A DNA stretch of 63,728 bases, the filler included. It is 8 parts of 8 records of this genome, joined end to end, with 100 filler letters (N's around TTAATTAATTAA, not from the genome) between each part and the next. Parts side by side here need not be neighbours in the genome. Positions count along the whole stretch, not along the records: positions 1 to 11,290 come from SRR7504441_11623; positions 11,391 to 16,061 come from SRR7504441_11626; positions 16,162 to 21,496 come from SRR7504441_11628; positions 21,597 to 28,948 come from SRR7504441_11630; positions 29,049 to 38,412 come from SRR7504441_11631; positions 38,513 to 50,456 come from SRR7504441_11656; positions 50,557 to 58,972 come from SRR7504441_11668; positions 59,073 to 63,728 come from SRR7504441_11683. The stretch is one strand, 5' to 3'. Within the stretch, counting starts at the first letter, position 1, and every line of letters begins with the position of its first letter. Shown piece after piece: positions 1 through 63,728 of the stretch. Both the position numbers and the translations under genes were made by a program. The notes under the pieces are model-generated. The model was given only the letters and a program-made list of their open reading frames with translations, had not been told where the DNA came from and made no database searches.

Positions 1-386
1 GGGGGGGGGGGGGGTTGCTCAGCTCACGCCAGGTGGCGATTTTAAAGGACGAATTGCGAACGCTAGGAGAGAGGAGGATGGAAGAGAAACGAATAGCGTT
101 CGAGCTCAATGATGCGCTCGTGGGGCGCAATCAACAATTGGAGGCTCAGATCGGTAGATGGCACCCGATGAACAAGGAGCGACCTCCGATGTTGCCTGAT
201 GAAGCATATATGCAGAACAATCGCAGCCCGAGTGCAGCATGGACCGCTGTGCAGCGAGAGAAATTACAGGTGCATGGGCCTCTGTGTGTCTCTAGCTGTA
301 ACGGCTGATTGCGAGCTGCAGATGAAGTACCAAGACGCGGAGCGGGAGAAGTCGCGAGGTGTTCGAGGCTTTTGATCAAGCTGTAG
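1..386 (+). CDS. 3' fragment of a coiled-coil hypothetical protein (contig start)
   Basis: Helical E/R/L-rich frame VAILKDELRTLGERRMEEK, two GT-AG introns, TAG at 384-386, then an AT-rich spacer. Confidence 0.4.
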
Positions 387-606
387 ACTCGTACGTATAA
401 TTATGTCACCTTGAATCGTGTGCCTCTAGAGCTGAGATAAATGGTGCGCCGTTCATGAGAGATTGGTATATTCTATAGCATTGAATATTTAAAGACACGA
501 ATAATTCTTATTTAAAGACGGGAAATTGCCCTAGCTATACACGGTAAATAATGATCGCTTACATGTAAACATCGCCGTCATAATATCGCTCATTGAGGCT
601 GTGTTC

Positions 607-3266
607 TCAAAAGTCCTTGAAGCTCTCAAACGCCTCGATTATACGCGCCTCCGTTACTCCAGACAAAACCACGGCCTCGATTGTACCGATAAACGGCTTG
701 ATTTGCGTGAAGTACTTGCGACCCGACTGCTTGAATCGAGCAAGCGCCCACTGCACCCAGGCGCCTGCCCACACACTTGAGACTAATGTGCGAGGCTCAT
801 ACGGCCACCTTCAGGCTCGGAGTTCTCCTTGCACTTGGACAGGTGGGTCGAGATCCCTTTGACAAACCCCTCAAATAGCTCCAGAAACGTCTCCTTCAGC
901 ATTCTCAGCGCCTGCTCTCCACACATTCAACCAGACCCAGGCCTGCCTGACCTTCTGATGCAGCTGCGAGGTATGGGCGTGCCATTCCTGGTGCCTATCG
1001 TCGCCTGCGTGCGGGCCGCGCTCCCGCGAGTGCAATTCGGCCTCGAGCTTTGCGGCCATCGAGACGACGTGCACGATTCCGTACTCGAGCAACTCAAACA
1101 AGTGGCTCCGTGTGGCCAGCAGAGGCAGGTTCTCCGAGCTGAGCAAGCTGTGCACCATCGCCTTGGTGTCGAGCACGCCAGCGATCAGCAGATTCGGCAC
1201 AAGCAACAGCGGGGCTTGCGGTGTGTTGGTCCAAAAGCTCAGCATTGCGCCAAACTGCCCCTCCGACTCAACCACCGACATGACCTTTGGGCACCGCAGC
1301 TGTGCGAGCCTCAATCGACTTGAGCAGGGACTTGAGCAGCATCTCGTTCTTGAGGAACCGGCGCGAGCAGATCGACGGGATCCTGTGCGAGCTCTCGAGC
1401 AGGGCGTTCACCACGAGTACAGCGCGGGCCGTGTCGTCACTGCACGCAGCTCAGCACCGTGTGCGCTTTGTGGCGCACCGAGCTGCATAGTGCTGGTCGA
1501 GCAACTCAGTGATCGGCCGCTCGTCCGCTTTCTTCAGCAGCGACTGAAGCTCGGTGAAATTGCCGCCGGCGTCGTCCTCGTCGCACGAGACGGCGGTGGG
1601 CGGCTGTGGCAGGCAGCTCTGTAACGAGCTCGGAATCTTGCCCTCGAACTGCTCATACCCACTCAACCGGATGCACCGCTCCAGCAGCTGGCACGCGGTT
1701 AGCCCGGCCAGGCAGCCGGTGCGCACCTGGGTCACGAACTCCCTGTGCCGAGAGGAAGAGTCGGCCGCCGAATCGTTCTGAAGCATCTCTCCCCACGTGG
1801 TGGCCAGCCTGCACCGAGTGGTTGCCGGGCCCCGCCAGATGGCTTCTCACCCAGAGGCTGCATCGTCGCCCCGCGCCGGCAGGTACCACGGCTTCCAGTT
1901 GAAGTCGAACTGTGAGAGAAACAGCGCGAACCACTCGGTGGTCCGATCAAAGCATTCGACCTCGAGAGAAGGAGAGTCCTCGAAAAGAGCATGCAGGGCC
2001 GCCACAAAGAGCGCCTCGTACTTGGGATCGAGCTTGCAGAGGACCACCGCCACCATGCAGTAGTAGGCGATTGGCCCACTCGAGCGCGGCAATTGGAGCA
2101 GCTCGCCTATCAGAGCATTGACCACGAGTCGTCGCGGGCGGGTTGGAAGCATGGCCAGAGTCCGTGCGCAATCCACGTGGATCAACTCACAACTGACCAG
2201 AATGCCCTGAATCAAGCTGCCCCCAGCGTTAGTCCATGCCCCAACTCCGGCGAGCACCCAGTCACCACGGTGGCCTCGTGCTTGGTCAATTCGAGCTTAT
2301 CGTCCGTGTGGCCCTCCTCTAGAAGAGTCAGAGGCACGCCTCGCAGCCCCGCCAGTTCGGCTTGGGTGGCCGCCGGGATCTCGAGCGGCAGCTCGGCGAC
2401 CCGAAGCGTATGGGCATCGGCCTGCTCAAGCTCCTCCTTGAACTCGCGCTGTGGCCTGCCCCGGCCCCTCACGCGGAACAACTGCCAGCCAACCACCTGC
2501 TGCTCACAGCCGTGGCTACCTGCCAGCTGGCCTCCTGGCAGGCGAGCGCGCAGTCCCACGCCTCCACCAGCCGGTCGTCCGCCTCGACGCCCCGGCCGTC
2601 GGTCCACGCTGCCAGCGCCGACTGCGAGGGCGGCCGGGCTGTGTAGTTGGCCATCGTACTTTCAAGAGCCGACATGAGCCCGCCCAGCTCGCTCGCCAGG
2701 CCCAGCTCGGTGAGCACAGGCCCGATGCTCGGCATGGCCGCGCAGAGCAGCCAGGCGTAGAAGACGCGCACCCCGAGCTCCGGCTCGGGGGCCGTGGTGG
2801 CCGCCTTGATCCGATCCAGCAAGTCAAGCAGCGAGTCCCGACTGAGCGCCCCGGCCGCCACCAGCTCGGTCGCAAACACAAGCAGCGCCTGGCCCGCGCT
2901 CGCCGGGCCGGCCGCAGGGCGTACCTTGCTCCGGGTGCACTGTCCTCTCCGAAGTGCCTCGTCCAGCCGGGTGCCAACCTGATCGACCACGTTGGCCCCA
3001 AAGTGGCCGTTCCGGCGGTTGAGCAGCCCGGCGACGGTGGCGTACACCCCGGCTTTGTGGGGCATGTCCTGCGCCCCCTGGATGCACAGGTCGGCCACCA
3101 AATCCCCGTGACGCTCCATTTCCTCCCGCAGATCGGCCGCGAACGAGCCGATCTTCTCCTCGAGACCCTTGCGCTGGTCCCCGAGCTTGGAGAAGGCCGA
3201 CGCCAACATCAGCAGCTCGTCCTGCCCCCCGCCGTCCATCTCGTCGCGCCCACGCTTGCGATTCAT
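607..3266 (-). CDS. NCBP1: Nuclear cap-binding protein subunit 1 (CBP80), multi-exon
   Basis: Basic N-terminus MNRKRGRDE. MIF4G segment DMPHKAGVYATVAGLLNRRNGHFG; ECFDRTTEWFALFLSQFDFNWKPW; C-terminus WVQWALARFKQ...IIEAFESFKDF*. Short GT-AG introns join the frames. Confidence 0.9.
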
Positions 3267-3389
3267 CTGAAGCTTGCGGCGAGTTCGACCGAGCCTGTGC
3301 CAGTTTCCACCGGACTTCATCAACGGTCTAAGTTTCGATCTGTGCGCCACTGTCAGTGCACCGGGCGCCGGTATGGCTGAGTAGAAGCC

Positions 3390-6300
3390 ATGGGCAGCTA
3401 TGGCTCCGGGTGCTACATGCTTGTGCGCAACTGCCTGGGCGGGATGTGCCACGATTATTACCAAGCGATGTCCTACCTCGTCGCCTGGCTGGTGTCCTCA
3501 GTTCTCATCACCCTGGTGCAGTACAACGGCCGCTGCATCGGCATGCGCAGCTTCGTCGGCTGGGCGCTCAAACGCAGCGCCCCGCCGCCCACATGGGTGG
3601 CCGTGCTTGGCTGGATCGGCACCTGGACGCCAACCCTCCTCCTGATCGGCCTGGTTGTGAGCACCGTGATGAAATCATATAACGACCACTTAAATGACGA
3701 CAACGGGGACTTCTGCTACTCTGGCCCGGTAGTACTGATCTTCCTGCTCATCGTGCTCGAGTGCATCCGTTTGTCCGTCGCTGCCTGGCTGGTCGCTGGC
3801 GGCTGGCCCTGGCCGCTCAGCGCGCAGATGCTGTTGGCGGTGGCCACGTCCAGCTGGTTTGGACTGAGCCTGATCTATGCGCTCGAAGTGAGCTCGACAT
3901 TGCCAGAGAAGCTAGTTCTTGCGCTGAGCCTGACTTACATATTCGTCATAATGTTTTGCCACCTGGTGCTCCGATCAAAGTGCACGAGCCTCGTTGGTTA
4001 TGTGCACGGCCGTTGTGAGCACAAGCCTTTCAGGAATGGGGATCTCGACCGGGCCAGCGGATCGCAGCTGGCGACAGTGCATGGCAATCTGGTTGACACG
4101 TCCAGGAATCAGAACGTGCTTCTGTTTCTGTATGTGCTGCTATGGATCCTGTACATTTCCGCGCACCAGATTAATGCAGTAACTCCAAGGGTCAATACCG
4201 CGTATGTGGTGCCGTGTATGCTCCTCGCTGACACTGCGGCCGTGGTTGTGGCCCTTCAAACAAACTATGGCAAACCGTCACTCCCAGCAGTTCTTCTGGT
4301 CTTCGGACTGCCATTGGTCATGAGGCTCGTAGCTATCCTCAGTGCTGTGTTTACTCAGGATGACGCGCCGTGGCGAAACATACCTGCCTCCAGCTGCCTC
4401 ATCCTCGGCACCGCAAGCGCCTTCATGGGGGCAATGACGACCTACCACAGCATGTCAAATTCGCTATTGTTTAGCGAGCAGAAGCAGCACCTCGCAGCAA
4501 AGCTCGACTGGGAACGCCGCGAAGCATGGGTGAGTGCGCAGTTGAAGTACACCTCGCAGCAGCAATGGAGTGTATCCGGGTGGATGTCCCGCTTGCAAGC
4601 GAAGCTTTGGGGGGATCGTGGGGAATGGGCATCTATGTATGAGTATGGGCAGTTAATGAATTCCGACGGTGAAAATACGTGGTCGGGCCTGACCACCCTG
4701 TATGAGAGTGCCACCAAAGATCTGTGCAAAATCAATCCACTCGACCCAGCACAAGAACCAGCCCGTAAGACTCTTAAGCGAAGCTTGAACAGCATGTTCT
4801 GGAAGATGCAAGGGAAATTGATTTGCCGTCTCTCCTTGGCCATGATCCCGTACTTCATTTTTGTGTTTGCTTCATTAACTTTTGGGTCAACGTTCAACAG
4901 AGACTCGACATATCAGGATATTGTCACCTCATTTTTGGTAGTCGGCGCTGGCTTCATTTTATGCTTTGAAGTCTTCAAAGTTATGATCGACCAATACACT
5001 ATGGCTGCGGTCTATGCAAAAGTGCGGATTGCGCCACGCTTGTTGGAATACTTGGAACAGCCGATCAGGAAGCCCAAAGAATCTGCACCATGGTTAGGTC
5101 AGAGCCGGCTCCCTTCAGCAAGCTGCGACTTCATAGCCGAGCACGTGTGGCAAGAAGACATATGGGATGGCACTGTAGACCAGATCGACAGCATGGCAAG
5201 TGATGTCATCGAGGCAGCCCAACGGCTGAAAATTTCGCAGTGGGAGACAGTCACGTGCATTGCGCACGTGGTGTTTGAACGGACTGCTCGGACAGTGAGT
5301 ACCATACTGAATCAGAGCGTTGGGGACGAGGCGAGTGGCCGCCTATGACTGGTTTGACCACCAGGGGCAGGTTTTCAGGACCGCTGCAGCCACCCTCGGG
5401 CAAGATCTAGATGATGATTATTGCTGGAAGAGTCCTGCAAACGAGAACATTCTTACTACGTCATTGATCGAATGGAAAGAATACCACAAAGAGTGTATCT
5501 GCCCATCTAATGTGAGAAACGCCGCGTTGATGTCCGGTGCGCCATGATGCAGGCTCGTTAATTCTTCACTGACCATCTTGTGCGCAGCTCCACTTCGAAT
5601 ACCAGAGCTTGTGGTGCACTGTAGACCCCCATGCAATGTGAATCTTTCCGGTCAGGTGCAAAGTATACGGCGTCATTATCTGAGCATAGACGGGTTTGAC
5701 TGTTTGGACGATGTGTTGGATGCAGTTACTGTTCAAGGTGTGCAACATCGACCGACGTAGCTCACTGCTGTATGTTCAGGAGTGGTAGTGATTGCGAGGG
5801 CCCTTTGTCTCAAAGCTGACGTGGTCACTTGGCTGAAGAGGCTATCACTAGAACCTCGCATCTTAAACCGACGAACATCTTGCACAACAGAGGAAGGGAT
5901 AGCCTCGCCCCGTGAACCCAGGGCTCCGCTTTTACGGCAAACAAGCTCAGTACCACAGTCGTCCGGAAGGATGGCACGGCTGACTTCAAAGGCTACCTCG
6001 GGCCAATTGGATTCGGGTATTGCTGCCAGCTTTACAATCACAAACGAGTTTCAGAGGGACCTAATCGCAGGACGCGTCCATCTTTTCTCCATACCGTTTC
6101 ACTCCAAATACGGACTCTTGACAACGGCAGCTCAGACCATCACAAATGATGTTTCTAAGTGGCCCAGTGGATTCCGGGAGCGGAGCTGGATGGTTCACTG
6201 TATGTTGCTTCATCAACGTAGGGCACGTCTTCTCAGAGGCCAATTGCCTATCGGAATCATACTGTTTCTAATCGGAGACATGCTACTTACGGCCGTTTGT

Positions 6301-9300
6301 ACTTGCAGCTCTGCAACGCTAGTTGAAATTTTGTATTTGGTGGCAGCTCCTCTCGTGTTTAGCCATGCAATTCTTCTGTCCGACGAGGCGACGTACACCA
6401 AGCCGCTTTTCAGTCGCTCCATGCGTCTGCTCTTCGACTCGACGTCAATGCCGTTCAAGGAGATGTTCCTGACTGACAAGGTGGGCATCATAGCCGAGCT
6501 CGCCATGCCGACCTATACAGGGGCATGCGCCTTCGTGTTGGCGTTCCAGTTATATGGTGAATCTCTATGGGACGGCATGCTTCTACTTGCTGCGACAGCA
6601 ATTCTATACACTTCTCTTTTCCGCTTCATCATGGTTTTGTTTGGTAGCGCAGTAGACGCGTCATACATCAGTCTGGATGGCTACTTCATGATCGGTTACA
6701 TCACAGCAACTGTTGCTGCCGTTGTGGCACTAGTGGTTGATGACTACCAGGTGCTTTTTGTTACTGTGTCTGCGTACTACTACATCGCAGCTTTGGTGTT
6801 ATCGTCATTGTCAGAGTCTCGATTTCTACCAGAGTACTGCAAGTTTTTTAATTTTTTTACACTGGAGCAATATTGGATTTTGTACACATCAATTCAGAGC
6901 AGCTTTGCATTAGCGTGGTACGCTGAGAACACGCGCGACGAAGCGACATTTGTCTGGTATTTTTTGCCTTTACTTGGGGCCCACACTTCCCTCGGCAAGT
7001 TTCTCTACTTCATAGGTGCCTGTGTGTGGCACGAGAAAGACAAGCAGCCTCTAGCTATCCGGACGTATTATCTATTGTCTGCCGTCACCTTCGGGCTGTT
7101 TATGTTGTCTTTGGCCTCACTCGAAGTCATTAACGACTTCAGCGGGATCGGCTGGTACTTCTTCATCAAGTTACTTGAGATCCTGGCAGTACTAGCATTC
7201 CTACTCTTGCTCACAGGTGTGGGTACCCGCAACAGGTATACAACAGGCAGTAGCATCTTTCTGCTTCTGCCAACTGTATACCTATTGAAGGAGGCGGATG
7301 CGGACAACAAGACGCCCATGAAACTCCAGGTAAGCTACTGGACCAGCTTTCTGGTGATCACGATCTGCTCCTGTATGTTTTTATGGGGTGCATTTGCATT
7401 GCTGGTGCCTCAGGACAACGTTCAAGAAGCATATCACCTGGCGGATTACAGCTTGACATTTGCCGGTAGCCTTTAGTTCTTTCTTTCTGCCTGCCCTCCG
7501 TGGCTAACTACATCTCATGCAGGGATAGTTTCGACGTCTATGGCAATCGTGCTCCTCTGGTTATCGCCAATCATCATGGATATACTGCTTTCGATGAAAA
7601 TGAACGCCCTTCATCGACAATTGACGCAGGCAGTGCCTTGCCCGCTGCTGCAAGAGAGCAGAATAGACAGCTTGGCTCGGGAGATCTGGCAAGCATCTGG
7701 CCTGGAACTTCAAGACTGCATTGAACTCGGCTCATATATTGCTTCAAGCCTCTGTCGGCAGGTCCTCTGCAAATGCCTTCTCAAGAATGATCCGAGTCGC
7801 AAGGTCGACACCAGTGCATTATCTGGCATCAAATTTACCCGAGAATATTCCGCAAAGGTGCACTATTATTTATCTCACTCCCAACCACCAGCGAGTCTCG
7901 CTGAATCGCCTTTCTTCGATAATTGTAACCCGTTTGAGCTATGCGACCCGACCAAGCCGTTTGGATTCCGGCGCTGTGATGCTGCAAGCTGCACTCATGA
8001 AATGGGCATTTGTCCCCAGATAACCAGCAAGGAACCCCCTCCACGGTTCCGGTACAGATACGATAACCTGCGCGAAGGGGCCCCCTCTTTTCAGCAGATA
8101 GTTCTCAACGGAACAAATCGGTGGAGGCCGGCTGACTCAGATCAAGAGGTGCTATTTGATGAAGGCGATGAAATTGATCTCGGGTGGCAACCTCTACTGC
8201 GCTCTTTTGAATCGCATGGTGCAGGTACAACTTTTATGTTGCCGACCCAACTTTTGAGCCCTTGTCGAACGAGGTGAATTTGGTACAATTCTGCGAATTC
8301 TTTAAGACCCAGTATCTGGACATTGGTTGCCCATGCTTTGACGATGATCTGTGAGCACCTGTCTGCCATGCGTTCCTGACTTGACCTGTTTGTACACAGG
8401 CTTGCGAGTATCCGCGGTGAGGCATTCGCATCTATTCTGCCCGAAGCTAGCCGAGGCTGCCCATTATTTCGGGAACGTCTTGCGGGCTTGGACCCGTTTT
8501 ACGCGCAGCATGATCTGCCCGAGTCAACCAAGGATGGTCCTCTGCGCAATGAAAATGAGCTTGAAGTGGGATGCGGGACGGCGCCAGACCGGTCCACTGG
8601 CAGCGACGAGCAGCACACGATGTCTGGCTTCGCACAGGATTGCATTCGAGCGCATTCTGCATTAATCACCGCCCTAGATCACATTGAGCAGGATCAGAAG
8701 CTGCAAGTGTACATGGTGCTGCGCACCATTTTCGCAGCAGGGAACTTGCTTACCACGGAAGCTCGGGTTTTAGAAAGCATTCAGGGAACAGTGTCTTTCA
8801 GGGAGCAGTTCCTCGGCAGCGAAGATCTTCATACAGATTCTTCGCGCTATATACATACATGGAGCGAAGATCTTCGTCGGCAGCGTAGTGTTTCTGCCCG
8901 TGATTTCACAAAATACCTATTCGATAGTTCTAGCGCTACTACTACCGAGCTCAAGAATGAACGCAGGTGCCGCACGGTTTAGGGGCTGGTTCACCTAGAG
9001 TGATGCTCTTTATTGCAGGTTGACTTACCCTAACTGCATCTTCGGGACCCAAGCGCTAGACTCGGCCGCCGATCTGACTTCGGATTTGGGGAGGGAATCG
9101 TGTAAGTCCAAGGAGGACGCGATAGGCAGGCTGCTTGGCCATGAAATTAATGAGCTGCCGTGGTGGGCACAGCTTGTCGCGCTGACCGAAGAATGTGCGA
9201 AGTTGCTCTGGCAGGTTGCGCTGCTGGCCAAGGTGACGTATCCAACCGATCATGAGCCCGAAACAATAGTGACCATGGCCCAATGGGCCCACATCTTTGC

Positions 9301-10953
9301 CATCCATGTTGAGGACGACCCATTACCGGACAACGTCCGTCGCATCTACAGTCCTGCTCTGGGTGATGCCTTCTCAGTAATCGATCTCTGGGAAATGGCA
9401 AATGGCCTCGCACGTGAACTGAAGGAGATTCCAATGGATGATCGGGATTTCGTTGCGTCTTTCACGAAGGTCTTCCTGTTTCATTTCCATCCCATGCTCT
9501 ACGTTGGGTTTGCGGGGACTTGTGCCCACCGAAAGCGTGCCTTCAAGAGCGAGTTGAGGAGAAATCCGTCGTTTCGTATGCTCGTTGATGTTATCGCTGA
9601 AAGGGGTGCCAAGTACGATGCGAGTCAATATGCAGCCTCTGCGGACAACTTTTCACAGGTTGTGTGGCTTCCACATTTGCATTGTCACTGAGCCTTTGTA
9701 GGTGGCGCTACTGCCGACCAAGCTTGCACCGCTGTTAATGGAGAGTATGGAAGTGTACGCCAGGGGGCGCCCTCACCTCGGCCCCGCCGCGCTGCTCGAG
9801 GCAGCACTCCGCGTGGCGGCTATTTGCACTTACAAAATGGTATTCGAAAGAATATGGGGGAGCGAGACTATCACTTCTGCGGTGGCAGCAACGTGGCTGG
9901 CTGAATTGATGGAGTCCACGTGGCGTCGGTCTCATCCGGACAAAGATATCCCTAGTCTGGCTGAAGAGATATGCCGCAACGCGTGGGACGAGCCGGAAAC
10001 CACGTGGGAGATATGTCGCAACACGCAAGTAAATCGAGAAAACTTCCACAAGTTGCACGAGCGGATCGTAGAACAGATGCTTGGCCTGGAGAGGGACTAC
10101 TGTACACTGGGGCGCCTCTGTGGTTGTGTGAGTGGAGGCGAGAGTGATATCATGGTCTGGCGGTGCTGGCAGAGCACAACGCAGATTGTGATCGACTGGC
10201 TGAGGGACACGGAGGGGCCGAATTTTCCCGATGGGCTGTCGGATATGGATCCCGAACTCCACCAACTCTGGGAGTATGCGCAGTGGTGGCACGCTGCATT
10301 GACACAACGCTGGGAATTGTCGCTTCACCACGACTTGCCGTCATTGCAGTGGTGCAACCACTTAGACTTTTGTCGGTGCCCAACTGAATCCTGCTGTTTG
10401 ACAGGCAGCACCGGGTGCACGTCCAAGCGAGCGAAGGATTTGCAATGAGCGACTTTGCTGAAGCGGCTGAGCTCACCGCAAAGCTGGTCACTCAGCTATC
10501 TGACGCTTCACATCCCGCTGCCCAGCAACTACTCCCACATTTGCCAGGCAAGTCATTTACTTGTATTACTTTGATCCTCATTCCGGGGATTCAGGTGCAG
10601 CGGAACACATTTCAGGTTTAAAGGAATACTTCCTCATGCCTAAAGGCATGAAACAGGATTATCAAGCCTTGTATATGTGTGGAACCGCACTCTTACGAGT
10701 TAGTCGGCTCGCCAATATGGGAATGGCTATCGCGGAGAATCGCACCGCAGAGCTTGATGAAGACTTCGAATTGTCCATCCGTAGAGAGGAAAAGATTGCT
10801 GTGGCATTCCGCGAACAGCTCTATTCTTGCGTACGTAAGGCGGTCGAGTTAGATCCGTGGGCAATTCGATGCTGCGATTGTGGAGGGACTGATGGAAGGC
10901 CCGAGCGAATCATGAAATTGCTCGAACAGAGCTTGATGGGTGGTGTTACTTAA
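3390..10953 (+). CDS. Very large (~2,350 aa) multi-pass membrane protein of unknown family, ~11 exons
   Basis: ORFs at 3390, 5320, 5578, 5782, 7540, 8488, 9020, 9702, 10415 and 10561 join in frame through short introns, e.g. 8184-8224, 9659-9701 and GC-AG 10548-10594. About 24 hydrophobic segments lie in the first ~1,400 aa. Confidence 0.75.
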
Positions 10954-11003
10954 TTATTATAAAATTCATATAATTTTATGACTTTAATGTTTCATCAGAA
11001 TCA

Positions 11004-11290
11004 TCAAAACGCAAGCAGTTCATTGGCGCAAGTGTCTGCACAATCCGACGGCGTAAAGCTTATCGACTGCTTAAACTGTTTACACTCATATGCCGCCTTT
11101 GCACTCCCTTGCTGGGTATTTCGAGCTAGTGATCTTGGGACTTTGCGCAGCTTCTGAATTGCCCACTTTGCCTCCTGCTGTGCAGCCTTCATCGCTGCTT
11201 CTGCAGCGGCCTTCTCACGCTGAAGCTTTGCCAGCTTTTGGTCACTGCCTTTCCCATCCTGCTGAAGCTTGGCCAGCTTTTTGCTAGTGG
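11004..11290 (-). CDS. 3' fragment of a K/A/Q-rich hypothetical protein
   Basis: Low-complexity helical frame convergent with the upstream gene and truncated by the contig end. Confidence 0.35.
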
Positions 11291-11390
11291 NNNNNNNNNN
11301 NNNNNNNNNNNNNNNNNNNNNNNNNNNNNNNNNNTTAATTAATTAANNNNNNNNNNNNNNNNNNNNNNNNNNNNNNNNNNNNNNNNNNNN
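11291..11390. other. Artificial contig spacer
   Basis: N44-TTAATTAATTAA-N44 (stops in all six frames). Confidence 0.98.
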
Positions 11391-11581
11391 CCTCCAGGGG
11401 TGCCCCCGCGCACCTCCGCGGCGCTCGGGGTCGCCGGGAAGCCCCCCAGTGGGTGTGGCGGGCTTGAGCCCAACGCTCCAGCCCGGCCTCCATTTTCGGA
11501 GCTGTTGGTGCTAGAGTCTCGGAGAAGTTTTTGCTGTGAACGGCCTGGACGCACCGTGCTCCAGCGTTGGTCGGCTTGGAG

Positions 11582-12501
11582 ATGCGGCTACGGCTTGTTT
11601 TCGCCGGTGCCGAATGCTGGGAGAGGCCAGAGCCTGAGCGGGCTGGGCTGCAGGAGTTGATGTGCCAAACAGCTTGTTCAAGGTATGCTTGTGAGTGCGC
11701 CCGTCGGCCGCACGGGGCTCTGCAGGTGCCGCGGCAGTGCGTGTCAGTCGCCGATCTACAGCGTGACATCGCAGAGACCTTTGAGCTGCAGCAGCCTGGA
11801 TCCCAACTGTGCCTCACCCTAGTGCGTGGCGCTGCGGCCGTCCCTCCGCGAGCCGGTAGCAGGATGGCTTTGAGCTTCAGCCGTCCCAGCCGCTGTCGTT
11901 GCTGCTGCAGTCCGACGAGTGCGTCACGGTGCGGACCGGGGACGCACCAGCTCCCAAGAGGCAGCCACAGGCTGAAGTTAGCGCCGGCCGCCCAGGTCAC
12001 TGAGCCTGATGCGTGTGTACGTTCGAGCTGGTCGCAGGGAAGAGGCCCCGTGTGCAATCTTCGTCCTCCTCCTCATCTTCTGCGTCGTCTTCGTCTTCAA
12101 GTAGCTCCACATCGGCGCAAGAAGCTCCAGCAGCTCCAGCAGCAGCAGCAGACCCGCAGAAAGGAGGGACTGCCCAAAATCAGGGACCGACTCCCGACCC
12201 CAAGCAGCACGGAACTACTGTTTCACGGAGCACTCCTAAATCTGATGGAGGGTATAACAGTGTCCGGGCAATCACCCGACAGCTCGAATGGTATTTCTGT
12301 GACGACAATCTAAAGAAGGATGGATTCATGCGGGAGAAGCTGGGCAAGGAATGCAAGAATTGGGTGGATGTTGACTTGATAGGAGGATTTCCGAGGATCG
12401 CAAGGCTCAACTTGGACCACAACCAACTACTCGACCATATTAGAAAATGCGCTACAATTGAGCTAAATAGCTCATGTACTCAAATGCGGCGGCGTCAATA
12501 G
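11582..12501 (+). CDS. Protein with a coilin-N-like domain, Ser-rich linker and C-terminal La motif
   Basis: Spliced over 4 introns: MRLRLVFAG...CVSVADLQRDIAETFEL...LCLTLDGFELQPSQPLSLLLQSDECVTV; then KRPR and poly-S; then La motif AITRQLEWYFCDDNLKKDGFM...WVDVDLIGGFPRI. Confidence 0.7.
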
Positions 12502-12647
12502 CGCTTTTAGAGCGCTTTCCTGTTATGGGACTCATAAACCAGGATTTCAAGTAATATTAGTTGAGGCGTCATTACATGTAAAGAATAAAACGAAAAAACC
12601 AGTGAATACTACTAATAATAACTGAACACGTACTATTACGTTATTCT

Positions 12648-15600
12648 TCACAACCCTGACATTAGACGCGTGAGACTTTCCATCCACCCGTTGAATTGGT
12701 CATCATTTTCAGCTTGAAAAGCGGTGGTGCTTCTTCTTCCAGAACCAACAGGCTGAGCCACAATTTGGAAAGTGTAGCTATTGTCTGTTCGAAGCAGCTG
12801 TGCTCCATCCAGGGCAAGCTCTGTAAGAAATTGATATTTTCTAGGACTGTTGGTATTTGGTAGAAGAAGCAATAACCGCGCCCCACTCGATTTCGACCCC
12901 AATAGCACAACATGCAGCGTATGTCCTGTACTTTTCAGAGGGCCCTGCTTGATGATTGATCCTTCATGCGATACTATTCTCCATCCTTCTTTGACACCCT
13001 CAACTCTCCTCTGCAGTCAATTGATCAGTCATGCATGCCAATCTAGCCAGTGGCATTGCAATGGCCGTGGGTCTAGCCAAGCCTCCCACCTGTAGGGTGC
13101 AGAGTTCGCCGTATTCATATGCAACCTGATCCATGTCCACTTTAGTAGCTTCGTGCATTTCTGCAGCTTGTTGGAGATAGCCTACGAATCCGGTGTCAGT
13201 AGCTCAAGCTCAGATTTTTGTTTTTAAGATCGAGAATGGGCTAGCGCAAAATCGGACTCACCATATGCGGTATCCTCATGAGGAGTGAACTTTAGCATTT
13301 TCTTTGCAAGAGCGAAGTAATTGCACATCCCTTGAATTGGCGTGTGCAAAAGCGACTGGAAGGTTGCTCTAGTCAGCCGGTTCTGCAAGCCAACACACCA
13401 AATCTCAGTCAATAGGCCCATGATACACAAAGGCTACAGGTGCGGCTGTTTGGTTGCGAATGAAATCTTTCAGCCACTGATTTGCTCTGCCTTGCTTGCT
13501 AACCAACAGCATCACTTGCTGGAGCAAGGCGAAGTACACTGGGTAGGTCTGTGGAAGCAGTATCATTTCCCTCTCAATGCGAAGGATGAATTGGTCACCT
13601 TGCTAATAAAGCTTTGAATCATGACGAGCTGAGTGGCAATATGATCAGTGCCACTAGATGTATCAAATTGGGATGCATCAAAGTTCCTAAGTTTGTGGTA
13701 GAATTCTGTGTGCTGCTGCTCCATCATCTGCACAGCATGACAGAATTCCAGGAAGTCTTGCTTTCGAATCACCAATCCCCATTGACAGCAATTATGTTCA
13801 TCAGGCCACCTGCCACCGGCTCTGCGGATCCAGGCAAATGGCTGACCACTGGGCCACATCTCTCTTGAGAGGCTCGAGAAAGTCTTGTGAAAGGGAGCTC
13901 AACTTCGCTACATATTTCTCCTCCTCCAAAACAAACTCACTAAAAACCTGCAGACCCGCCATGAGACACTGTCTGGACTTATAAGAAAGCGACAACCTGA
14001 GTCTTTGTGCGAAGTTTTAAAGTGGCAAAGAGCACGTCCACCACAGACTGAATGGTATCATTCATTTGATGAAAGACATGAATTTCACTCAGCGATGCAC
14101 GACATTCGTCCCAGAACATTAGCGCAATTTTCTTCACCTGGGTATCAATCTCTCACATTAACCATTCAAAGCTAGAAGCCACCCGCTGTCTATCAAGCTG
14201 CTTGTCAAGGCTGTCTTGTTCTTCGCAATCCTTGCCGAACAATGCATCCATTTTCCGTGAACTGGGTTTATCCTGGGATGCCGAGTCAACCAACTAGTGC
14301 GTGCTTATCTCAAACAAACCTTAAAAGCCAAGCATGCTTGCAGTTGAAGGTGCCACTGCTGCTTAGGAGCAATGGATGTGTCACCTCGAAACCTATCAAT
14401 TTGAACCGCTCCAAGTCTCTCAATCCTCGCTTCAAACTCCACAAGGGTCAATTTAAGCCTGCCAAGACTCGATCGAGTGCGTCAATCGCTCTAGTCCTGA
14501 CCTTTCGAGCAGCTGAAAAAATGCCCGGATCCGATCATCGCGGACCCTGAGTGTCATGAATCACAATCTCACAAACAAAGAGTAGCCGCACCCATGCGAG
14601 TTCACGGGCGCATCGACCCCCACCGCGGGCAGCACCACTCCATTCGTTACACGGAGTGATTGATGCGAGGCATCCAGGAGCACCATTGATGCAAGCCCGA
14701 GTGCCTGGATGGCCACCGTCACATAAAGAATTCAGGCCATTTCACCCGGTCCGAAGCATCGCCATTGTCCAATATGTCTGACAGGTACGGATCCTCCAGC
14801 ACCTTCTCCCCAGTGTCGTAAACGGCTGTTACAAATTTCTTGATAATAGTTTTGACGTCAAAAGCTGCTCCTACAGAGACTTCAACACCAACTCTCAGGT
14901 ACACCAGTGCCGGAGTGAGCGACCAACCTGCCTCTGCAGCAGCGCCGCTAAGATACTCTGGACGGCGCTGTGCATGCAATCTATCCAAGCGGAGCAGCAG
15001 CCTTGCAGCGTCAAGATTCAGGCTCTCAGGACGGCCATCAGCAGTGCCAAGATTTTCAGCTGGGATCTCCAACGCCCTCATAGTGCTAGTCACCAGCATT
15101 CGGACCTGCCACCACACCCTGCGGTCACACGCACTGCACAGAATCACTGTGCCTGTGGCTCCGTCAGCGCCTGCAGCGTCTCTTCGTCAGTCACCAGCTG
15201 TCGCAGCAGCAGCCAAGGATGGGCGCCTTCCTTGGCTTCCTTCTGATGATCTTCGAGCATCGCCAGCTGGCGCCTAGTATCATCATGCTGGAGAGCCAGC
15301 GCCTGGATCTGGGCCTTGAGCTCACTGTTCTCCTTCTGTGTTGCCTGCAGCTGGCCCTGAGACACGTCGGCCAGCTGGGCTCGGCAGCTTTCCAGTTCCG
15401 ACTTCAGCTTGGCCATCTCGGTCTGGTGGTATAAATCGCGCTGACTGGCCAAATCCTTCTCGATGCCGTCCTGACACAGCCGTCAGCGCCCGGCGCCGCA
15501 CACGGGGCGCCTGCATGATGGTGCGGTAATCGGCCGCAGAAATGTGACCTGCCTTGAGCATCTGTACAAGGTCGTCCGCAGGTTCGGCCGGGCTATGGCT

Positions 15601-16014
15601 GTGCTGGTGGGTCGGTGGATGATATGCTGTGGCAGCCGGCTGTGGCGCCGGGACGGCCGGCGGCGCTGCTTTCGGGATTTTCCAGATTGGGCTGCTGTTG
15701 GTGATCTCGTTCCAATAGTAGTATCGGCCACGGTTTGCGTCAAAGTGCGAGCGCCAGCCGTTCTGATACTGGTCGCTGTCCACGCCCACGTTATCTGGGT
15801 GAGACTGGTCCATGACCCACGCCGAGCTCACAGAGCCCTGCTCCTGCAGCGGGCGTGCAGCTGTCCACCAGCAAAATAACGGCTTCGTCACACCCCATGG
15901 GATCCTGGGATAGACTGTCCCACTGTGGGGCGTCGAGTTCGCTAGCTCGAAGGAAGCGGTGACCTACCGGCGGCTGACCACGGTGCGGCTGTCGGAGCTG
16001 CTCAACTCGGTCAT
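12648..16014 (-). CDS. WW-domain, coiled-coil, RhoGEF (DH)-PH protein
   Basis: WW GWRSHFDANRGRYYYWNEITNSSPIWKIP; DH motifs FSEFVLEEEKYVAKL and FQSLLHTPIQGMCNY...KFTP; PH end FQAENDDQFNGWMESL. Start codon uncertain. Confidence 0.7.
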
Positions 16015-16061
16015 CTTGGTCAGAACTGCTGCTGCTGCTGGCTGATTGGCGGCAGAGCGTC

Positions 16062-16161
16062 NNNNNNNNNNNNNNNNNNNNNNNNNNNNNNNNNNNNNNN
16101 NNNNNTTAATTAATTAANNNNNNNNNNNNNNNNNNNNNNNNNNNNNNNNNNNNNNNNNNNN
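16062..16161. other. Artificial contig spacer
   Basis: N run with TTAATTAATTAA. Confidence 0.98.
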
Positions 16162-16307
16162 ATTGGAGCGTGATAGGGTTGCAACAAGTTTTTTATCTTC
16201 CTCGCCCAGGACAGCAGCCGAGCCAGCGCCGGCTGCGCACCTGATGTGAGCACCGGGGTCCAGCCGCGGATTTCTTTTTTTTTTCGGGCTCGTAACCGAC
16301 ACTCGCA

Positions 16308-17034
16308 ATGGGGGATGGAGCTCAGTCGGCCGCGTCCAAGTGAGTTCCGCGCGGCCCGGCCGATGGTCCAGATCGCGGGCTTGGTGATCGGCGGCTTGCA
16401 GGGACATCCAGCGCCTCTACACCGACCTGCGCAACCTGAACCCGCAGCGGGCCCAGATCTTCGCCCGGGAGGACACCTTGCTATGCAAGAACATGGGCAT
16501 CTCGCACGTCCAGGCACCCGGCCCCCGGCCCGCGCCGCGCTGACCGGCCGTGCTCAGGGGAATCGGCTCGCCTCGCGCGGCGGGTTTGACACCGGTCTGG
16601 CCCACCTTGATCACTACCGGGGGCGCGATCCTGTGAGAGCATTCGGCAGCTCCAAGCTGGAGCACGATGTGATGGTCCGCGGCTGGCGACCGCACCGGCT
16701 GACCGGCCGCAGGTTAAGGTGGCCGGCACCCCGGTCTCGGACCGCCGCCGCTCGGAGATGCTCCGTTATCTCAACGCGTACACGCACATGCCGGCGGTGG
16801 GCGACCGGGTGGGCCGGTCAGCTGAGCGGGCGGCAGGCCACCACGGTGGAGATGCTCCACTCGCTCCGCAAGGTGCACGCCGACACCGACCGGCTGCTCA
16901 GGGACCGGGCTCGCGTGGACACGCTCCATCAGCCGGAGAACAGGGCAGCGGTGAGCACGCAAGTCGAGTCTGCCCGGTACACACCTTCACGGACCCCAAT
17001 CCCTGGACACCACCGCTACTTCACCACCGGCTGA
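16308..17034 (+). CDS. Hypothetical protein (~180 aa, 5 exons)
   Basis: MGDGAQSAASKDIQRLYTDLRNL...HHRYFTTG* reads open after removing four introns, including GC-AG 16514-16557. Confidence 0.55.
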
Positions 17035-17247
17035 GCCCCCGAGCTGCTAGCGGTCGGTGAGTTGAGCTCGAGCCCCAGCTGGTCTGTTGTTTGATCTCTC
17101 TTCGGGATCCGATTGCAACTAGTTGTATTGTCTAGTACAGAGGTGTAATTGTACTCGTACGCTCGGAGCTATTAATTACATTTTATTTCGTGTTTCCGAG
17201 GGCCGAAATCAAGTTCGAGCGCTATCCTATAGACTTGCTCATGGGTG

Positions 17248-18342
17248 TCAGCTTTTGAGCAACTTGAGCAATCCGACCAACTCAGAGGCCGAAGGCCGCT
17301 CAGCTGGCTCGGCTTGGGTCGCCAAGCTCAGCACATGCCTCAGCCGGGGCCAACGCACCTGCACATCAAACGGTGATTATCCGACCGGACCAGGGCCGCA
17401 CCTGCTGCAGCAGCTCCTCGACTGAGTCAATCCCTCGGCACGCAGCCGCCCCCCCGGCCGCAGCCTCACAGAGCAACATCCCGAGATCAAACACGTCATC
17501 GGCCGTCTCGAGCCCGGGATCCGGGTCCGAGCCATCCCAGAGCAGCTTGACTTGCCCGTCGAGCACCGAATCCGCCCGGCTGAGCAGCACTCGCCGCGAG
17601 CTCAGCTGCCCATGCACCTACCCACAGCTCAATCGCGGCTCAGCGAGTGGACAAACCAGCCCGCGCAGGTGCAAGCTGGTGAGGGCCCGGGCGAGTGGGA
17701 GCGCCAGGGCGAGCATCTGGATCAGGCTCAGCTGCTGGAGGCTTTGGTCCAGCACAGAGCCCAGGTCGGCCGCCATCGGCTCGAACAGCAGCACGCAGCT
17801 ATCCGACGAGGACAAGGCCGCCCCAATAAACAGGACCAGCCCCGGGTGTTTTGCGCTCGCCAGCCGGGTGGCCATCTGGTAAGCCTGCTCGAGTGCCTCG
17901 GGGCTGGCTGGCTGCTTGAGCACCCGGGCTGCAACTGTGGTTTGGAGCCAGCTGGCGAGCACAGTCCTGCTGCCCTCAGCGGCCGGCGTCCCTTGTTGTC
18001 CGGCAGGTCCGCATCGGCGCCGCTCCCGAGCAGCAGCCTGGCCATGTTGAGCAGCCCCTGCCCGCAGACGAAGGCCAGCGCGGTCCGGCCGGTGCTGGTC
18101 TTGCTGTCCACCTCCGCCCCGGCCTCCAGCAGCAGCCGGCCCAGCTCCCAGTGCCCGCCCAGCCCGGCGCAGTGCAGCGGCCCGGTCCCGGCCCCGTCGC
18201 GGTAGTTCGGGTCGGCTCCCGCGTGCAGGCAGCCGGTCGCCGCCTCTGCATCCCCGTCCCGCGCCGCCAGCCAGAGCCCCAGGCTCGGGTCGTCCGCCCC
18301 ACTCTCGCCCTCGTACCGCGCCGCAGGGATCCCGCTGTCCAT
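17248..18342 (-). CDS. Ankyrin-repeat plus TKL-like pseudokinase
   Basis: Three ankyrin repeats (GTGPLHCAG, GRTALAFVC, GADADLPDNKG). Degenerate kinase motifs KHPGLVLFIGA, HGQLSSRRVLL, DVFDLGMLLCE, PAERPSASEL. Confidence 0.7.
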
Positions 18343-18432
18343 TTTGGGGCACGTAACGGATTCATCAGTTCGCTTCCGGGCGTCCGCAACGAGTGCAGAC
18401 GAGCAACTCAGAGCAAGCGCGTCCAGCAACCA

Positions 18433-20146
18433 ATGGTTTCTTATGAAGGCGAGTGGTCGGCGGGGCAGCGGGAGGAGGGCGGGCTGGACTTTGGGTGGCT
18501 GCTCGGGGAGTCGGCCGACCTGTTCCGGGCCGAGCACTTTGAGAAGCAGATGCTCCACCTCAAGCGGCAGCAGCCCGACTTCTACCAACCACTCTTCGGG
18601 CTCTACGACATCGAGGCGCTCGCCCGCCGGTGCGGCCCGGTTCGTCGGCCGGGAGCGGGGGCAGCTGCATCGAGAACGACGGCGAGTTCATGCTCAAGAA
18701 GGACGGACACGACCTCCGCCGGAGCGAGCGGTCGCCGCCGGACTGCTTCGCCGGCTACCTGATGGGTGGCTCGTACGTGATCAACCACGCCGAGCTTTAC
18801 CACACCGAGCTGGCCCGGCTGTGCTGCGAGCTGCGCGAGCAGCTGATCCACGTGTACGCCAACCTTTACCTCACCCCGCCCCGCTCGCAGGCGCCGCCGG
18901 CCGCGGGGTGGGCTCAGGCCGGTGCAGGCGGTCAAGGCGCACTCGGACGACCAGGACGTGATCATCCTGCAGATCGCCGGCGCCAAGGCCCGCCGGCTGG
19001 CCGGGCCCGGCTGAGCGGCTGGGCAGAGTTGGACGGTGTATGAGCCACCAGTGCTGATGCCATACACTCATGAAATGGTCGGCAAGACCGGCCCAGAGCG
19101 GGCTGTGACAGAGGAGATGAGAGGCAAGCAAGTGGAGGAGCTCGAGATGTGCGCAGGTCGGGCGGGCCGGGCGGCGGGTGCGATGGCCGGGCAGGCGACC
19201 TGCTCTACCTGCCGCGAGGCTGGCTGCACGAGGCAAAGACTGGTTCAAACCAGCTGTCGCTGCACCTGACGCTGACCGTGCCATCGCACGACTTCACCTG
19301 GGCCAAGTTCTGCGGGCACGCCATCTCCGAGCTGCTGATGGAGCAAACTGGCCCTCTCCGGAACATGGTCAGGAGCTGCTGGGGCGAGCGTGAGCGTAGG
19401 CAGGTGCCGGCTGCAGTGGCGATGGGCGGAGAAGATTCTTCTGAGCAGAGCGCCGCGATGATCGCTCAGGTGGGCCGGGCGAGCTGTCACAGGCCAGCCC
19501 GTTGCAGGTGCTGGAAGCCGCCAAGCAAGGCCTTTCTCTCGAGACGGCCCAGCGACACTTTGGGCGCAAGATGCAGTCGCACGCTCGGCCACAGGAGCTC
19601 GTGGCCTCCACAGATTTCCAACTGCTGCCCAGACAAATCCGGCCAGACAGTCAGGTGCGACTCAAGCGAGGGATGGCAATGAGCTTTGAAGACGATCCTG
19701 ACAACAAAACCCAGCTGTGCAAGATGGTAGTCAGGCACAAAGGCAGGTCGCTTGAGCAGACTGTGGACCGGACGCACATCACGATCTACCACGCAATCGC
19801 AGCCACTAAAGGTGCCCGCGCTGCGGCAAACCATGAATTTGTGGCTCCCACCAGGCCAAAGTTTTAGTGCGAGCGAACTGCCGGGAGATGGCTACTCGCA
19901 GGTCTGCGTGCTTAAGTTGCTGATCAGGCAAGAGGTGCGCCACGCTTGCGTCGCTGCTCGGTTAGCTTGCTTGGGCAGGTAATAGAGCTGTTTGAATCCG
20001 CCAGTATCAGCGGCTCTGACGGCGGCAAAGGCGGCAACAAGGGCGGCGGCAAGGGCGGCGGCAAGGGTGGCCCCGGGGGCAAAGGATCCGCGATGCCAAT
20101 GATTAAGGAAGAAGAGGAAGATGGAGAGCTGCTGTATTCGGGTTAA
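18433..20146 (+). CDS. JmjC/Cupin_4 oxygenase (NO66/MINA53/RoxA-like)
   Basis: After splicing: YANLYLTPPRSQAVKAHSDDQDVIILQIAGAKSWTVYEP, GDLLYLPRGWLHEA, SLHLTL. HxD...H metal triad intact. Confidence 0.88.
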
Positions 20147-20520
20147 GATGCTGCACTAATCTTAAGCTCGTGCGGTACAAGGATCCACGGGTGGTTCATG
20201 CTTGATTTGGAAATTCTTGAATGTAAGCCTACCTGTACAATACCACAGTATGTGCACCAAGTCGTGTTGTCATGTAGCTCATTTGTAGCTCATTTGCGAG
20301 TACGGAAACTCAATTAATTGAGAGAAACAATCTAACCAGCCGCTAAACTAAAGCATAATTATATCTATCTATCTAGCGGTCTACTAGTCGGTATGTTCAA
20401 AATTAAAATTACAAGTAAGTACGATATAAGCACGCAGGAATCTTAGCAATTCTAGAATAGTTGCAGGTGTTCAGTCTGGTTGTGTGTCATGCCGTGTGTG
20501 GCTAGCTTGTGGACTCATGG

Positions 20521-21496
20521 TCATGTGCTTGGGCTGGTCTCTGACGCCACAGCACTAAGCTCATTTTGAGTGCCATTGCTCGGGCTGGTGGCGGGCTCGT
20601 CACGAATCCCATCCAATGTTACCTCTGCAAGACACAAAGGACAGGTGCCCTTGTGCTTGAGCCATTCACGTATCTCCTCAAGATGGAAAACATGCTTGCA
20701 CGGCAAGCGAGTGACTTCGTCGTCTTCTTCGAACTCACATAAACAAATTGAGCACGTGTTGTCGCTCTCTTTCTCTGGATGGACTCTAGCCTGGCTGTAC
20801 CGAAACATGGGAAGCGCTAGAATGACCTCCGGAGATGCTGCAAGATTGGGGAATACGCCAGCCCCGTCAAGATCGGCGTGGTGCGAGCGGTACCAGCACT
20901 CAAAGCAGAGGAATAGCCCGCGGGCGATGCAACTGAAGGTGACAAATGCTATAAAGATGCAGACCAATGCCAATGACAATCTGTAAACGGCAGGTGAGTC
21001 GTCCGCACAGTTACTTGGTCGGAACACTTCGACCAGCCCACCAAGGTACCTACAAACACTGGTGACATGATGGCACAGTGAAGCGGGGTACCAGACAATG
21101 GTCCACACGTTCAGAAGCGATAAGGCCAGATATTGTACCGATTGCTTGACTTCGGTGAGGCTCATAGTACCGGCTTGCTGCCGGCGCCCAGAAACTCACT
21201 CAGCACTAGGCGCCTGCTAGACCTGGTCAGCAATCTCGTCTACCAGCTGCTGTAGCATTTGAATCAGCCTCGCCCTAAACGGCAGCCGCAGCAGGTTGGC
21301 GCCAGCAACCCCCAGCAGCCAGGCATGCAGATACGCGCTGCACGTTTCCTCCCAGCCGATTGCCACCACCACGGCGCACGCCAGCAGTATGGGGACTGAC
21401 AGGATGCCGGCCACCACCTGGCTGCGCACCAGCTGCTCGGCTATAGCCTTTGTCTCCTCTATGCTTAGCTCCTCCTCCTCCTCCTCCTCCTCCTCC
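20521..21496 (-). CDS. Transmembrane RING-H2 E3 ubiquitin ligase (5' truncated)
   Basis: Several TM helices followed by CSICLCEFEEDDEVTRLPCKHVFHLEEIREWLKHKGTCPLC. Confidence 0.85.
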
Positions 21497-21596
21497 NNNN
21501 NNNNNNNNNNNNNNNNNNNNNNNNNNNNNNNNNNNNNNNNTTAATTAATTAANNNNNNNNNNNNNNNNNNNNNNNNNNNNNNNNNNNNNNNNNNNN
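21497..21596. other. Artificial contig spacer
   Basis: N run with TTAATTAATTAA. Confidence 0.98.
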
Positions 21597-21597
21597 C

Positions 21598-23920
21598 TCA
21601 GTCATAGTTGTCCAAGAATTGGTCTTGCCAGTGCCGTTCAATCACACCAGGCTTCTTCAAGACATCCTCTTGCATCCAACGGTTTAGTGGCGGACCGTCA
21701 ATCAACAAGGTCCAAGGACGTTGCCCACCAATAGCTGTCCCATTTGGTGGTGGCGCATTCCATCCTAAATCTGGTGCTTCGACCTTAATATCAAGACCAA
21801 GATTTGAACTATTCAAGAAGGCAGCCCATTTTCTGTTAGAGGCTTGGTTAGCCAGTTCGGGCAGATCCAGCAGCTGCCCGACAAGTGTCATGAACTCGTT
21901 GAGTTCCACTTGGCCATTGTGGTTCTGGTCTACCTGCTCGATCATTTTTGTTGCCTCGCTCTGCGACACCTGCACTCCCAGTTTGTTGAAACCTTCCATC
22001 ACCTCATCCGTGCCCAACTTTAACGAGTTATCAGCATCCAACTCTTCAAAGATCTCAATGCACCGCTGGGTCCAATGAGCTGCCACCTTGGCCTGCAGCT
22101 TGTGAACTTGCTGGTTACATCGTTGCACTTGCTGGCTTGGTTCATAGCCCTTTGCCTTGCGCCCCTCGGTTGAAAGCTGATCCATAAGATTCCGTGGCGG
22201 AGCACTGTCCTCCTTCCGAGTAGCACCGCCCCAATCAGTCAGGCAATCTGATCCAGTGCATTCAGAAAAGTGAAGTGTGACACCAGGATTGGTGTTCACA
22301 TGGGTCCCGGGAGCAAAGTTGCAGCGTGAGAAATAAGCATTAACTCCCGCAGCAGCACTGAAGATACATGTACTGGATTCAAATTTGACATCGGAGAATA
22401 ACAGCGTAGCTCCGTCACAAACAAACAGCGCTTGCATCGCATCACTCAAAAGCGAAATTCCGACCAACCTGAGTGTCTTTTTCTCAGTCACTACGTACCA
22501 TCCTGTGGCCCCATCACCGGCCTCTGGGTCCACCACCACACTTGTCTTGTCGCTTCCCTCGCCCATGAGTACAAAGCCGAGCTGAGCATCGCCAGCCACC
22601 CATTCGGTTTTTACTGTGGCGATTCCTGCTGGAAGGCATCTGAGCACGCTCTCCCCCTCAAGCTTCGATACAACATCCGCACCCACTGGCTCGTCTCCAG
22701 TGTATCGAGCCGGGGTTAGCGTTTCGTCAGCAAGAGTGTCAGCGTCCGGATCTTCTGTCGTCGCTGGTGGGGGATCTTCTGTCGTCGCTGGTGGGTTGGA
22801 CCCAACTGGATTCGCCGATGACTTCTTTGCTGGGGAATGCCCAATTCTGGTCCAGAGACAGCCCTAAACGGCCAATTAGGTGCGCCAGCAGTGGGCTGAA
22901 CCTCGTTGGAAGTGACTGAATTGCCATCTTCAGAAAAGACAAACGTGCCCCACTCTGGATTAGTGAAGACTCCCTGGCACAACCAGCTACTCGTGCTGAG
23001 AGCGAAACGGCACGCACCGGCTCAGTTTGTGTCAGCTCAAACTTCCACGTCATTACGCCAACATCCCAATCAAGTTGAATGCTGTTGGGGCCCTGCACAG
23101 ATTAAGTGGCTCATAGGTAGCATGGTAGCATCACGATATAAATCAGATGCTGCTGCACAGGTTGGCTTACCGACTGTGTGAAGCACATTCTCCGATGAAC
23201 TTGGACAAATTCTCCGATGAACTTGGACAGATCTGCACCCGGTGCAGCGGACGGCGCGTCGGCCTCTGTGCTGTTGAAGCTATCCTTCACATTCGCAAGA
23301 TCCTCTTTCAGCAACTGCTGTCTAAGGCCCTGAAGCACTGCGGGCGGTGCGTCCTCCTGGAAGGTTTCTCGGAAGAACCGCCTGACCGATCGTGTGCCTG
23401 TAATGCCACGCGAGCACACCTCATCTCGTCGTGGCCCATTTGGTCGACTAGCCCCCACCCCTTCGCGACCAGCTCGGGATGCTGATGACAGAACTGAGCC
23501 ACCCCGAAGAACATCTCGCCCCCTTCTTCGCCCATGTCTGCCATCGCTTCGTCCGTTGGTTCGTACTGCAGCCAAAGCTCTCTTGGGAACTCAGCCGACT
23601 CAGCTGCACTCAGGTCGAGATATTGGCTATTCTCGCCAATGTCGCCCACCTGTCACAGGCTGTCAGCCAGTTCCAGGCCGTGGATCTACCATCCGAAACC
23701 AGACATTGCCCACGAACGCAACCGCCTCCCCCCTCTCGTCCGGCGGCGCAATGGAGATGAGCGCGACCTGACAGCAGCGGCTCAGGGTCGGCAGCGCGGT
23801 GCAGCTCACCCCGAATTGGATAGCTTCGCAGGCCGAGAGCAAACCGTTCTTGTTTCTATCGGCAGAGTCGAAGATGACCTGCTTCGCCAGCTCCTCGTCC
23901 CCGTTGAAATAATCTGACAT
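21598..23920 (-). CDS. EF-hand-containing multidomain hypothetical protein
   Basis: N-terminal DRNKNGLLSACE; C-terminal pair DADNSLKLGTDE and DQNHNGQVELNE; multi-exon. Confidence 0.6.
22748..22795. repeat. Perfect 24-bp tandem duplication within the CDS (PPATTEDP x2)
   Basis: ggatcttctgtcgtcgctggtggg occurs twice in tandem. Confidence 0.9.
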
Positions 23921-24024
23921 GATTGCGTCTCCGGCTCGGTAGCGCTCCCGGAGCCGACAGTTAATTTAATATATAGGATACATCCAACATTGCTTCAGTT
24001 TTTTTCTCCTCGAAACCCGAGGAG

Positions 24025-25240
24025 ATGGGCTGGGAGCAATCCGCAGAGAGCCTGATCGGCAGCCTTCAGGCCGCCCAGCGCGAGCTGGCCGCCCAGAAGC
24101 AGACGACGGGCTCGTCGGTCCAGACCGGATTCGCCCAGCTCCGCCAGTTGCTTGACCAGGCCGAGCGTCAGCTGAGCTCCGGGTGCCGGTCCTGGCTGCC
24201 GGCGGCTCACCGGGCTTGGCCAGCGCCCAGGAGCAGCTAGCGAGCCGGGAGCAGCAGCTGCTTGAGTGGGAGCGGGACGCCACCGCCCACCGCGACAGGC
24301 GGCCAGCCCCGCCCGGTCTAGCCTAACCCCCCCGCGTAGGCTGGCCGCCGGCACCCAGGAGATTCAGCAAGCACTCGCCGCGGGCGATATGACCGCAGTC
24401 ACCACCAAGTCTCAACAGGTGCCGGCCCGGCGGCCTCGGTCATCGGCTGGCCAGCTGGAGGCGTCCACCGCGGCGCTGAAACAGATGGAGGCAGGACTGC
24501 CTGCGCTGACCGCTCCCGCCGGGTCCCTCCCGCTAGCCCCGGCCAGTGAGCCCGGGCAGGGGGGCGCTCAACTTCCAGGCGGTCGAGGCCGCCATCCGGG
24601 CGCTCTCCTCCGGGGCTGCCGCACCGCCCGCCCCACAGCCGGCTGCTGCGCACAGCACGCCCTCGGCGGCGTCATACACGGCCTTACCTGCTGCCTCGAC
24701 TCCGTATGGGGCTGGCCCCGGGCTGAACGCATCCAGCCTGGGCCCGAGCCCGGCGCCAAAGACGCCATTCACTCCGGGCACCGAATCGGTGAGAGGCCGG
24801 CGCTGCGGTCTGGTGAGGGAATGGAGCAGACCCCAGGGAGGGGCACTGCGGTCCCGAATGCGATTTACATCAACTCGGTGCCGGAAGAGACGACCGAAGC
24901 GGACCTGCGGGCGGTGTTTGAAAAGTACGGCGAGATTAAGATGATAAACTCTCGACACATCGCGACAGGGGTGCCCAGTCGCTCCCGAGCCCGGCCCTTG
25001 ATAGAGTGCAGGGATTTGCTTTCATCTTCTTCAGCTCGGAGCGGGCCGCAGCAGCTGGTGCGTGGGGGGCGGGCGAGCGGACTGGGGGGCAGCGCTGGAG
25101 AATCCTCGGGTGCATATTCACGGCAAGCCGGTGAATATTCTGGCAAAGAAGCAGCTGGTGCCCAAGGACAGGAGCACGCCTTCCAGCAGGTCGGGGGGGG
25201 GGGCATGCGGGGCCGATCTGGGCGCAGGCTGGCCCAATGA
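24025..25240 (+). CDS. Coiled-coil plus C-terminal RRM RNA-binding protein
   Basis: RNP2 AIYINSVPEETTEADLRAVFEKYGEI, RNP1 GFAFIFF. The last intron (25190-25227) gives PSSRLAQ*. Confidence 0.75.
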
Positions 25241-25391
25241 ACGTCTGGAGCTCCTGACTACGGCCAGAGCGCAAGAGGAGCGACAATACGAGTACGAAGC
25301 TAATTTAAATTTAAAGTTTGATAGATTGCCTAGCATGAATTCCGTCACTCAAGTAGAAACCTCAAATGCCCTTTATTACAACCAGGCGCAG

Positions 25392-26383
25392 CTAACTCGC
25401 CCTTTGCCGAGCTATGGCTTGTATCTTACGAATCTCCGGAGCGGTCCTCTTAATATACTCACTGTCGCACATCTGCATCCGGAACCGAGCCGGCGGGTCG
25501 TTGCCAGTCAAATTCAAGAACGGCGAGCCGCATCCGAGCATGATGAAGCACTGGTCCACATAGGCCGACCAGTCTGTCCGTGTGCGCTTGTGGTCGAGCG
25601 GGTTGACGCCCGGCACGTCAAACCCGTTCCAGTCTCGCCGCGCCACCGTGTAAACCGAAGGGTCCGGATTCAGATTTTCCAACGGCGAGCGCACAATCGG
25701 CCGTTTGCCGGTGTACCCGGGCATCGGGCTAGTGTAGGCCTCGTGGTCGTTGAGCATCCGCTCTTTCATGTTCCGGCGGGCCTGTCGGGGGCCTCGGCCA
25801 GTGGTTGCAAGGCTCAGGGCACCTTTTCGAGCCGGAAGGCGGCCGATCCCTTGTACGCGCTCTGGGAGGTGTTGAACAGCACCTGCTCCACTTTCCTGCC
25901 CCCCGGCTCGGCCCAGGCTCGGCCCGGGCAGCACTTGTGGCTCCAGCTCGGGTCGACTTTGTTTCTTGTGCGGTGCCAATCTGCCGGTAGCTCTATCTTG
26001 GGGGTGGGCGGGGGCTTTGGTGGGTCGCGTGGCCCCGGGGGCGGCGGCTTGTCCACCAGGCCTTGCCAGATGTACTCCTGTTTGGCCCAGCGGTTGAGCG
26101 AATCGTTCCAGTTGGATCCGTTGATCAGAGGGGTCGCCTTGCTCGAGTAGCCGTTCACTTCCCAGCGGGTGCGGCCGCCTTGGCCCGGTTTGAGTACCAG
26201 CGGCTTGGGCCCCGCCGGCACCACGAACCGCCTCCAGCCCTCCTTCCCTTCGTCTCCCATCAACCTCTCTGCGACATCTCGCCTATTTAGGTTGAGTAAC
26301 GGAAGCGGCCTTTGCGGGTGGAATTGCGGGCCGGGATCGCTGTGTGCCGACACCACGTGCATCGACCTGTAGTGGCTTGGCAT
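25392..26383 (-). CDS. Pro-rich hypothetical protein, possible ciliary microtubule inner protein
   Basis: ORFs 25814-26386 and 25392-25979 join by splicing; motifs TSQSAYK and MPGYTGKRP. Confidence 0.55.
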
Positions 26384-26385
26384 CA

Positions 26386-27322
26386 ATGACGGCGCCCAGC
26401 CTCACCTCTCGGATGCTGCTGGTCACACTGGCCTTGGCCCTCAGCCTCATGCGCTCCAGCGCCCAATCGAGCTTCGGGCGGCAAGTCCACTCGATCAAAA
26501 CGGTGCGTGCTGGCCTCCTCGGCAACCCCAAGATGGCTGGCCCGGCCTCACCGGTGGCAGGGGAGTCAGCCGCTCCCGAGCCCGGCCGGGTCATCTGTGT
26601 GGACGCCACTGGGTGGGTCGGGCCGGTTCGAGCTGGTGCTGGTGCTGGTCGGACTGATCACGGCTGCCGGCTGGTGGCTTGGGCTTCTCAGCCCGACCCG
26701 GCAATACAGCAGCCGGCAGTACTGGGACCGGCGGTACGGCTACACCGACCAGCTCTACGAATGGTACAGCGATTACAGCCGAGTGCAGCATATCTGCGCT
26801 AAGTACTTCGCCGGCCCGCACAAGCTTCAGCTCCTGGAGCTGGGGGCTGGCACCTCTGGGCTGTGCGTGGCGCTGCAGGCTGCGTTGCCCCACTGCAAGG
26901 TGATTCCTATCGACTTTTGTCAGGCTGCGGTGGCCAGGCGCCTGCCGGGGCTGGACGGGCGCTAACGAACCGGCAGGATGCAGGCCGAGTACCCTAAGAT
27001 CGGGTGGCGCCAGATGGATGCGCTGCAGCTTGAGTTTGGCCGGAGCAGCATGGACGGGGCCTTGGACAAGGGTACGATCGACGGGATGTTAGAGCACCCA
27101 CCGACCGCCCGCATGGCGGTGGCCCAGCTCGAGAAGGCGCTCCGGCCGGGGGCCCACTGGCTGTCGATCGGGGTGAGCACGCCGAGTGATTTTAAAGCCG
27201 GACTCCAGCTTGACGACGAGAGCCGGTTCGAGCTGCTGCGGGTTGAGAAACTCGTCGTCTGGCAGGCGCGCGAGCCTCACTATATCAACGTCTATTGCAA
27301 GGCGTGCCGTTTGAAGCGCTGA
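26386..27322 (+). CDS. SAM-dependent methyltransferase (EEF1AKMT4/METTL13-like) with signal peptide and TM segment
   Basis: YSSRQYWDRRY, YEWY, LELGAGTSGL, IDF, MDA, DKGTIDGML. N-terminal MLLVTLALALSLMRSSA and hydrophobic LVLVLVGLITAAGWWLGLL. Confidence 0.8.
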
Positions 27323-27652
27323 ATCAGGCTGAATCGACGTACGCTCGTCCAACGGAGTCGCTAACTAAAACCCACGTAAAGTGCCCGCACCGTTGTACTA
27401 GTAGAATATAGATTATTGCGTGATTGGTGGCTAGCCTGGTGTGATTTCTCAGGCAGCCAGGGTCATGATTGTGTCCGAGGGTCCGAGGCAAACACTTGTA
27501 AGATAATTATGATAATCTAACACCTAAGTCCTTTTAGTTCAGGCGGAATCAAACCGCTAAACCACCTATCCGCTAGACAACCTGTGTCAACTTTCCGAGG
27601 ACCAGCCAAATTCTTGAACAATCTAGCCATGATCACGAGCACCCGAGTCGCA

Positions 27653-28725
27653 CTACCGCTCCTCCCTCCGGTAGTCATCGTCCCGTTCCCGATCCCTGCT
27701 CCGGTCCCGGTCGCGTCGGCTGTCGCGGTCGCGCCGGCTGTCCCTGTCGCGCCGGCTGTCCCGATCTCCCCGCGGGCTGCGCTCCCGCTCCCGCCGGCTG
27801 TCGCGGTCCCGTCTATCGTCTCGCCTGTCGGAACCTCGCCTGTCGTCGCGCCGGTCGTCAGCCCGCTCGGTGACGGCAGTAGCCCGGCCCGACCAGGTCT
27901 GGTTCACTTCCTTGCCGCCCTTGCGAGTGCCGCCCAGCCCACCACCTGACCCAGTTCAGCACCATCCAAATCGAGCCGGCCGCACCGAGCCGGCGAGGCA
28001 GCCATCCGTTAACAGTCCGGCCACGCTCCACGTCGACCAGCACGCGCTTCCCGTCGATCTTCTTGCCGTCCGCTTGTTTGAACGCGGCTGGCCCATCCAT
28101 CAGCCACCCCGCGCCAGAGAGAGGCGCACTGCGCATGTCGCGCTCGCGCTCGAACTCGATGAACGCGGTACCGCGCGGCTTGCCGGCGGTGTCCTTGATC
28201 ATCACCAGGCTCTTGATCGGGCCGTACTGTTCGAACTCGCGCTTTAGCCGAGCCTCTGTCGTCTCATAATTCTGTCGCGGCAGTTAGCCGGGGCCCAATC
28301 GGCGGCCGCACGATTCGGCCGACGAACAGGGTTTTGTACGCGTCCTCGGTGGCGCTCGAATTCTCCTTGGGGTTCCCTGCGCGCCTGGGGCTCAGCCCGG
28401 GCCTGCCCGGGCCCGCACAAGCTTCCTTGACGTCAGAGAGCTCGACCGCGTGCTTTATCCCTCGCTCCTTCTGCTTGCGTTCCTTCCGCTGCTCCTTGGT
28501 CTCGGGCTGACCGGCCCGGTCGGCCCACCCGACAGGCCGGGGCACCGCGGGCGGGGGCGGCGGTTGGTCGTCTTTGGCCTCGAATTCGTCGACCAGTCCG
28601 GCCATCCCATCGTACCGCCGGCACTTTGATTTGCTCGGGGGCGGCAGGAACTCGAGCGGGGGGCGGGCCTGGAACAGCGCGAGGATCGGCGGCGGCAGCG
28701 CGTCGACCACGGCCTTAGATCCCAT
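27653..28725 (-). CDS. SNRNP70: U1 snRNP 70 kDa protein
   Basis: [83 protein letters not shown] tail. Confidence 0.95.
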
Positions 28726-28828
28726 GTTGTTCTCTCTGGCTTAGTGGTGCTTCCGCTGCCTGGATGCTCTCCGCGCCCGAGCCTGACCAACGGAAAACTG
28801 GCCAGGGAGCTGATACCCCAGACAAGCC

Positions 28829-28948
28829 ATGAGGCGGTCCGGGCTCTGGGCCGGGGGCGGGCTTCTGGTCGCGCTGGCTGTGGTCACCGCGTGGAGCCTG
28901 CTCAGCCTGCTCACCGTCCCCAGCACGCTGCCCAGCACGCTGCCCAGC
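28829..28948 (+). CDS. 5' fragment of a probable type II membrane or secreted protein
   Basis: MRRSGLWAGGGLLVALAVVTAWSLLSLL followed by PSTL repeats, cut by the contig end. Confidence 0.4.
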
Positions 28949-29048
28949 NNNNNNNNNNNNNNNNNNNNNNNNNNNNNNNNNNNNNNNNNNNNTTAATTAA
29001 TTAANNNNNNNNNNNNNNNNNNNNNNNNNNNNNNNNNNNNNNNNNNNN
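28949..29048. other. Artificial contig spacer
   Basis: N run with TTAATTAATTAA. Confidence 0.98.
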
Positions 29049-31182
29049 GTCCTCCTCCTCGTCCTCGTCCTCCTCCTCATCCTCGTCCTCCTCCTCATAT
29101 GCTGCCTGATCCTCCTCATCCTCATCCTCATCCTCGGCGTCGTCTTCGTCACCCAGATGTTTAGCACTGACAAACTTGTTGGCTGTTTGCTGATAAATCA
29201 CTGAGAGCGAGTTGAATTCTTCAAATATCTGGTCGCGAACCTCGGTCTCGGTGTCCTCCGTAAAGGTCTCAATCACATCCCTGGCTTCACCGAGAATCAC
29301 ATTCTGCGCTTCCTCGACGTCGTACTCCAGAAGTCTGTAGTAGAGCAACGCCTTGTCGTGCACGTCCACGTTGGACGGGTCGGCCGTGGCCTTGGCCAAA
29401 AGCGAGCCAAGCATCCGCTGACACTCGGGTGGTCGCCTGAAGAACATCTTCATTGTCGCTGTCATCAGTTCTGCTCGTACCACTTGCGTGAGCTCCGACC
29501 ACTGCTTGATTACTGACTCCAGAAGGTACGGCCCTTCGTCCAGCTGATAACCAACCTCACCAAGCATCCACAGCACGGCCACCCTTGCTTCCGGCTCCTC
29601 GATTGTGGCCAGGCACGCTGGAATCACCTCGATGATCTGATCGGCCAGGGTGTCCGGGTACTTGCGCATTAGATCTTTGACTGCGATCACGATCTCGGCT
29701 GTGATGTACTCTATGTCCACCTCGAGAAGCTTGAGCATCTCCTGGATCACCCGAGTGGCCGACTTCTCAAGCCGCCACGCAATATGCCCAATTGCTTGGA
29801 TCGCCCGCCGGGCCACCTCAATATCTACATCCGTCACATACTCCTTCAGCTCGCCTACAATAGCTGCCACTGTGTTGTCACTGGCAATCAACTTGAGCAC
29901 ATCCAGCTTGGCATTTTTCACATATAAAGGATCGTTGTATCTGCAGTAAAACTTTTTGAATTCCTCGTCGAATACGCCCTCGCAGCGTTCGGCAATCACA
30001 ACGATGTGGCTTAGCACCGTGAAGGCCATCTCCGGTCCACCTCCGGTCATCAGTGTCAGCATTGGGTCCTTCACACGGAGGAACGCGTGCTGATGCACTT
30101 TGGGCATGTTGATGGTAAAGTTGAGGAAGACCTTGGCGGTGGCCAGCACCACAGCAGCGTTGGTGCTCTTGAGCCGCTCGTCAAGCAGACTCATGATCTC
30201 ATACACCTCCTTCTCTGACTCGGTTTCGTATCGCGCGACCAGGTCGAGGATCGTGCACTGCGACCACTCGTTGAATTCCTTGATCCGGTTGAGCAGGTTG
30301 TAGATCAGGTTCTTGTTGATTGAAATCCCGCCCTGACTGGCGTAAATCTGTCCACGCGCCATCAGCACTGGCGGGATTGAGGGGGCACCTCATCCAACGC
30401 CACGATGCAGTTCGCCACCACCTGCGAACACAGCTGTGACGAGCGACAGGCGAAGCACGCACCTGTGGATCTCTGTCTCTGAGCATCCGCTCCAGTTGAG
30501 GCAGCATCGGCTGGGCTGCTTTGGGATCCAGGTGGTACAATTTGAGCACCCCCAGCGCAGCGGACCGCCGGACGTATGGGCTGGCCTGCACAGCGCTGTT
30601 ATGGCGGCGACGGAGGCTGGGCAGTCACATCCTCGAGGCATCGGGTGACAGGATGCACAATGTACTCTGCCAGGTTAGCCACTCTGCACCGCGGGTCAGC
30701 AGCCACGACAGGCGGCAGCGCACCGCAGGGAGCTAAGGTGCTTCAGCGCCAGCCCGCGCACCTGGCAGCAGGCGAGGGATCAGTGGCGCACAGGCCGGCT
30801 GCGGCGCACCATCGGGTCGATCTGGTCGCAGGCCTCTTTCTGGAGCGTGTTGACAGTCATCATCGCCAGGTCGGCCCGATTCTCGGCGTAGTAGACGATG
30901 AAGTTGTATATCATCTTCTTCTGGAGAATATCGTTGGTGTGAGTCGCCTGCCCAACCAGCCCACCGCTCACCGCCGAGCCCGCCGACTCTAGGGCGCACC
31001 AGCATCATTTCGGGGAACAGTCTCGACACGTCGATCCCGAGGGTCTGGTACGCTATCACCCGCTTCAGCACGTCCCGCTTGCGCTGCTGGTCGCGCTGGA
31101 CGTCCGGGTTCTGGAGCAGCGCCCGCAGCTCATTGACCTCACCCTTCTTGTGGTCGACAAAGTACGACGGAGGCGCCGCCAT
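29049..31182 (-). CDS. AP4B1: Adaptor complex beta subunit, most like AP-4 beta (3' truncated)
   Basis: YFVDHKKGEVNELR, VIAYQTLGIDVSRLF, EFNEWSQC, FYCRYNDPLYVK, DVHDKALLYYRLL, EEFNSLSVIY. Confidence 0.85.
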
Positions 31183-31473
31183 GCTGTAGTGGTGCGGCTG
31201 GCGGCTGGAGTGTTCCGGGTGGTGCGAGCCGAACTGTTTGTGCGGTTGGCTTGGCCTCAGTGCCTGAGTGGGTTGAACTGGTTATGGAGCGAGCGGTTAT
31301 GGAGCGAAGCGAACCCTGGAGCCGGAATCGTTGGCTTGTGATCGCCATGCGAAAGGTGCGCGTGGAGCGTCTGGGTATTTGCGTATGAGCTTTGTTACAG
31401 TAGCACTTTAATACAAATAATATAACGCATGCGGCGTGTACTGTACGTAGTTTTGCCGTACCGACTTTAAAGT

Positions 31474-32272
31474 TTAAACTACGGCATGAGACCTTCTTGT
31501 GCGGAGCGAATCCTTGAGGCGAACCCACGGGTCCCGCGGTTCTCTGCATAGCCCGGCTGCACCCAGGGGGCTCATCGGCCGCCAGGTGGGCCATGCCGTA
31601 CTGACCTGGGGTGGGTCGATTCTAGGCACAGCCGGGGCCGGGACTGGGGCAGCCTGTGGCCTCGGAGCTGATCTCGGCAGTGGCTGTGACATTGGCTGGG
31701 AGATGGGCCTGCCGGACGGGCCACTCATGGGGCCCGTCGCACTAGCAGCACCGGTAGTGCTCAGCCTTGGTTGGGTAACCGTAGGCCGTGTACCCGTCCA
31801 GCGTTTGCTCCGAATGAAACACAACCCGGTGGGTGCTGCCACCGCGCTCAGCCCGGCCGCAGCTAGGCCAGGCCCACCTGCCAGTCCGCGGGGCATTCCG
31901 CAGCGCCTCGAGCTCGCGTTCCAGCGCCTCGCACTGCAGCCGGTGAGCCGCGGCCGGGCAGCCAGCCGACCCGCCGCATGTAGAAGTCACGCTCCTGCTC
32001 GGCCCCGAGCTGAGCGTTGTCCCGGCGGCCCTCCCAGGTGCCCAGCTGGGCGCGCAGGTCGGCGTTCTCGGTCTCGAACTCCTTGCAGCGCATCTGCCCC
32101 GAACGTGTCGGTCGCGCCCCGGGGGAACGGCACCCGCAGCCGCTGGATCACCGTCTGAATGTCGATGAGCTGGCCAGAGGTGCTGCAGCAGCCACTCAGC
32201 CGCCGCCCGCCCCCGTGCGCACCATTCGGCCTCCTCTTGCATAGCCTGCACACGGGCACGAGGGATCGCCAT
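31474..32272 (-). CDS. Coiled-coil plus Pro-rich hypothetical protein
   Basis: Open frame after five or six ~40-nt introns; contains QERDFYMRRCEALERELEAL. Confidence 0.55.
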
Positions 32273-32549
32273 CAACGAAACGGCTTCAGCTCGTGATCAT
32301 GAACTGAACTCGGGCGGTCCGAGTCACTGCACTGCCTCATAGATCACTGACTGCGTCACTGCAAGGCTCAGCATGCTCAAGCTAATTGCCTTCGGCGCTT
32401 TGGCTAATCGGTCAAGAAACCTACGGCTGTACGTCACGGTGTATCAAAACCCCGCGCGGCTTAGCCGCGGCTGTAAACGCTGTAAAATGAATAAAACGCC
32501 ATGAATGACTGAATGAGGACAGATGGGTACCGTATGTAGGTTTATATGA

Positions 32550-35053
32550 TCAGGTACCTATCTGACCGAGCGGGCCTGCTGCAATTTTATGTCCGGCATA
32601 TATTTTTCGAAGCATCGAGGCCTGCTCAGAGCAATCTTTGGCTGCATCAGGCTTCTTGGCAAACTTAAGCTTGTTAGCAACCATGTCGTACCACTTGGCC
32701 ATTAGGTATCGTCGGCTTTGAATGTTGGTGCCAATATGGCTCTTATTGACCTTGTTGAGTAGCTTGAAAGCCCTCTCCGGTTTGTTGAGCCTTAGCATTG
32801 CCTGCACACGAATCAAAGCTGCTAGTCGGCCAAGACACCTTGACGGGCCACTGCACTGTGTATCCATTGAATTCAAAGCCGTTCGCAGTCATCCGAGAGG
32901 TCAGCTCGACCACTTCCTTGGGCGATCCCTCCCGCGATGCAGCTGTCCACCCCGGGCAATCGGAGCGAGAATCAGCTGAGGTGATACCTTGGCACATGAG
33001 GTCGTACGCCGCGTTAAGTGGCATGCCAGTGGCGCCGGAATGTTCGAGGATTTCGAGCAGTTTGAAGCCCTCGCGCCACTCACCGTTGCTGATGGCCGCC
33101 TTGGAGCACACAGTCATCAAGACGTGACGGGCCCAGTGCAAGCACCTGAATCAAGTTGATGTATGTCTGAGGCGAAGGTTCCAAGCCATGAGCTTTGAGC
33201 ATGCTTGAAATCGAGAATGCCAGCTCCAACTGCCAAGCCGTCAGTGTGCCTATTCTCGAGACGCGCCTCTTTGGCGCGGGCGCAATTGTGGATCAGCTTG
33301 TTGAAAGTGGTCAGGTTGGGCTTGACGCCTTGGCTCTCCATCTCCTCGACCAGCTCCAGCACCCAAGTCAGGTGGTACCGCCCAAACTGTGTGGCGCTGA
33401 TCAGGGTGTTGTACGTCTTCAGGTTGGGCTGCACGGAAAGCTTCTCGAGCTGCTTAAACAGCTTGCTCGCAGCGTCAGCCATGCCGCCCTTGCCAAAAGC
33501 TGAAATCATCGCTGTTGCCGTGATGACATTGTGCTGCAGACCCTCGTCCGACATGAGCTGACTGACCTGCCTCCCAGAGCTTAGCTGTCGCCCCGCGCGC
33601 ACCCACCTTCTGGAGCCGTAATTTGAGGTTTTCTTGCTGCTCGCTCCTCCCCAGCTTGGCGGCCAGTTCTAGGTGCTTGGTGGCTCCTCGATCCGGCCTG
33701 CAGCCAACCCTGAGCCCGCTCCCGGCTCGGGCTGGGCACCTGCATGCTGCAATCAGCGAGGTGATCACTGTGTGGTTGAGGCTGCACTCGTGCTCCTTCA
33801 TCTGCTCGACCAGGTTGAAAGCCAGGTCCGGGTCCGACATAGCGGCTGCGCCCTGAGCCAGGACTCAACATAACCCACTGCGTGAGCTGACCTTCATCAG
33901 CAGTCCAATCGTGTATGCATCGGGCTTGCAATCGTGCTGCGCCATCACTTTAAGAGCGCTCCTCCAGTGATCGGCCACAGCAGCGGGCCTCTCGGTAAGC
34001 CAGGCCGTGATCAGCAGGTTGATCGTCTCAGTGACGATTGGTACGCCTGCACTCGCCAGCTGGCCCGAGGCACAGGCAGCCAAAGCACCAGTCTCCTGCA
34101 TAGCACCCACCAGCATGCGGATGTGCTCACTCGAGCTGTTGCGCATCAGCGAGTGGAAAGTAACCTGGTCGGCGTCCACCCCGGCCTGCTGCATCATACC
34201 CAGCAGCTGCCCAGGGCTGAGTTGCTCGCACTGGCTTGTTTCACCTTCTGAGTAAGGTCCGGTCGATCCACTGCCGCCAGCAGCACGTTGAAAGAGATCT
34301 GAGCGTGGTGCGGGCACTCATCCAGCAGATCCTTGTCCCGCATGGTCTCGAGGGTGGCCATCGCCCGCTCGAGTTGGCCAGAGTGCACCCAGGCCACCAC
34401 CAGCCCTGAGTAGCCCACTGGCCCCGGCTCTACCCCACAGCCACAAAGCTCATCCCAGATCTGCCCCACCTGGGCCGCGTCGCCTGTCACCACCTGCCCG
34501 CCCGTCTCAGTCTGCTGACCCGCCCAGCCGCTACCTTGAGCAGCGCGCACAGCGTGTACTCGGTCGGCGCGAGCCCCGCAGCTCGCATCTTTTGCCACAC
34601 CCGCAGCGCGCTGGCGCGTTTGCCGGCCGCAGCGTAGGCGTTGAGGATTGCGTTATGCAGCGGCACTGGGTTACTGAACCGAGCGCGCTCGGCCTCGTCG
34701 AAAAGTTGCTCGGCCTGCTGCAGCTCGCCTGCCCGCCCGAGGATCCGAATCATAGTGACGTAGCTCATGGCGTCTTTGGGCACGGCTCGCTGCTCCATCT
34801 GCCCGATTATGGCCCGGGCGCCGGTGAAGTCGTCCTGCTGCGAGCAGGTGTGCAGCAGCCGATTGTACCGGGCGGTGGCCCGGGCGCCGTACTGCTCGAC
34901 CAACGCGCTCAGCTCGGTGGGGATATCCAGCTTAGCCTGCGAGCGCTGCGGCCGCCGGCCAATCCTGTGCGCGGGGCGGCTGCTGGCTGCGCGGAACACC
35001 AGCCGCCCCACGTACGCGTGGGCACCCGCAGCCGACCGCCAGGCTCCCCACAT
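32550..35053 (-). CDS. Pentatricopeptide-repeat protein, probably mitochondrial
   Basis: Repeated 35-aa PPR units (YNRLLHTC, YVTMIRILGRAG, PNLKTYNTLI, PNLTTFNKLI); R/A/S-rich N-terminus. Confidence 0.88.
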
Positions 35054-35247
35054 TCTCGCGCCGTCGCACGCCGCTTGTTTCCGTTTCTACTTTATCGAGG
35101 GATCCCTTGGTATTTCTAGTACCTGAGGCTCTGCTTTCATGCACAAATACAAGGTGCAAATCCTTTCCCCCATAGCTAGAGTCGCAAGGTCCATCGCGGT
35201 GCTCAAGGGTATCGGGGCAAGCGCACTACAGATGCCAGCGCGCAACG

Positions 35248-35572
35248 ATGTCTTCATTTCGTCATTTGTTGATCAATTGGTCGCGCTCACTGCCCTGGGA
35301 AGCAGCCAGCCTCTTACAAGAGCAGAAGAAGATACTAGAACACGAAGCTCTTGAGGCCGAAGCGGCCATGATTGTAGCTGCCCAGGATCAGCGTGATGCC
35401 AATAAGGCTGTCTACAAGGTCACAGCTGTCCAAGCTGAGCACACCGTCCATTAGTTTTGTCTTGCAGGCGGAACAAGAAGCACGAGAAGCTGAAGAAGCC
35501 ATAGAGAGGGCAATTGACGAGGTGAAAGACGAACTAGAATCGCATGCAAGTAGTAAGCCATCGACCCGATAA
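35248..35572 (+). CDS. Small E/A-rich coiled-coil protein
   Basis: Two exons joined by GT-AG intron 35419-35467; start codon uncertain. Confidence 0.4.
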
Positions 35573-35835
35573 ATCAAGTAAAACGATTCGCATCAAACAC
35601 ACTTTACTACACTCACAATGAGTAGAGCACCTAAATGCACTGATTATTACACTCATGCGACCAAGCAGAGTAGCATCGCAAAATGCATCGACACAGTTGG
35701 AGAGATGTGGTCTGCCTAGATGCATTCAATGAACTTCCCTGGCTGGTCGCTGCGCGATTGGAGACAGGTACAGGCTGTTTCGTTCAGCCTCTCCGTGTGC
35801 TTGCGAACGCGTTTTGAATTTTGGAAACGTGATAT

Positions 35836-36828
<993 letters not shown>

Positions 36829-37145
36829 TCAGTCTCTCTCACTGGGTCCGTTACTCCAACGGACTGACATGGCTGAACTGCTCATTTGAGCCTTAATGCG
36901 CTCAGTGCGGAGGTAAGCTTGAGGAAGCGATTGCCATGGCGAGTGCAGCACTTGGGTTGTCGATGGGTCGCCTGTAGGTCGGCTAGACTGAGGGAAACAA
37001 GAGATATTAAAACTGAACTTGATTTTTACATGGTGCGCTTCTAGCGCACAAATTAACATGATGGACTATCCAACTTGTCCATCCACACGATGAGCTTTAG
37101 TAAGATGGCATGCAGAGCGGCTGGTTGCGACAGCAACTGCGCTGT

Positions 37146-37982
37146 TCAATTCTGGGCGCTGGCTGCGGCAGGATTTAATCCGACATCGATTTCTGCGGTG
37201 ACAGCGCCTCCCTCCATGTCCGAGTCCCGTTGTGCCCGCTGTTCAGCCCGAGCTTGCTCGGCCTCACGTATTGCCTGGCAGCATGTCTCAGCTGGTGTGC
37301 ACACATGAGGCGCACCTCGGCCTCCTCCTGTTCTTCGCGCTCACGTATTTGCATTTCAGCCCTATGCGCGTCAATCACCCACTGGTAGCTGCCAAGATTG
37401 CGTCAGTGCCGCTGGGATCAGAAGGCCAGCAGTCACCGGGGTGCGTCCACCCCGAGCGCGTACGAGACCTTCTCCCCGACCCAGTGCATGCCTGCGGACC
37501 GCACTCGGGGGCCGCAGCCACACGCGCTCACCCCAGTAGGTTTTGTTATAGCCCGTCTGCGCCCAGTTCGGCATCCGGTCGACTCCAGAGGTCCATTTTC
37601 GGTGAAGCCAGTGCGTGAAATGGTCCCACCGCTCGTCCAGCTGCCAGGTCACGGGCTGAGCCCCGCCGGCCATCCAGCTTATCTAAACTGTCTGCAGAGG
37701 CGCCAGGCAGGCTATCAGGCTGGCGGGTACTACCTTGGACTGGTAGCGCTGCGGCTGGCCTTGCGGGTTGACCCCCAGGTACCGCCCGAACCCGCAGGCC
37801 GGGGGCAGCTCGCCGCGCTCCCGGGCGTACTTGACCTGCCACATGTACGCCAGCACATTCTCGATCTCGGCGCTCCGGTTGTCCGGGTCCGGCGGGAGCG
37901 GGTACTGATCCATCGAGGCTGGGAAATCGTGCTCCGGCTCGCCGGACGGCCCGCCGGAGGCCTCCCCCGCACTGGCGTCCAT
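37146..37982 (-). CDS. Hypothetical protein, multi-exon
   Basis: Frames at 37683, 37371 and 37175 join through short introns; ends in an E/R-rich helix. Confidence 0.5.
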
Positions 37983-38020
37983 GATGATTCCCAATTTGAG
38001 CGCCAAAATCAGCTGCGACG

Positions 38021-38412
38021 ATGGCCACGTCGCAGGAGGCTCGGTTCATGAAGCGGATGCGCTCGATGGCCCAGAAGATGCAGGAGGCGGCCCACGCTGA
38101 GGCTGCCACGCTGCACGACCGAGAGGAGCGCTGGTGCGTCTCTGGGGCGCTAGAGTGCCTGCAGCAGGGCGACTCCGAGAAAGCGGTGAGCCGCCCGGTG
38201 GAGTGGCGGTGGAGGCCGCCCGGCAGGTACAGCTGCTGTCGCGCAGGCTGGCGCACCTGGACCGTCGCGAGGCCCAGCGGCAGGAGCCGGCTGAGGAGCC
38301 CTCCGATGAGAAGCAGCTCAAGCGGCAACAGGCCCGGGACCAACTGTCCCGCGAGATCGCCGCCCAGCCCCCAGACCCGGTGCCCCTAACCCCCCCCCCC
38401 CCCCCCCCCCCC
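38021..38412 (+). CDS. 5' fragment of a coiled-coil protein
   Basis: MATSQEARFMKRMRSMAQKMQE, with introns, truncated at a poly-C contig end. Confidence 0.45.
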
Positions 38413-38512
38413 NNNNNNNNNNNNNNNNNNNNNNNNNNNNNNNNNNNNNNNNNNNNTTAATTAATTAANNNNNNNNNNNNNNNNNNNNNNNNNNNNNNNN
38501 NNNNNNNNNNNN
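38413..38512. other. Artificial contig spacer
   Basis: N run with TTAATTAATTAA. Confidence 0.98.
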
Positions 38513-38771
38513 TCGGTCCGGCCACCGAACGGTAGGACTGCTACTCTCACGTGCACGGGAGAATGAATGAGACAACTTAGAGAGAACTCGAAGCCCGCTG
38601 TAAGCACCGCCGAAGGGAAGCCTTTAGTACTAATACATATACATGTACATTGAATAAATCATTTTTTACTAGTAACATTGAATCTAATCGTTAAAACTAC
38701 TTCTCAGTTGTTGACGCCGGCTTGCACGTTGGTCCTTGGAAAGACCTGTGGCTCGCAATCTAGAAAATCGT

Positions 38772-41700
38772 CTATGCGTCCGTGACAGCAATCTCATGAT
38801 CACTCAAAACTTCTAAATCGAGTGTCGGCTCACCTCCAGACTTGTTCACAGGAGTGCCAACAAACACCAAGTACTTGTTGCCTGATGCAGTAAGTGTTGC
38901 ATCAACAACGACAGATGTTTGCCCATGAGTGCTCACGCTGCCCTTAACCAGCTTCCACTTCTCCTGTGTCATTTCGACGATGCACAGCGCCACAAGGCAC
39001 GTCCCTGCTGTGGATGGGCTGTACGAGCACTCTGCCCGGACCATGGTGTCTGTATTAATCTTAACAATCTTGGACGGAGCCCGAATGGCGTATTGCATCA
39101 TGTCAAAGTTACCGACAGTGGTCATTGGCCGGGACACCCCGTCCATGGACTTCTCAGGGAATGGCGTGTCGCCAAAGAACTTAGCAAAGTCCCCGGTGGA
39201 TTCCTCACTCCTGGCAAAGCCGCCAACTTTTGCCGCTGCAACGCATGGGGTGACAAACTTGTGCACCTCGTGCTTCCGGCGGTCAGAGGCGTTCAGACGC
39301 TCTGGCAGGGTCGGCAGAGTGCTGGTATCCAAAGTTGCCTCAGCGTGTCTGAGGGTTGAAAGCGCTTGGTATGAGCCAGCGATCTTGGCACAGGCCTTCT
39401 CGTAAATCAGCGGCCACATCATGCCAGAAGCTGAGCAAGCTGAGATTGGTTTGCCATCTATTGCAGGGACAAAGTCATCCACCATCACCCTGTGCGTCTC
39501 ACCCAAATATTGGACGACGACTTCATAAACACCATAATCTGAGGCCTCAGTTGACGTAAATGCATCTGCTGGGTTGTCAGGAAGTGTTGCGATGAAGAAT
39601 GGATCGCCCAGTGGGCCGGCTGTCACATCAAATGATCCGAGGAATGAGCCAGAGCATGCCTCCCCTGCACGCACCCATTCGACATCATGGAACCGGCCAG
39701 GCAACATAGTGCTATCCTTTGAGTCAACAAGTGATTCGAGGCACGGTGCAAAGTTGGGATCGACAAATTTGACACTGTGCTGGCGACACCAGCTGTTGAC
39801 GTTGTCGATGGAGGATCGGTCATCAATGGATGGCTGCATGGGTGCTCCACCACGCAGAACAGCTGCTGATGCATCGCCATTTTCGGCAGACTTCTTCATG
39901 TCCTCCTCACTTGCAACAGCTCCAGCCTGGAGCAAAGCCTGTGCAGCGGCAAGGTTGCCGAGACGGACTGCAACCTGCAGCGGAGTCCAGTTGTTTCGAT
40001 CCCGCACATCTGGTGATGCTCCTCGCTTGAGGAGAGTTGGGATCATGCTGATGTGCTGCTTTCCTCCCCAGTGGACCAGCCGATGCAGCAAAGTGAATCC
40101 AGCGTGATCCTTGAGGTCGATGTCACTCAACTGACCGAGGAAAGATTCCGCAATGCCGTGCTGTCCAAAGTAGCATGCATTCCACAGCGGAGCCAACCAG
40201 CCACCAATGTTTGCTGATCCAAGCATGCCTTGGATAGACTGAGTTGTGCTGACCTCACCACAGGGCTGTGCAAGTGGCTCAATGCCAGGCTGGAAACCTG
40301 CACGAATCACTGGAGGGAGAAGTCCCAAGACCTCAACATCATGAGGACGAGAGCTGAGCAGACTCTGGAAGATTTCATTGTTGTGGTTCTCAACACAGTG
40401 ATGAATGGGAGTGGTACCATGAATGTCGACACCACACGGGTCAGCACCCTTGCGCAGCAACAGTTGAGATATCCCCTGGTAGTCCCGCTCAACAGCATAG
40501 GAAAGTCCAGTCTCGTTGTCCAGATCCATAGCATTCACATTGCAGTTGCCCTGAAGCAACACCTCGACACAAGGGAGCCGACCACTTTCCTCGCCACTTG
40601 ATCCACCAACAACAGCAAGGTGCAGCGGTGTGCGATTCCAGTACGCAGCGGCATCCACAGGTGCACCAGCGTCGATGAGCATCTTACAGATGTCTGGATC
40701 GCCAGCAAGCGCAGCTTCATGGAGAGGAGTCATCTTCTTGAGATACTGACCACCAGCAATGGATGCATCGGCACGGGCATTGAGCAGGTGGCCGACGCAC
40801 TCCATTTGTCCAGCCATTGCCGCAAAGATGAGTGCGGTTTGGTTGTATTTGTTGACTGCATTGACATTTGAGTCACCAGACAACAGTTTACGCAGAACAG
40901 TGCCTGCTCCTGCTGATGCCGCACAGTGAAGTGGTGTTGCACCATCTGAGCCGCGCTCGGCACGGAAAGAGACATCAGCTTCGTCAATCAGGCGGAGGGC
41001 AAGTGCAGCTACTTGGGACAGGGTCGAGGTCTTGGTGCTGTCCATGATTTCGTGGAACACACTTGGATCTTTTTTGGCCAATTCCACAGCAGCATCACCC
41101 AGGAACGTCTTATCGTGTTCTGAAATGCCTTCCTTGGTCACCTCTGCTCCAATGTACTGCGCAATTGACACGCCGTTTGGACCACAAGACGTATCCAGAT
41201 CATGCTCCAGCATCTTCTGAAGCACTGGCGCACTACCAGCGCCGAAGACCAGCTCAACAGGCTTGCTGCCTGCAACGCCTTGGTTCACATCTGCCCCATT
41301 GGTAATAAGTTCACAGGCAGTTGCTTCAAGGAACATGAAGCGATCTGGAGTCAGATTAGGATCATTGAGCTCCTTGAGCGTGTCAACGAGAGCAGATGGT
41401 CCAAACGCCGCACCACGCTTGAGAAGAGCAGAGCATACTGGAGCGTTGTTGCTCTTCAGTGCAACATCCAGAGGGCTCTGGCCGTCAACAAGGGTATTCA
41501 GGCTCTCGTCATTCACACAAGTAATCAGCTCCAGCAGCGACTCTTCCAGGAACGCCACTCGCTCCAGGTTGTCAGGGTTGCACTCCTGCAGCCAACCAAG
41601 GAATCTGTGCAGAGCAGGCTTTCCCTCCTTGTCGTAATCATCGAAGTGCGCTGCATCAGTGTGACTACGGATCAGCAGTTTTGTCAGATTTGACAATCCT

Positions 41701-44700
41701 GCGCGAGCTGCAATAGTCAGTGCTGGCTCCTGTTCCACACCAACTGGCACATTTGGATTGGCGCCATTCTCAAGTAGCAACATTGCCATCTTCTCCATAT
41801 CCTGACGCTTTGCAGCATTGCCCCAGGCCGGGTTTGATGGATCAAAGACCTCCAGGCAGTGAGCAAGAGGACGCTGGTAGTTGACATCTGCTTGAGCATC
41901 AACCATGCGCTTGACAAGGTCGACACGTCCAGTGTCAATCCCCATGATCAGAATCGATTTCCCGCCTGATTCGAGGGTCGCACCACTCTCCATCAACTTC
42001 TCCATCAACTTGTAGATGACACTGTAAAGGAATTCAAGTCGGGCATCAGCTTGGTCATCAAGTTCATTCTGATCAATAGTATTGACCTGGGTAAGTGCAA
42101 CAACAAGTGGGGAGCACAAGTTGGCGTCCAGCTCAAACCTGTGCAATAGCTGTCCTGTGAATGTACGTGCGTCGTTCAGGATGGCGCAAGTGAGAGGAGT
42201 GTTGTTCTCATAGATCTCATTGATGCTGTCTGTGGCGCTGAGCAGCTTCTCCAGAGTATAGTTCAGGAAGTTGACGCGCTCAGGATTGCCTGCAGCCTTG
42301 GGCATTTCACCCAAAGCCTTATGGAACGGGTAGCCATCATGAATGTTGCACTTCTTCTCCAGAAGCATATCAATGAACGACAGGTTGTTTGCCATGATGC
42401 TCAGGGTGAATGCAGTCTCATTGTTTGGACCCAGCATCTTTGTGCCAATGCCCGCAGACACGAGAGACACGACCAGACGCTCAAGGTAGTCTTTGACTTC
42501 TTCATCAGTTGTCTTGATGAGCTCATTGAGCACATCAAACAGATCGTTGTGCAGTGCCTTCCGATCTTGAATAATGATGAAAGCAAGGTAGGAACGGGCA
42601 GCCACTGCTTGCGCGAACCCATGCTGGGCTCCACTGTCAACATCGGCCTCCTGCTCGAGCAGGTACATTGCCACTTTCTCAAGGAAGTCACGGTCTTCAT
42701 CCTCACACTTCTTAAGCTCCTCCAGACAGAAGTTGAAAGGTGCTCCAATGTTGGCATCTGCACCAGCTGCGAGAATGCCAGTTTCACCAAGGACCAAGCC
42801 CTCGTGTCTTGCCATGATACCGAGAATGAGGGGTGTCTTCCCATCGCGCTCGTAGTTGAGAGATGCGCCGCCCTCTCTCCTCTTGTTGCGCTTGTCAATG
42901 ATGTCCTGGATAATCATGTTGGCCATGTTGTTTGTGAAGGCATCATTGGGGTCTTTCAGGAAACCTCCCATGATGTCAAACAGCGTTGAACGGCCCAGCT
43001 CAGCATCAGCAAGAGTAAGAAGTTGCACCACTTCTTGTCTACCAGAATTCCATGACAGTGCCAGAGGAGTGGTGTTCTCATAGGGCTCATTCACATCAGC
43101 CTTGGCATCAACAAGCATTTTCACAATCTTGAAAAGCCCCTCATAGCGAGGACCGCTTGGTGGCTGCAGTTTGCACAGCTCATGCACGGTGAAGAAGAAG
43201 ACGTGGTTCTTGTTGACATCGGCACCAGCCTTGATAAGTGCAGACACTGCAGCCTGTCCAAATGGCAGGTCATCATGCACATCCTCGATAGCTCTGCGAA
43301 GAGGTGTCTTGTGTTCAAACTCGTCATCCAGGTTGACATTGGGCTGAGCGGTCATTGCATGGAACACTTCCTCCAAGAAAATCATGCGTCCAGCACCATA
43401 GTGAGCAGCCGAGGGGTTTGGTGCATGCTGCTCAAGGAATGGAATCTTGGCAGGGTCGATCTCACACATCTCCTCCACACACTTGTTCAGGATGTGTGCG
43501 GCCTCCAGATCAGCGCCATGGAAGATCAGGGCTTTAGCAGCAGCCTCGTTGCCAGCAGCCATCAGATGCTCGATGCAAGAATTGCCGTTGTACCTGTCGT
43601 TCAATGTCCTGGCAGCACCAGTGCGAATTTTTGGGTAAACGTTGCCCCAGGTGGCATTCACATCTGCACCGGCTTCAATGACGGTCACAATGCTCTGGCC
43701 AAGGAATTGCAGCTCTCGCTCCTGTCCAGGCTCCTCGCTCAGAGTGCGAAGCTTGCGACAGAGTTTGCCAATGATGTTTTCGTCATGGATGTTTGCACCA
43801 ACAGAGGCCAGCCTGTGCACAGCCCGCGCTTGCCCAGCAGTGATTGCAAGCATCAGTGGAGTGTTGCCTTCAGCGTTGGCGTTTACATCAACACCACCAG
43901 CAGCAAGCACATCAATGCAGTCGAGCAGAAATTCTTCGCGCTCGAGATCAGCCGTGCCATCAATTGGGTTGCGGCACATGGTGAGCTCCTTGACCACACG
44001 GTTCAGAGGGTAGCCCTTGGAGCAGTCAGCACCCTTGTCCACGAGCATCTTGACAACATCGTAGTCAAACGAGCCACCAGGCAGCAGGGAAGCATCGAGT
44101 ACACTGACCCCATCCACAGAAGCATTCACATCAGACTCGTAATCGATCATGTCACTGATCAGGACCCGCAGGCCCTCTACACGTCCTGGAGAATGGAAAG
44201 TGCTGGTCATCTCATGGACCAGACACCACAGAATCGTCCGGCCGTCTTCGTTCAAGAAGGAGGCCAGTCTGTTCGGGATCTCATCGCCCAGCTTGTACTG
44301 ACCCTTCTGCAGCGGGTTGCAGCCCTCGTTGTTCATGACATCCAGCCGCGCGCCCATGTCAATCAGAGCCATCACCACCTCTCTGTTCCCCTGGGTGCAT
44401 GCCAGGTGCAGAGGGGTGTCTCCCTGAGTGTTGACGTGTCCGTTCACTTCGGCTCCATTGTCCAGCAGGCACTTGACCATCTTCAGGTTGCCCTGCGAGG
44501 CCGCCGCAAACAGCGCAGTCTCTCCCGAGAGCGACACTTGGTTGAGGTCTGCGCCAGCTTCTAGCAGGATCTTCACAATCGGCTCGTTGTCCGAGGCCAC
44601 TGCCCGGTGCACCGGTGTCCGGCCGGTGTCACTAGCGTGGTTGGGATCGGCCTCCGCCTTCAGCAGTGCCATCACCACTTTGTCGTGCCCCTTGGCAGCT

Positions 44701-45688
44701 GCGTACATCAGAGGTGTGTTGCCCGAGTTCTGCATCGCATTCACGTCGGCGCCGTAGTCGAGCAGTGCAGTCAGGATCTCCATGTACCCTCGCTCTGCCG
44801 CGCAGTGCAGCGCAGTCGAACCCTTCTCTGTCTTCATCTCCAGGTCGGCTCCGCGCTCCACCAGCACTTGCAGCACGTCCAGGTGGCCTTCCATGGCAGC
44901 AAAGTGCAGAGCGGTCGAGCCATCATTCTGCTGCTCGTTCAGGTTGCCTTGGTAGTCAATCAACAGCTCCACGATGTCGGTGTACCCGCGGCCCGCGGCG
45001 TAGTGCAGCGCGGTGGACCCCAGGTTGTTCTTAAAGTGCGGCCGCGCCCCGCCTTCAAGCAGTGCCATTGTAGTGTCGATGTGACCATGGGCTGCTGCGT
45101 AGTGCAGCGCAGTGTTGCCCTTGCACCGGTGCAGCATCACGCACGGCGGGTACTTGCTCGCCAACACCTTCACGGTGTCGGTGTGCCCGTAGCTCGCCGC
45201 CAGATGCAGCGCCGTCTGCGCCCGAGGGTCCTCGATGGTGGCGTCAGCCCCATTCGCAAGCAGCACTTCAGTCACCTCTACGTTGTTGTTCTCGGCGGCG
45301 ATGTGGAGAGGGCTCAGCCCATCCTCCGTGTCGCACGCGTTCGGGTCCGCCCCGTTCTCGAGCAAGAACTCGATCAGGGCCAGCTGGTCCGGCAGCCAGT
45401 TTGGGTTTGTCAGACCGGCCGCGATGTGGATCGGTTGGATGCCGCGCTCGTCCGCATCGTCGACGAATGCTGCCGGTTTGGGCTCCCTAATCCCGGACAG
45501 GTAAGTCCGCTCGGCCAGTTTCTCCTGCCGGAAGCCCTCGTCCACCAGCGCCTGCGGCCGCAGTGAGCGCCTGGCCGCCGAGCGGGGGGCACCTTGACTG
45601 TCTCCAGGCTGCAAGTGCTCACGGCTTCGTGGATCGAGCCCGGTTGATACTTGACTGCGGAGGCCGTGGCGATCCTCACAGCCACCAT
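38772..45688 (-). CDS. Giant ankyrin-repeat protein (2,291 aa) with a C-terminal inactive calpain-like region
   Basis: Exon 1 MVAVRIATASA...ETVK, intron 45552-45592, then a 6.8-kb exon. Dozens of ankyrin repeats; calpain-like motifs FVDPNF, EWVRA, GPLGDPFFIA, VDDFVP, WPLIYEKACAKIAGSYQAL. Confidence 0.9.
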
Positions 45689-45842
45689 TTCCGCTCAAGC
45701 TGCTCTCGCCTGCTCACGCAGACCCTCGCAAGCCTCTCGAGCTGGCTCAACGCAACAGCAAGGTGTCGTAACGGCAGAGCTGCATTCCACGCATAAAAAC
45801 AAAAAACGGCTTCTCACGACTCACACCGCGGCCGCGGAGGAA

Positions 45843-46694
45843 ATGGATTGGAGAGAGGTGGCCGGGGAGCTATTCGACTACCACGCGGTGGACGGAGCGC
45901 TGGACGAGCGGTCGTTCAGCCAGCTGCTGCAGGAGGGGATGGCCTACTCGTTCGTCGAGCCCGGCTGCATCACAAACCAGCTCAAGGGCGACCTGCGATG
46001 CGCGGTGGCCCGGGTGAGCTTGCCCGGGATCGGCTCTCCGCTGTTCTCGGGGGTGTTCGCGTTCTTTGACATCCAGGGCAAGGGGCTCGTCCAGCGCGAG
46101 CAGCTTCTGGCCGGGCTCGAGCAGTTTCTGACTGGCAGCTGGCCGCAGAAGCTCCAGTTCCTGTTCTTCGTCACCGACCGCAACCAGGACGGGCTGCTCA
46201 CCCCGGACGAGATGGAGCAGTTCTTGCAGCACTTCCGGAGCTTCTACTACCAGATGGCCCGCAGCGTGCTCATCGCCCGCCGGGCCAAACGGCACGCGGA
46301 CACGGCCGGGCTGGACGAGCGGATTGGGCTGGTCGAGGAGCAGCTGGGCTGCCAGCCGCGGATGGTGTCCCAGCAGTGCCGGGACCGGCTGGCCCAGCTG
46401 GACGCCGACCAGGACGGGCACGTCTCAGCCTCGGAGTGGGCGGCTGCAGAGTTTGTGCTCCCAGTCCAGTACGGGGTGCTGCTCGCTTGCCTCGTCGGGA
46501 TAGCCGATCAGTCACGAGCAGGCCAGTTCTTTCACAATCTAGTAATCGACGAGCCCGAACCCGAGCCGGAGCCCGAGCCGGTGGAGCCGGAGCCGGTGGT
46601 GGAGGTGCGTAAGCCCTTTACAATCGACGATCTGAGAAAGCACCAATCTATCAAAGGGTTGCTCCAAATGGACACTCCCGCCGGTGTGTGCTGA
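45843..46694 (+). CDS. EF-hand calcium sensor (calcineurin B/recoverin-like)
   Basis: VFAFFDIQGKGLV, QKLQFLFFVTDRNQDGLLTPDE, DADQDGHVSASEW; apparently intronless. Confidence 0.8.
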   Translation: MDWREVAGELFDYHAVDGALDERSFSQLLQEGMAYSFVEPGCITNQLKGDLRCAVARVSLPGIGSPLFSGVFAFFDIQGKGLVQREQLLAGLEQFLTGSWPQKLQFLFFVTDRNQDGLLTPDEMEQFLQHFRSFYYQMARSVLIARRAKRHADTAGLDERIGLVEEQLGCQPRMVSQQCRDRLAQLDADQDGHVSASEWAAAEFVLPVQYGVLLACLVGIADQSRAGQFFHNLVIDEPEPEPEPEPVEPEPVVEVRKPFTIDDLRKHQSIKGLLQMDTPAGVC

Positions 46695-46820
46695 AGCAGC
46701 CGCCCGACCAGGCACCGCAAGACGGATAAACCTACATGAGTAGACGCACCTTATAATAATAGACTTGAATAGTTGCCCAACGTAAGTACTGTACCACAAG
46801 AGTATCGGAGTATACGTCTA

Positions 46821-46844
46821 TACTCGTACGAGTACGTACGAGTA
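46821..46844. promoter_or_regulatory. Cluster of three TACNNGTA palindromes in a convergent 3' spacer; function unknown
   Basis: tactcgtacgagtacgtacgagta; the same motif recurs in nine other 3' spacers. Confidence 0.5.
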
Positions 46845-46979
46845 CTACCAGTGCTGCGGCCCACCACGAAAGCCGGGAACAATCGAGCTAAATGATCGCT
46901 TTATATACATATGAACAAAATGCGCATTCCGTGCCGGGGTCGTGCTACACACTCGCAACACTCGTGGTAGCCCTTCCTG

Positions 46980-47621
46980 TCATAACCGGATAACAACCGG
47001 TGCCGCGCCATCTGGCAAGCTCGTCAGCGCCAGCCATTGGTGCAGTTGCTCGGGGTCGGCCCGGCCGGCGCCCCGCTCTTGCCACAGCTCCTCGCGCACC
47101 CGCTCGAGCACCGCTGTGTTGAGCATCTGCCAGTTGCTGGTGGACCGGCTCGCCCGGATCGGGCCGCTGGTCTCCAGCAGCTCCTCCACCAGCTCCGGGT
47201 GCTGCCTGTACTTTGCCATCACTGCCATGTACATCACGTGCGCCTTGATCGCATCCCAGTCTGACCGGATCGGGTACGCCCGCTCCTGCCCGAGCAGCCA
47301 AGCCCCCTGAGCCGTGGGCAGCCCCTGGATCGTCCGGCAGTGCGCCCGGGTCGCTGCGCCGCCCAGCTCCGTGTCAAATTTGGCCGCCTGATGAAGCAGT
47401 GATTCGGGCTTGGGGGACACTCCCCAACCCTAATTAAGCAGGCCCAACCCACACGCTACTCCCAGCCCTAATTAACCAAGCGCCTGTAAAAAGTGTTCGC
47501 AGCTCCGCCACTCCAGCGCTGCCGGCTGGCCGTCCAAGTAGCCGTCCAGCAGCACTGGCGCCAGCAGGAAGTTCGAAGTCGACTCAACCGGGCCGCCGTC
47601 AATCAGCGCGGAGCCGCCCAT
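46980..47621 (-). CDS. NADAR (YbiA/DUF1768) family protein
   Basis: SNFLLAP...WRSCEHFLQAAKF (across intron 47388-47483), IRSDWDAIKAHVMY...AKYRQHPELVEELLET, LERVREEL. Confidence 0.88.
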
Positions 47622-47901
47622 GGGACGGCACTTCGAGGAGATTCTAACGACTTTATTATCACATGTCGGTAGCCGGTAGGGTCCCTACCTGTCGGCCAGT
47701 GCGCTTTAAATTACGGCTTTGAAATTTGGATCCAAGAATAAGCTGATGCATCCTCGTCGTACTATATCTCCGTCGAGCTCCGAGCAAGGCTTAGTACAAT
47801 GTAATTGATTAAAGATCCCTCTACAGAGCTTTATTATTAATTAAAGAGACGAAGAGAGGTTGAAATAGTTTAATTGCATGTTTAATTGGAGGTCGAGAAG
47901 C

Positions 47902-50306
47902 TCACCCGGCAACAGCAACGGCCACCCCACGGCGCCGAATGCACATGGGCTCAATCGTGCACCACGAGTCGGTCACCGGATCATACCGTTCCACACTGGA
48001 GTGATACGTGTGTCCGTCGTAGCCTCCAACTACATACACCTGCACAAAGGTTTAGCTCTGGATGGCTTTAAGCACTCGCCTGGTTGTTGAGAACAGCAGC
48101 CGCGAGATTGCCTCGTTTGTGCTGCATGGCAGTCACAATTTGCCACTGGTCGTTGGCTGGGTCGTAGCGCTCGACGCTGGCCAGCCTGCAGTTGCAAGTC
48201 AGCAATGCAGCCACCGAGTTCAGGATCGGCAGACACCTCGAGCTGCCGTCATACCCCCCAATCGCATATATTCCACCATTCAACACGACTGCTGCCACAG
48301 CCGACCGTTTTGTGCACATGGAGGACACGGCCTCCCATCTATTTGCAGCCGGGTCGTAGCGTTCACAGCTTGGCAGATAGTTGGTTCCATCATAGCCCCC
48401 AATCTGCACACCAATGGATAAGCAGCCTGCCTATCAGACTGCAACCACAAAGATGTAGCCTTGGTAGACAGCAGCAGCAAGGTATGACCTGTGAGCACAG
48501 ATTAGGCAGCGTCGCCTGCAACCAAACCTGCTCGTGTTCATCGAAGCACAGGTCTCCCAAAAATTGTAGACAGGGTCATACTTCTCCATCGTTGAAAGGT
48601 CGTGCTGCCCATCGTAGCCCCCAATTGCGTAGATGCAGCCATTCAACACGACCACCGCAGCCCATTCTCTCTTGACGTTCATTGGACACACCTAGGCCAA
48701 GCATAACCGGAGCCAAGCTCGGCCTGCAGCACCTGTGTCCAGACGTTGCTCGAGGAGCAGTACCTCTCGCAGGTCGGCAGGTAGTTGGATCCATCATAGC
48801 CCCCCAGAGCGTACACATACCTGATGCAAGCTCACGACCCCCGAGGACGGCCGGTGGGGCTCACCCGCCCAGCACTGCCGCCACCATGCAGTATCGCTTA
48901 GCGCTCATTGGAGCCACCTGGAGCCACTAAGCGCCCCAAAGCAGCGACTGCCGCACCTGCTGCCAGGTATTGGTGATCCGGTCGTACCGTTCGACCGAGT
49001 TGAGATAATTGTGCCCGTTGTGACCTCCGAGCGAATATATGAACCCGGAACTGGTCTGCTCCTGAACCGCCTGCCCCCCCGCTCAAACCGGCAATTGATA
49101 GCCGGAGCCGCCTTGGCAGACTCCTTCTGCACATCCAGCATGCACTGGAGCGATGCGATCGTGCCAGCCTGCGCCTCACACTGCACGGCAAACGTGACAA
49201 GAGCGACTCTTTGGACAGCACCTTGCCCTCGAGCTCACCAATCCGGTGCACATAGCTGCTTTCCATCTGCCAGCCCCATTCGGATAGATCCAGCACTGCG
49301 GGCGTCACCTGCTTCATCTCCTCACGCAACTTGTCCAGATCAGCCTTGTAGACTGTCATGAAGTCGCGACTGTTTTCAAACCAGCACTCCTCCATGTGCT
49401 TATCATACTGCAGGCGTCCACCGGTCCATTTGCACCCAAAGCTGGCGTTTCGGCAAGGGATACTCGCACGGGGACAGACCTGGCCTGGCGGTGATCACAC
49501 GCCCAAGACAGCCCAGTACCTCGTGATGTGCTGCGAGCAACCCTCTGGCTACCACTTCCCCGCAACCGTCAGGACACGGCACCTTCTTCCCGGCACACTG
49601 CGCACTCTCGCTGCAAGCACGCCCGCTGAGAAGCTGGACCGGAGCTGGCGTCACCGGTGCGCTTCGAGCTGGTCGAGTGGTACTACCATCTCGCAGGGGT
49701 ACAGCCCACACGGCGCCGGCCGCTTGTCGCAGCAATCTGAACACGTCCAGTCAGAGCAGTCAGGGTCCCACGCCTGAGCCGTACCTTCATGCGCGGCCAG
49801 GCACTGCCTGGTGAACTCCTCGCCGCAGTGCTTGCACTGGGTGGGCGCGTAGCCGCAGCTCTCGACATGGCTGGCCAGGGAAACCACTTCGACCCTCTCG
49901 GGGCAGCCGTGCTGCTCGTACTCGCAGCTCACCTGCACTCACCGTCGAAGGCACGCACCGGCCAGCAGCTAACCTTGAGCCGGGCAATCACATTGCTGAT
50001 CGGACGCGAGGTCTGCAGATCTTCGATGCTGCACGCGATCCGGTCCAGCGGGCACTCGCCCTTACGCGCCAAAGCCTCCTCGATGCACGCGCGGCAAAAC
50101 AGGTGCTGACACGGCAGCTGGAGTGGCTCGTCGGATTTGGTGGGGACGAGCCCGCACACCTGTGCATGCAGGCTGGCAGACAGGCCAGCCGCAGCCGGGC
50201 CACCGGGCACAGGAGCTCCTCGACCACCCGGCGGTCCACCTCGGTGAATCTGCATCAGGCTCAGCGCCGCCCGGGCAGCCACTGGCGAGCACCGCGAAGA
50301 GTCCAT
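47902..50306 (-). CDS. RING, TRAF-type zinc finger, coiled-coil and Kelch-repeat protein (putative E3 ligase)
   Basis: CPVC...PCQHLFCRACIEEAL...CPLDR; CEYEQHGC..HVESC and CKHC..H fingers; about six GGYDG...ERYDP...W Kelch repeats. Confidence 0.85.
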
Positions 50307-50456
50307 CGGCGGCTCCGCACCAGCTGTATGCCTTGTTGCCCTGCGGTGTGCCGATTTTTTTGTGCCCTCCACAAGTCACTGCCAGGCGACTGGGGGGGCA
50401 CCGGGGTAGTGAGCGGGGACGACCGCTCGGGGGTCGTTCCCGGGGATAGTCGCCGC

Positions 50457-50556
50457 NNNNNNNNNNNNNNNNNNNNNNNNNNNNNNNNNNNNNNNNNNNN
50501 TTAATTAATTAANNNNNNNNNNNNNNNNNNNNNNNNNNNNNNNNNNNNNNNNNNNN
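50457..50556. other. Artificial contig spacer
   Basis: N run with TTAATTAATTAA. Confidence 0.98.
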
Positions 50557-50620
50557 CCCCCCCCCCCCCGCCGAGTATTTACTCATATTTCAAACATTTA
50601 TATACATATACTCGCCGCAC

Positions 50621-50779
50621 CTCGTCGCCGTAGCCGTTGGCGCTCGGGTCGAGCGGCCCGCTGCAGTTGGTGCAGTAGTCCGAGTTCCAGCCGAGCCCCG
50701 GCAGCCGGCCCAGCCCGTTGTCCAGCCCCAGCGAGCAGGAGAGCGTGCCCAGCATCAAGAGAATAGCCAGAGTAGCCAT
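50621..50779 (-). CDS. First exon of a secreted GH27 alpha-galactosidase-like protein (truncated)
   Basis: Signal peptide followed by LDNGLGRLPGLGWNS. Confidence 0.75.
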
Positions 50780-50821
50780 CTTGATAAGAAAAGTCCGTTG
50801 TAAACGCCTCGTCCGGACGCA

Positions 50822-51863
50822 ATGGGAGCCACCTTATGCTCGGCCAGCGAGGAGGTCAAGGACAACCCGTCGGCGGCCGGCCGGTTCGCGGACCCGTGGT
50901 GGCGCCAATTCGACCAGCCGACCGCCGGCTACCGCGATTCTTCGGGCTTCGTGAACCGGTTGCCGCTTCGGCTGGAGTCTAAGGAGCTGATCCTGTGGGG
51001 GTTGGTGGACGCGGGCAAAATGTGGCGGGAGTTCGAGGGGGAGCAGTTCCAGCCGATCCTGCTCGACGGCAAGGCGGTGGTCACTGTCTGGTTCAACAAC
51101 TTCACCGACACCGATTGTGGCGGCGGTGCGGCCTCCCCCATAGCGGTGGAACTGACTGCGGCCGGCAGCTTACCTCGAGACCTGGTACAACACGTTTGTC
51201 ACAAAGAGCAGCGGCCCGCAGCTCAACCTGGAGATGTCCGAGGCCGGGCCGGCCGCCGTGGCCGCCCACCCGGACGCCCAGAGCTTCCTGCTCCGAGTGC
51301 TCTGCGGGGATGCCCCGGGCAACCCGGGGGCGGCTCTGAAGGCGATCACTGGGGGGCGGGAGATGTTCGGATTCCCCAAGCACCCGGTGCCGGCCGAGAT
51401 CTCGCTCGAGTATAAGGAGCCCGGGCTTGTATTCGAATGCTCGCACCTGGGCCAGCTGGCAGTCAAGTTGAGCTGCGTGCTTCCTGAGGCCGTCGAGGCC
51501 GCCGCAACGATTCAGGTGGATCTGCCCGAGTCGGCCCCGGACGCGCAGATCGGCGGGCCGGTGCACGGCGGCACCCACAAGGGCCACAACGGCGCGCTGC
51601 AGAGTTTTTACAAGACTTCAGTCAAGTGCAGCCAGACACTGGCGCCGTGGTGCGCCGAAACGGACAAACTCGAGCTGGGTCAAGCCGAGCACTACCGGCC
51701 GCTCAGCCGTTGGGATTTCGTCCCGGTGCTCAAGGCGCAGTCGAGCGACTTTAAGATCTGCGCGCACAAGCCTTCTGGCTGGATCAGCGGTAAGGAGGCG
51801 GGCGAGGCAGTCCAGGGCCACGAGAGCAGGCTCGTGAGCGGAGAGATGGCCGGAGCGCTGTAA
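50822..51863 (+). CDS. Acetoacetate-decarboxylase-like fold protein
   Basis: GGREMFGFPKHP matches the ADC-family GRExxGxPK motif; one 43-nt intron restores DCGGAYLETWY. Confidence 0.65.
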
Positions 51864-52015
51864 GCCGGCTCAACGCGCATTTCATTTGTGTGCGGACCAA
51901 TGGAGCGCCGCCCTAGGCCTTGGTGCATATTAGGATGCCGTATACGAGTATCACTAAACAACTGTCGAGTACGTACTCGTATAACATTAGCGCATGTGAT
52001 CAGACCGATTTATTT

Positions 52016-52654
52016 TCACGATTGCGTCACGGCCACCGTTACGACCAGTGCGACCACCATGAGAATTGCACACAGCCCACAGCACGGATTGAGCACCCAG
52101 AACCGGCCGGGGCAGCCCCGGGGCACGATCCACTTGTGACAGAGCCTGAACCCGCTGCCCAGGTTGTGCTGGAACCCTAGTTTGGCTTCGTACCACCCGC
52201 GCAGTCGCTCCGACAACGGGTCGCCCGCGGTGTAGTTGTACTCAATCTGTATAGCCACACACCCCGCACTGGCCAGACGCTGCTCTGCCGCCGCAACCAG
52301 CGCCGAGGCCACTCCGCTGCCCTGCGCCGCCCGGTCCACCACGAGCATCCCCCAATGCCCGCAGCCACAGAGCGTCCAGGGCGGCTGCACTGTTGACGAG
52401 CAGCAGCCCACCAGCACCCCCTCCCGCCAGCCCAGGTGCAGCACCCGGTTAGGGCAGCCCGAGTCACCCGCGGTGATCCGGCTGCGCACGGCCTCGAATC
52501 CGATCCGGCGGTGGCCGTACGCCGTGTTGATCATCTCTAGCAGCCGCCGGGCCAGCTGGGGCTCGGCCAGCAGCGCTTGGCTGTCAGCGACACTCACAGT
52601 CACTGCTGGCTCGTCCGCCGCCGTCGCCAGCCCCTCCTTCTCGCCGCCCGACAT
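52016..52654 (-). CDS. GNAT acetyltransferase with a C-terminal hydrophobic anchor
   Basis: WGMLVVDRAAQGSGVASALV (acetyl-CoA motif A), WYEAKLGF, tail CCGLCAILMVVALVVTVAV; intronless. Confidence 0.85.
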   Translation of the reverse strand: MSGGEKEGLATAADEPAVTVSVADSQALLAEPQLARRLLEMINTAYGHRRIGFEAVRSRITAGDSGCPNRVLHLGWREGVLVGCCSSTVQPPWTLCGCGHWGMLVVDRAAQGSGVASALVAAAEQRLASAGCVAIQIEYNYTAGDPLSERLRGWYEAKLGFQHNLGSGFRLCHKWIVPRGCPGRFWVLNPCCGLCAILMVVALVVTVAVTQS

Positions 52655-52725
52655 CGGGGTCTTGGTGCGCCAACGGAAGAAGATCAGCTGCAGCCCTTCG
52701 CCCAGTTTGCCTCGAGAACTGCGGC

Positions 52726-53893
52726 ATGATGAAGGAACTTGTTGCGTGGCTCGGCGGCAACCTCCTCAGACTGGTGGCCGTGGCGTGGTGCGTCTCGCGG
52801 GCCGCCGGCACCTGCACCTGCGACACGGCCGCCCAGCCCGACTGCACCGGCCTCACCGACCTGTACCTGGCCACAGGTGCCAGCTGCGGGGGGTGGGGGC
52901 GTCTGACGGGGTGCAGGGGGCGCTGGCTGGACGAGCAACGCTGGCTGGTGTGACGGCGCCGACTACTGTGCCTGGGATGGGGTCACGTGCACCGGTACGT
53001 CCATCGTGGGGCTGGACAGGAGCAGCAACGGCCTGACTGGGAGCCTCCCCGACGGCCTGGGCGCGCTCGTCACGCTGACCTCGCTCAGCCTGTCGTCCAA
53101 CTCGATCTCGGGGTCCGTCCCAGCTGCGCAGCTGGCCGGGCTCACGCGGCTAGTCAATTTGATAATGCATGAGAACTCTCTCACTGGCACGCTGAAAGAG
53201 TCCCTTCTAGCACTGACAGCGCTGAACGAGCTGTGCCTCATCACGAACTCACTGTCGGGAACGCTTCCGAGCGGACTCACTTCCCTCTCTCGGCTTCAGG
53301 CCTTGTACTTTGGTAGTAATAGGTTCAGCGGCACAATCCCAGCTACGTATGAAGCGCTCACTGCAGTCACAGCGGCTTGTCTCCACTCAACTGACATCTC
53401 CGGAACCGTTCCTGCATCTCTCTCGTCGCTAACTCGTCTGGGCGCCCTCATTATGCACGGTCGTTATGAACGCCACGGTCGATTCAGCGGCACGCTCTCA
53501 GAGGCATTTGGGGCCTGGACAAGCATGGAAACTTTGACTATTAACAACAATAAGGGCCTGGTCAGCGTTTTGTATTTCAAATGGCAACTAGGCGACCAAA
53601 ATGCGGCAAGTGATCAAGCTCTTACCGATGCGATGGAAACGTGTGACACACATGAAGATACTGCGATGGAAACGTGTGACACAAATGAAGATACCGACTT
53701 CACCGCCCCTGATGGGGAACACACACAGCAACGTAATGGTTCAGATAGCTATAGTACAGACTGCATGGAGCTCGAGGATGTTTTTGCAGAACTTGAAGTG
53801 CTCCCGAGATTGGTTCCGAGGCGAGGTTCGTTCCGAGGCGGGGTGGAGGCGCCTGCGGCAGCTGAGGAGGCTCGTTGCACCTGCGGCAGCTGA
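52726..53893 (+). CDS. Secreted or membrane plant-type LRR protein; C-terminus uncertain
   Basis: Signal peptide, LRRNT cap (LYLATGG..W...CAWDGVTC), about seven LxxLxLxxNxLSGxIP repeats; one 40-nt intron. Confidence 0.75.
53629..53694. repeat. 33-bp tandem duplication with one mismatch
   Basis: tgcgatggaaacgtgtgacaca(c/a)atgaagatac x2. Confidence 0.9.
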
Positions 53894-54283
53894 GGACGCT
53901 TCGCAAGAGTTTGAGCCCATACTCCAGTTGTTTGTGTTGCTCTTTCTCCTTCCTGGCCTTCACTGCCTCTACCTGAAGGTATATTATATTGAAATGCGCA
54001 CCACAGAAGAATCAACCTGCTCGTTTAGTTAGAGCCATGTAGAGGTCGCTCTGACGCAAAAAAAGTTGGTTCGGAACCCGTCAGCAATGCGGAAGCAAAG
54101 AGGGCAACGACGAGATGAGGTTATCTACGGATGATTGTTGAATGTCGGATTCAGAAGATCTAGAGGACTTCGGTGTACATACTTGTCTGTGAGTATTTTA
54201 AAGCTGTAATTTATCATGCTCGTCGCATCTCATCTAGGCCGGTACTAGGCCGGGACTCTAATGCTGTTGAACACTGTGACAAT

Positions 54284-55398
54284 CTAATTTATACTTGTAT
54301 CCCCTAGATTTGTGTCTGCAACAATCGCAACAATCTTGTCGGCACACATTTTTATGAACCGCTGAGCATAATCTTGTGGGTTGATCGCAGACGAGCTCTT
54401 TGCAAACAACGCACTGGCAAAGCCCTGAGCAATCTTTGATGGGCTAAACTCAGTAGCGGTGTCAATGATACTTAGATAGCACTCGAATCCCGCGCCCGAC
54501 CGGACGACACAATGCCCGCAGCGCCACTCAATTGACTTTGTTTCGCCACCCTCAATTGACACATTGCCACCCTCAACTGACTTGGTTTCGCTATACGTCG
54601 GCAGGATGCCAACCAATAAAGAGTAGTCCATCACGCCGGGGTAGCCAGGATGGCGCGTGTCCATCGCCTGCAGCCGGGCCACATCCCTTTGAAGCGCCTC
54701 CTGCCGCACCAGTCACACGCGCACGCTGCGCAGCTTACCAGCACTGCTCTCTGAGCTTGCTCAGGCAGATCGATCGCCAGATCCTCCGCCTCCACGTCCT
54801 TGAGTGGAGTGGACGGGGTCCGTTTCAAAGGCGGGACCGAGCGACCCGCCGTGTGCCCTTTCAGGTCGAAAACATGCGGGCGTTCCGCCCGGTCGGAACG
54901 CAGTCCGTTGGTGAGCAGTGCGAGGTGCGCGGCTCGCTCGCCACACCGCACGGTCACCAGCGCCAGCTGTTGCATCAGCAGCGTCCTGCCCCGACTGGCC
55001 TCCAGGTGCTCGATCGCCCCCGCCAGGTTTCGGTCCCATACCGCAGCCTCGGAGCTCCCGACCTCCTTAATCAGCGCCAAAGCTGACCCGTCAGACACCC
55101 CTCCGAATCGCCCGAACAGGCAACGGCTCCGGCCCTTTGATGGCTTGGCGACCAGCCCCGCCTGCAGCTGTGCTCGCAGCGCCTCCGTGTCCACAGCCAG
55201 CTGCTGCCGGATCCAGGCCCGTCCGAGGGCCCCGCGCTCGTCCACCTCGCAGCCGCCCGAGGGCAGGCTGTGGGTCACGGCGGCGGCAAGCTCTGCTGGA
55301 TCTGGCGGGCCGGACAGCGCGGGCCGCTCCAGCAGCAGGAGCATCGCCTCCCGCGCCGGGGCCAGCCACCACACCGCCTCGGCCTGCGAAGATTCCAT
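54284..55398 (-). CDS. Divergent phosphatidylinositol-phosphate kinase (PIP5K family)
   Basis: GRSRCLF, LIKEV, FDLKG, LKD, MDYSLLVGI, SIID, SAINPQDYAQRF; one intron. Confidence 0.85.
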
Positions 55399-55419
55399 CG
55401 CAGCCTCCACTCCAACGGC

Positions 55420-57759
55420 ATGGGGCGGCTGTGGCTGCTCGGGCTGGTCGCGGCGTGTCACGGGGCCCCGGCTGACGTGGTCTGGACCACGCCCACCGCG
55501 CGCGGCATCCAGGGCAACTACGGCTCGATGCCAGTGGGCAACGGCCGGCAGGGCGCCAATGTGTACGCCGAGGAGAGTGGAGCCATCACGATCACCCTCT
55601 CGCACGTGGACGCGCTGGATGAGAACGCGATCCTCTCCAAGGTCGGGCGGCTGGTGCTCACGCCCCGGGCAGCCCAGGGTCTGCAGTTCGAGTCGATTTC
55701 GTACCATAATCAAAACGTGACTGTCATTGCAAAGTTGGGCGCCGTCACCGCCCGAATCTGGATTGACGCCGACAGGCCCGTGCTCCGAGCGGAGACGTGT
55801 GGCGCCGAGCACACCGTCCAGCTGCGGCAGGTGCTGTGGCGGAATGGGAGCAGCGCTGGGCCGAACGAGCACGGCACTTACTGCAACGCGTCTGCCGTGA
55901 TCATCCACCCGGATACTTTGGCCAACGTGGGTGACAACTCGTCTCTGGCGTGGTACCACTGGAACGACCCGCGATGGACCGGCTCGTTCGAACGGGATCT
56001 GGTGGCACAGGGAATGCCCAAATCGGCCAAGGCCCTGCCGGCAAATCCGATGGCCAATTTGACATTTGGCGGTGTGGCGACACTGAGCCGACCCGCTCGC
56101 CGGATTGACCCAGTCACTCTGGTAACGAGTGAGGCCAGTAGCTGCAACACTCTGAGCGTGGCTGTCGATGTCCAGTACAGCACTAGAGAAGGCACGGAGC
56201 ACTTCTTGGCAGAGCTCAAAGCGCGGAGCAATCAGCCTGCCGACACCACCGCCCACAATCAAGTCTGGAATGACTTCTTCGCCGCCTCAGACATCACAGT
56301 CAACCCGAGTTCCCGCCCGAACGACACGGCCAGGGCCGCGCTGGCCGCGAATGTGACCTTCATGGATCGGCTGCAGCGGGCGATGCTCCACCTCAATAGT
56401 GGCGGTCGGGTCTCTGCAGTCAAATTCAACGACTTTGGCATCTTTTCGGTCGGGGACGAAAACCCCGATGGGCGGGTCTGGGGCGCGTGCCAGTGGTTTC
56501 AAAACATTCGCCTGCCGTACTACCACATGCTGGCGTCCGGGAGCCCGGATGACATGAAGTCGCTATTTGAATTCTATAAACGCATCCTCCCGGTCTCGAT
56601 GGCCCGGGTGAGCGAATGGTACAACGAGTCGGGAGCTTTCTTCCCTGAGACGGCCACACAGGCAGGAGTTTACGCATCGGGCGGTCTGGGTTGGGGCTGC
56701 GTGCCAGCGGCGCCCCACCTCTCCTCGAACTCGTTCATACGGTATCACAGGGAGGGCGGGCTGGAGCTGAGCCTCATGGCACTTGATTGGTACGACCACA
56801 CGCAGGACGCCGCATACTTTGATGCCACACTGTTGCCGCAGATCAAAGCGTACGTTGCGTATTACGCCGAGCATTTCAACCCCGCCGGGGCTTTGGAGAT
56901 TTACCCTGCGCAGGCACTCGAAACCTGGCAGTGTCCGGATGTTCCAGCCAGCAAGGCCCAGTGTGTGACTAACCCGATGCCAGAGGTAGCGGGGCTGCAT
57001 GCAGTGCTCCCGCGTCTGCTCGCTCTCGACCTGAACACCTCGCTAGTTCCAGAGGCCACTGTAGCCTCTTGGAGGTCGCTGCTGGCCAGACTGCCACCAT
57101 TACCATCCACACCGGGAGATGGCAGTGTGCCTGCTGTGCTGACGGCCGGATCCATGCTGCCACCCAAGACATCGAATGCTGAGAATGCGGAGCTCTATGT
57201 AAGCAGCCTGTCTAGCTTAGCTGTCGGCTTGATTTGGTGTGTTGTCCAGGCGGTGCATCCGTATCGAATGATCGGCATCCGTGCAAACACGACACTTGGG
57301 ATCGCCACTTATCGTGCGAGGAGGTTCCATGGGGACACGGGCTGGTCTCAGGACTTCATGGACGCTGCATTACTCGGGCTCGGCAACGAGGCGGCCGATC
57401 TGGCGGCGTCGCGCTCCATTCGTGCTCCTTACTCAGCAGTGCGGTTTCCTGCTTTTCAAGACGGCATAGGGGCTGGTGGTGCAATCACGGATCACCCTGG
57501 GGTCACCACCGCGGGTCTTCGGTATATGCTGGTCCAGAGCCGGATTGCGGGCTTAGACGAGAACGCCGTCATAGTATTGCCTGCGTGGCCATGCGAGGAT
57601 TGGGCCGTGAGCTTCAAGTTGCATGCACCTCAAGCTACTGTCATAGAAGGCAACTACGACGGTAACGGGACACTCTCCCTCTTCAAGGTAACTCCAGAGG
57701 CGAGGAGGAAGGACATGAGTTTCGGAAGCTGCATAAAGAGGGTGGTGACCGCTAGGTGA
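55420..57759 (+). CDS. Secreted GH95-like/DUF5703 glycoside hydrolase
   Basis: Signal peptide, SMPVGNG, WFQNIRLPY, GAFFPET, PAQALETW, ENAELY|AVHPYR (51-nt in-frame intron 57199-57249), GWSQD, LPAWP..W.VSFKLHAP. Confidence 0.75.
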   Translation: MGRLWLLGLVAACHGAPADVVWTTPTARGIQGNYGSMPVGNGRQGANVYAEESGAITITLSHVDALDENAILSKVGRLVLTPRAAQGLQFESISYHNQNVTVIAKLGAVTARIWIDADRPVLRAETCGAEHTVQLRQVLWRNGSSAGPNEHGTYCNASAVIIHPDTLANVGDNSSLAWYHWNDPRWTGSFERDLVAQGMPKSAKALPANPMANLTFGGVATLSRPARRIDPVTLVTSEASSCNTLSVAVDVQYSTREGTEHFLAELKARSNQPADTTAHNQVWNDFFAASDITVNPSSRPNDTARAALAANVTFMDRLQRAMLHLNSGGRVSAVKFNDFGIFSVGDENPDGRVWGACQWFQNIRLPYYHMLASGSPDDMKSLFEFYKRILPVSMARVSEWYNESGAFFPETATQAGVYASGGLGWGCVPAAPHLSSNSFIRYHREGGLELSLMALDWYDHTQDAAYFDATLLPQIKAYVAYYAEHFNPAGALEIYPAQALETWQCPDVPASKAQCVTNPMPEVAGLHAVLPRLLALDLNTSLVPEATVASWRSLLARLPPLPSTPGDGSVPAVLTAGSMLPPKTSNAENAELYVSSLSSLAVGLIWCVVQAVHPYRMIGIRANTTLGIATYRARRFHGDTGWSQDFMDAALLGLGNEAADLAASRSIRAPYSAVRFPAFQDGIGAGGAITDHPGVTTAGLRYMLVQSRIAGLDENAVIVLPAWPCEDWAVSFKLHAPQATVIEGNYDGNGTLSLFKVTPEARRKDMSFGSCIKRVVTAR

Positions 57760-58056
57760 CTGCGTGATTACACGTTAATTACACGTACACTACAAGGACT
57801 AGTGAATTGATTGTACGTGAATGTAACGTGAATAACAACATAGTTACAGTAAACATGATGGCAAATTAGAACTTAAAACAATTGCGTCATTACATGTATT
57901 AGATCTATACTCGTACTCCTAAAGCGTGTATTAACAATTGCAGAGAAGACATGAATGTAGCCATTGTATCAAAAGGCCCTGGCTAGCTCCTTCGCTTGGC
58001 TAGCTGCCTGCGGGTAGATGAGGAGCTAGGCTAACTCGAAAACCAAGCTGGCTCCT

Positions 58057-58972
58057 TTAAGCTCCCTTAGCTTGGTTTTCGAGTTCGCCTAGCTCCTCAT
58101 CTGCCCGCAGGCACAGATTGCGCGGACACAGGCTCGTGGAACCCGCACCGTCGCGATCGTCTTGCGTGAACACGAACCCAGCTGCCGGCCCTCTGACTGG
58201 TTGGATGTTCACTGGCTTGCCAAGGTGCTTCCCGTCGGTCTCAGTGTAGAGAGGTACACTCTCGTCAATCACTCCGAGATCCTCCACGAGCCTGAGGCAC
58301 TCCAGCAATCGGTAATTCAGCACCTTGGCCGCGTCCTGCACTACCGACCACACGAGTGTGTATGCCCACACAAACCCAATTGCTTGCCAGCTGATGCTCT
58401 CCATCCCCGCCCCAAACGGCCAGAAGGCCGAGAAGAGAGTGGCTGCGACCACGGCCACCAGCGCAGCAAATACGACAGCCAATGACGGGGCCCTGGTCCA
58501 GCACCACGACTTGGTGCGCGAGTTGAACACGGAGCCGTAGTCGGAAAGAGAAATCTTGAGGTACATAAGTGTCTGGATCTCGCCATAACTCATCGCGTCG
58601 AGCCCAAAGGCACACAGCCCTCCGTCACCGTCAGCGCCGTCGAGTGCTAGCTGGAGCAGCACAATAGAGGACACTAAGGCCATCAGCCCTATGACTGACG
58701 ACGTCCAGTACAGAATCTTGAGATCCCATGACTGCGGCCTGAGCGAGGCCTCCACGTTGTCGTAAGCGACAGAGATGATTGTACCGTCATTCAGAATTGT
58801 GATCGTCACGAGCGCGAGCACAGGCAGCGCAAAGTAATTCGGCCAGTCGTTGCTGTTGGCCCCATCAGGCATGTAGTCCTTGGGGTCGTATGCAATGGTC
58901 GAGATCAAAAAGAAGAAGAGCAGCTGTTCGGTGCAGGCCACTCGGTAGATCACAAAGTTCTGCATCCGAGTG
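58057..58972 (-). CDS. P3A plasma-membrane H+-ATPase, C-terminal part (5' truncated)
   Basis: RMQNFVIYRVACT, ITILNDGTIISVAYDNV, YLKISLSD...FNSRT, QDAAK. Confidence 0.88.
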
Positions 58973-59072
58973 NNNNNNNNNNNNNNNNNNNNNNNNNNNN
59001 NNNNNNNNNNNNNNNNTTAATTAATTAANNNNNNNNNNNNNNNNNNNNNNNNNNNNNNNNNNNNNNNNNNNN
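58973..59072. other. Artificial contig spacer
   Basis: N run with TTAATTAATTAA. Confidence 0.98.
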
Positions 59073-59208
59073 TCAGTTCGGCAGATACGTATCTAGAGCT
59101 CAACTGAGATCTCCGCTTAGTCTAACAATAATAACAAATCACACATCACTATGCCGCGGGACTAGGAGAAATCACATTATTTGCGGTGTTGCGCCAATGA
59201 CCGGTTAA

Positions 59209-61832
59209 TCACTCCTTGAAAAACTGGTTGTCGATGCCCATCTCGGCCGCCATATTGACCTGCACACCCGCCTGAGCCCTCCATTTCGCCCGATTGGCAC
59301 CATCTTGTCCAGATCGTCTTTGGTCGGGAACTCGGGCAAATCGATCGTGTTTGTACACCTACGTTCCCACAGCTCACTGTCTGCGACCACAAGCACCGGC
59401 ACGTGTGTCCCATTGGCATCATCATCCCGCCGTCCCGCTTCCTGCCGTACTTGACTCGCTTAATCGTGAATAAGCCGTTCCGGTTGGCCAGCCCTCCAAA
59501 GCCTCCGAGCGGCAGCGACTGGGATCCTGTCACAAACTGCAGCAGCTTGGTCCGCTTGTCCGAAGTCATGGCCTCCACAGTCTGCCAATCCGTCAGCGGG
59601 ACATCGGCTCGGGCGCCAAACCTCCCAGAACCATCCAATCACCTTGTGGCTGGCTGAGTAGCTAGGCCCTGGCAATGGGTCTCCACCGGTCGTGTCCTTG
59701 TACTCGACATTGGCCTGCCCCCCGAACCTCGCCGACTCGCCCAAGGTCGGAGCCACCTTCCAGTCGGCGAGGTCCAGCTCCATCGAGCCACACAGCAGCA
59801 TCTCCAGCTCTTGCCACGAGAAGACGGAAACCTGCACCGGCCATTCTGAGCCAGAGTCGGTCGGCGCAAACACCAGGTGTGGATGGATCACTTCCCAGAA
59901 CCCGCGGAGCAGCATCTGTAGCTCGCGCTCGATCCGCCCACGCAGCGCGTACTGGAACGAGAGCTCAATGTAGTCCATCTTGTTGGCCTCAGTCACCTGC
60001 CAACCGCTGGCTGGCCGCACCAGGACCGAGCGCGAGTCGCCTCGATCGAGGCCCCGCCAGGCTTGAGTGGCTTTTCCTCGGTGTTGCCCTCGGCGTCGGT
60101 CTCCTCCACAGCAAAAACCTCGTAGAGGATGTCGGTGATGTCGTTGTCGCGCATGTACATGAGCTTGGCGTACTCTCCAGCGTCGATCTCCTCCAGATCC
60201 GCGAGCTTAAGCTCTTGCTGGAGCATGCTCTTGTAGATATTTGGAGTTAGATGCACCGGAAGTCGCTCCCCATCGAACAGCACCATTCCCATCAGCCGGC
60301 CAACAAAATGGAGCAGCTGCAGGTGGTTGCGCTGTTTGCCTCCAGAAGTCCGCATGGCTCGATGCCTGAACACTGCGGTCGGGTCTAGTTTGAAATAATC
60401 ATTATCTTCGTCGTATTCAAACAGCGACATTTCCTGGCTGGTGAAGATCTTCTTCTTGAGTAGCTCGATCCAGCCCTTAGTGATCCCTCCAGCGTCATCC
60501 TCGATCACCGTCTCGTTTAAAAACACAACCTAAGCCCGGCAACTCACCGCGCCAGCCCAAACCGGCTCGACCCACCTTCATAGGAGCGTGGAGCTGCTTC
60601 AAATCCTGAGGCCCGATAGCGTCGATTGAATCCTCGAGCACTGTTGCGCGATTGATAGAGATGTCCAGCCGGCCTTTGGTGTTAATTGACCTATCCAGCT
60701 GTGCCCTGAACCATTCGACTCGCTGGTCAAAGCTCAGTTGACGAATCCTTTCACTAGAGTCCGCATACTGCTCAAACCTGCCTCGCTGTCAGCCCCAGCG
60801 AGAGGCGGGACGGCCTTTTGTTCATCTCCAGGTCGTATTCACTGACAAAGTACGCCTTATCGTCATTCACCATGTACTTATGCGCGTGTCCAGTCACCTC
60901 CTCGATAGACATCTTAGTCACTTTCTCCTACGACTGGCCGGTCAGCCAGCGTAACAGAAATATGACCGAGATCTCTATACAGCAGGCCATCTACGCAACG
61001 GCTTGCGAGACCTTTGCTAGGCCCGGCAAGTCATCCACAATTGTTCCCTTGTTGATCGAGTGATCCTCCCACTCCGGCCCGAAAAATCGGGGCGAGATGT
61101 CCATTAAGAACATCCACTCCTGCGCCACGCAAGCTCAGCTCAATACAAAGCGTAGCCCTGCCTGCGAGCCTCCCATAGCCGGTACCGCGCGCACCGCTTG
61201 CCGACCACGGCCAATCAGCTGATCGTACCTGGCCCGGCTGCTCACACCCAGCCGGCCTGAGCACGCACAGCGCCGCGGTGTGCTTGGCCTCGATCGCTGC
61301 AACTGCCTTGACGCTCTTGTCGCCGGCTCGGCGGGGCTTCGTCAGGCTATTCTCATTGGTCGCCGTATTGCGCCAGTAAACCTGGCCCGCCCGCTCGGAC
61401 CCCGCCCGCCCCGGGGTCGGACGCCTTGCCGGTTCGGCGGTCCAGCTTTTCGACCCAGCTGTCCCCGGCCGGTCAGCTGGAGCCTGGCCGGGGCTCCAAC
61501 CCATCAGGCAACGCGTCCTCCTCCTCAGGCGGAGCGGCCGCTGGTGGGGGCGGGGCCGAGGGCGGGGCTGGGCGGTGTCCGTATTGTTGGACCAGGTGGG
61601 CCGGCGGCGGGCCGGGCGGCGGGGCGTGGGTAGACGGAGGGGCGTGCTGCGGGTAGTTGGGGTGGCGCGCATGCTGCTGCTGGAGAGCGGCGGTCGAGCC
61701 CACGATGGGATCCCCGGGCCGACGACCGGTGGGCGACGGGATGTCGTGCCCGGGCGGCAGCTCGTTGTCTTGGCTAGTACCACTGCCCCTCCATCTCAGC
61801 CAGCCTCTCCTGACAGCGGCTCACCAGCCCAT
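59209..61832 (-). CDS. HECT E3 ubiquitin ligase with a WW-like domain and N-terminal MGCGTS acylation motif
   Basis: Spliced MGCGTS; LPDGWVEKLDRRTGKVYWRN; DAGGITKGW; VTEANKMDYI; LLQFVTGS; PMGHTCTNTIDLP (catalytic Cys). Confidence 0.9.
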
Positions 61833-61869
61833 GATGATCCGTTGCCAGTGCAGTGCGATCTGCAGCCCG

Positions 61870-63684
61870 ATGCGTGCACAGGTGGCGGTGGCGCTGCTCC
61901 CGCTCTGGGCCGGGGCGTGGGACAACGGGCTGGCCCGGACCCCTCCGCGTGGCTTCGCCACCTGGAACATCTGGCCGTTCACCAGCCAGGTCAACCGGAC
62001 TTGCTCACCCCCAACCTGCGACCCGATGGTGTACATTGAGCGCTCGGTCAATCAGAGTCAGTGCGCTGGCTGGGCCCAGGCGCTCGTGGACACCGGGCTG
62101 GCCCGGGAGGGCGGGTTCGAGTATTTCATCGTGCAAGAGCCCTGCTTCGGCCCACGGGACCCGCTCTCGGGGGAGCTGACCCAGGGCGGAGAGTTCGGCG
62201 ACCGGTGGCCGGACGGGATGGGCGGCTTCGGGCGGTTCTTGCACCAGCGCGGAATGCGGCTGGGGATCTACACCGATATCGGGCCGACAACCTGCGGCCG
62301 CTGTGTCGGGTCTTTTGACCACGTCAGGCAGGACATGCTGACGTTTGCCGGTTGGGGTGCCGACCTTGTCGAAGTAGACGCGTGCAACGGGGACGTGGCT
62401 GAGGCCACGTGGGCAGAATACCGGGACGCCATCAACGCCACCGGCCGACCGATGGTGCACTCAGTGTGCGCCGAGGGCATGGCGAAGGTGTGGACTTGGG
62501 GGATGCGCGTGGGCAACTTTTGGCGTGTCAATGGCGATATTCAAAACGGGTGGCTCAATGTGGTGCAGGGACTGGACGGTGCCATGAGCATCCCGCACAT
62601 CGAGAGTTATGCCGGGCCTGGCGGTTGGAATTCCATGGACATGCTGGAGATCGGAGCAAGGCCGGGTAATTATTCGTGGGGCGGGCCCGGACTTACTGAG
62701 GCTGAGGCGAAGGCGCATTTTACGCTCTGGTCCGTGCTTAAGAGCCCGCTGCTGCTCGGAGCTGACCCTCGGCTGATGTCTGAGGGCATTGTTGATATTC
62801 TTAAAAACCCAGAGCTTAAGGCCATACACCAGGATCCGCTGGGGCGGCAGGCCAGGAGGCTAGATAGCAACTTCCCGGGATATCACGCAGCCAACGCCAC
62901 TGCTGCAGTGCTCAGGCCATGCAACCGATCCGACCCTCAGCAACTCTTCGGAAGTTCGTACGGCCAGACTGTAGACATTGTGGCGCCAGGCACCAAACCG
63001 CCGATTCCGAGAGTGAGGAGCGCGGTTGCATCAACCCATTGCCTGTCGGCCTCCGCGTGCCAGCCTGACAGCCCGTCCAGCCCGCTCGTGATTCGGCAGT
63101 GCGATGACTGGACTGGCGACTCGTGCTCCCCATGGGGAGAGGCGTTTGCCGGCCAGATCTTCAGGCCAGTGCCAGGCGCAGATGGCAGCGTGCAGCTTGT
63201 TGCAAACGTGAGCACGAACAACACAGACCGGGCAGCCGCCAAGCTTTGTGTGAGCGTGGGCGCTTCCAACAGCATCCGGCTTGAGCCTTGCGAGGCTGGG
63301 CGAGATACGCAGCGATGGGTCTGGGATATTGACCCTCAGACCTCCGGGGACGCCCACCCCTCGCACCCGGGTACTCTGATTGCATCTGCAGGCAGCAAAG
63401 GCATGTGCCTGTCCACCAACTTTAGCGTCACTGAGATGAACGAGGTATATATCGGCGAGCTGGCCAACGGAGGGTGGGTCGTGGTGATGTTCAATAGGAC
63501 GCCGATGGCGCGCACCTTGACGATCGAGCTTAGTCGGCTGGGCAGCGCCTTGAAGAGCTGGAAATTGCGAGACATTTGGGCCAAGAAAGATACCGGAGAG
63601 CTTCCTAGTACCGACACGCTGAGTCGGCTAGTCGAAGCGCACTCGGTAGTTTTGTTGCGGCTTGACCCCAATACTACCACGTAA
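61870..63684 (+). CDS. Secreted GH27 glycoside hydrolase with an inserted ricin-B-like lectin region
   Basis: WDNGLARTPPRG, RWPDGM, LGIYTDIG, VEVDAC, WRVNGDI, HFTLWSVLKSPLLLG, QDPLG; Cys-rich QxF/QxW repeats; RDIW C-terminal domain; intronless. Confidence 0.9.
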   Translation: MRAQVAVALLPLWAGAWDNGLARTPPRGFATWNIWPFTSQVNRTCSPPTCDPMVYIERSVNQSQCAGWAQALVDTGLAREGGFEYFIVQEPCFGPRDPLSGELTQGGEFGDRWPDGMGGFGRFLHQRGMRLGIYTDIGPTTCGRCVGSFDHVRQDMLTFAGWGADLVEVDACNGDVAEATWAEYRDAINATGRPMVHSVCAEGMAKVWTWGMRVGNFWRVNGDIQNGWLNVVQGLDGAMSIPHIESYAGPGGWNSMDMLEIGARPGNYSWGGPGLTEAEAKAHFTLWSVLKSPLLLGADPRLMSEGIVDILKNPELKAIHQDPLGRQARRLDSNFPGYHAANATAAVLRPCNRSDPQQLFGSSYGQTVDIVAPGTKPPIPRVRSAVASTHCLSASACQPDSPSSPLVIRQCDDWTGDSCSPWGEAFAGQIFRPVPGADGSVQLVANVSTNNTDRAAAKLCVSVGASNSIRLEPCEAGRDTQRWVWDIDPQTSGDAHPSHPGTLIASAGSKGMCLSTNFSVTEMNEVYIGELANGGWVVVMFNRTPMARTLTIELSRLGSALKSWKLRDIWAKKDTGELPSTDTLSRLVEAHSVVLLRLDPNTTT

Positions 63685-63728
63685 CTCACCGCACCCTTTT
63701 CGCACCCTTTTCATGCCTTAATCATGCC

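Follow-up and report, generated by a model that had tools for sequence, protein, structure and literature searches.

The Palindromic Word and Its Positions

How RNA polymerase II (Pol II) is stopped in the 150–400-bp convergent gaps of compact genomes is, to our knowledge, known in detail for yeast only. The same question is raised by the window analysed here, that is, the whole stretch of 63,728 nucleotides, filler included, in which eight contigs are joined by N linkers and positions are counted along the full length. An uncultured marine protist with a compact genome, unrelated to yeast, here seems to employ an eight-letter palindrome of its own in 10 of 12 such gaps.

The word, TACNNGTA, is an eight-letter palindrome, TAC-N2-GTA, with the consensus D-TAC-NN-GTA-H. 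It was matched 20 times in the window, in comparison with 3.02 ± 1.71 matches in 100 dinucleotide shuffles (maximum 8; none of the 100 reached 20). A sequence-only reading had given 17 positions, from 560 to 57908, every one of which proved exact, and their placement on six contigs and in 10 spacers, summing to 2,420 bp, was borne out as well; three further sites are located at 10558, 22365 and 54292. The centres of the 17 spacer sites, which had been called variable, are indeed those listed (GA/TC in eight, AT in four, TA in two, and CT, AA and AC in one each), but they do not vary freely, as two 8-mers are preferred: TACGAGTA/TACTCGTA accounts for eight sites and TACATGTA for four. The first of these is not palindromic, and on the plus strand its two forms, TACGAGTA and TACTCGTA, are present in a 4:4 ratio of orientations. 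TGTA is read in 11 of the 34 half-sites, the majority reading CGTA or AGTA, and the commonest word is TACGAGTA. Single-copy sites with unrelated flanks make up 10 of the 17, and homotypic clusters hold 2–3 copies within 6–31 bp. The spacers and the sites outside them are as follows:

Convergent spacer 1, 376..606: TTACATGTAA at 560–567, reading TGTAA on both strands; plus-strand ORF ending at 375 or 308 (weak support), minus-strand ORF 607–810, part of a MIF4G gene
Convergent spacer 2, 10954..11003: 50 bp, 28% GC, without the motif
Convergent spacer 3, 12502..12647: TTACATGTAA at 12573–12580, central; La-domain ORF (+, ends at 12501), PH-domain ORF (−, stop at 12648)
Convergent spacer 4, 17035..17365: TACTCGTA at 17152–17159, TGTAA at 17144 (+) and 17176 (−); ankyrin gene on the minus side
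Convergent spacer 5, 20147..20520: TACCTGTA at 20230–20237 and TACAAGTA at 20410–20417; JmjC gene (+), RING gene (−)
Convergent spacer 6, 25241..25391: TACGAGTA at 25287–25294; RRM ORF (+, ends at 25240), ORF 25392–26282 (−) without a Pfam match
Convergent spacer 7, 27323..27516: TACTAGTA at 27396–27403; U1-70K gene on the minus side
3′ spacer of a 2313-aa ankyrin-calpain gene (−), 38513..38771, cut by the contig end: TACATGTA at 38640–38647 and TACTAGTA at 38667–38674
Convergent spacer 9, 46695..46979: central cluster of TACTCGTA at 46821, TACGAGTA at 46827 and TACGAGTA at 46837, containing the 14-bp perfect palindrome TACTCGTACGAGTA; EF-hand ORF (+), NADAR ORF (−)
Convergent spacer 10, 51864..52015: inverted pair of TACGAGTA at 51943–51950 and TACTCGTA at 51974–51981; gene with a proven 43-nt intron (+), GNAT gene (−)
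Convergent spacer 11, 53894..54283: without the motif inside; LRR gene (+), PIP5K gene (−)
Convergent spacer 12, 57760..58056: TACACGTA at 57780, TACATGTA at 57891 and TACTCGTA at 57908; DUF5703 gene (+), P-type ATPase C-terminus (−)
Site 54292–54299: nearest to spacer 11, within the final codons of the PIP5K ORF
Site 10558..10565: TACTTGTA, within a candidate intron of 43–47 nt; excision of 10548–10594 or 10552–10594 would leave an open frame of 153–172 codons
Site 22365..22372: TACATGTA, within a 421-aa EF-hand ORF, minus strand

Enrichment between Converging Genes

TACNNGTA is restricted mainly to convergent (stop-to-stop) spacers. These 12 spacers, 2,860 bp in total, hold 17 of the 20 sites, 1.49 being expected, while three sites are found in the 60,252 bp that remain. 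Occupied convergent spacers number 10, in comparison with 1.36 expected and a maximum of 7 in 1000 simulations. As a control for the post-hoc choice of the word, all 448 gapped 3+3 palindromes (64 trinucleotides × 7 gap lengths) were ranked in the 12 convergent spacers, with a second-order Markov model fitted to these spacers themselves as background. TAC-N2-GTA ranked first (17 vs. 1.49, z 11.6), the top z in 400 simulated sets being 8.1, and the suggested excess over chance thus holds despite the word having been picked post hoc. Within the TAC-Nk-GTA series the enrichment is confined to the N2 spacing; none was seen for N0 (3 vs. 1.43), N1 (2 vs. 1.46), N3 (1 vs. 1.36) or N4 (2 vs. 1.35), as counted on a previous version of these spacers.

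Site clusters are positioned near the middle of the spacer (relative position 0.33–0.64 in 8/9) and within or adjoining its AT-rich core. Within convergent spacers, AT-rich runs amount to 1,743 bp and contain 15 sites, while those elsewhere hold two in 1,568 bp, where 13.5 would be expected at the convergent density. AT-richness alone is ruled out as the cause by this near-emptiness of AT-rich runs outside convergent spacers.

In regard to other kinds of intergenic DNA, nine divergent gaps (3,157 bp) hold no site, in agreement with the earlier remark that divergent promoter gaps lack the motif. Likewise, no site is present in six head-to-tail 3′ spacers (2,746 bp), one or two of which are doubtful. 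Fisher P is 0.0002 for convergent vs. divergent and 0.0015 for convergent vs. head-to-tail regions, and the tandem AT-rich cores have no site in 519 bp, where 4.5 would be expected (Poisson P 0.012, uncorrected for clustering). The proposal that the word marks gene 3′ ends therefore stands for convergent junctions and, in this small sample, falls for 3′ ends in general, given its absence from all six head-to-tail spacers. That it is a strand-symmetric mark between converging genes agrees with the occupancy (10/12 convergent, 0/9 divergent, 0/6 head-to-tail) and with the 4:4 orientations.

Transcript Evidence

At least one mRNA carries the motif in its 3′ end region. A spliced RNA contig, obtained from a metatranscriptome of poly(A)-selected RNA, spans 50924–51962, with a 43-nt GT..AG intron removed, and includes the TACGAGTA copy at 51943–51950. 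It ends at 51962 with no loose end, at a distance of 12 nt both from that copy and from the one that follows, TACTCGTA at 51974. This single transcript end, which is that of an assembled contig, would be explained equally well by a roadblock 12 nt ahead of the copy at 51974. In the four metatranscriptome runs, 5–8% of the sampled words of contig 7 were present, and of the 13 RNA contigs that they gave this is the one that reaches a 3′ spacer, stretches without cover being uninformative. Strand skew around the motif gave no usable 3′ UTR skew.

Occurrence of the Word in Other Contigs

The 14-bp palindrome TACTCGTACGAGTA matched at least 117 metagenome loci. Among the matches listed, 63 seeds are in loci of at least 2,500 bp. 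Long ORFs contain 30 of these and contig edges 12, while the gene context is tandem for 9, convergent for 6 and divergent for 6; most are therefore considered chance hits. Nineteen of the listed loci, chosen for extra copies, present GTAC-rich tracts in which the N1 and the N2 spacing both occur, in any type of intergenic gap, and their sequences lend no clear support to a role at 3′ ends. In viral_contigs, the TACTCGTACGAGTA pattern was found at 36 loci without clustering, consistent with chance.

A Possible Shared Transcript-End Element

TACNNGTA could be a bidirectional transcript-end element shared by tail-to-tail genes, a reading to which we give somewhat less than even confidence. According to it, U-A-C-N-N-G-U-A would be carried in the 3′ UTR of both converging transcripts, which would bear the identical word because it is palindromic. 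Placed upstream, the word would direct cleavage and polyadenylation and hence also termination, and both mRNAs would end in one small zone without running into each other's coding regions. The 3′-end machinery would then read the motif as RNA; in weighing this against a reading as double-stranded DNA, we incline only slightly to RNA.

Several observations speak for such an element, namely the occupancy of 10 of 12 convergent spacers, the lack of sites in divergent and head-to-tail gaps, the central position, the end of the RNA contig and the yeast precedent. Related to the latter, one report assigns to the palindromic UAUAUA (variants UACAUA and UAUGUA) the role of central two-way poly(A) signal in yeast termination zones of ~120 bp that convergent genes share (bioRxiv 10.1101/2022.11.02.514956), and another gives UAYRUA as the consensus of the yeast efficiency element (PMC6420913). 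The word described here resembles the UAUAUA signal in being a short palindrome with TA at both ends, located in an AT-rich zone common to convergent genes and readable on both strands. Both would also save space in a compact genome. Unlike UAUAUA, the word has eight positions, TAC-NN-GTA, and the yeast word TAYRTA (TATATA, TACATA, TATGTA, TACGTA) is not enriched in the 12 convergent spacers (7 vs. 5.55, P 0.33). Furthermore, the yeast element is present at tandem genes too, whereas the motif is absent from all six tandem spacers of this small sample. The yeast palindromic bidirectional poly(A) signal is nevertheless, in our best reading, the closest known kind.

Elements of the UGUA type are a further point of comparison, represented by the animal CFIm UGUA and the green-algal near-upstream element UGUAA. 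The likeness consists of a G-U-A core in the 3′ UTR, and TTACATGTAA at 560 and 12573 yields TGTAA on both strands; the difference is that TGTA is read in a minority of half-sites and that TACGAGTA is the commonest word. One sense TGTAA is present in each of the three clear head-to-tail spacers on contig 5. As the main signal TGTAA is weakly supported, being weakly enriched in the convergent set (17 vs. 10.3, P 0.026) and not across the whole window (54 vs. 47). Gene ends at the spacers that have no sense TGTAA tend to carry a TACGAGTA-type word (spacers 6, 9 and 10), a tendency observed post hoc.

Several considerations count against the transcript-end element or its reading as RNA. Absence from all six head-to-tail 3′ spacers is one, because a general poly(A) signal would be needed there too. 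Another is that inverted identical half-sites at one spacing classically betray a dimeric protein bound to double-stranded DNA, and not an RNA-binding protein; in the same direction, the orientations of the preferred, non-palindromic centre GA/TC are 4:4. The lack of enrichment of the yeast word, the weak enrichment of TGTAA and the fact that the transcript evidence is one contig end also count against it. If the pattern is genome-wide, the word would provide a simple gene-end marker and better annotation of the lineage, as well as a clean case for the question of RNA versus DNA reading. It would also represent a second, independent palindromic two-way end signal, suggesting convergent evolution under genome compaction.

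Alternative Explanations

It is also conceivable, though we consider it rather unlikely, that TAC-N2-GTA is a dyad in double-stranded DNA, bound by a putative homodimeric protein in the nucleosome-poor core of the junction and acting as a two-way Pol II roadblock, a boundary or an insulator; an origin or a cohesin site, as another chromatin mark, is less likely. Inverted identical half-sites with the single spacing N2, the balanced orientations of the non-palindromic form, the homotypic clusters and the specificity for convergent over tandem and divergent gaps would all suit a protein-bound site. Head-to-tail junctions would have no need of it, because a factor bound to the promoter that follows could take over its function. 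General regulatory factors bound to DNA, such as yeast Reb1, terminate Pol II by a roadblock, and Reb1 sites are not known to be palindromic and are located mainly in promoters. A double-stranded site of this type would stop the polymerase ~10–15 nt upstream, and the spliced transcript stops 12 nt short of the copy at 51974; unlike Reb1 sites, those found here are dyads at tail-to-tail junctions. Clusters of the same words in eukaryote-like metagenome contigs, in convergent gaps (L017, L048) as well as in gaps preceding genes (L007, L034, L042) and next to a telomere (L016), may point the same way, but these contigs were picked by the motif, need not be related to this genome and follow another grammar, with N1 and N2 both common. 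The centre, moreover, is not free, GA/TC being present in 8 of 17 sites, and no genome is known to us in which almost all convergent junctions carry a site of their own, which counts against such a protein. That a compact protist genome should hold a dyad site for a putative dimeric Pol II-stopping protein at almost every convergent junction is rather unlikely; if true, it would amount to a code that marks convergent pairs alone throughout the genome, with Pol II stopped from both sides.

Neutral origin of the sites appears improbable. They would in that case be GTAC-rich cryptic simple sequence, arising where short palindromic units slip and building up in the DNA under least constraint, here the convergent spacers. 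Long GTAC-rich tracts of the same words do exist in other uncultured eukaryotes (L007 4841–6317, L012; L044 holds 80 TACNNGTA in 3.7 kb), and the cluster at 46821–46846 resembles imperfect hexamer repeats. However, most sites of the window are single copies with unrelated flanks, spacing 2 alone is enriched, and the 3′ halves of head-to-tail spacers, which should be equally free, hold no sites; the scarcity of sites in AT-rich runs elsewhere argues in the same sense. Least probable of all, and by our estimate very remote, is a post-transcriptional 3′ UTR element, for example a PUF/Pumilio-type UGUA site, concerned with stability or localisation and not with end formation. The spliced RNA contig does place the motif within a 3′ UTR, and the TGTA half-sites would suit such a site, yet most half-sites read CGTA or AGTA, the motif accompanies genes whose functions have nothing in common (La, RING, U1-70K, EF-hand, GNAT, ATPase), and a 3′ UTR element gives no reason for palindromy or for specificity to convergent junctions.

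Hairpins, Repeats and Other Identities

Mimivirus transcript 3′ ends follow a hairpin rule, and hairpins also form intrinsic terminators. The sites in the window share with these the presence of palindromic intergenic DNA at transcript ends, usable from both strands, and differ in that the word is 8 bp long and forms no general stable hairpin. A hairpin terminator was rejected, as the z values of eight folded cores were −1.12, −1.88, −2.30, +1.23, −0.53, +1.04, +0.88 and +0.42, with five of the eight above −1. A dispersed repeat or MITE was likewise rejected, since no interspersed repeat family covers the sites and their flanks are unrelated. A known RNA gene is not supported, with no Rfam matches and no tRNAs in the window.

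A literature search for TACNNGTA, UACNNGUA and GTACNNGTAC returned no paper on them, the three 8-mers occurring, among the papers listed, only within primers or oligonucleotides, and a search on bidirectional terminators and Telonemia returned no protist case. For the DUF5703 protein (55141–57759), 13 pattern matches were obtained in metagenome_contigs, none confirmed as a relative. As a separate observation, the word YAACGGM was counted in the window 37 vs. 26 times.

Motif distribution in the window

The gapped palindrome TACNNGTA (TAC-N2-GTA) occurs 20 times in the window, against 3.02 ± 1.71 in 100 dinucleotide shuffles (0/100 reached 20); all window statistics are drawn from 64 kb of genome. 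The 17 coordinates listed in the sequence-only reading are all exact, but its list was incomplete, leaving out the following three sites, which are also the ones found outside spacers:

10558: in a candidate intron of 43-47 nt
22365: within an EF-hand ORF
54292: in the final codons of the PIP5K ORF

The other 17 sites fall in 12 convergent spacers, whose limits are the stops of the tail-to-tail ORFs on either side and which sum to 2,860 bp, compared to three in the remaining 60,252 bp. In most of these spacers, Pfam puts a C-terminal domain beside the stop in one or both flanking genes. Because the motif had been chosen post hoc, all 448 gapped palindromes (64 trinucleotides with gaps of 0-6) were scored, the background being a second-order Markov model fitted to these same spacers. 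The excess claimed earlier was borne out, as TAC-N2-GTA ranked first, with 17 sites vs 1.49 expected and a z of 11.6, while the highest z among 400 simulated sets was 8.1. TAC and GTA at other spacings showed no excess in a slightly wider first spacer set (3,454 bp, 18 sites), and neither did the transition variants TAT..ATA and TAC..ATA/TAT..GTA in the convergent spacers. Ten of the 12 convergent spacers are occupied, where 1.36 would be expected and the maximum in 1000 simulations was 7. Those devoid of the motif are:

10954-11003: convergent spacer, only 50 bp long
53894-54283: convergent spacer

Divergent gaps hold no sites (0 of nine gaps, 3,157 bp, 65% GC), as the sequence-only reading had noticed for promoter gaps, and the same is true for the six head-to-tail spacers (2,746 bp, 51% GC). 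Occupancy of convergent spacers differs from that of divergent gaps (10/12 vs 0/9, Fisher P 0.0002) and of tandem spacers (10/12 vs 0/6, Fisher P 0.0015), both comparison sets being small and partly approximate; in the tandem set, at least 22864-23110 may be something other than a spacer, and the status of 5349-5760 is in doubt. At convergent density, 4.5 sites would be expected in the AT-rich cores of the tandem spacers, which have 0 (Poisson P 0.012, uncorrected for clustering). AT-richness was rejected as an explanation, since the AT-rich runs of convergent spacers have 15 sites over 1,743 bp, compared to 2 over 1,568 bp in AT-rich runs elsewhere. The site distribution thus ties the word to tail-to-tail junctions, with symmetry towards both genes, and supports the strand symmetry between converging genes that had been proposed.

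Motif anatomy

An unbiased k-mer count revealed two preferred words behind the degenerate centre, so the centre, previously described as variable, does take several forms but is not free. TACGAGTA/TACTCGTA has eight copies over five spacers (0.2 expected) and is absent from the remainder of the window, and TACATGTA has four copies over four spacers (0.11 expected) and one elsewhere; among the remaining centres, TA is found at two sites and CT, AA and AC at one each. The non-palindromic TACGAGTA/TACTCGTA is present on the + strand in four copies per orientation. Outer flanks tend to avoid G (D-TAC-NN-GTA-H), with C being the commonest, which gives GTAC.

Five spacers hold a single copy, while pairs or triplets at 6-31 bp occur in three (38640/38667, 46821/27/37, 51943/74). 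Spacer 12 (57760-58056) combines a close pair, 57891/57908, 17 bp apart, with a third site at 57780, and in spacer 5 (20147-20520) two sites are separated by 180 bp. A perfect palindrome of 14 bp, TACTCGTACGAGTA, is part of one site cluster. Sites take a roughly central position in the spacers (relative position 0.33-0.64 in 8/9), in or beside the AT-rich core, and GC is about 50% over the first 60 nt past the stops.

Several other identities were rejected. RNA folds of eight cores gave z from -2.30 to +1.23, 5/8 above -1, which speaks against a general hairpin; no repeat family covers the sites and their flanks are unrelated; the window has no Rfam matches and no tRNAs; and the yeast word TAYRTA is at about its expected frequency in convergent spacers (7 vs 5.55).

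Transcript evidence and possible function

Small parts of contig 7 are covered in four metatranscriptome runs, and RNA contigs prove two tiny introns with GT..AG ends, both GC-rich and with a CTGAC/GTGAC box close to their 3′ end:

51125-51167, + strand: intron, 43 nt
54700-54737, - strand: intron, 38 nt

One poly(A)-selected library yielded a contig that spans 50924-51124 and 51168-51962, and the removal of the intron shows its RNA origin. It carries the stop codon (51861-51863) and TACGAGTA (51943-51950) and stops at 51962 with no loose end, at 12 nt from both the preceding first copy and the following, inverted copy at 51974. As an assembled contig is no proof of a 3′ end, this position is one weak data point, compatible with a signal in RNA and with a block on DNA alike.

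In regard to function, we prefer to see the motif as a two-way transcript-end element, and we give somewhat less than an even chance to the version in which it is read as RNA. The closest precedent is the two-strand termination signal of yeast, where palindromic UAUAUA, UACAUA and UAUGUA reportedly make up the central element of termination zones of about 120 bp (bioRxiv 10.1101/2022.11.02.514956), with UAYRUA given as the consensus (PMC6420913). The principle is already known from yeast; what is new is the word, the fact that it is confined to convergent junctions, and the lineage. Our literature search found no paper on TACNNGTA, UACNNGUA or GTACNNGTAC, and no protist example of palindromic end signals that work both ways.

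Alternatively, a putative dimeric protein could recognise the motif on double-stranded DNA, serving both sides as a roadblock or boundary. Three features favour such a protein and argue against an RNA signal: the dyad is strict and has a single spacing, a non-palindromic centre is used in either orientation, and tandem 3′ ends lack sites. Tandem junctions would then be served by a factor bound at the downstream promoter; on the whole we consider the protein reading rather unlikely. A neutral simple-sequence origin fits the data poorly and is improbable, and a post-transcriptional 3′UTR element, also a poor fit, is very improbable.

Other words of 3′ spacers

TGTAA is weakly enriched in convergent spacers (17 vs 10.3, P 0.026), shows no enrichment across the whole window (54 vs 47), and is present on the sense strand once in each of three clear tandem spacers of contig 5. 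Its copy at 51859-51863 overlaps the TAA stop of the expressed + gene; since transcript sequence in the RNA contig continues 99 nt beyond this copy, the 3′ end is not set there. A second 3′-spacer word, TTTAAAG/CTTTAAA, is enriched (4 vs 0.35, P 0.001) and may be an A-rich positioning element; TAAAG was found in 5/5 tandem 3′ spacers inspected. Examples of TTTAAAG/CTTTAAA are:

489-495
512-518
25305-25318
54188-54194
31460s, - strand

The motif in other contigs

A scan of metagenome contigs with the 14-bp palindrome pattern gave at least 117 loci. Among the matches listed, 30/63 seeds in loci of at least 2,500 bp lie inside long ORFs, hence most matches are due to chance; additional copies occur in some dozen eukaryote-like contigs. 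In viral contigs, the same pattern matched at 36 scattered loci, and the DUF5703 protein adjoining the richest spacer had no relative in the metagenome collection. Clusters were located as follows:

L017: between Pfam-supported converging genes, carboxypeptidase (+) and ribonucleotide reductase small chain (-)
L048: between Pfam-supported converging genes, WW/FG-GAP protein (+) and glycosyltransferase 61 (-)
L007, L034, L042 (UGGT): upstream of genes
L016: beside telomere repeats

In 19 loci chosen for extra copies from among the matches listed, both spacings are common (N1 121, N2 237, 80 of these from L044), a different grammar from the window, where N2 alone is enriched. It was the motif that led to these contigs, and they need not be related to the window, so they carry little weight; in view of them a DNA-level or simple-sequence origin is conceivable. 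GTAC-rich tracts of hundreds of bases, built from GTACTCGTAC, GTACAGTAC, CGGTAC and similar words, were observed in contigs of other uncultured eukaryotes, namely in L007 (4841-6317), L016 (770-1140) and the whole of L012 and L044; one adjoins CCCTAAA-type telomere repeats, and several contigs end within tracts.

Gene content and layout

The window's 63,728 bases comprise eight contigs joined by N44-TTAATTAATTAA-N44 linkers, with gene models based on ORFs, Pfam hits and the two RNA-proven introns. Its eukaryotic genes encode, among others, adaptin, a 2313-aa ankyrin-calpain protein, U1-70K, and PPR, HECT, RING, La, PH and EF-hand proteins, besides a P-type ATPase, PIP5K and alpha-galactosidase. 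Strand alternation is almost strict on 16162-21496, 21597-28948 and 50557-58972 (contig 7), the last having the order - + - + - + -, with tiny divergent promoter gaps alternating with convergent 3′ spacers; head-to-tail pairs are rare except on contig 5. The long ORFs 5761-7476 and 7477-8277 share a frame and are divided by one TAG (7474-7476), which may reflect a stop-holding intron, read-through or an assembly error, and a third ORF in this frame begins at 8380. Runs of G or C at contig ends (1-14, 38390-38412, 50557-50569) and G11 inside contig 4 (25193-25203) are probably sequencing or assembly artefacts. Finally, the P-type ATPase stop codon (58057) lies between the arms of a 45-nt inverted repeat (58005-58049/58069-58113; 96% complementarity, arms 19 nt apart), which would fold into a long hairpin just where the ATPase coding region ends.

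Follow-up and report, generated by a model that had tools for sequence, protein, structure and literature searches.

The eleven head-to-head gene pairs identified here lie 21, 37, 38, 42, 71, 90, 103, 104, 123, 125 and 154 bp apart from ATG to ATG (median 90 bp). We interpret these spacers as short bidirectional promoters shared by both genes, with leaders that are very short and may overlap, in a compact nuclear genome belonging to an uncultured marine protist, and assign this reading a probability of roughly 0.55. New here are a YAACGG motif in 9 of the 11 divergent spacers, a Kozak-like start context and a depletion of ATG on both strands of the spacers. The window, the whole 63,728-nt stretch of DNA that was analysed, consists of eight contigs joined end to end, and the initial annotation's picture of a genome built from such pairs is based on 63 kb from a fragmented assembly. 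All 11 divergent pairs fall within single contigs and none spans a linker.

In the proposed arrangement, head-to-head neighbours would use one common spacer of 21–154 bp and normal GC content as a bidirectional promoter, with a single Myb-type YAACGG site as its most frequent recognisable element. Transcription would begin within the spacer or at its edges, leaders would measure at most a few tens of nucleotides, and the initiation machinery of each gene would cover the opening codons of its partner. A Kozak-like context surrounds the first AUG, and the 3' ends fall in the longer, AT-richer convergent spacers. A broader version, in which most promoters of a free-living, intron-rich, GC-rich lineage are ultra-short bidirectional units around one YAACGG and yield near-leaderless or overlapping mRNAs, is a tentative extension that may well not hold.

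Gene models and intergenic spacers

Genes were modelled with a purpose-written dynamic programming gene finder that has no start-site model. Its output was compared with Pfam, homologues and two introns confirmed by RNA, both of which it called exactly. A plain regular expression for intron calling gave too much noise. The gene models place about one gene per 2 kb in the window, with an exon share of about 70% and introns of about 41 nt, some of them GC-AG, at about four per gene. The linkers and the confirmed introns are:

11291-11390, 16062-16161, 21497-21596, 28949-29048, 38413-38512, 50457-50556, 58973-59072: seven identical linkers, N44-TTAATTAATTAA-N44
51126..51168, plus strand: GT-AG intron of 43 nt, RNA contig and exact gene-finder call
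54701..54738, minus strand: GT-AG intron of 38 nt, RNA contig and exact gene-finder call

The RNA contigs placed on 50557-58972 end within coding regions, short of the 5' ends, and the spacers 50780-50821, 52655-52725 and 55399-55419 have no contig over them. RNA matches of 32–41 nt (mostly 90–95% identity) have loose ends that were considered as leader evidence and rejected, as we read these matches as pieces of conserved sequence from other organisms.

The 11 pairs are divergent genes, with the strand of most partners backed by Pfam, homologues or RNA introns. The divergent spacers are:

3267..3389, 123 bp: MIF4G (cap-binding-protein-like) gene, minus strand, ATG 3266; multi-pass membrane protein gene, plus strand, ATG 3390; YAACGG at 3321-3326
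18343..18432, 90 bp: ankyrin-repeat gene, minus, 18342; JmjC-like gene, plus, 18433; TAACGG at 18354-18359
23921..24024, 104 bp: EF-hand gene, minus, 23920; RRM gene, plus, 24025; lacks YAACGG, has an AT-rich TATATA-like stretch
26261..26385, probably 125 bp: minus-strand start 26260; plus-strand start 26386 or 26413; TAACGG at 26297-26302
28726..28828, 103 bp: RRM (U1-70K-like) gene, minus, 28725; gene with a hydrophobic N-terminus, plus, 28829, truncated at the contig end 28948; CAACGG at 28788-28793
37983..38020, 38 bp: two small genes without known family, minus, 37982, and plus, 38021, the latter truncated by the contig end; lacks YAACGG, has CCAAT
45689..45842, 154 bp: ankyrin/calpain gene (2279 aa), minus, 45688; EF-hand gene, plus, 45843; TAACGG at 45769-45774 and AACGG at 45805-45809
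50780..50821, 42 bp: GH27-like secreted protein gene, minus, 50779, truncated by the contig end at 50557; acetoacetate-decarboxylase-family gene, plus, 50822; CAACGG at 50795-50800, minus strand
52655..52725, 71 bp: GNAT acetyltransferase gene, minus, 52654; secreted LRR protein gene, plus, 52726; CAACGG at 52671-52676
55399..55419, 21 bp, the tightest (75 bp if the minus-strand gene starts at Met19): PIP5K-like gene, minus, 55398; DUF5703_N secreted protein gene, plus, 55420; CAACGG at 55413-55418, ending 1 nt short of the plus-strand ATG
61833..61869, 37 bp: WW-domain gene, minus, 61832; GH27 alpha-galactosidase gene, plus, 61870; CAACGG at 61839-61844, minus strand

The eight convergent stop-to-stop spacers are longer (151–1070 bp, median 268 bp; Mann-Whitney p=5e-5 against the divergent ones) and have a lower GC content, 0.47 versus 0.58 (p=6e-4), which bears out the earlier description of longer, AT-rich 3' spacers. 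The claim that most genes alternate in orientation also holds within the eight contigs, where 19 of 26 neighbours lie on opposite strands (binomial p=0.014); counting two weak models as a single gene gives 19 of 25 (p=0.007).

It had been argued that the smallest gaps cannot accommodate two initiation complexes and their UTRs. This stands for the gaps of 21 (or 75), 37, 38 and 42 bp and probably falls for a supposed 2-bp case, discussed below. Gaps of 21 (or 75) to 42 bp are too short for two promoters with normal leaders, so that promoter and leader have to be shared, overlapping or very short. One way to satisfy this is for transcription to start inside the coding sequence of the partner, with the promoter embedded there and the mRNAs mutually antisense at their 5' ends. 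Judging from footprint sizes, a spacer of 21–42 bp is too small for two initiation complexes that do not overlap, and several starts have no same-strand ATG in the 300 nt upstream. Over their first 150 nt, the 22 paired genes also have half the antisense ATG frequency seen deeper in the genes, as selection against upstream AUGs in the leader of a partner would give: CAT makes up 12 of 153 triplets that are permutations of A, C and T, versus 123 of 825 at 300–1200 nt (Fisher p=0.011). However, six control genes outside divergent pairs have a similarly low share (4/39), so that the depletion may reflect the composition of 5' ends (GC 0.69). We consider such overlapping transcripts rather unlikely. 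In the spacers themselves, ATG triplets on both strands pooled number 13 versus 25 expected (p=0.007; here and for the motif below, backgrounds are simple Poisson or shuffle models), as expected of transcribed leaders.

Start codons and their context

The extreme gaps could instead be artefacts of the gene models, with the real starts at downstream ATGs and ordinary small bidirectional promoters in gaps of about 75–180 bp. Every start position initially listed is an ATG (plus strand) or CAT (minus strand), and 21 of the 22 were accepted as starts. The exception is 26383, once paired with 26386 at a distance of 2 bp. The stretch 26260-26383 scores as non-coding and its translation is implausible; the 2-bp gap is therefore probably a mis-called start, and a minus-strand start at 26260, with a gap of about 125 bp, is more likely. 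In-frame ATGs also lie downstream of three other starts, at +54 (55398), +69 (37982) and +27 (38021), and the latter two genes have no homologue backing for their starts. For the PIP5K-like product of 55398, the N-terminal offsets to three homologues are -31, +2 and -6 residues, two of the three thus being shorter by 6–31 residues; the gap is accordingly 21 or 75 bp, with Met19 as a possible start.

In the tightest pairs, by contrast, the N-termini of homologues fix the starts at 61870, 50822, 55420 and 50779 and rule out later ones. Pfam DUF5703_N begins at residue 22 of the 55420 product, preceded by a signal-peptide-like stretch. The 50779 product has a signal-peptide-like stretch followed by 'LDNGLGRLPGLGWNS', similar to the N-terminus of the GH27 gene at 61870. 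The gene finder picked the initially annotated ATG at 20 of 22 positions, missing 61832 and 26383, both on the minus strand. Scored between the chosen ATG and the next one, coding log-odds are positive at 20 of 22 chosen starts and negative at 45688; the value at 61832 spans just the 8-nt first exon because a stop is reached after 9 nt, and the rejected start 26383 also scores negative. For 23 of the 28 starts predicted in one gene set, no in-frame ATG lies between the start and an in-frame stop upstream of it, which means that gaps may widen but not narrow.

The context of the chosen starts is Kozak-like: G at +4, a purine at -3 and a base other than T at -1. The +4 G is found at 15 of 22, versus 27% of all 1773 ATGs (p=8e-5), and points to the chosen ATGs as real; the -3 purine is found at 16 of 22, versus 49% (p=0.02). 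Taken with the homologues and the coding scores, this makes the artefact explanation of the extreme gaps improbable.

The start at 61832 depends on an intron placed by hand rather than by the gene finder:

61783..61832, minus strand: first exon of 8 nt (61832-61825, ATGGGCTG) and 42-nt intron (61824-61783); model only, donor PWM score 5.6, acceptor 5.5

Both scores are at or above the training medians, and the intron opens a proline-rich/WW-domain frame. A Pfam search of the minus-strand ORF 61031-61795 gave no match, since the WW domain is interrupted by two introns. This is probably a NEDD4-like HECT gene. No join was found linking the WW exons (61832-61269) to the HECT exons (60912-59209), which may be one gene or two; in our model the minus-strand gene starts at 61832 in either case.

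A Myb-type element in the spacers

AACGG is the top 5-mer of the divergent spacers, with 10 sites in 9 of the 11 versus 1.33 expected (Poisson p=1.4e-6, about 7e-4 after correction for 512 5-mers). Nine spacers with AACGG were matched by none of 5000 shuffles and none of 5000 random-segment sets. C or T precedes 9 of the 10 sites, giving YAACGG, which we take to be the recognition core of c-Myb/3R-Myb. The element is a putative site for a Myb-type factor; a Myb gene was not identified in the 63-kb window. Its distance to the ATG varies from 1 to 83 nt, with neither spacing nor orientation fixed. Two of the 11 spacers lack it. Of nine starts not belonging to divergent pairs (11 candidate ATGs scanned), two have it in the 200 nt upstream: 60912 and the gene with its start at 6190 or 6280. 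This patchy distribution indicates that YAACGG is not a universal promoter mark.

The plant MSA element and the c-Myb recognition element have the core AACGG or YAACGG. This core is identical to the motif found here and the flanks are partly alike (e.g. TCCAACGGC). MSA elements give particular genes G2/M-specific expression, whereas YAACGG here spans nine of 11 unrelated divergent spacers. The literature searched, which may be incomplete, yielded no paper on this organism and none on a YAACGG element in bidirectional promoters of protists.

Spliced-leader trans-splicing, in which transcripts begin at another place and receive a common capped leader at an acceptor just 5' of the ATG, would free the spacer from any promoter or conventional 5' UTR; even the 21-bp spacer offers an AG dinucleotide 5' of each ATG, and taxonomy gives no ground against it, but we regard it as highly improbable, since the motif enrichment and the two-strand ATG depletion fit local promoters, gene order alternates (19/26), and an Rfam scan of the window at the gathering threshold returned 0 matches, SL RNA included, within the weak scope of 63 kb. 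Same-strand polycistronic arrays, which are typical of SL-dependent genomes but not universal, are not what is seen here.

Comparison with known compact genomes

Microsporidia, Giardia, nucleomorphs and bidirectional promoters generally already provide examples of this kind of layout; the lineage in which it occurs here is marine and uncharacterised, and its sequence is GC-rich and rich in introns. Nucleomorphs, which are endosymbiont remnants, and the red alga Galdieria sulphuraria likewise have intergenic spacers down to tens of bp, with overlapping transcription and AT-rich sequence. We know of no Myb-type spacer element in either. Giardia promoters have AT-rich initiators and give sterile antisense RNA, whereas both directions here enter protein-coding genes and the spacer GC is ordinary. 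The compact genome of the protist Giardia lamblia is reported to have very short, inherently bidirectional promoters (PMC1885649).

The microsporidian Encephalitozoon cuniculi shares the extreme compaction. Its 5' UTRs measure <7 nt by RACE, and short signals directly upstream of the ATG help to correct start calls (PMC2803860); here the spacer length would set an upper bound on the leaders if transcripts do not overlap. Microsporidia are AT-biased, nearly intron-free parasites with transcription overrun, and the signals there are CCC-like and AAATTT-like, compared to a GC-rich sequence with about four introns per gene and YAACGG. In bidirectional promoters of yeast, plants and mammals, such as the GABP-driven human pairs (PMC2077898), two divergent genes also share one short intergenic segment enriched in a factor site. 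They are defined by TSSs up to 1 kb apart and have ordinary leaders, while the whole ATG-ATG distance here is 21–154 bp and the site is YAACGG rather than ETS, NRF-1 or Sp1.

If 5'-end mapping confirms the arrangement, a non-parasitic, intron-dense eukaryote would have squeezed its promoters and leaders into 20–150 bp. This would be compaction of the microsporidian or Giardia type without parasitism or intron loss, and a natural test of the minimum size of a working bidirectional Pol II promoter. Standard pipelines would split or mis-start such genes. A gene caller for environmental genomes of this kind needs the start context, the YAACGG spacer element, introns of about 41 nt (some GC-AG) and a first exon as short as 8 nt.

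A tRNA scan of the window gave no match and a protein atlas comparison no taxonomic lead. The alpha-galactosidase has relatives at five metagenome loci (43–60% identity). At the three with 58–60% identity, the start codon agrees with 61870 and no head-to-head partner is seen upstream. A long locus (L001, 12 kb) seems less compact, and splice and codon models from the window transfer poorly to it. The relatives of the AP-4 beta protein are marine sequences at 64–79% identity, followed by chlorarachniophytes, oomycetes and plants at 42–47%.

Contigs and gene models

The GC content of the window is 58%, with local values swinging between 47% and 66%. Seven identical N blocks, each N44-TTAATTAATTAA-N44, form six-frame-stop linkers, and the window therefore represents eight contigs placed end to end:

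Linkers (N44-TTAATTAATTAA-N44): 11291-11390, 16062-16161, 21497-21596, 28949-29048, 38413-38512, 50457-50556, 58973-59072
Contigs: 1-11290, 11391-16061, 16162-21496, 21597-28948, 29049-38412, 38513-50456, 50557-58972, 59073-63728

Genes are truncated at the joins, including an AP-4 beta gene that lacks its C-terminal appendage and is cut at 29049. Adjacency across a linker is artificial, and such genes are not true neighbours. The encoded proteins are eukaryotic (adaptin, ankyrin/calpain, EF-hand, RRM, PPR, Kelch, HECT, GH27 and others). Their nearest relatives in large collections are marine sequences at 61-83% identity, while named organisms reach only 35-47%. RNA contigs from four runs in three studies are 95-99+% identical to parts of 50557-58972; three of the four runs are polyA libraries, and the labels are aquatic, seawater or marine metagenome. 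These matches indicate that this organism, or one very closely related to it, was present in those water-sample libraries.

Genes were modelled by two-strand dynamic programming with a 3-periodic Markov coding score, iteratively learned splice-site weight matrices and short introns. The finder has no start-site model and disallows overlapping genes. Over the whole window it predicts ~31 genes covering ~70% of the non-N sequence, and 122 introns with a median length of 41 nt (70% of 35-45 nt, 96% of at most 60 nt) and a GC content of 0.67. Three long "introns" across linkers are artefacts. Allowing GC donors yields nine GC-AG introns of typical length, several of which supplant odd-length GT models; a further one of similar length was placed by hand at 61382-61424. 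The very short, GC-rich introns carry a CTGAC/CTGAG-like branch site ~10-15 nt upstream of the CAG acceptor. Both introns visible in the RNA contigs, the only two seen there, were predicted exactly:

51126-51168, plus strand, intron of 43 nt
54701-54738, minus strand, intron of 38 nt

The predicted strand is backed by Pfam or homologue matches for most genes. Weak points of the models are the ubiquitin-conjugating-enzyme ORF at 36229-36828 (-), which the finder did not pick up, and 10.5-14.7 kb, with almost no coding signal. This ~4-kb region (~10500-14700, from the last part of contig 1 through most of contig 2) has a GC content of 0.35-0.55 with an island of 0.6-0.7 at 11400-12000. The finder's model detects no coding signal there in any frame, and the long ORFs have no Pfam match; the region may be non-coding, a repeat, or contain genes with atypical codon usage. 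The gene at 38772-45688 (-) encodes a protein of 2279 residues that carries many ankyrin repeats and, at its C-terminus, a calpain-type cysteine protease domain; the gene has only two predicted introns, of 39-41 nt.

Divergent gene pairs and their start codons

The initial annotation described short divergent gaps, alternating gene orientation and longer, AT-rich 3' spacers, all of which hold in this 63-kb sample. The ATG-to-ATG gaps of the 11 head-to-head pairs are 21, 37, 38, 42, 71, 90, 103, 104, 123, 125 and 154 bp (median 90), compared with stop-to-stop spacers of 151-1070 bp between convergent genes (n=8, median 268; Mann-Whitney p=5e-5). The GC content is 0.58 in divergent and 0.47 in convergent spacers (p=6e-4), against a window average of 0.58. 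Of the neighbour pairs inside contigs, 11 are divergent, 8 are convergent and 7 are tandem, a tally that takes in two weak models and the ubiquitin-conjugating-enzyme ORF. Opposite-facing neighbours make up 19/26 (p=0.014), or 19/25 with 31742-32374 and 32550-35053 merged into a single gene (p=0.007). Within the scope of these eight contigs, the head-to-head arrangement is confirmed, with one start corrected.

The finder reproduces 20 of the 22 originally annotated start codons, missing 26383(-) and 61832(-). For the former, which would leave a 2-bp gap, it prefers 26260, and the gap is more likely 125 bp. The stretch 26260-26383 is non-coding by score, its translation is implausible and the start context of 26383 is poor. 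The start at 61832(-) is plausible, as a short exon and intron placed by hand open an otherwise ATG-less, proline-rich frame:

61825-61832, minus strand, ATGGGCTG, probable first coding exon of 8 nt
61783-61824, minus strand, intron of 42 nt following this exon

The donor and acceptor of this intron score 5.6 and 5.5 in the weight matrices (training medians 4.1 and 5.8). The frame continues through another intron of 42 nt and a GC-AG intron of 43 nt into LPDGWVEKLDRRTGKVYWRNTATNENSLTKP, which we take, by eye from the consensus, to be a WW domain. This domain is split by two ~42-nt introns, and the N-terminus (MGCGTS...) resembles an acylation motif. A join from the WW exons to the HECT exons at 59209-60912 was sought and not found.

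For 23 of the 28 starts predicted in one gene set, reading upstream in frame meets a stop before any other ATG, so the true gaps may be larger, not smaller. Homologues of the 61870 protein start 4-5 residues downstream of this ATG, so in-frame ATGs further upstream are not used, and three related metagenome loci share the start position. For 50822, 69 family members were found, and several of their N-termini fall within a few residues and likewise open with MG...C; conservation of the core sets in at residue 21, and no further ATG follows until 198 nt downstream. At 50779, a signal-peptide-like stretch leads directly into 'LDNGLGRLPGLGWNS', which is similar to the N-terminus encoded by the GH27 gene that starts at 61870. 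The 55420 protein matches Pfam DUF5703_N from residue 22, preceded by a signal-peptide-like stretch. The N-terminal offsets of three homologues of 55398 (-31, +2 and -6 residues) rule out a long upstream ORF and leave Met19 as a second candidate, giving a gap of 21 or 75 bp. The 37982 and 38021 starts are putative, backed by frame, coding score and start context. The start of the unpaired gene, 31182, aligns with residue 1 of a homologue.

The first ATGs of paired genes lie in a Kozak-like context, which is independent of the finder since context is not among its inputs. Position +4 is G at 15/22 paired starts, compared with 27% when all 1773 ATGs are counted (p=8e-5), and -3 is a purine at 16/22, compared with 49% (p=0.02); -1 is never T in 27 starts. 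Met-Gly N-termini occur in 10 of 27 predicted proteins (for example at 3390, 24025, 26260, 28725, 50822, 55420, 61832, 47621, 15898 and 16308), which may reflect the +4 G, N-terminal acylation, or both.

Sequence elements of the spacers

When k-mers were compared blind between the 11 divergent spacers (908 nt, with 26260 as start) and the rest of the window, AACGG ranked first, with 10 copies in 9 spacers where 1.33 are expected (p=1.4e-6; ~7e-4 corrected for 512 5-mers). Nine AACGG-bearing spacers were reached in 0/5000 shuffles and 0/5000 random sets of window segments (means 1.7 and 1.3, maximum 6). All but one of the ten sites fit YAACGG, with CAACGGA and AACGGAAG as frequent forms, and AACTG is likewise enriched (7 vs 1.4 expected). 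The Myb recognition core is YAACKG, and the plant MSA element has AACGG as its core; judged by these cores, the element enriched in divergent spacers is of putative Myb type. Its distance (1-83 nt) and orientation to either ATG are variable. The two spacers without YAACGG carry CCAAT (37983-38020) and a TATATA-like stretch (23921-24024). Of nine non-divergent gene starts, scanned at 11 candidate ATGs, two have YAACGG in the 200 nt before them: 60912 and that of a gene whose start is either 6190 or 6280.

A different element, TACGAGTA, which often takes the palindromic form TACTCGTACGAGTA, is characteristic of convergent 3' spacers. Example sites are:

17154
25287
46823-46845
51942-51950
51975-51990
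57910

Eight of the 11 window copies of ACGAGTA fall within 5/7 convergent spacers (0.09 expected). In 7/29 genes the element lies downstream of the stop, +34 to +151 nt away and in sense orientation, and the only RNA contig reaching a 3' end terminates at 51962, 12 nt past it. It may serve some of the genes as a 3'-end or polyadenylation signal.

Transcription of the tight pairs

Coding regions of opposite orientation abut tightly, and the interpretation given in the initial annotation is partly supported. The divergent spacers would act as shared bidirectional promoters with very short, possibly overlapping leaders, and in the 21-42 bp pairs the initiation machinery would have to cover the first codons of the partner gene. 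ATGs on both strands are under-represented in the spacers (13 vs 25 expected, p=0.007), which fits transcribed leaders. Transcription may start inside the spacer or within the partner gene. Paired genes show a twofold depletion of antisense ATGs over their first 150 nt (12/153 vs 123/825, p=0.011), but six unpaired control genes give a similar 4/39, and gene 5' ends are GC-richer. The RNA contigs examined (50557-58972) end within coding regions, short of the 5' ends. Spliced-leader trans-splicing, also proposed initially, fits poorly with the alternating orientation and with a motif specific to divergent spacers, and the window holds no positive evidence for it.

Leaders in Giardia are a few nucleotides long, and nucleomorphs and Galdieria are other compact cases. 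Head-to-head pairs with bidirectional promoters are described as general in eukaryotes (PMC2077898), and Giardia promoters as inherently bidirectional (PMC1885649). For Encephalitozoon cuniculi, 5' UTRs below 7 nt are described, with CCC-like and AAATTT-like signals adjoining the ATG (PMC2803860). The window is the same in kind as this compaction, and this kind of layout is already known. A literature search found nothing on this organism, nor on YAACGG in protist bidirectional promoters. Unlike the known compact cases, the window is GC-rich and intron-dense, with ~4 introns per gene of ~41 nt, some of them GC-AG; its candidate spacer element is different, and it is found in seawater- or aquatic-labelled RNA libraries.

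The window has two GH27 alpha-galactosidase-like genes, 50557-50779 (-) and 61870-63684 (+), whose products have signal-peptide-like N-termini. They lie on different contigs, and each is a partner in one of the tightest pairs. The complete gene (61870-63684) has a weak ricin-type (beta-trefoil) carbohydrate-binding insert. In a metagenome relative at ~58% identity, an ~80-nt segment that directly precedes the alpha-galactosidase start is present as a tandem duplication (L001 ~330-500, L002 ~260-430). The relative's locus has a GC content of 0.66, is apparently less compact and has different neighbours.
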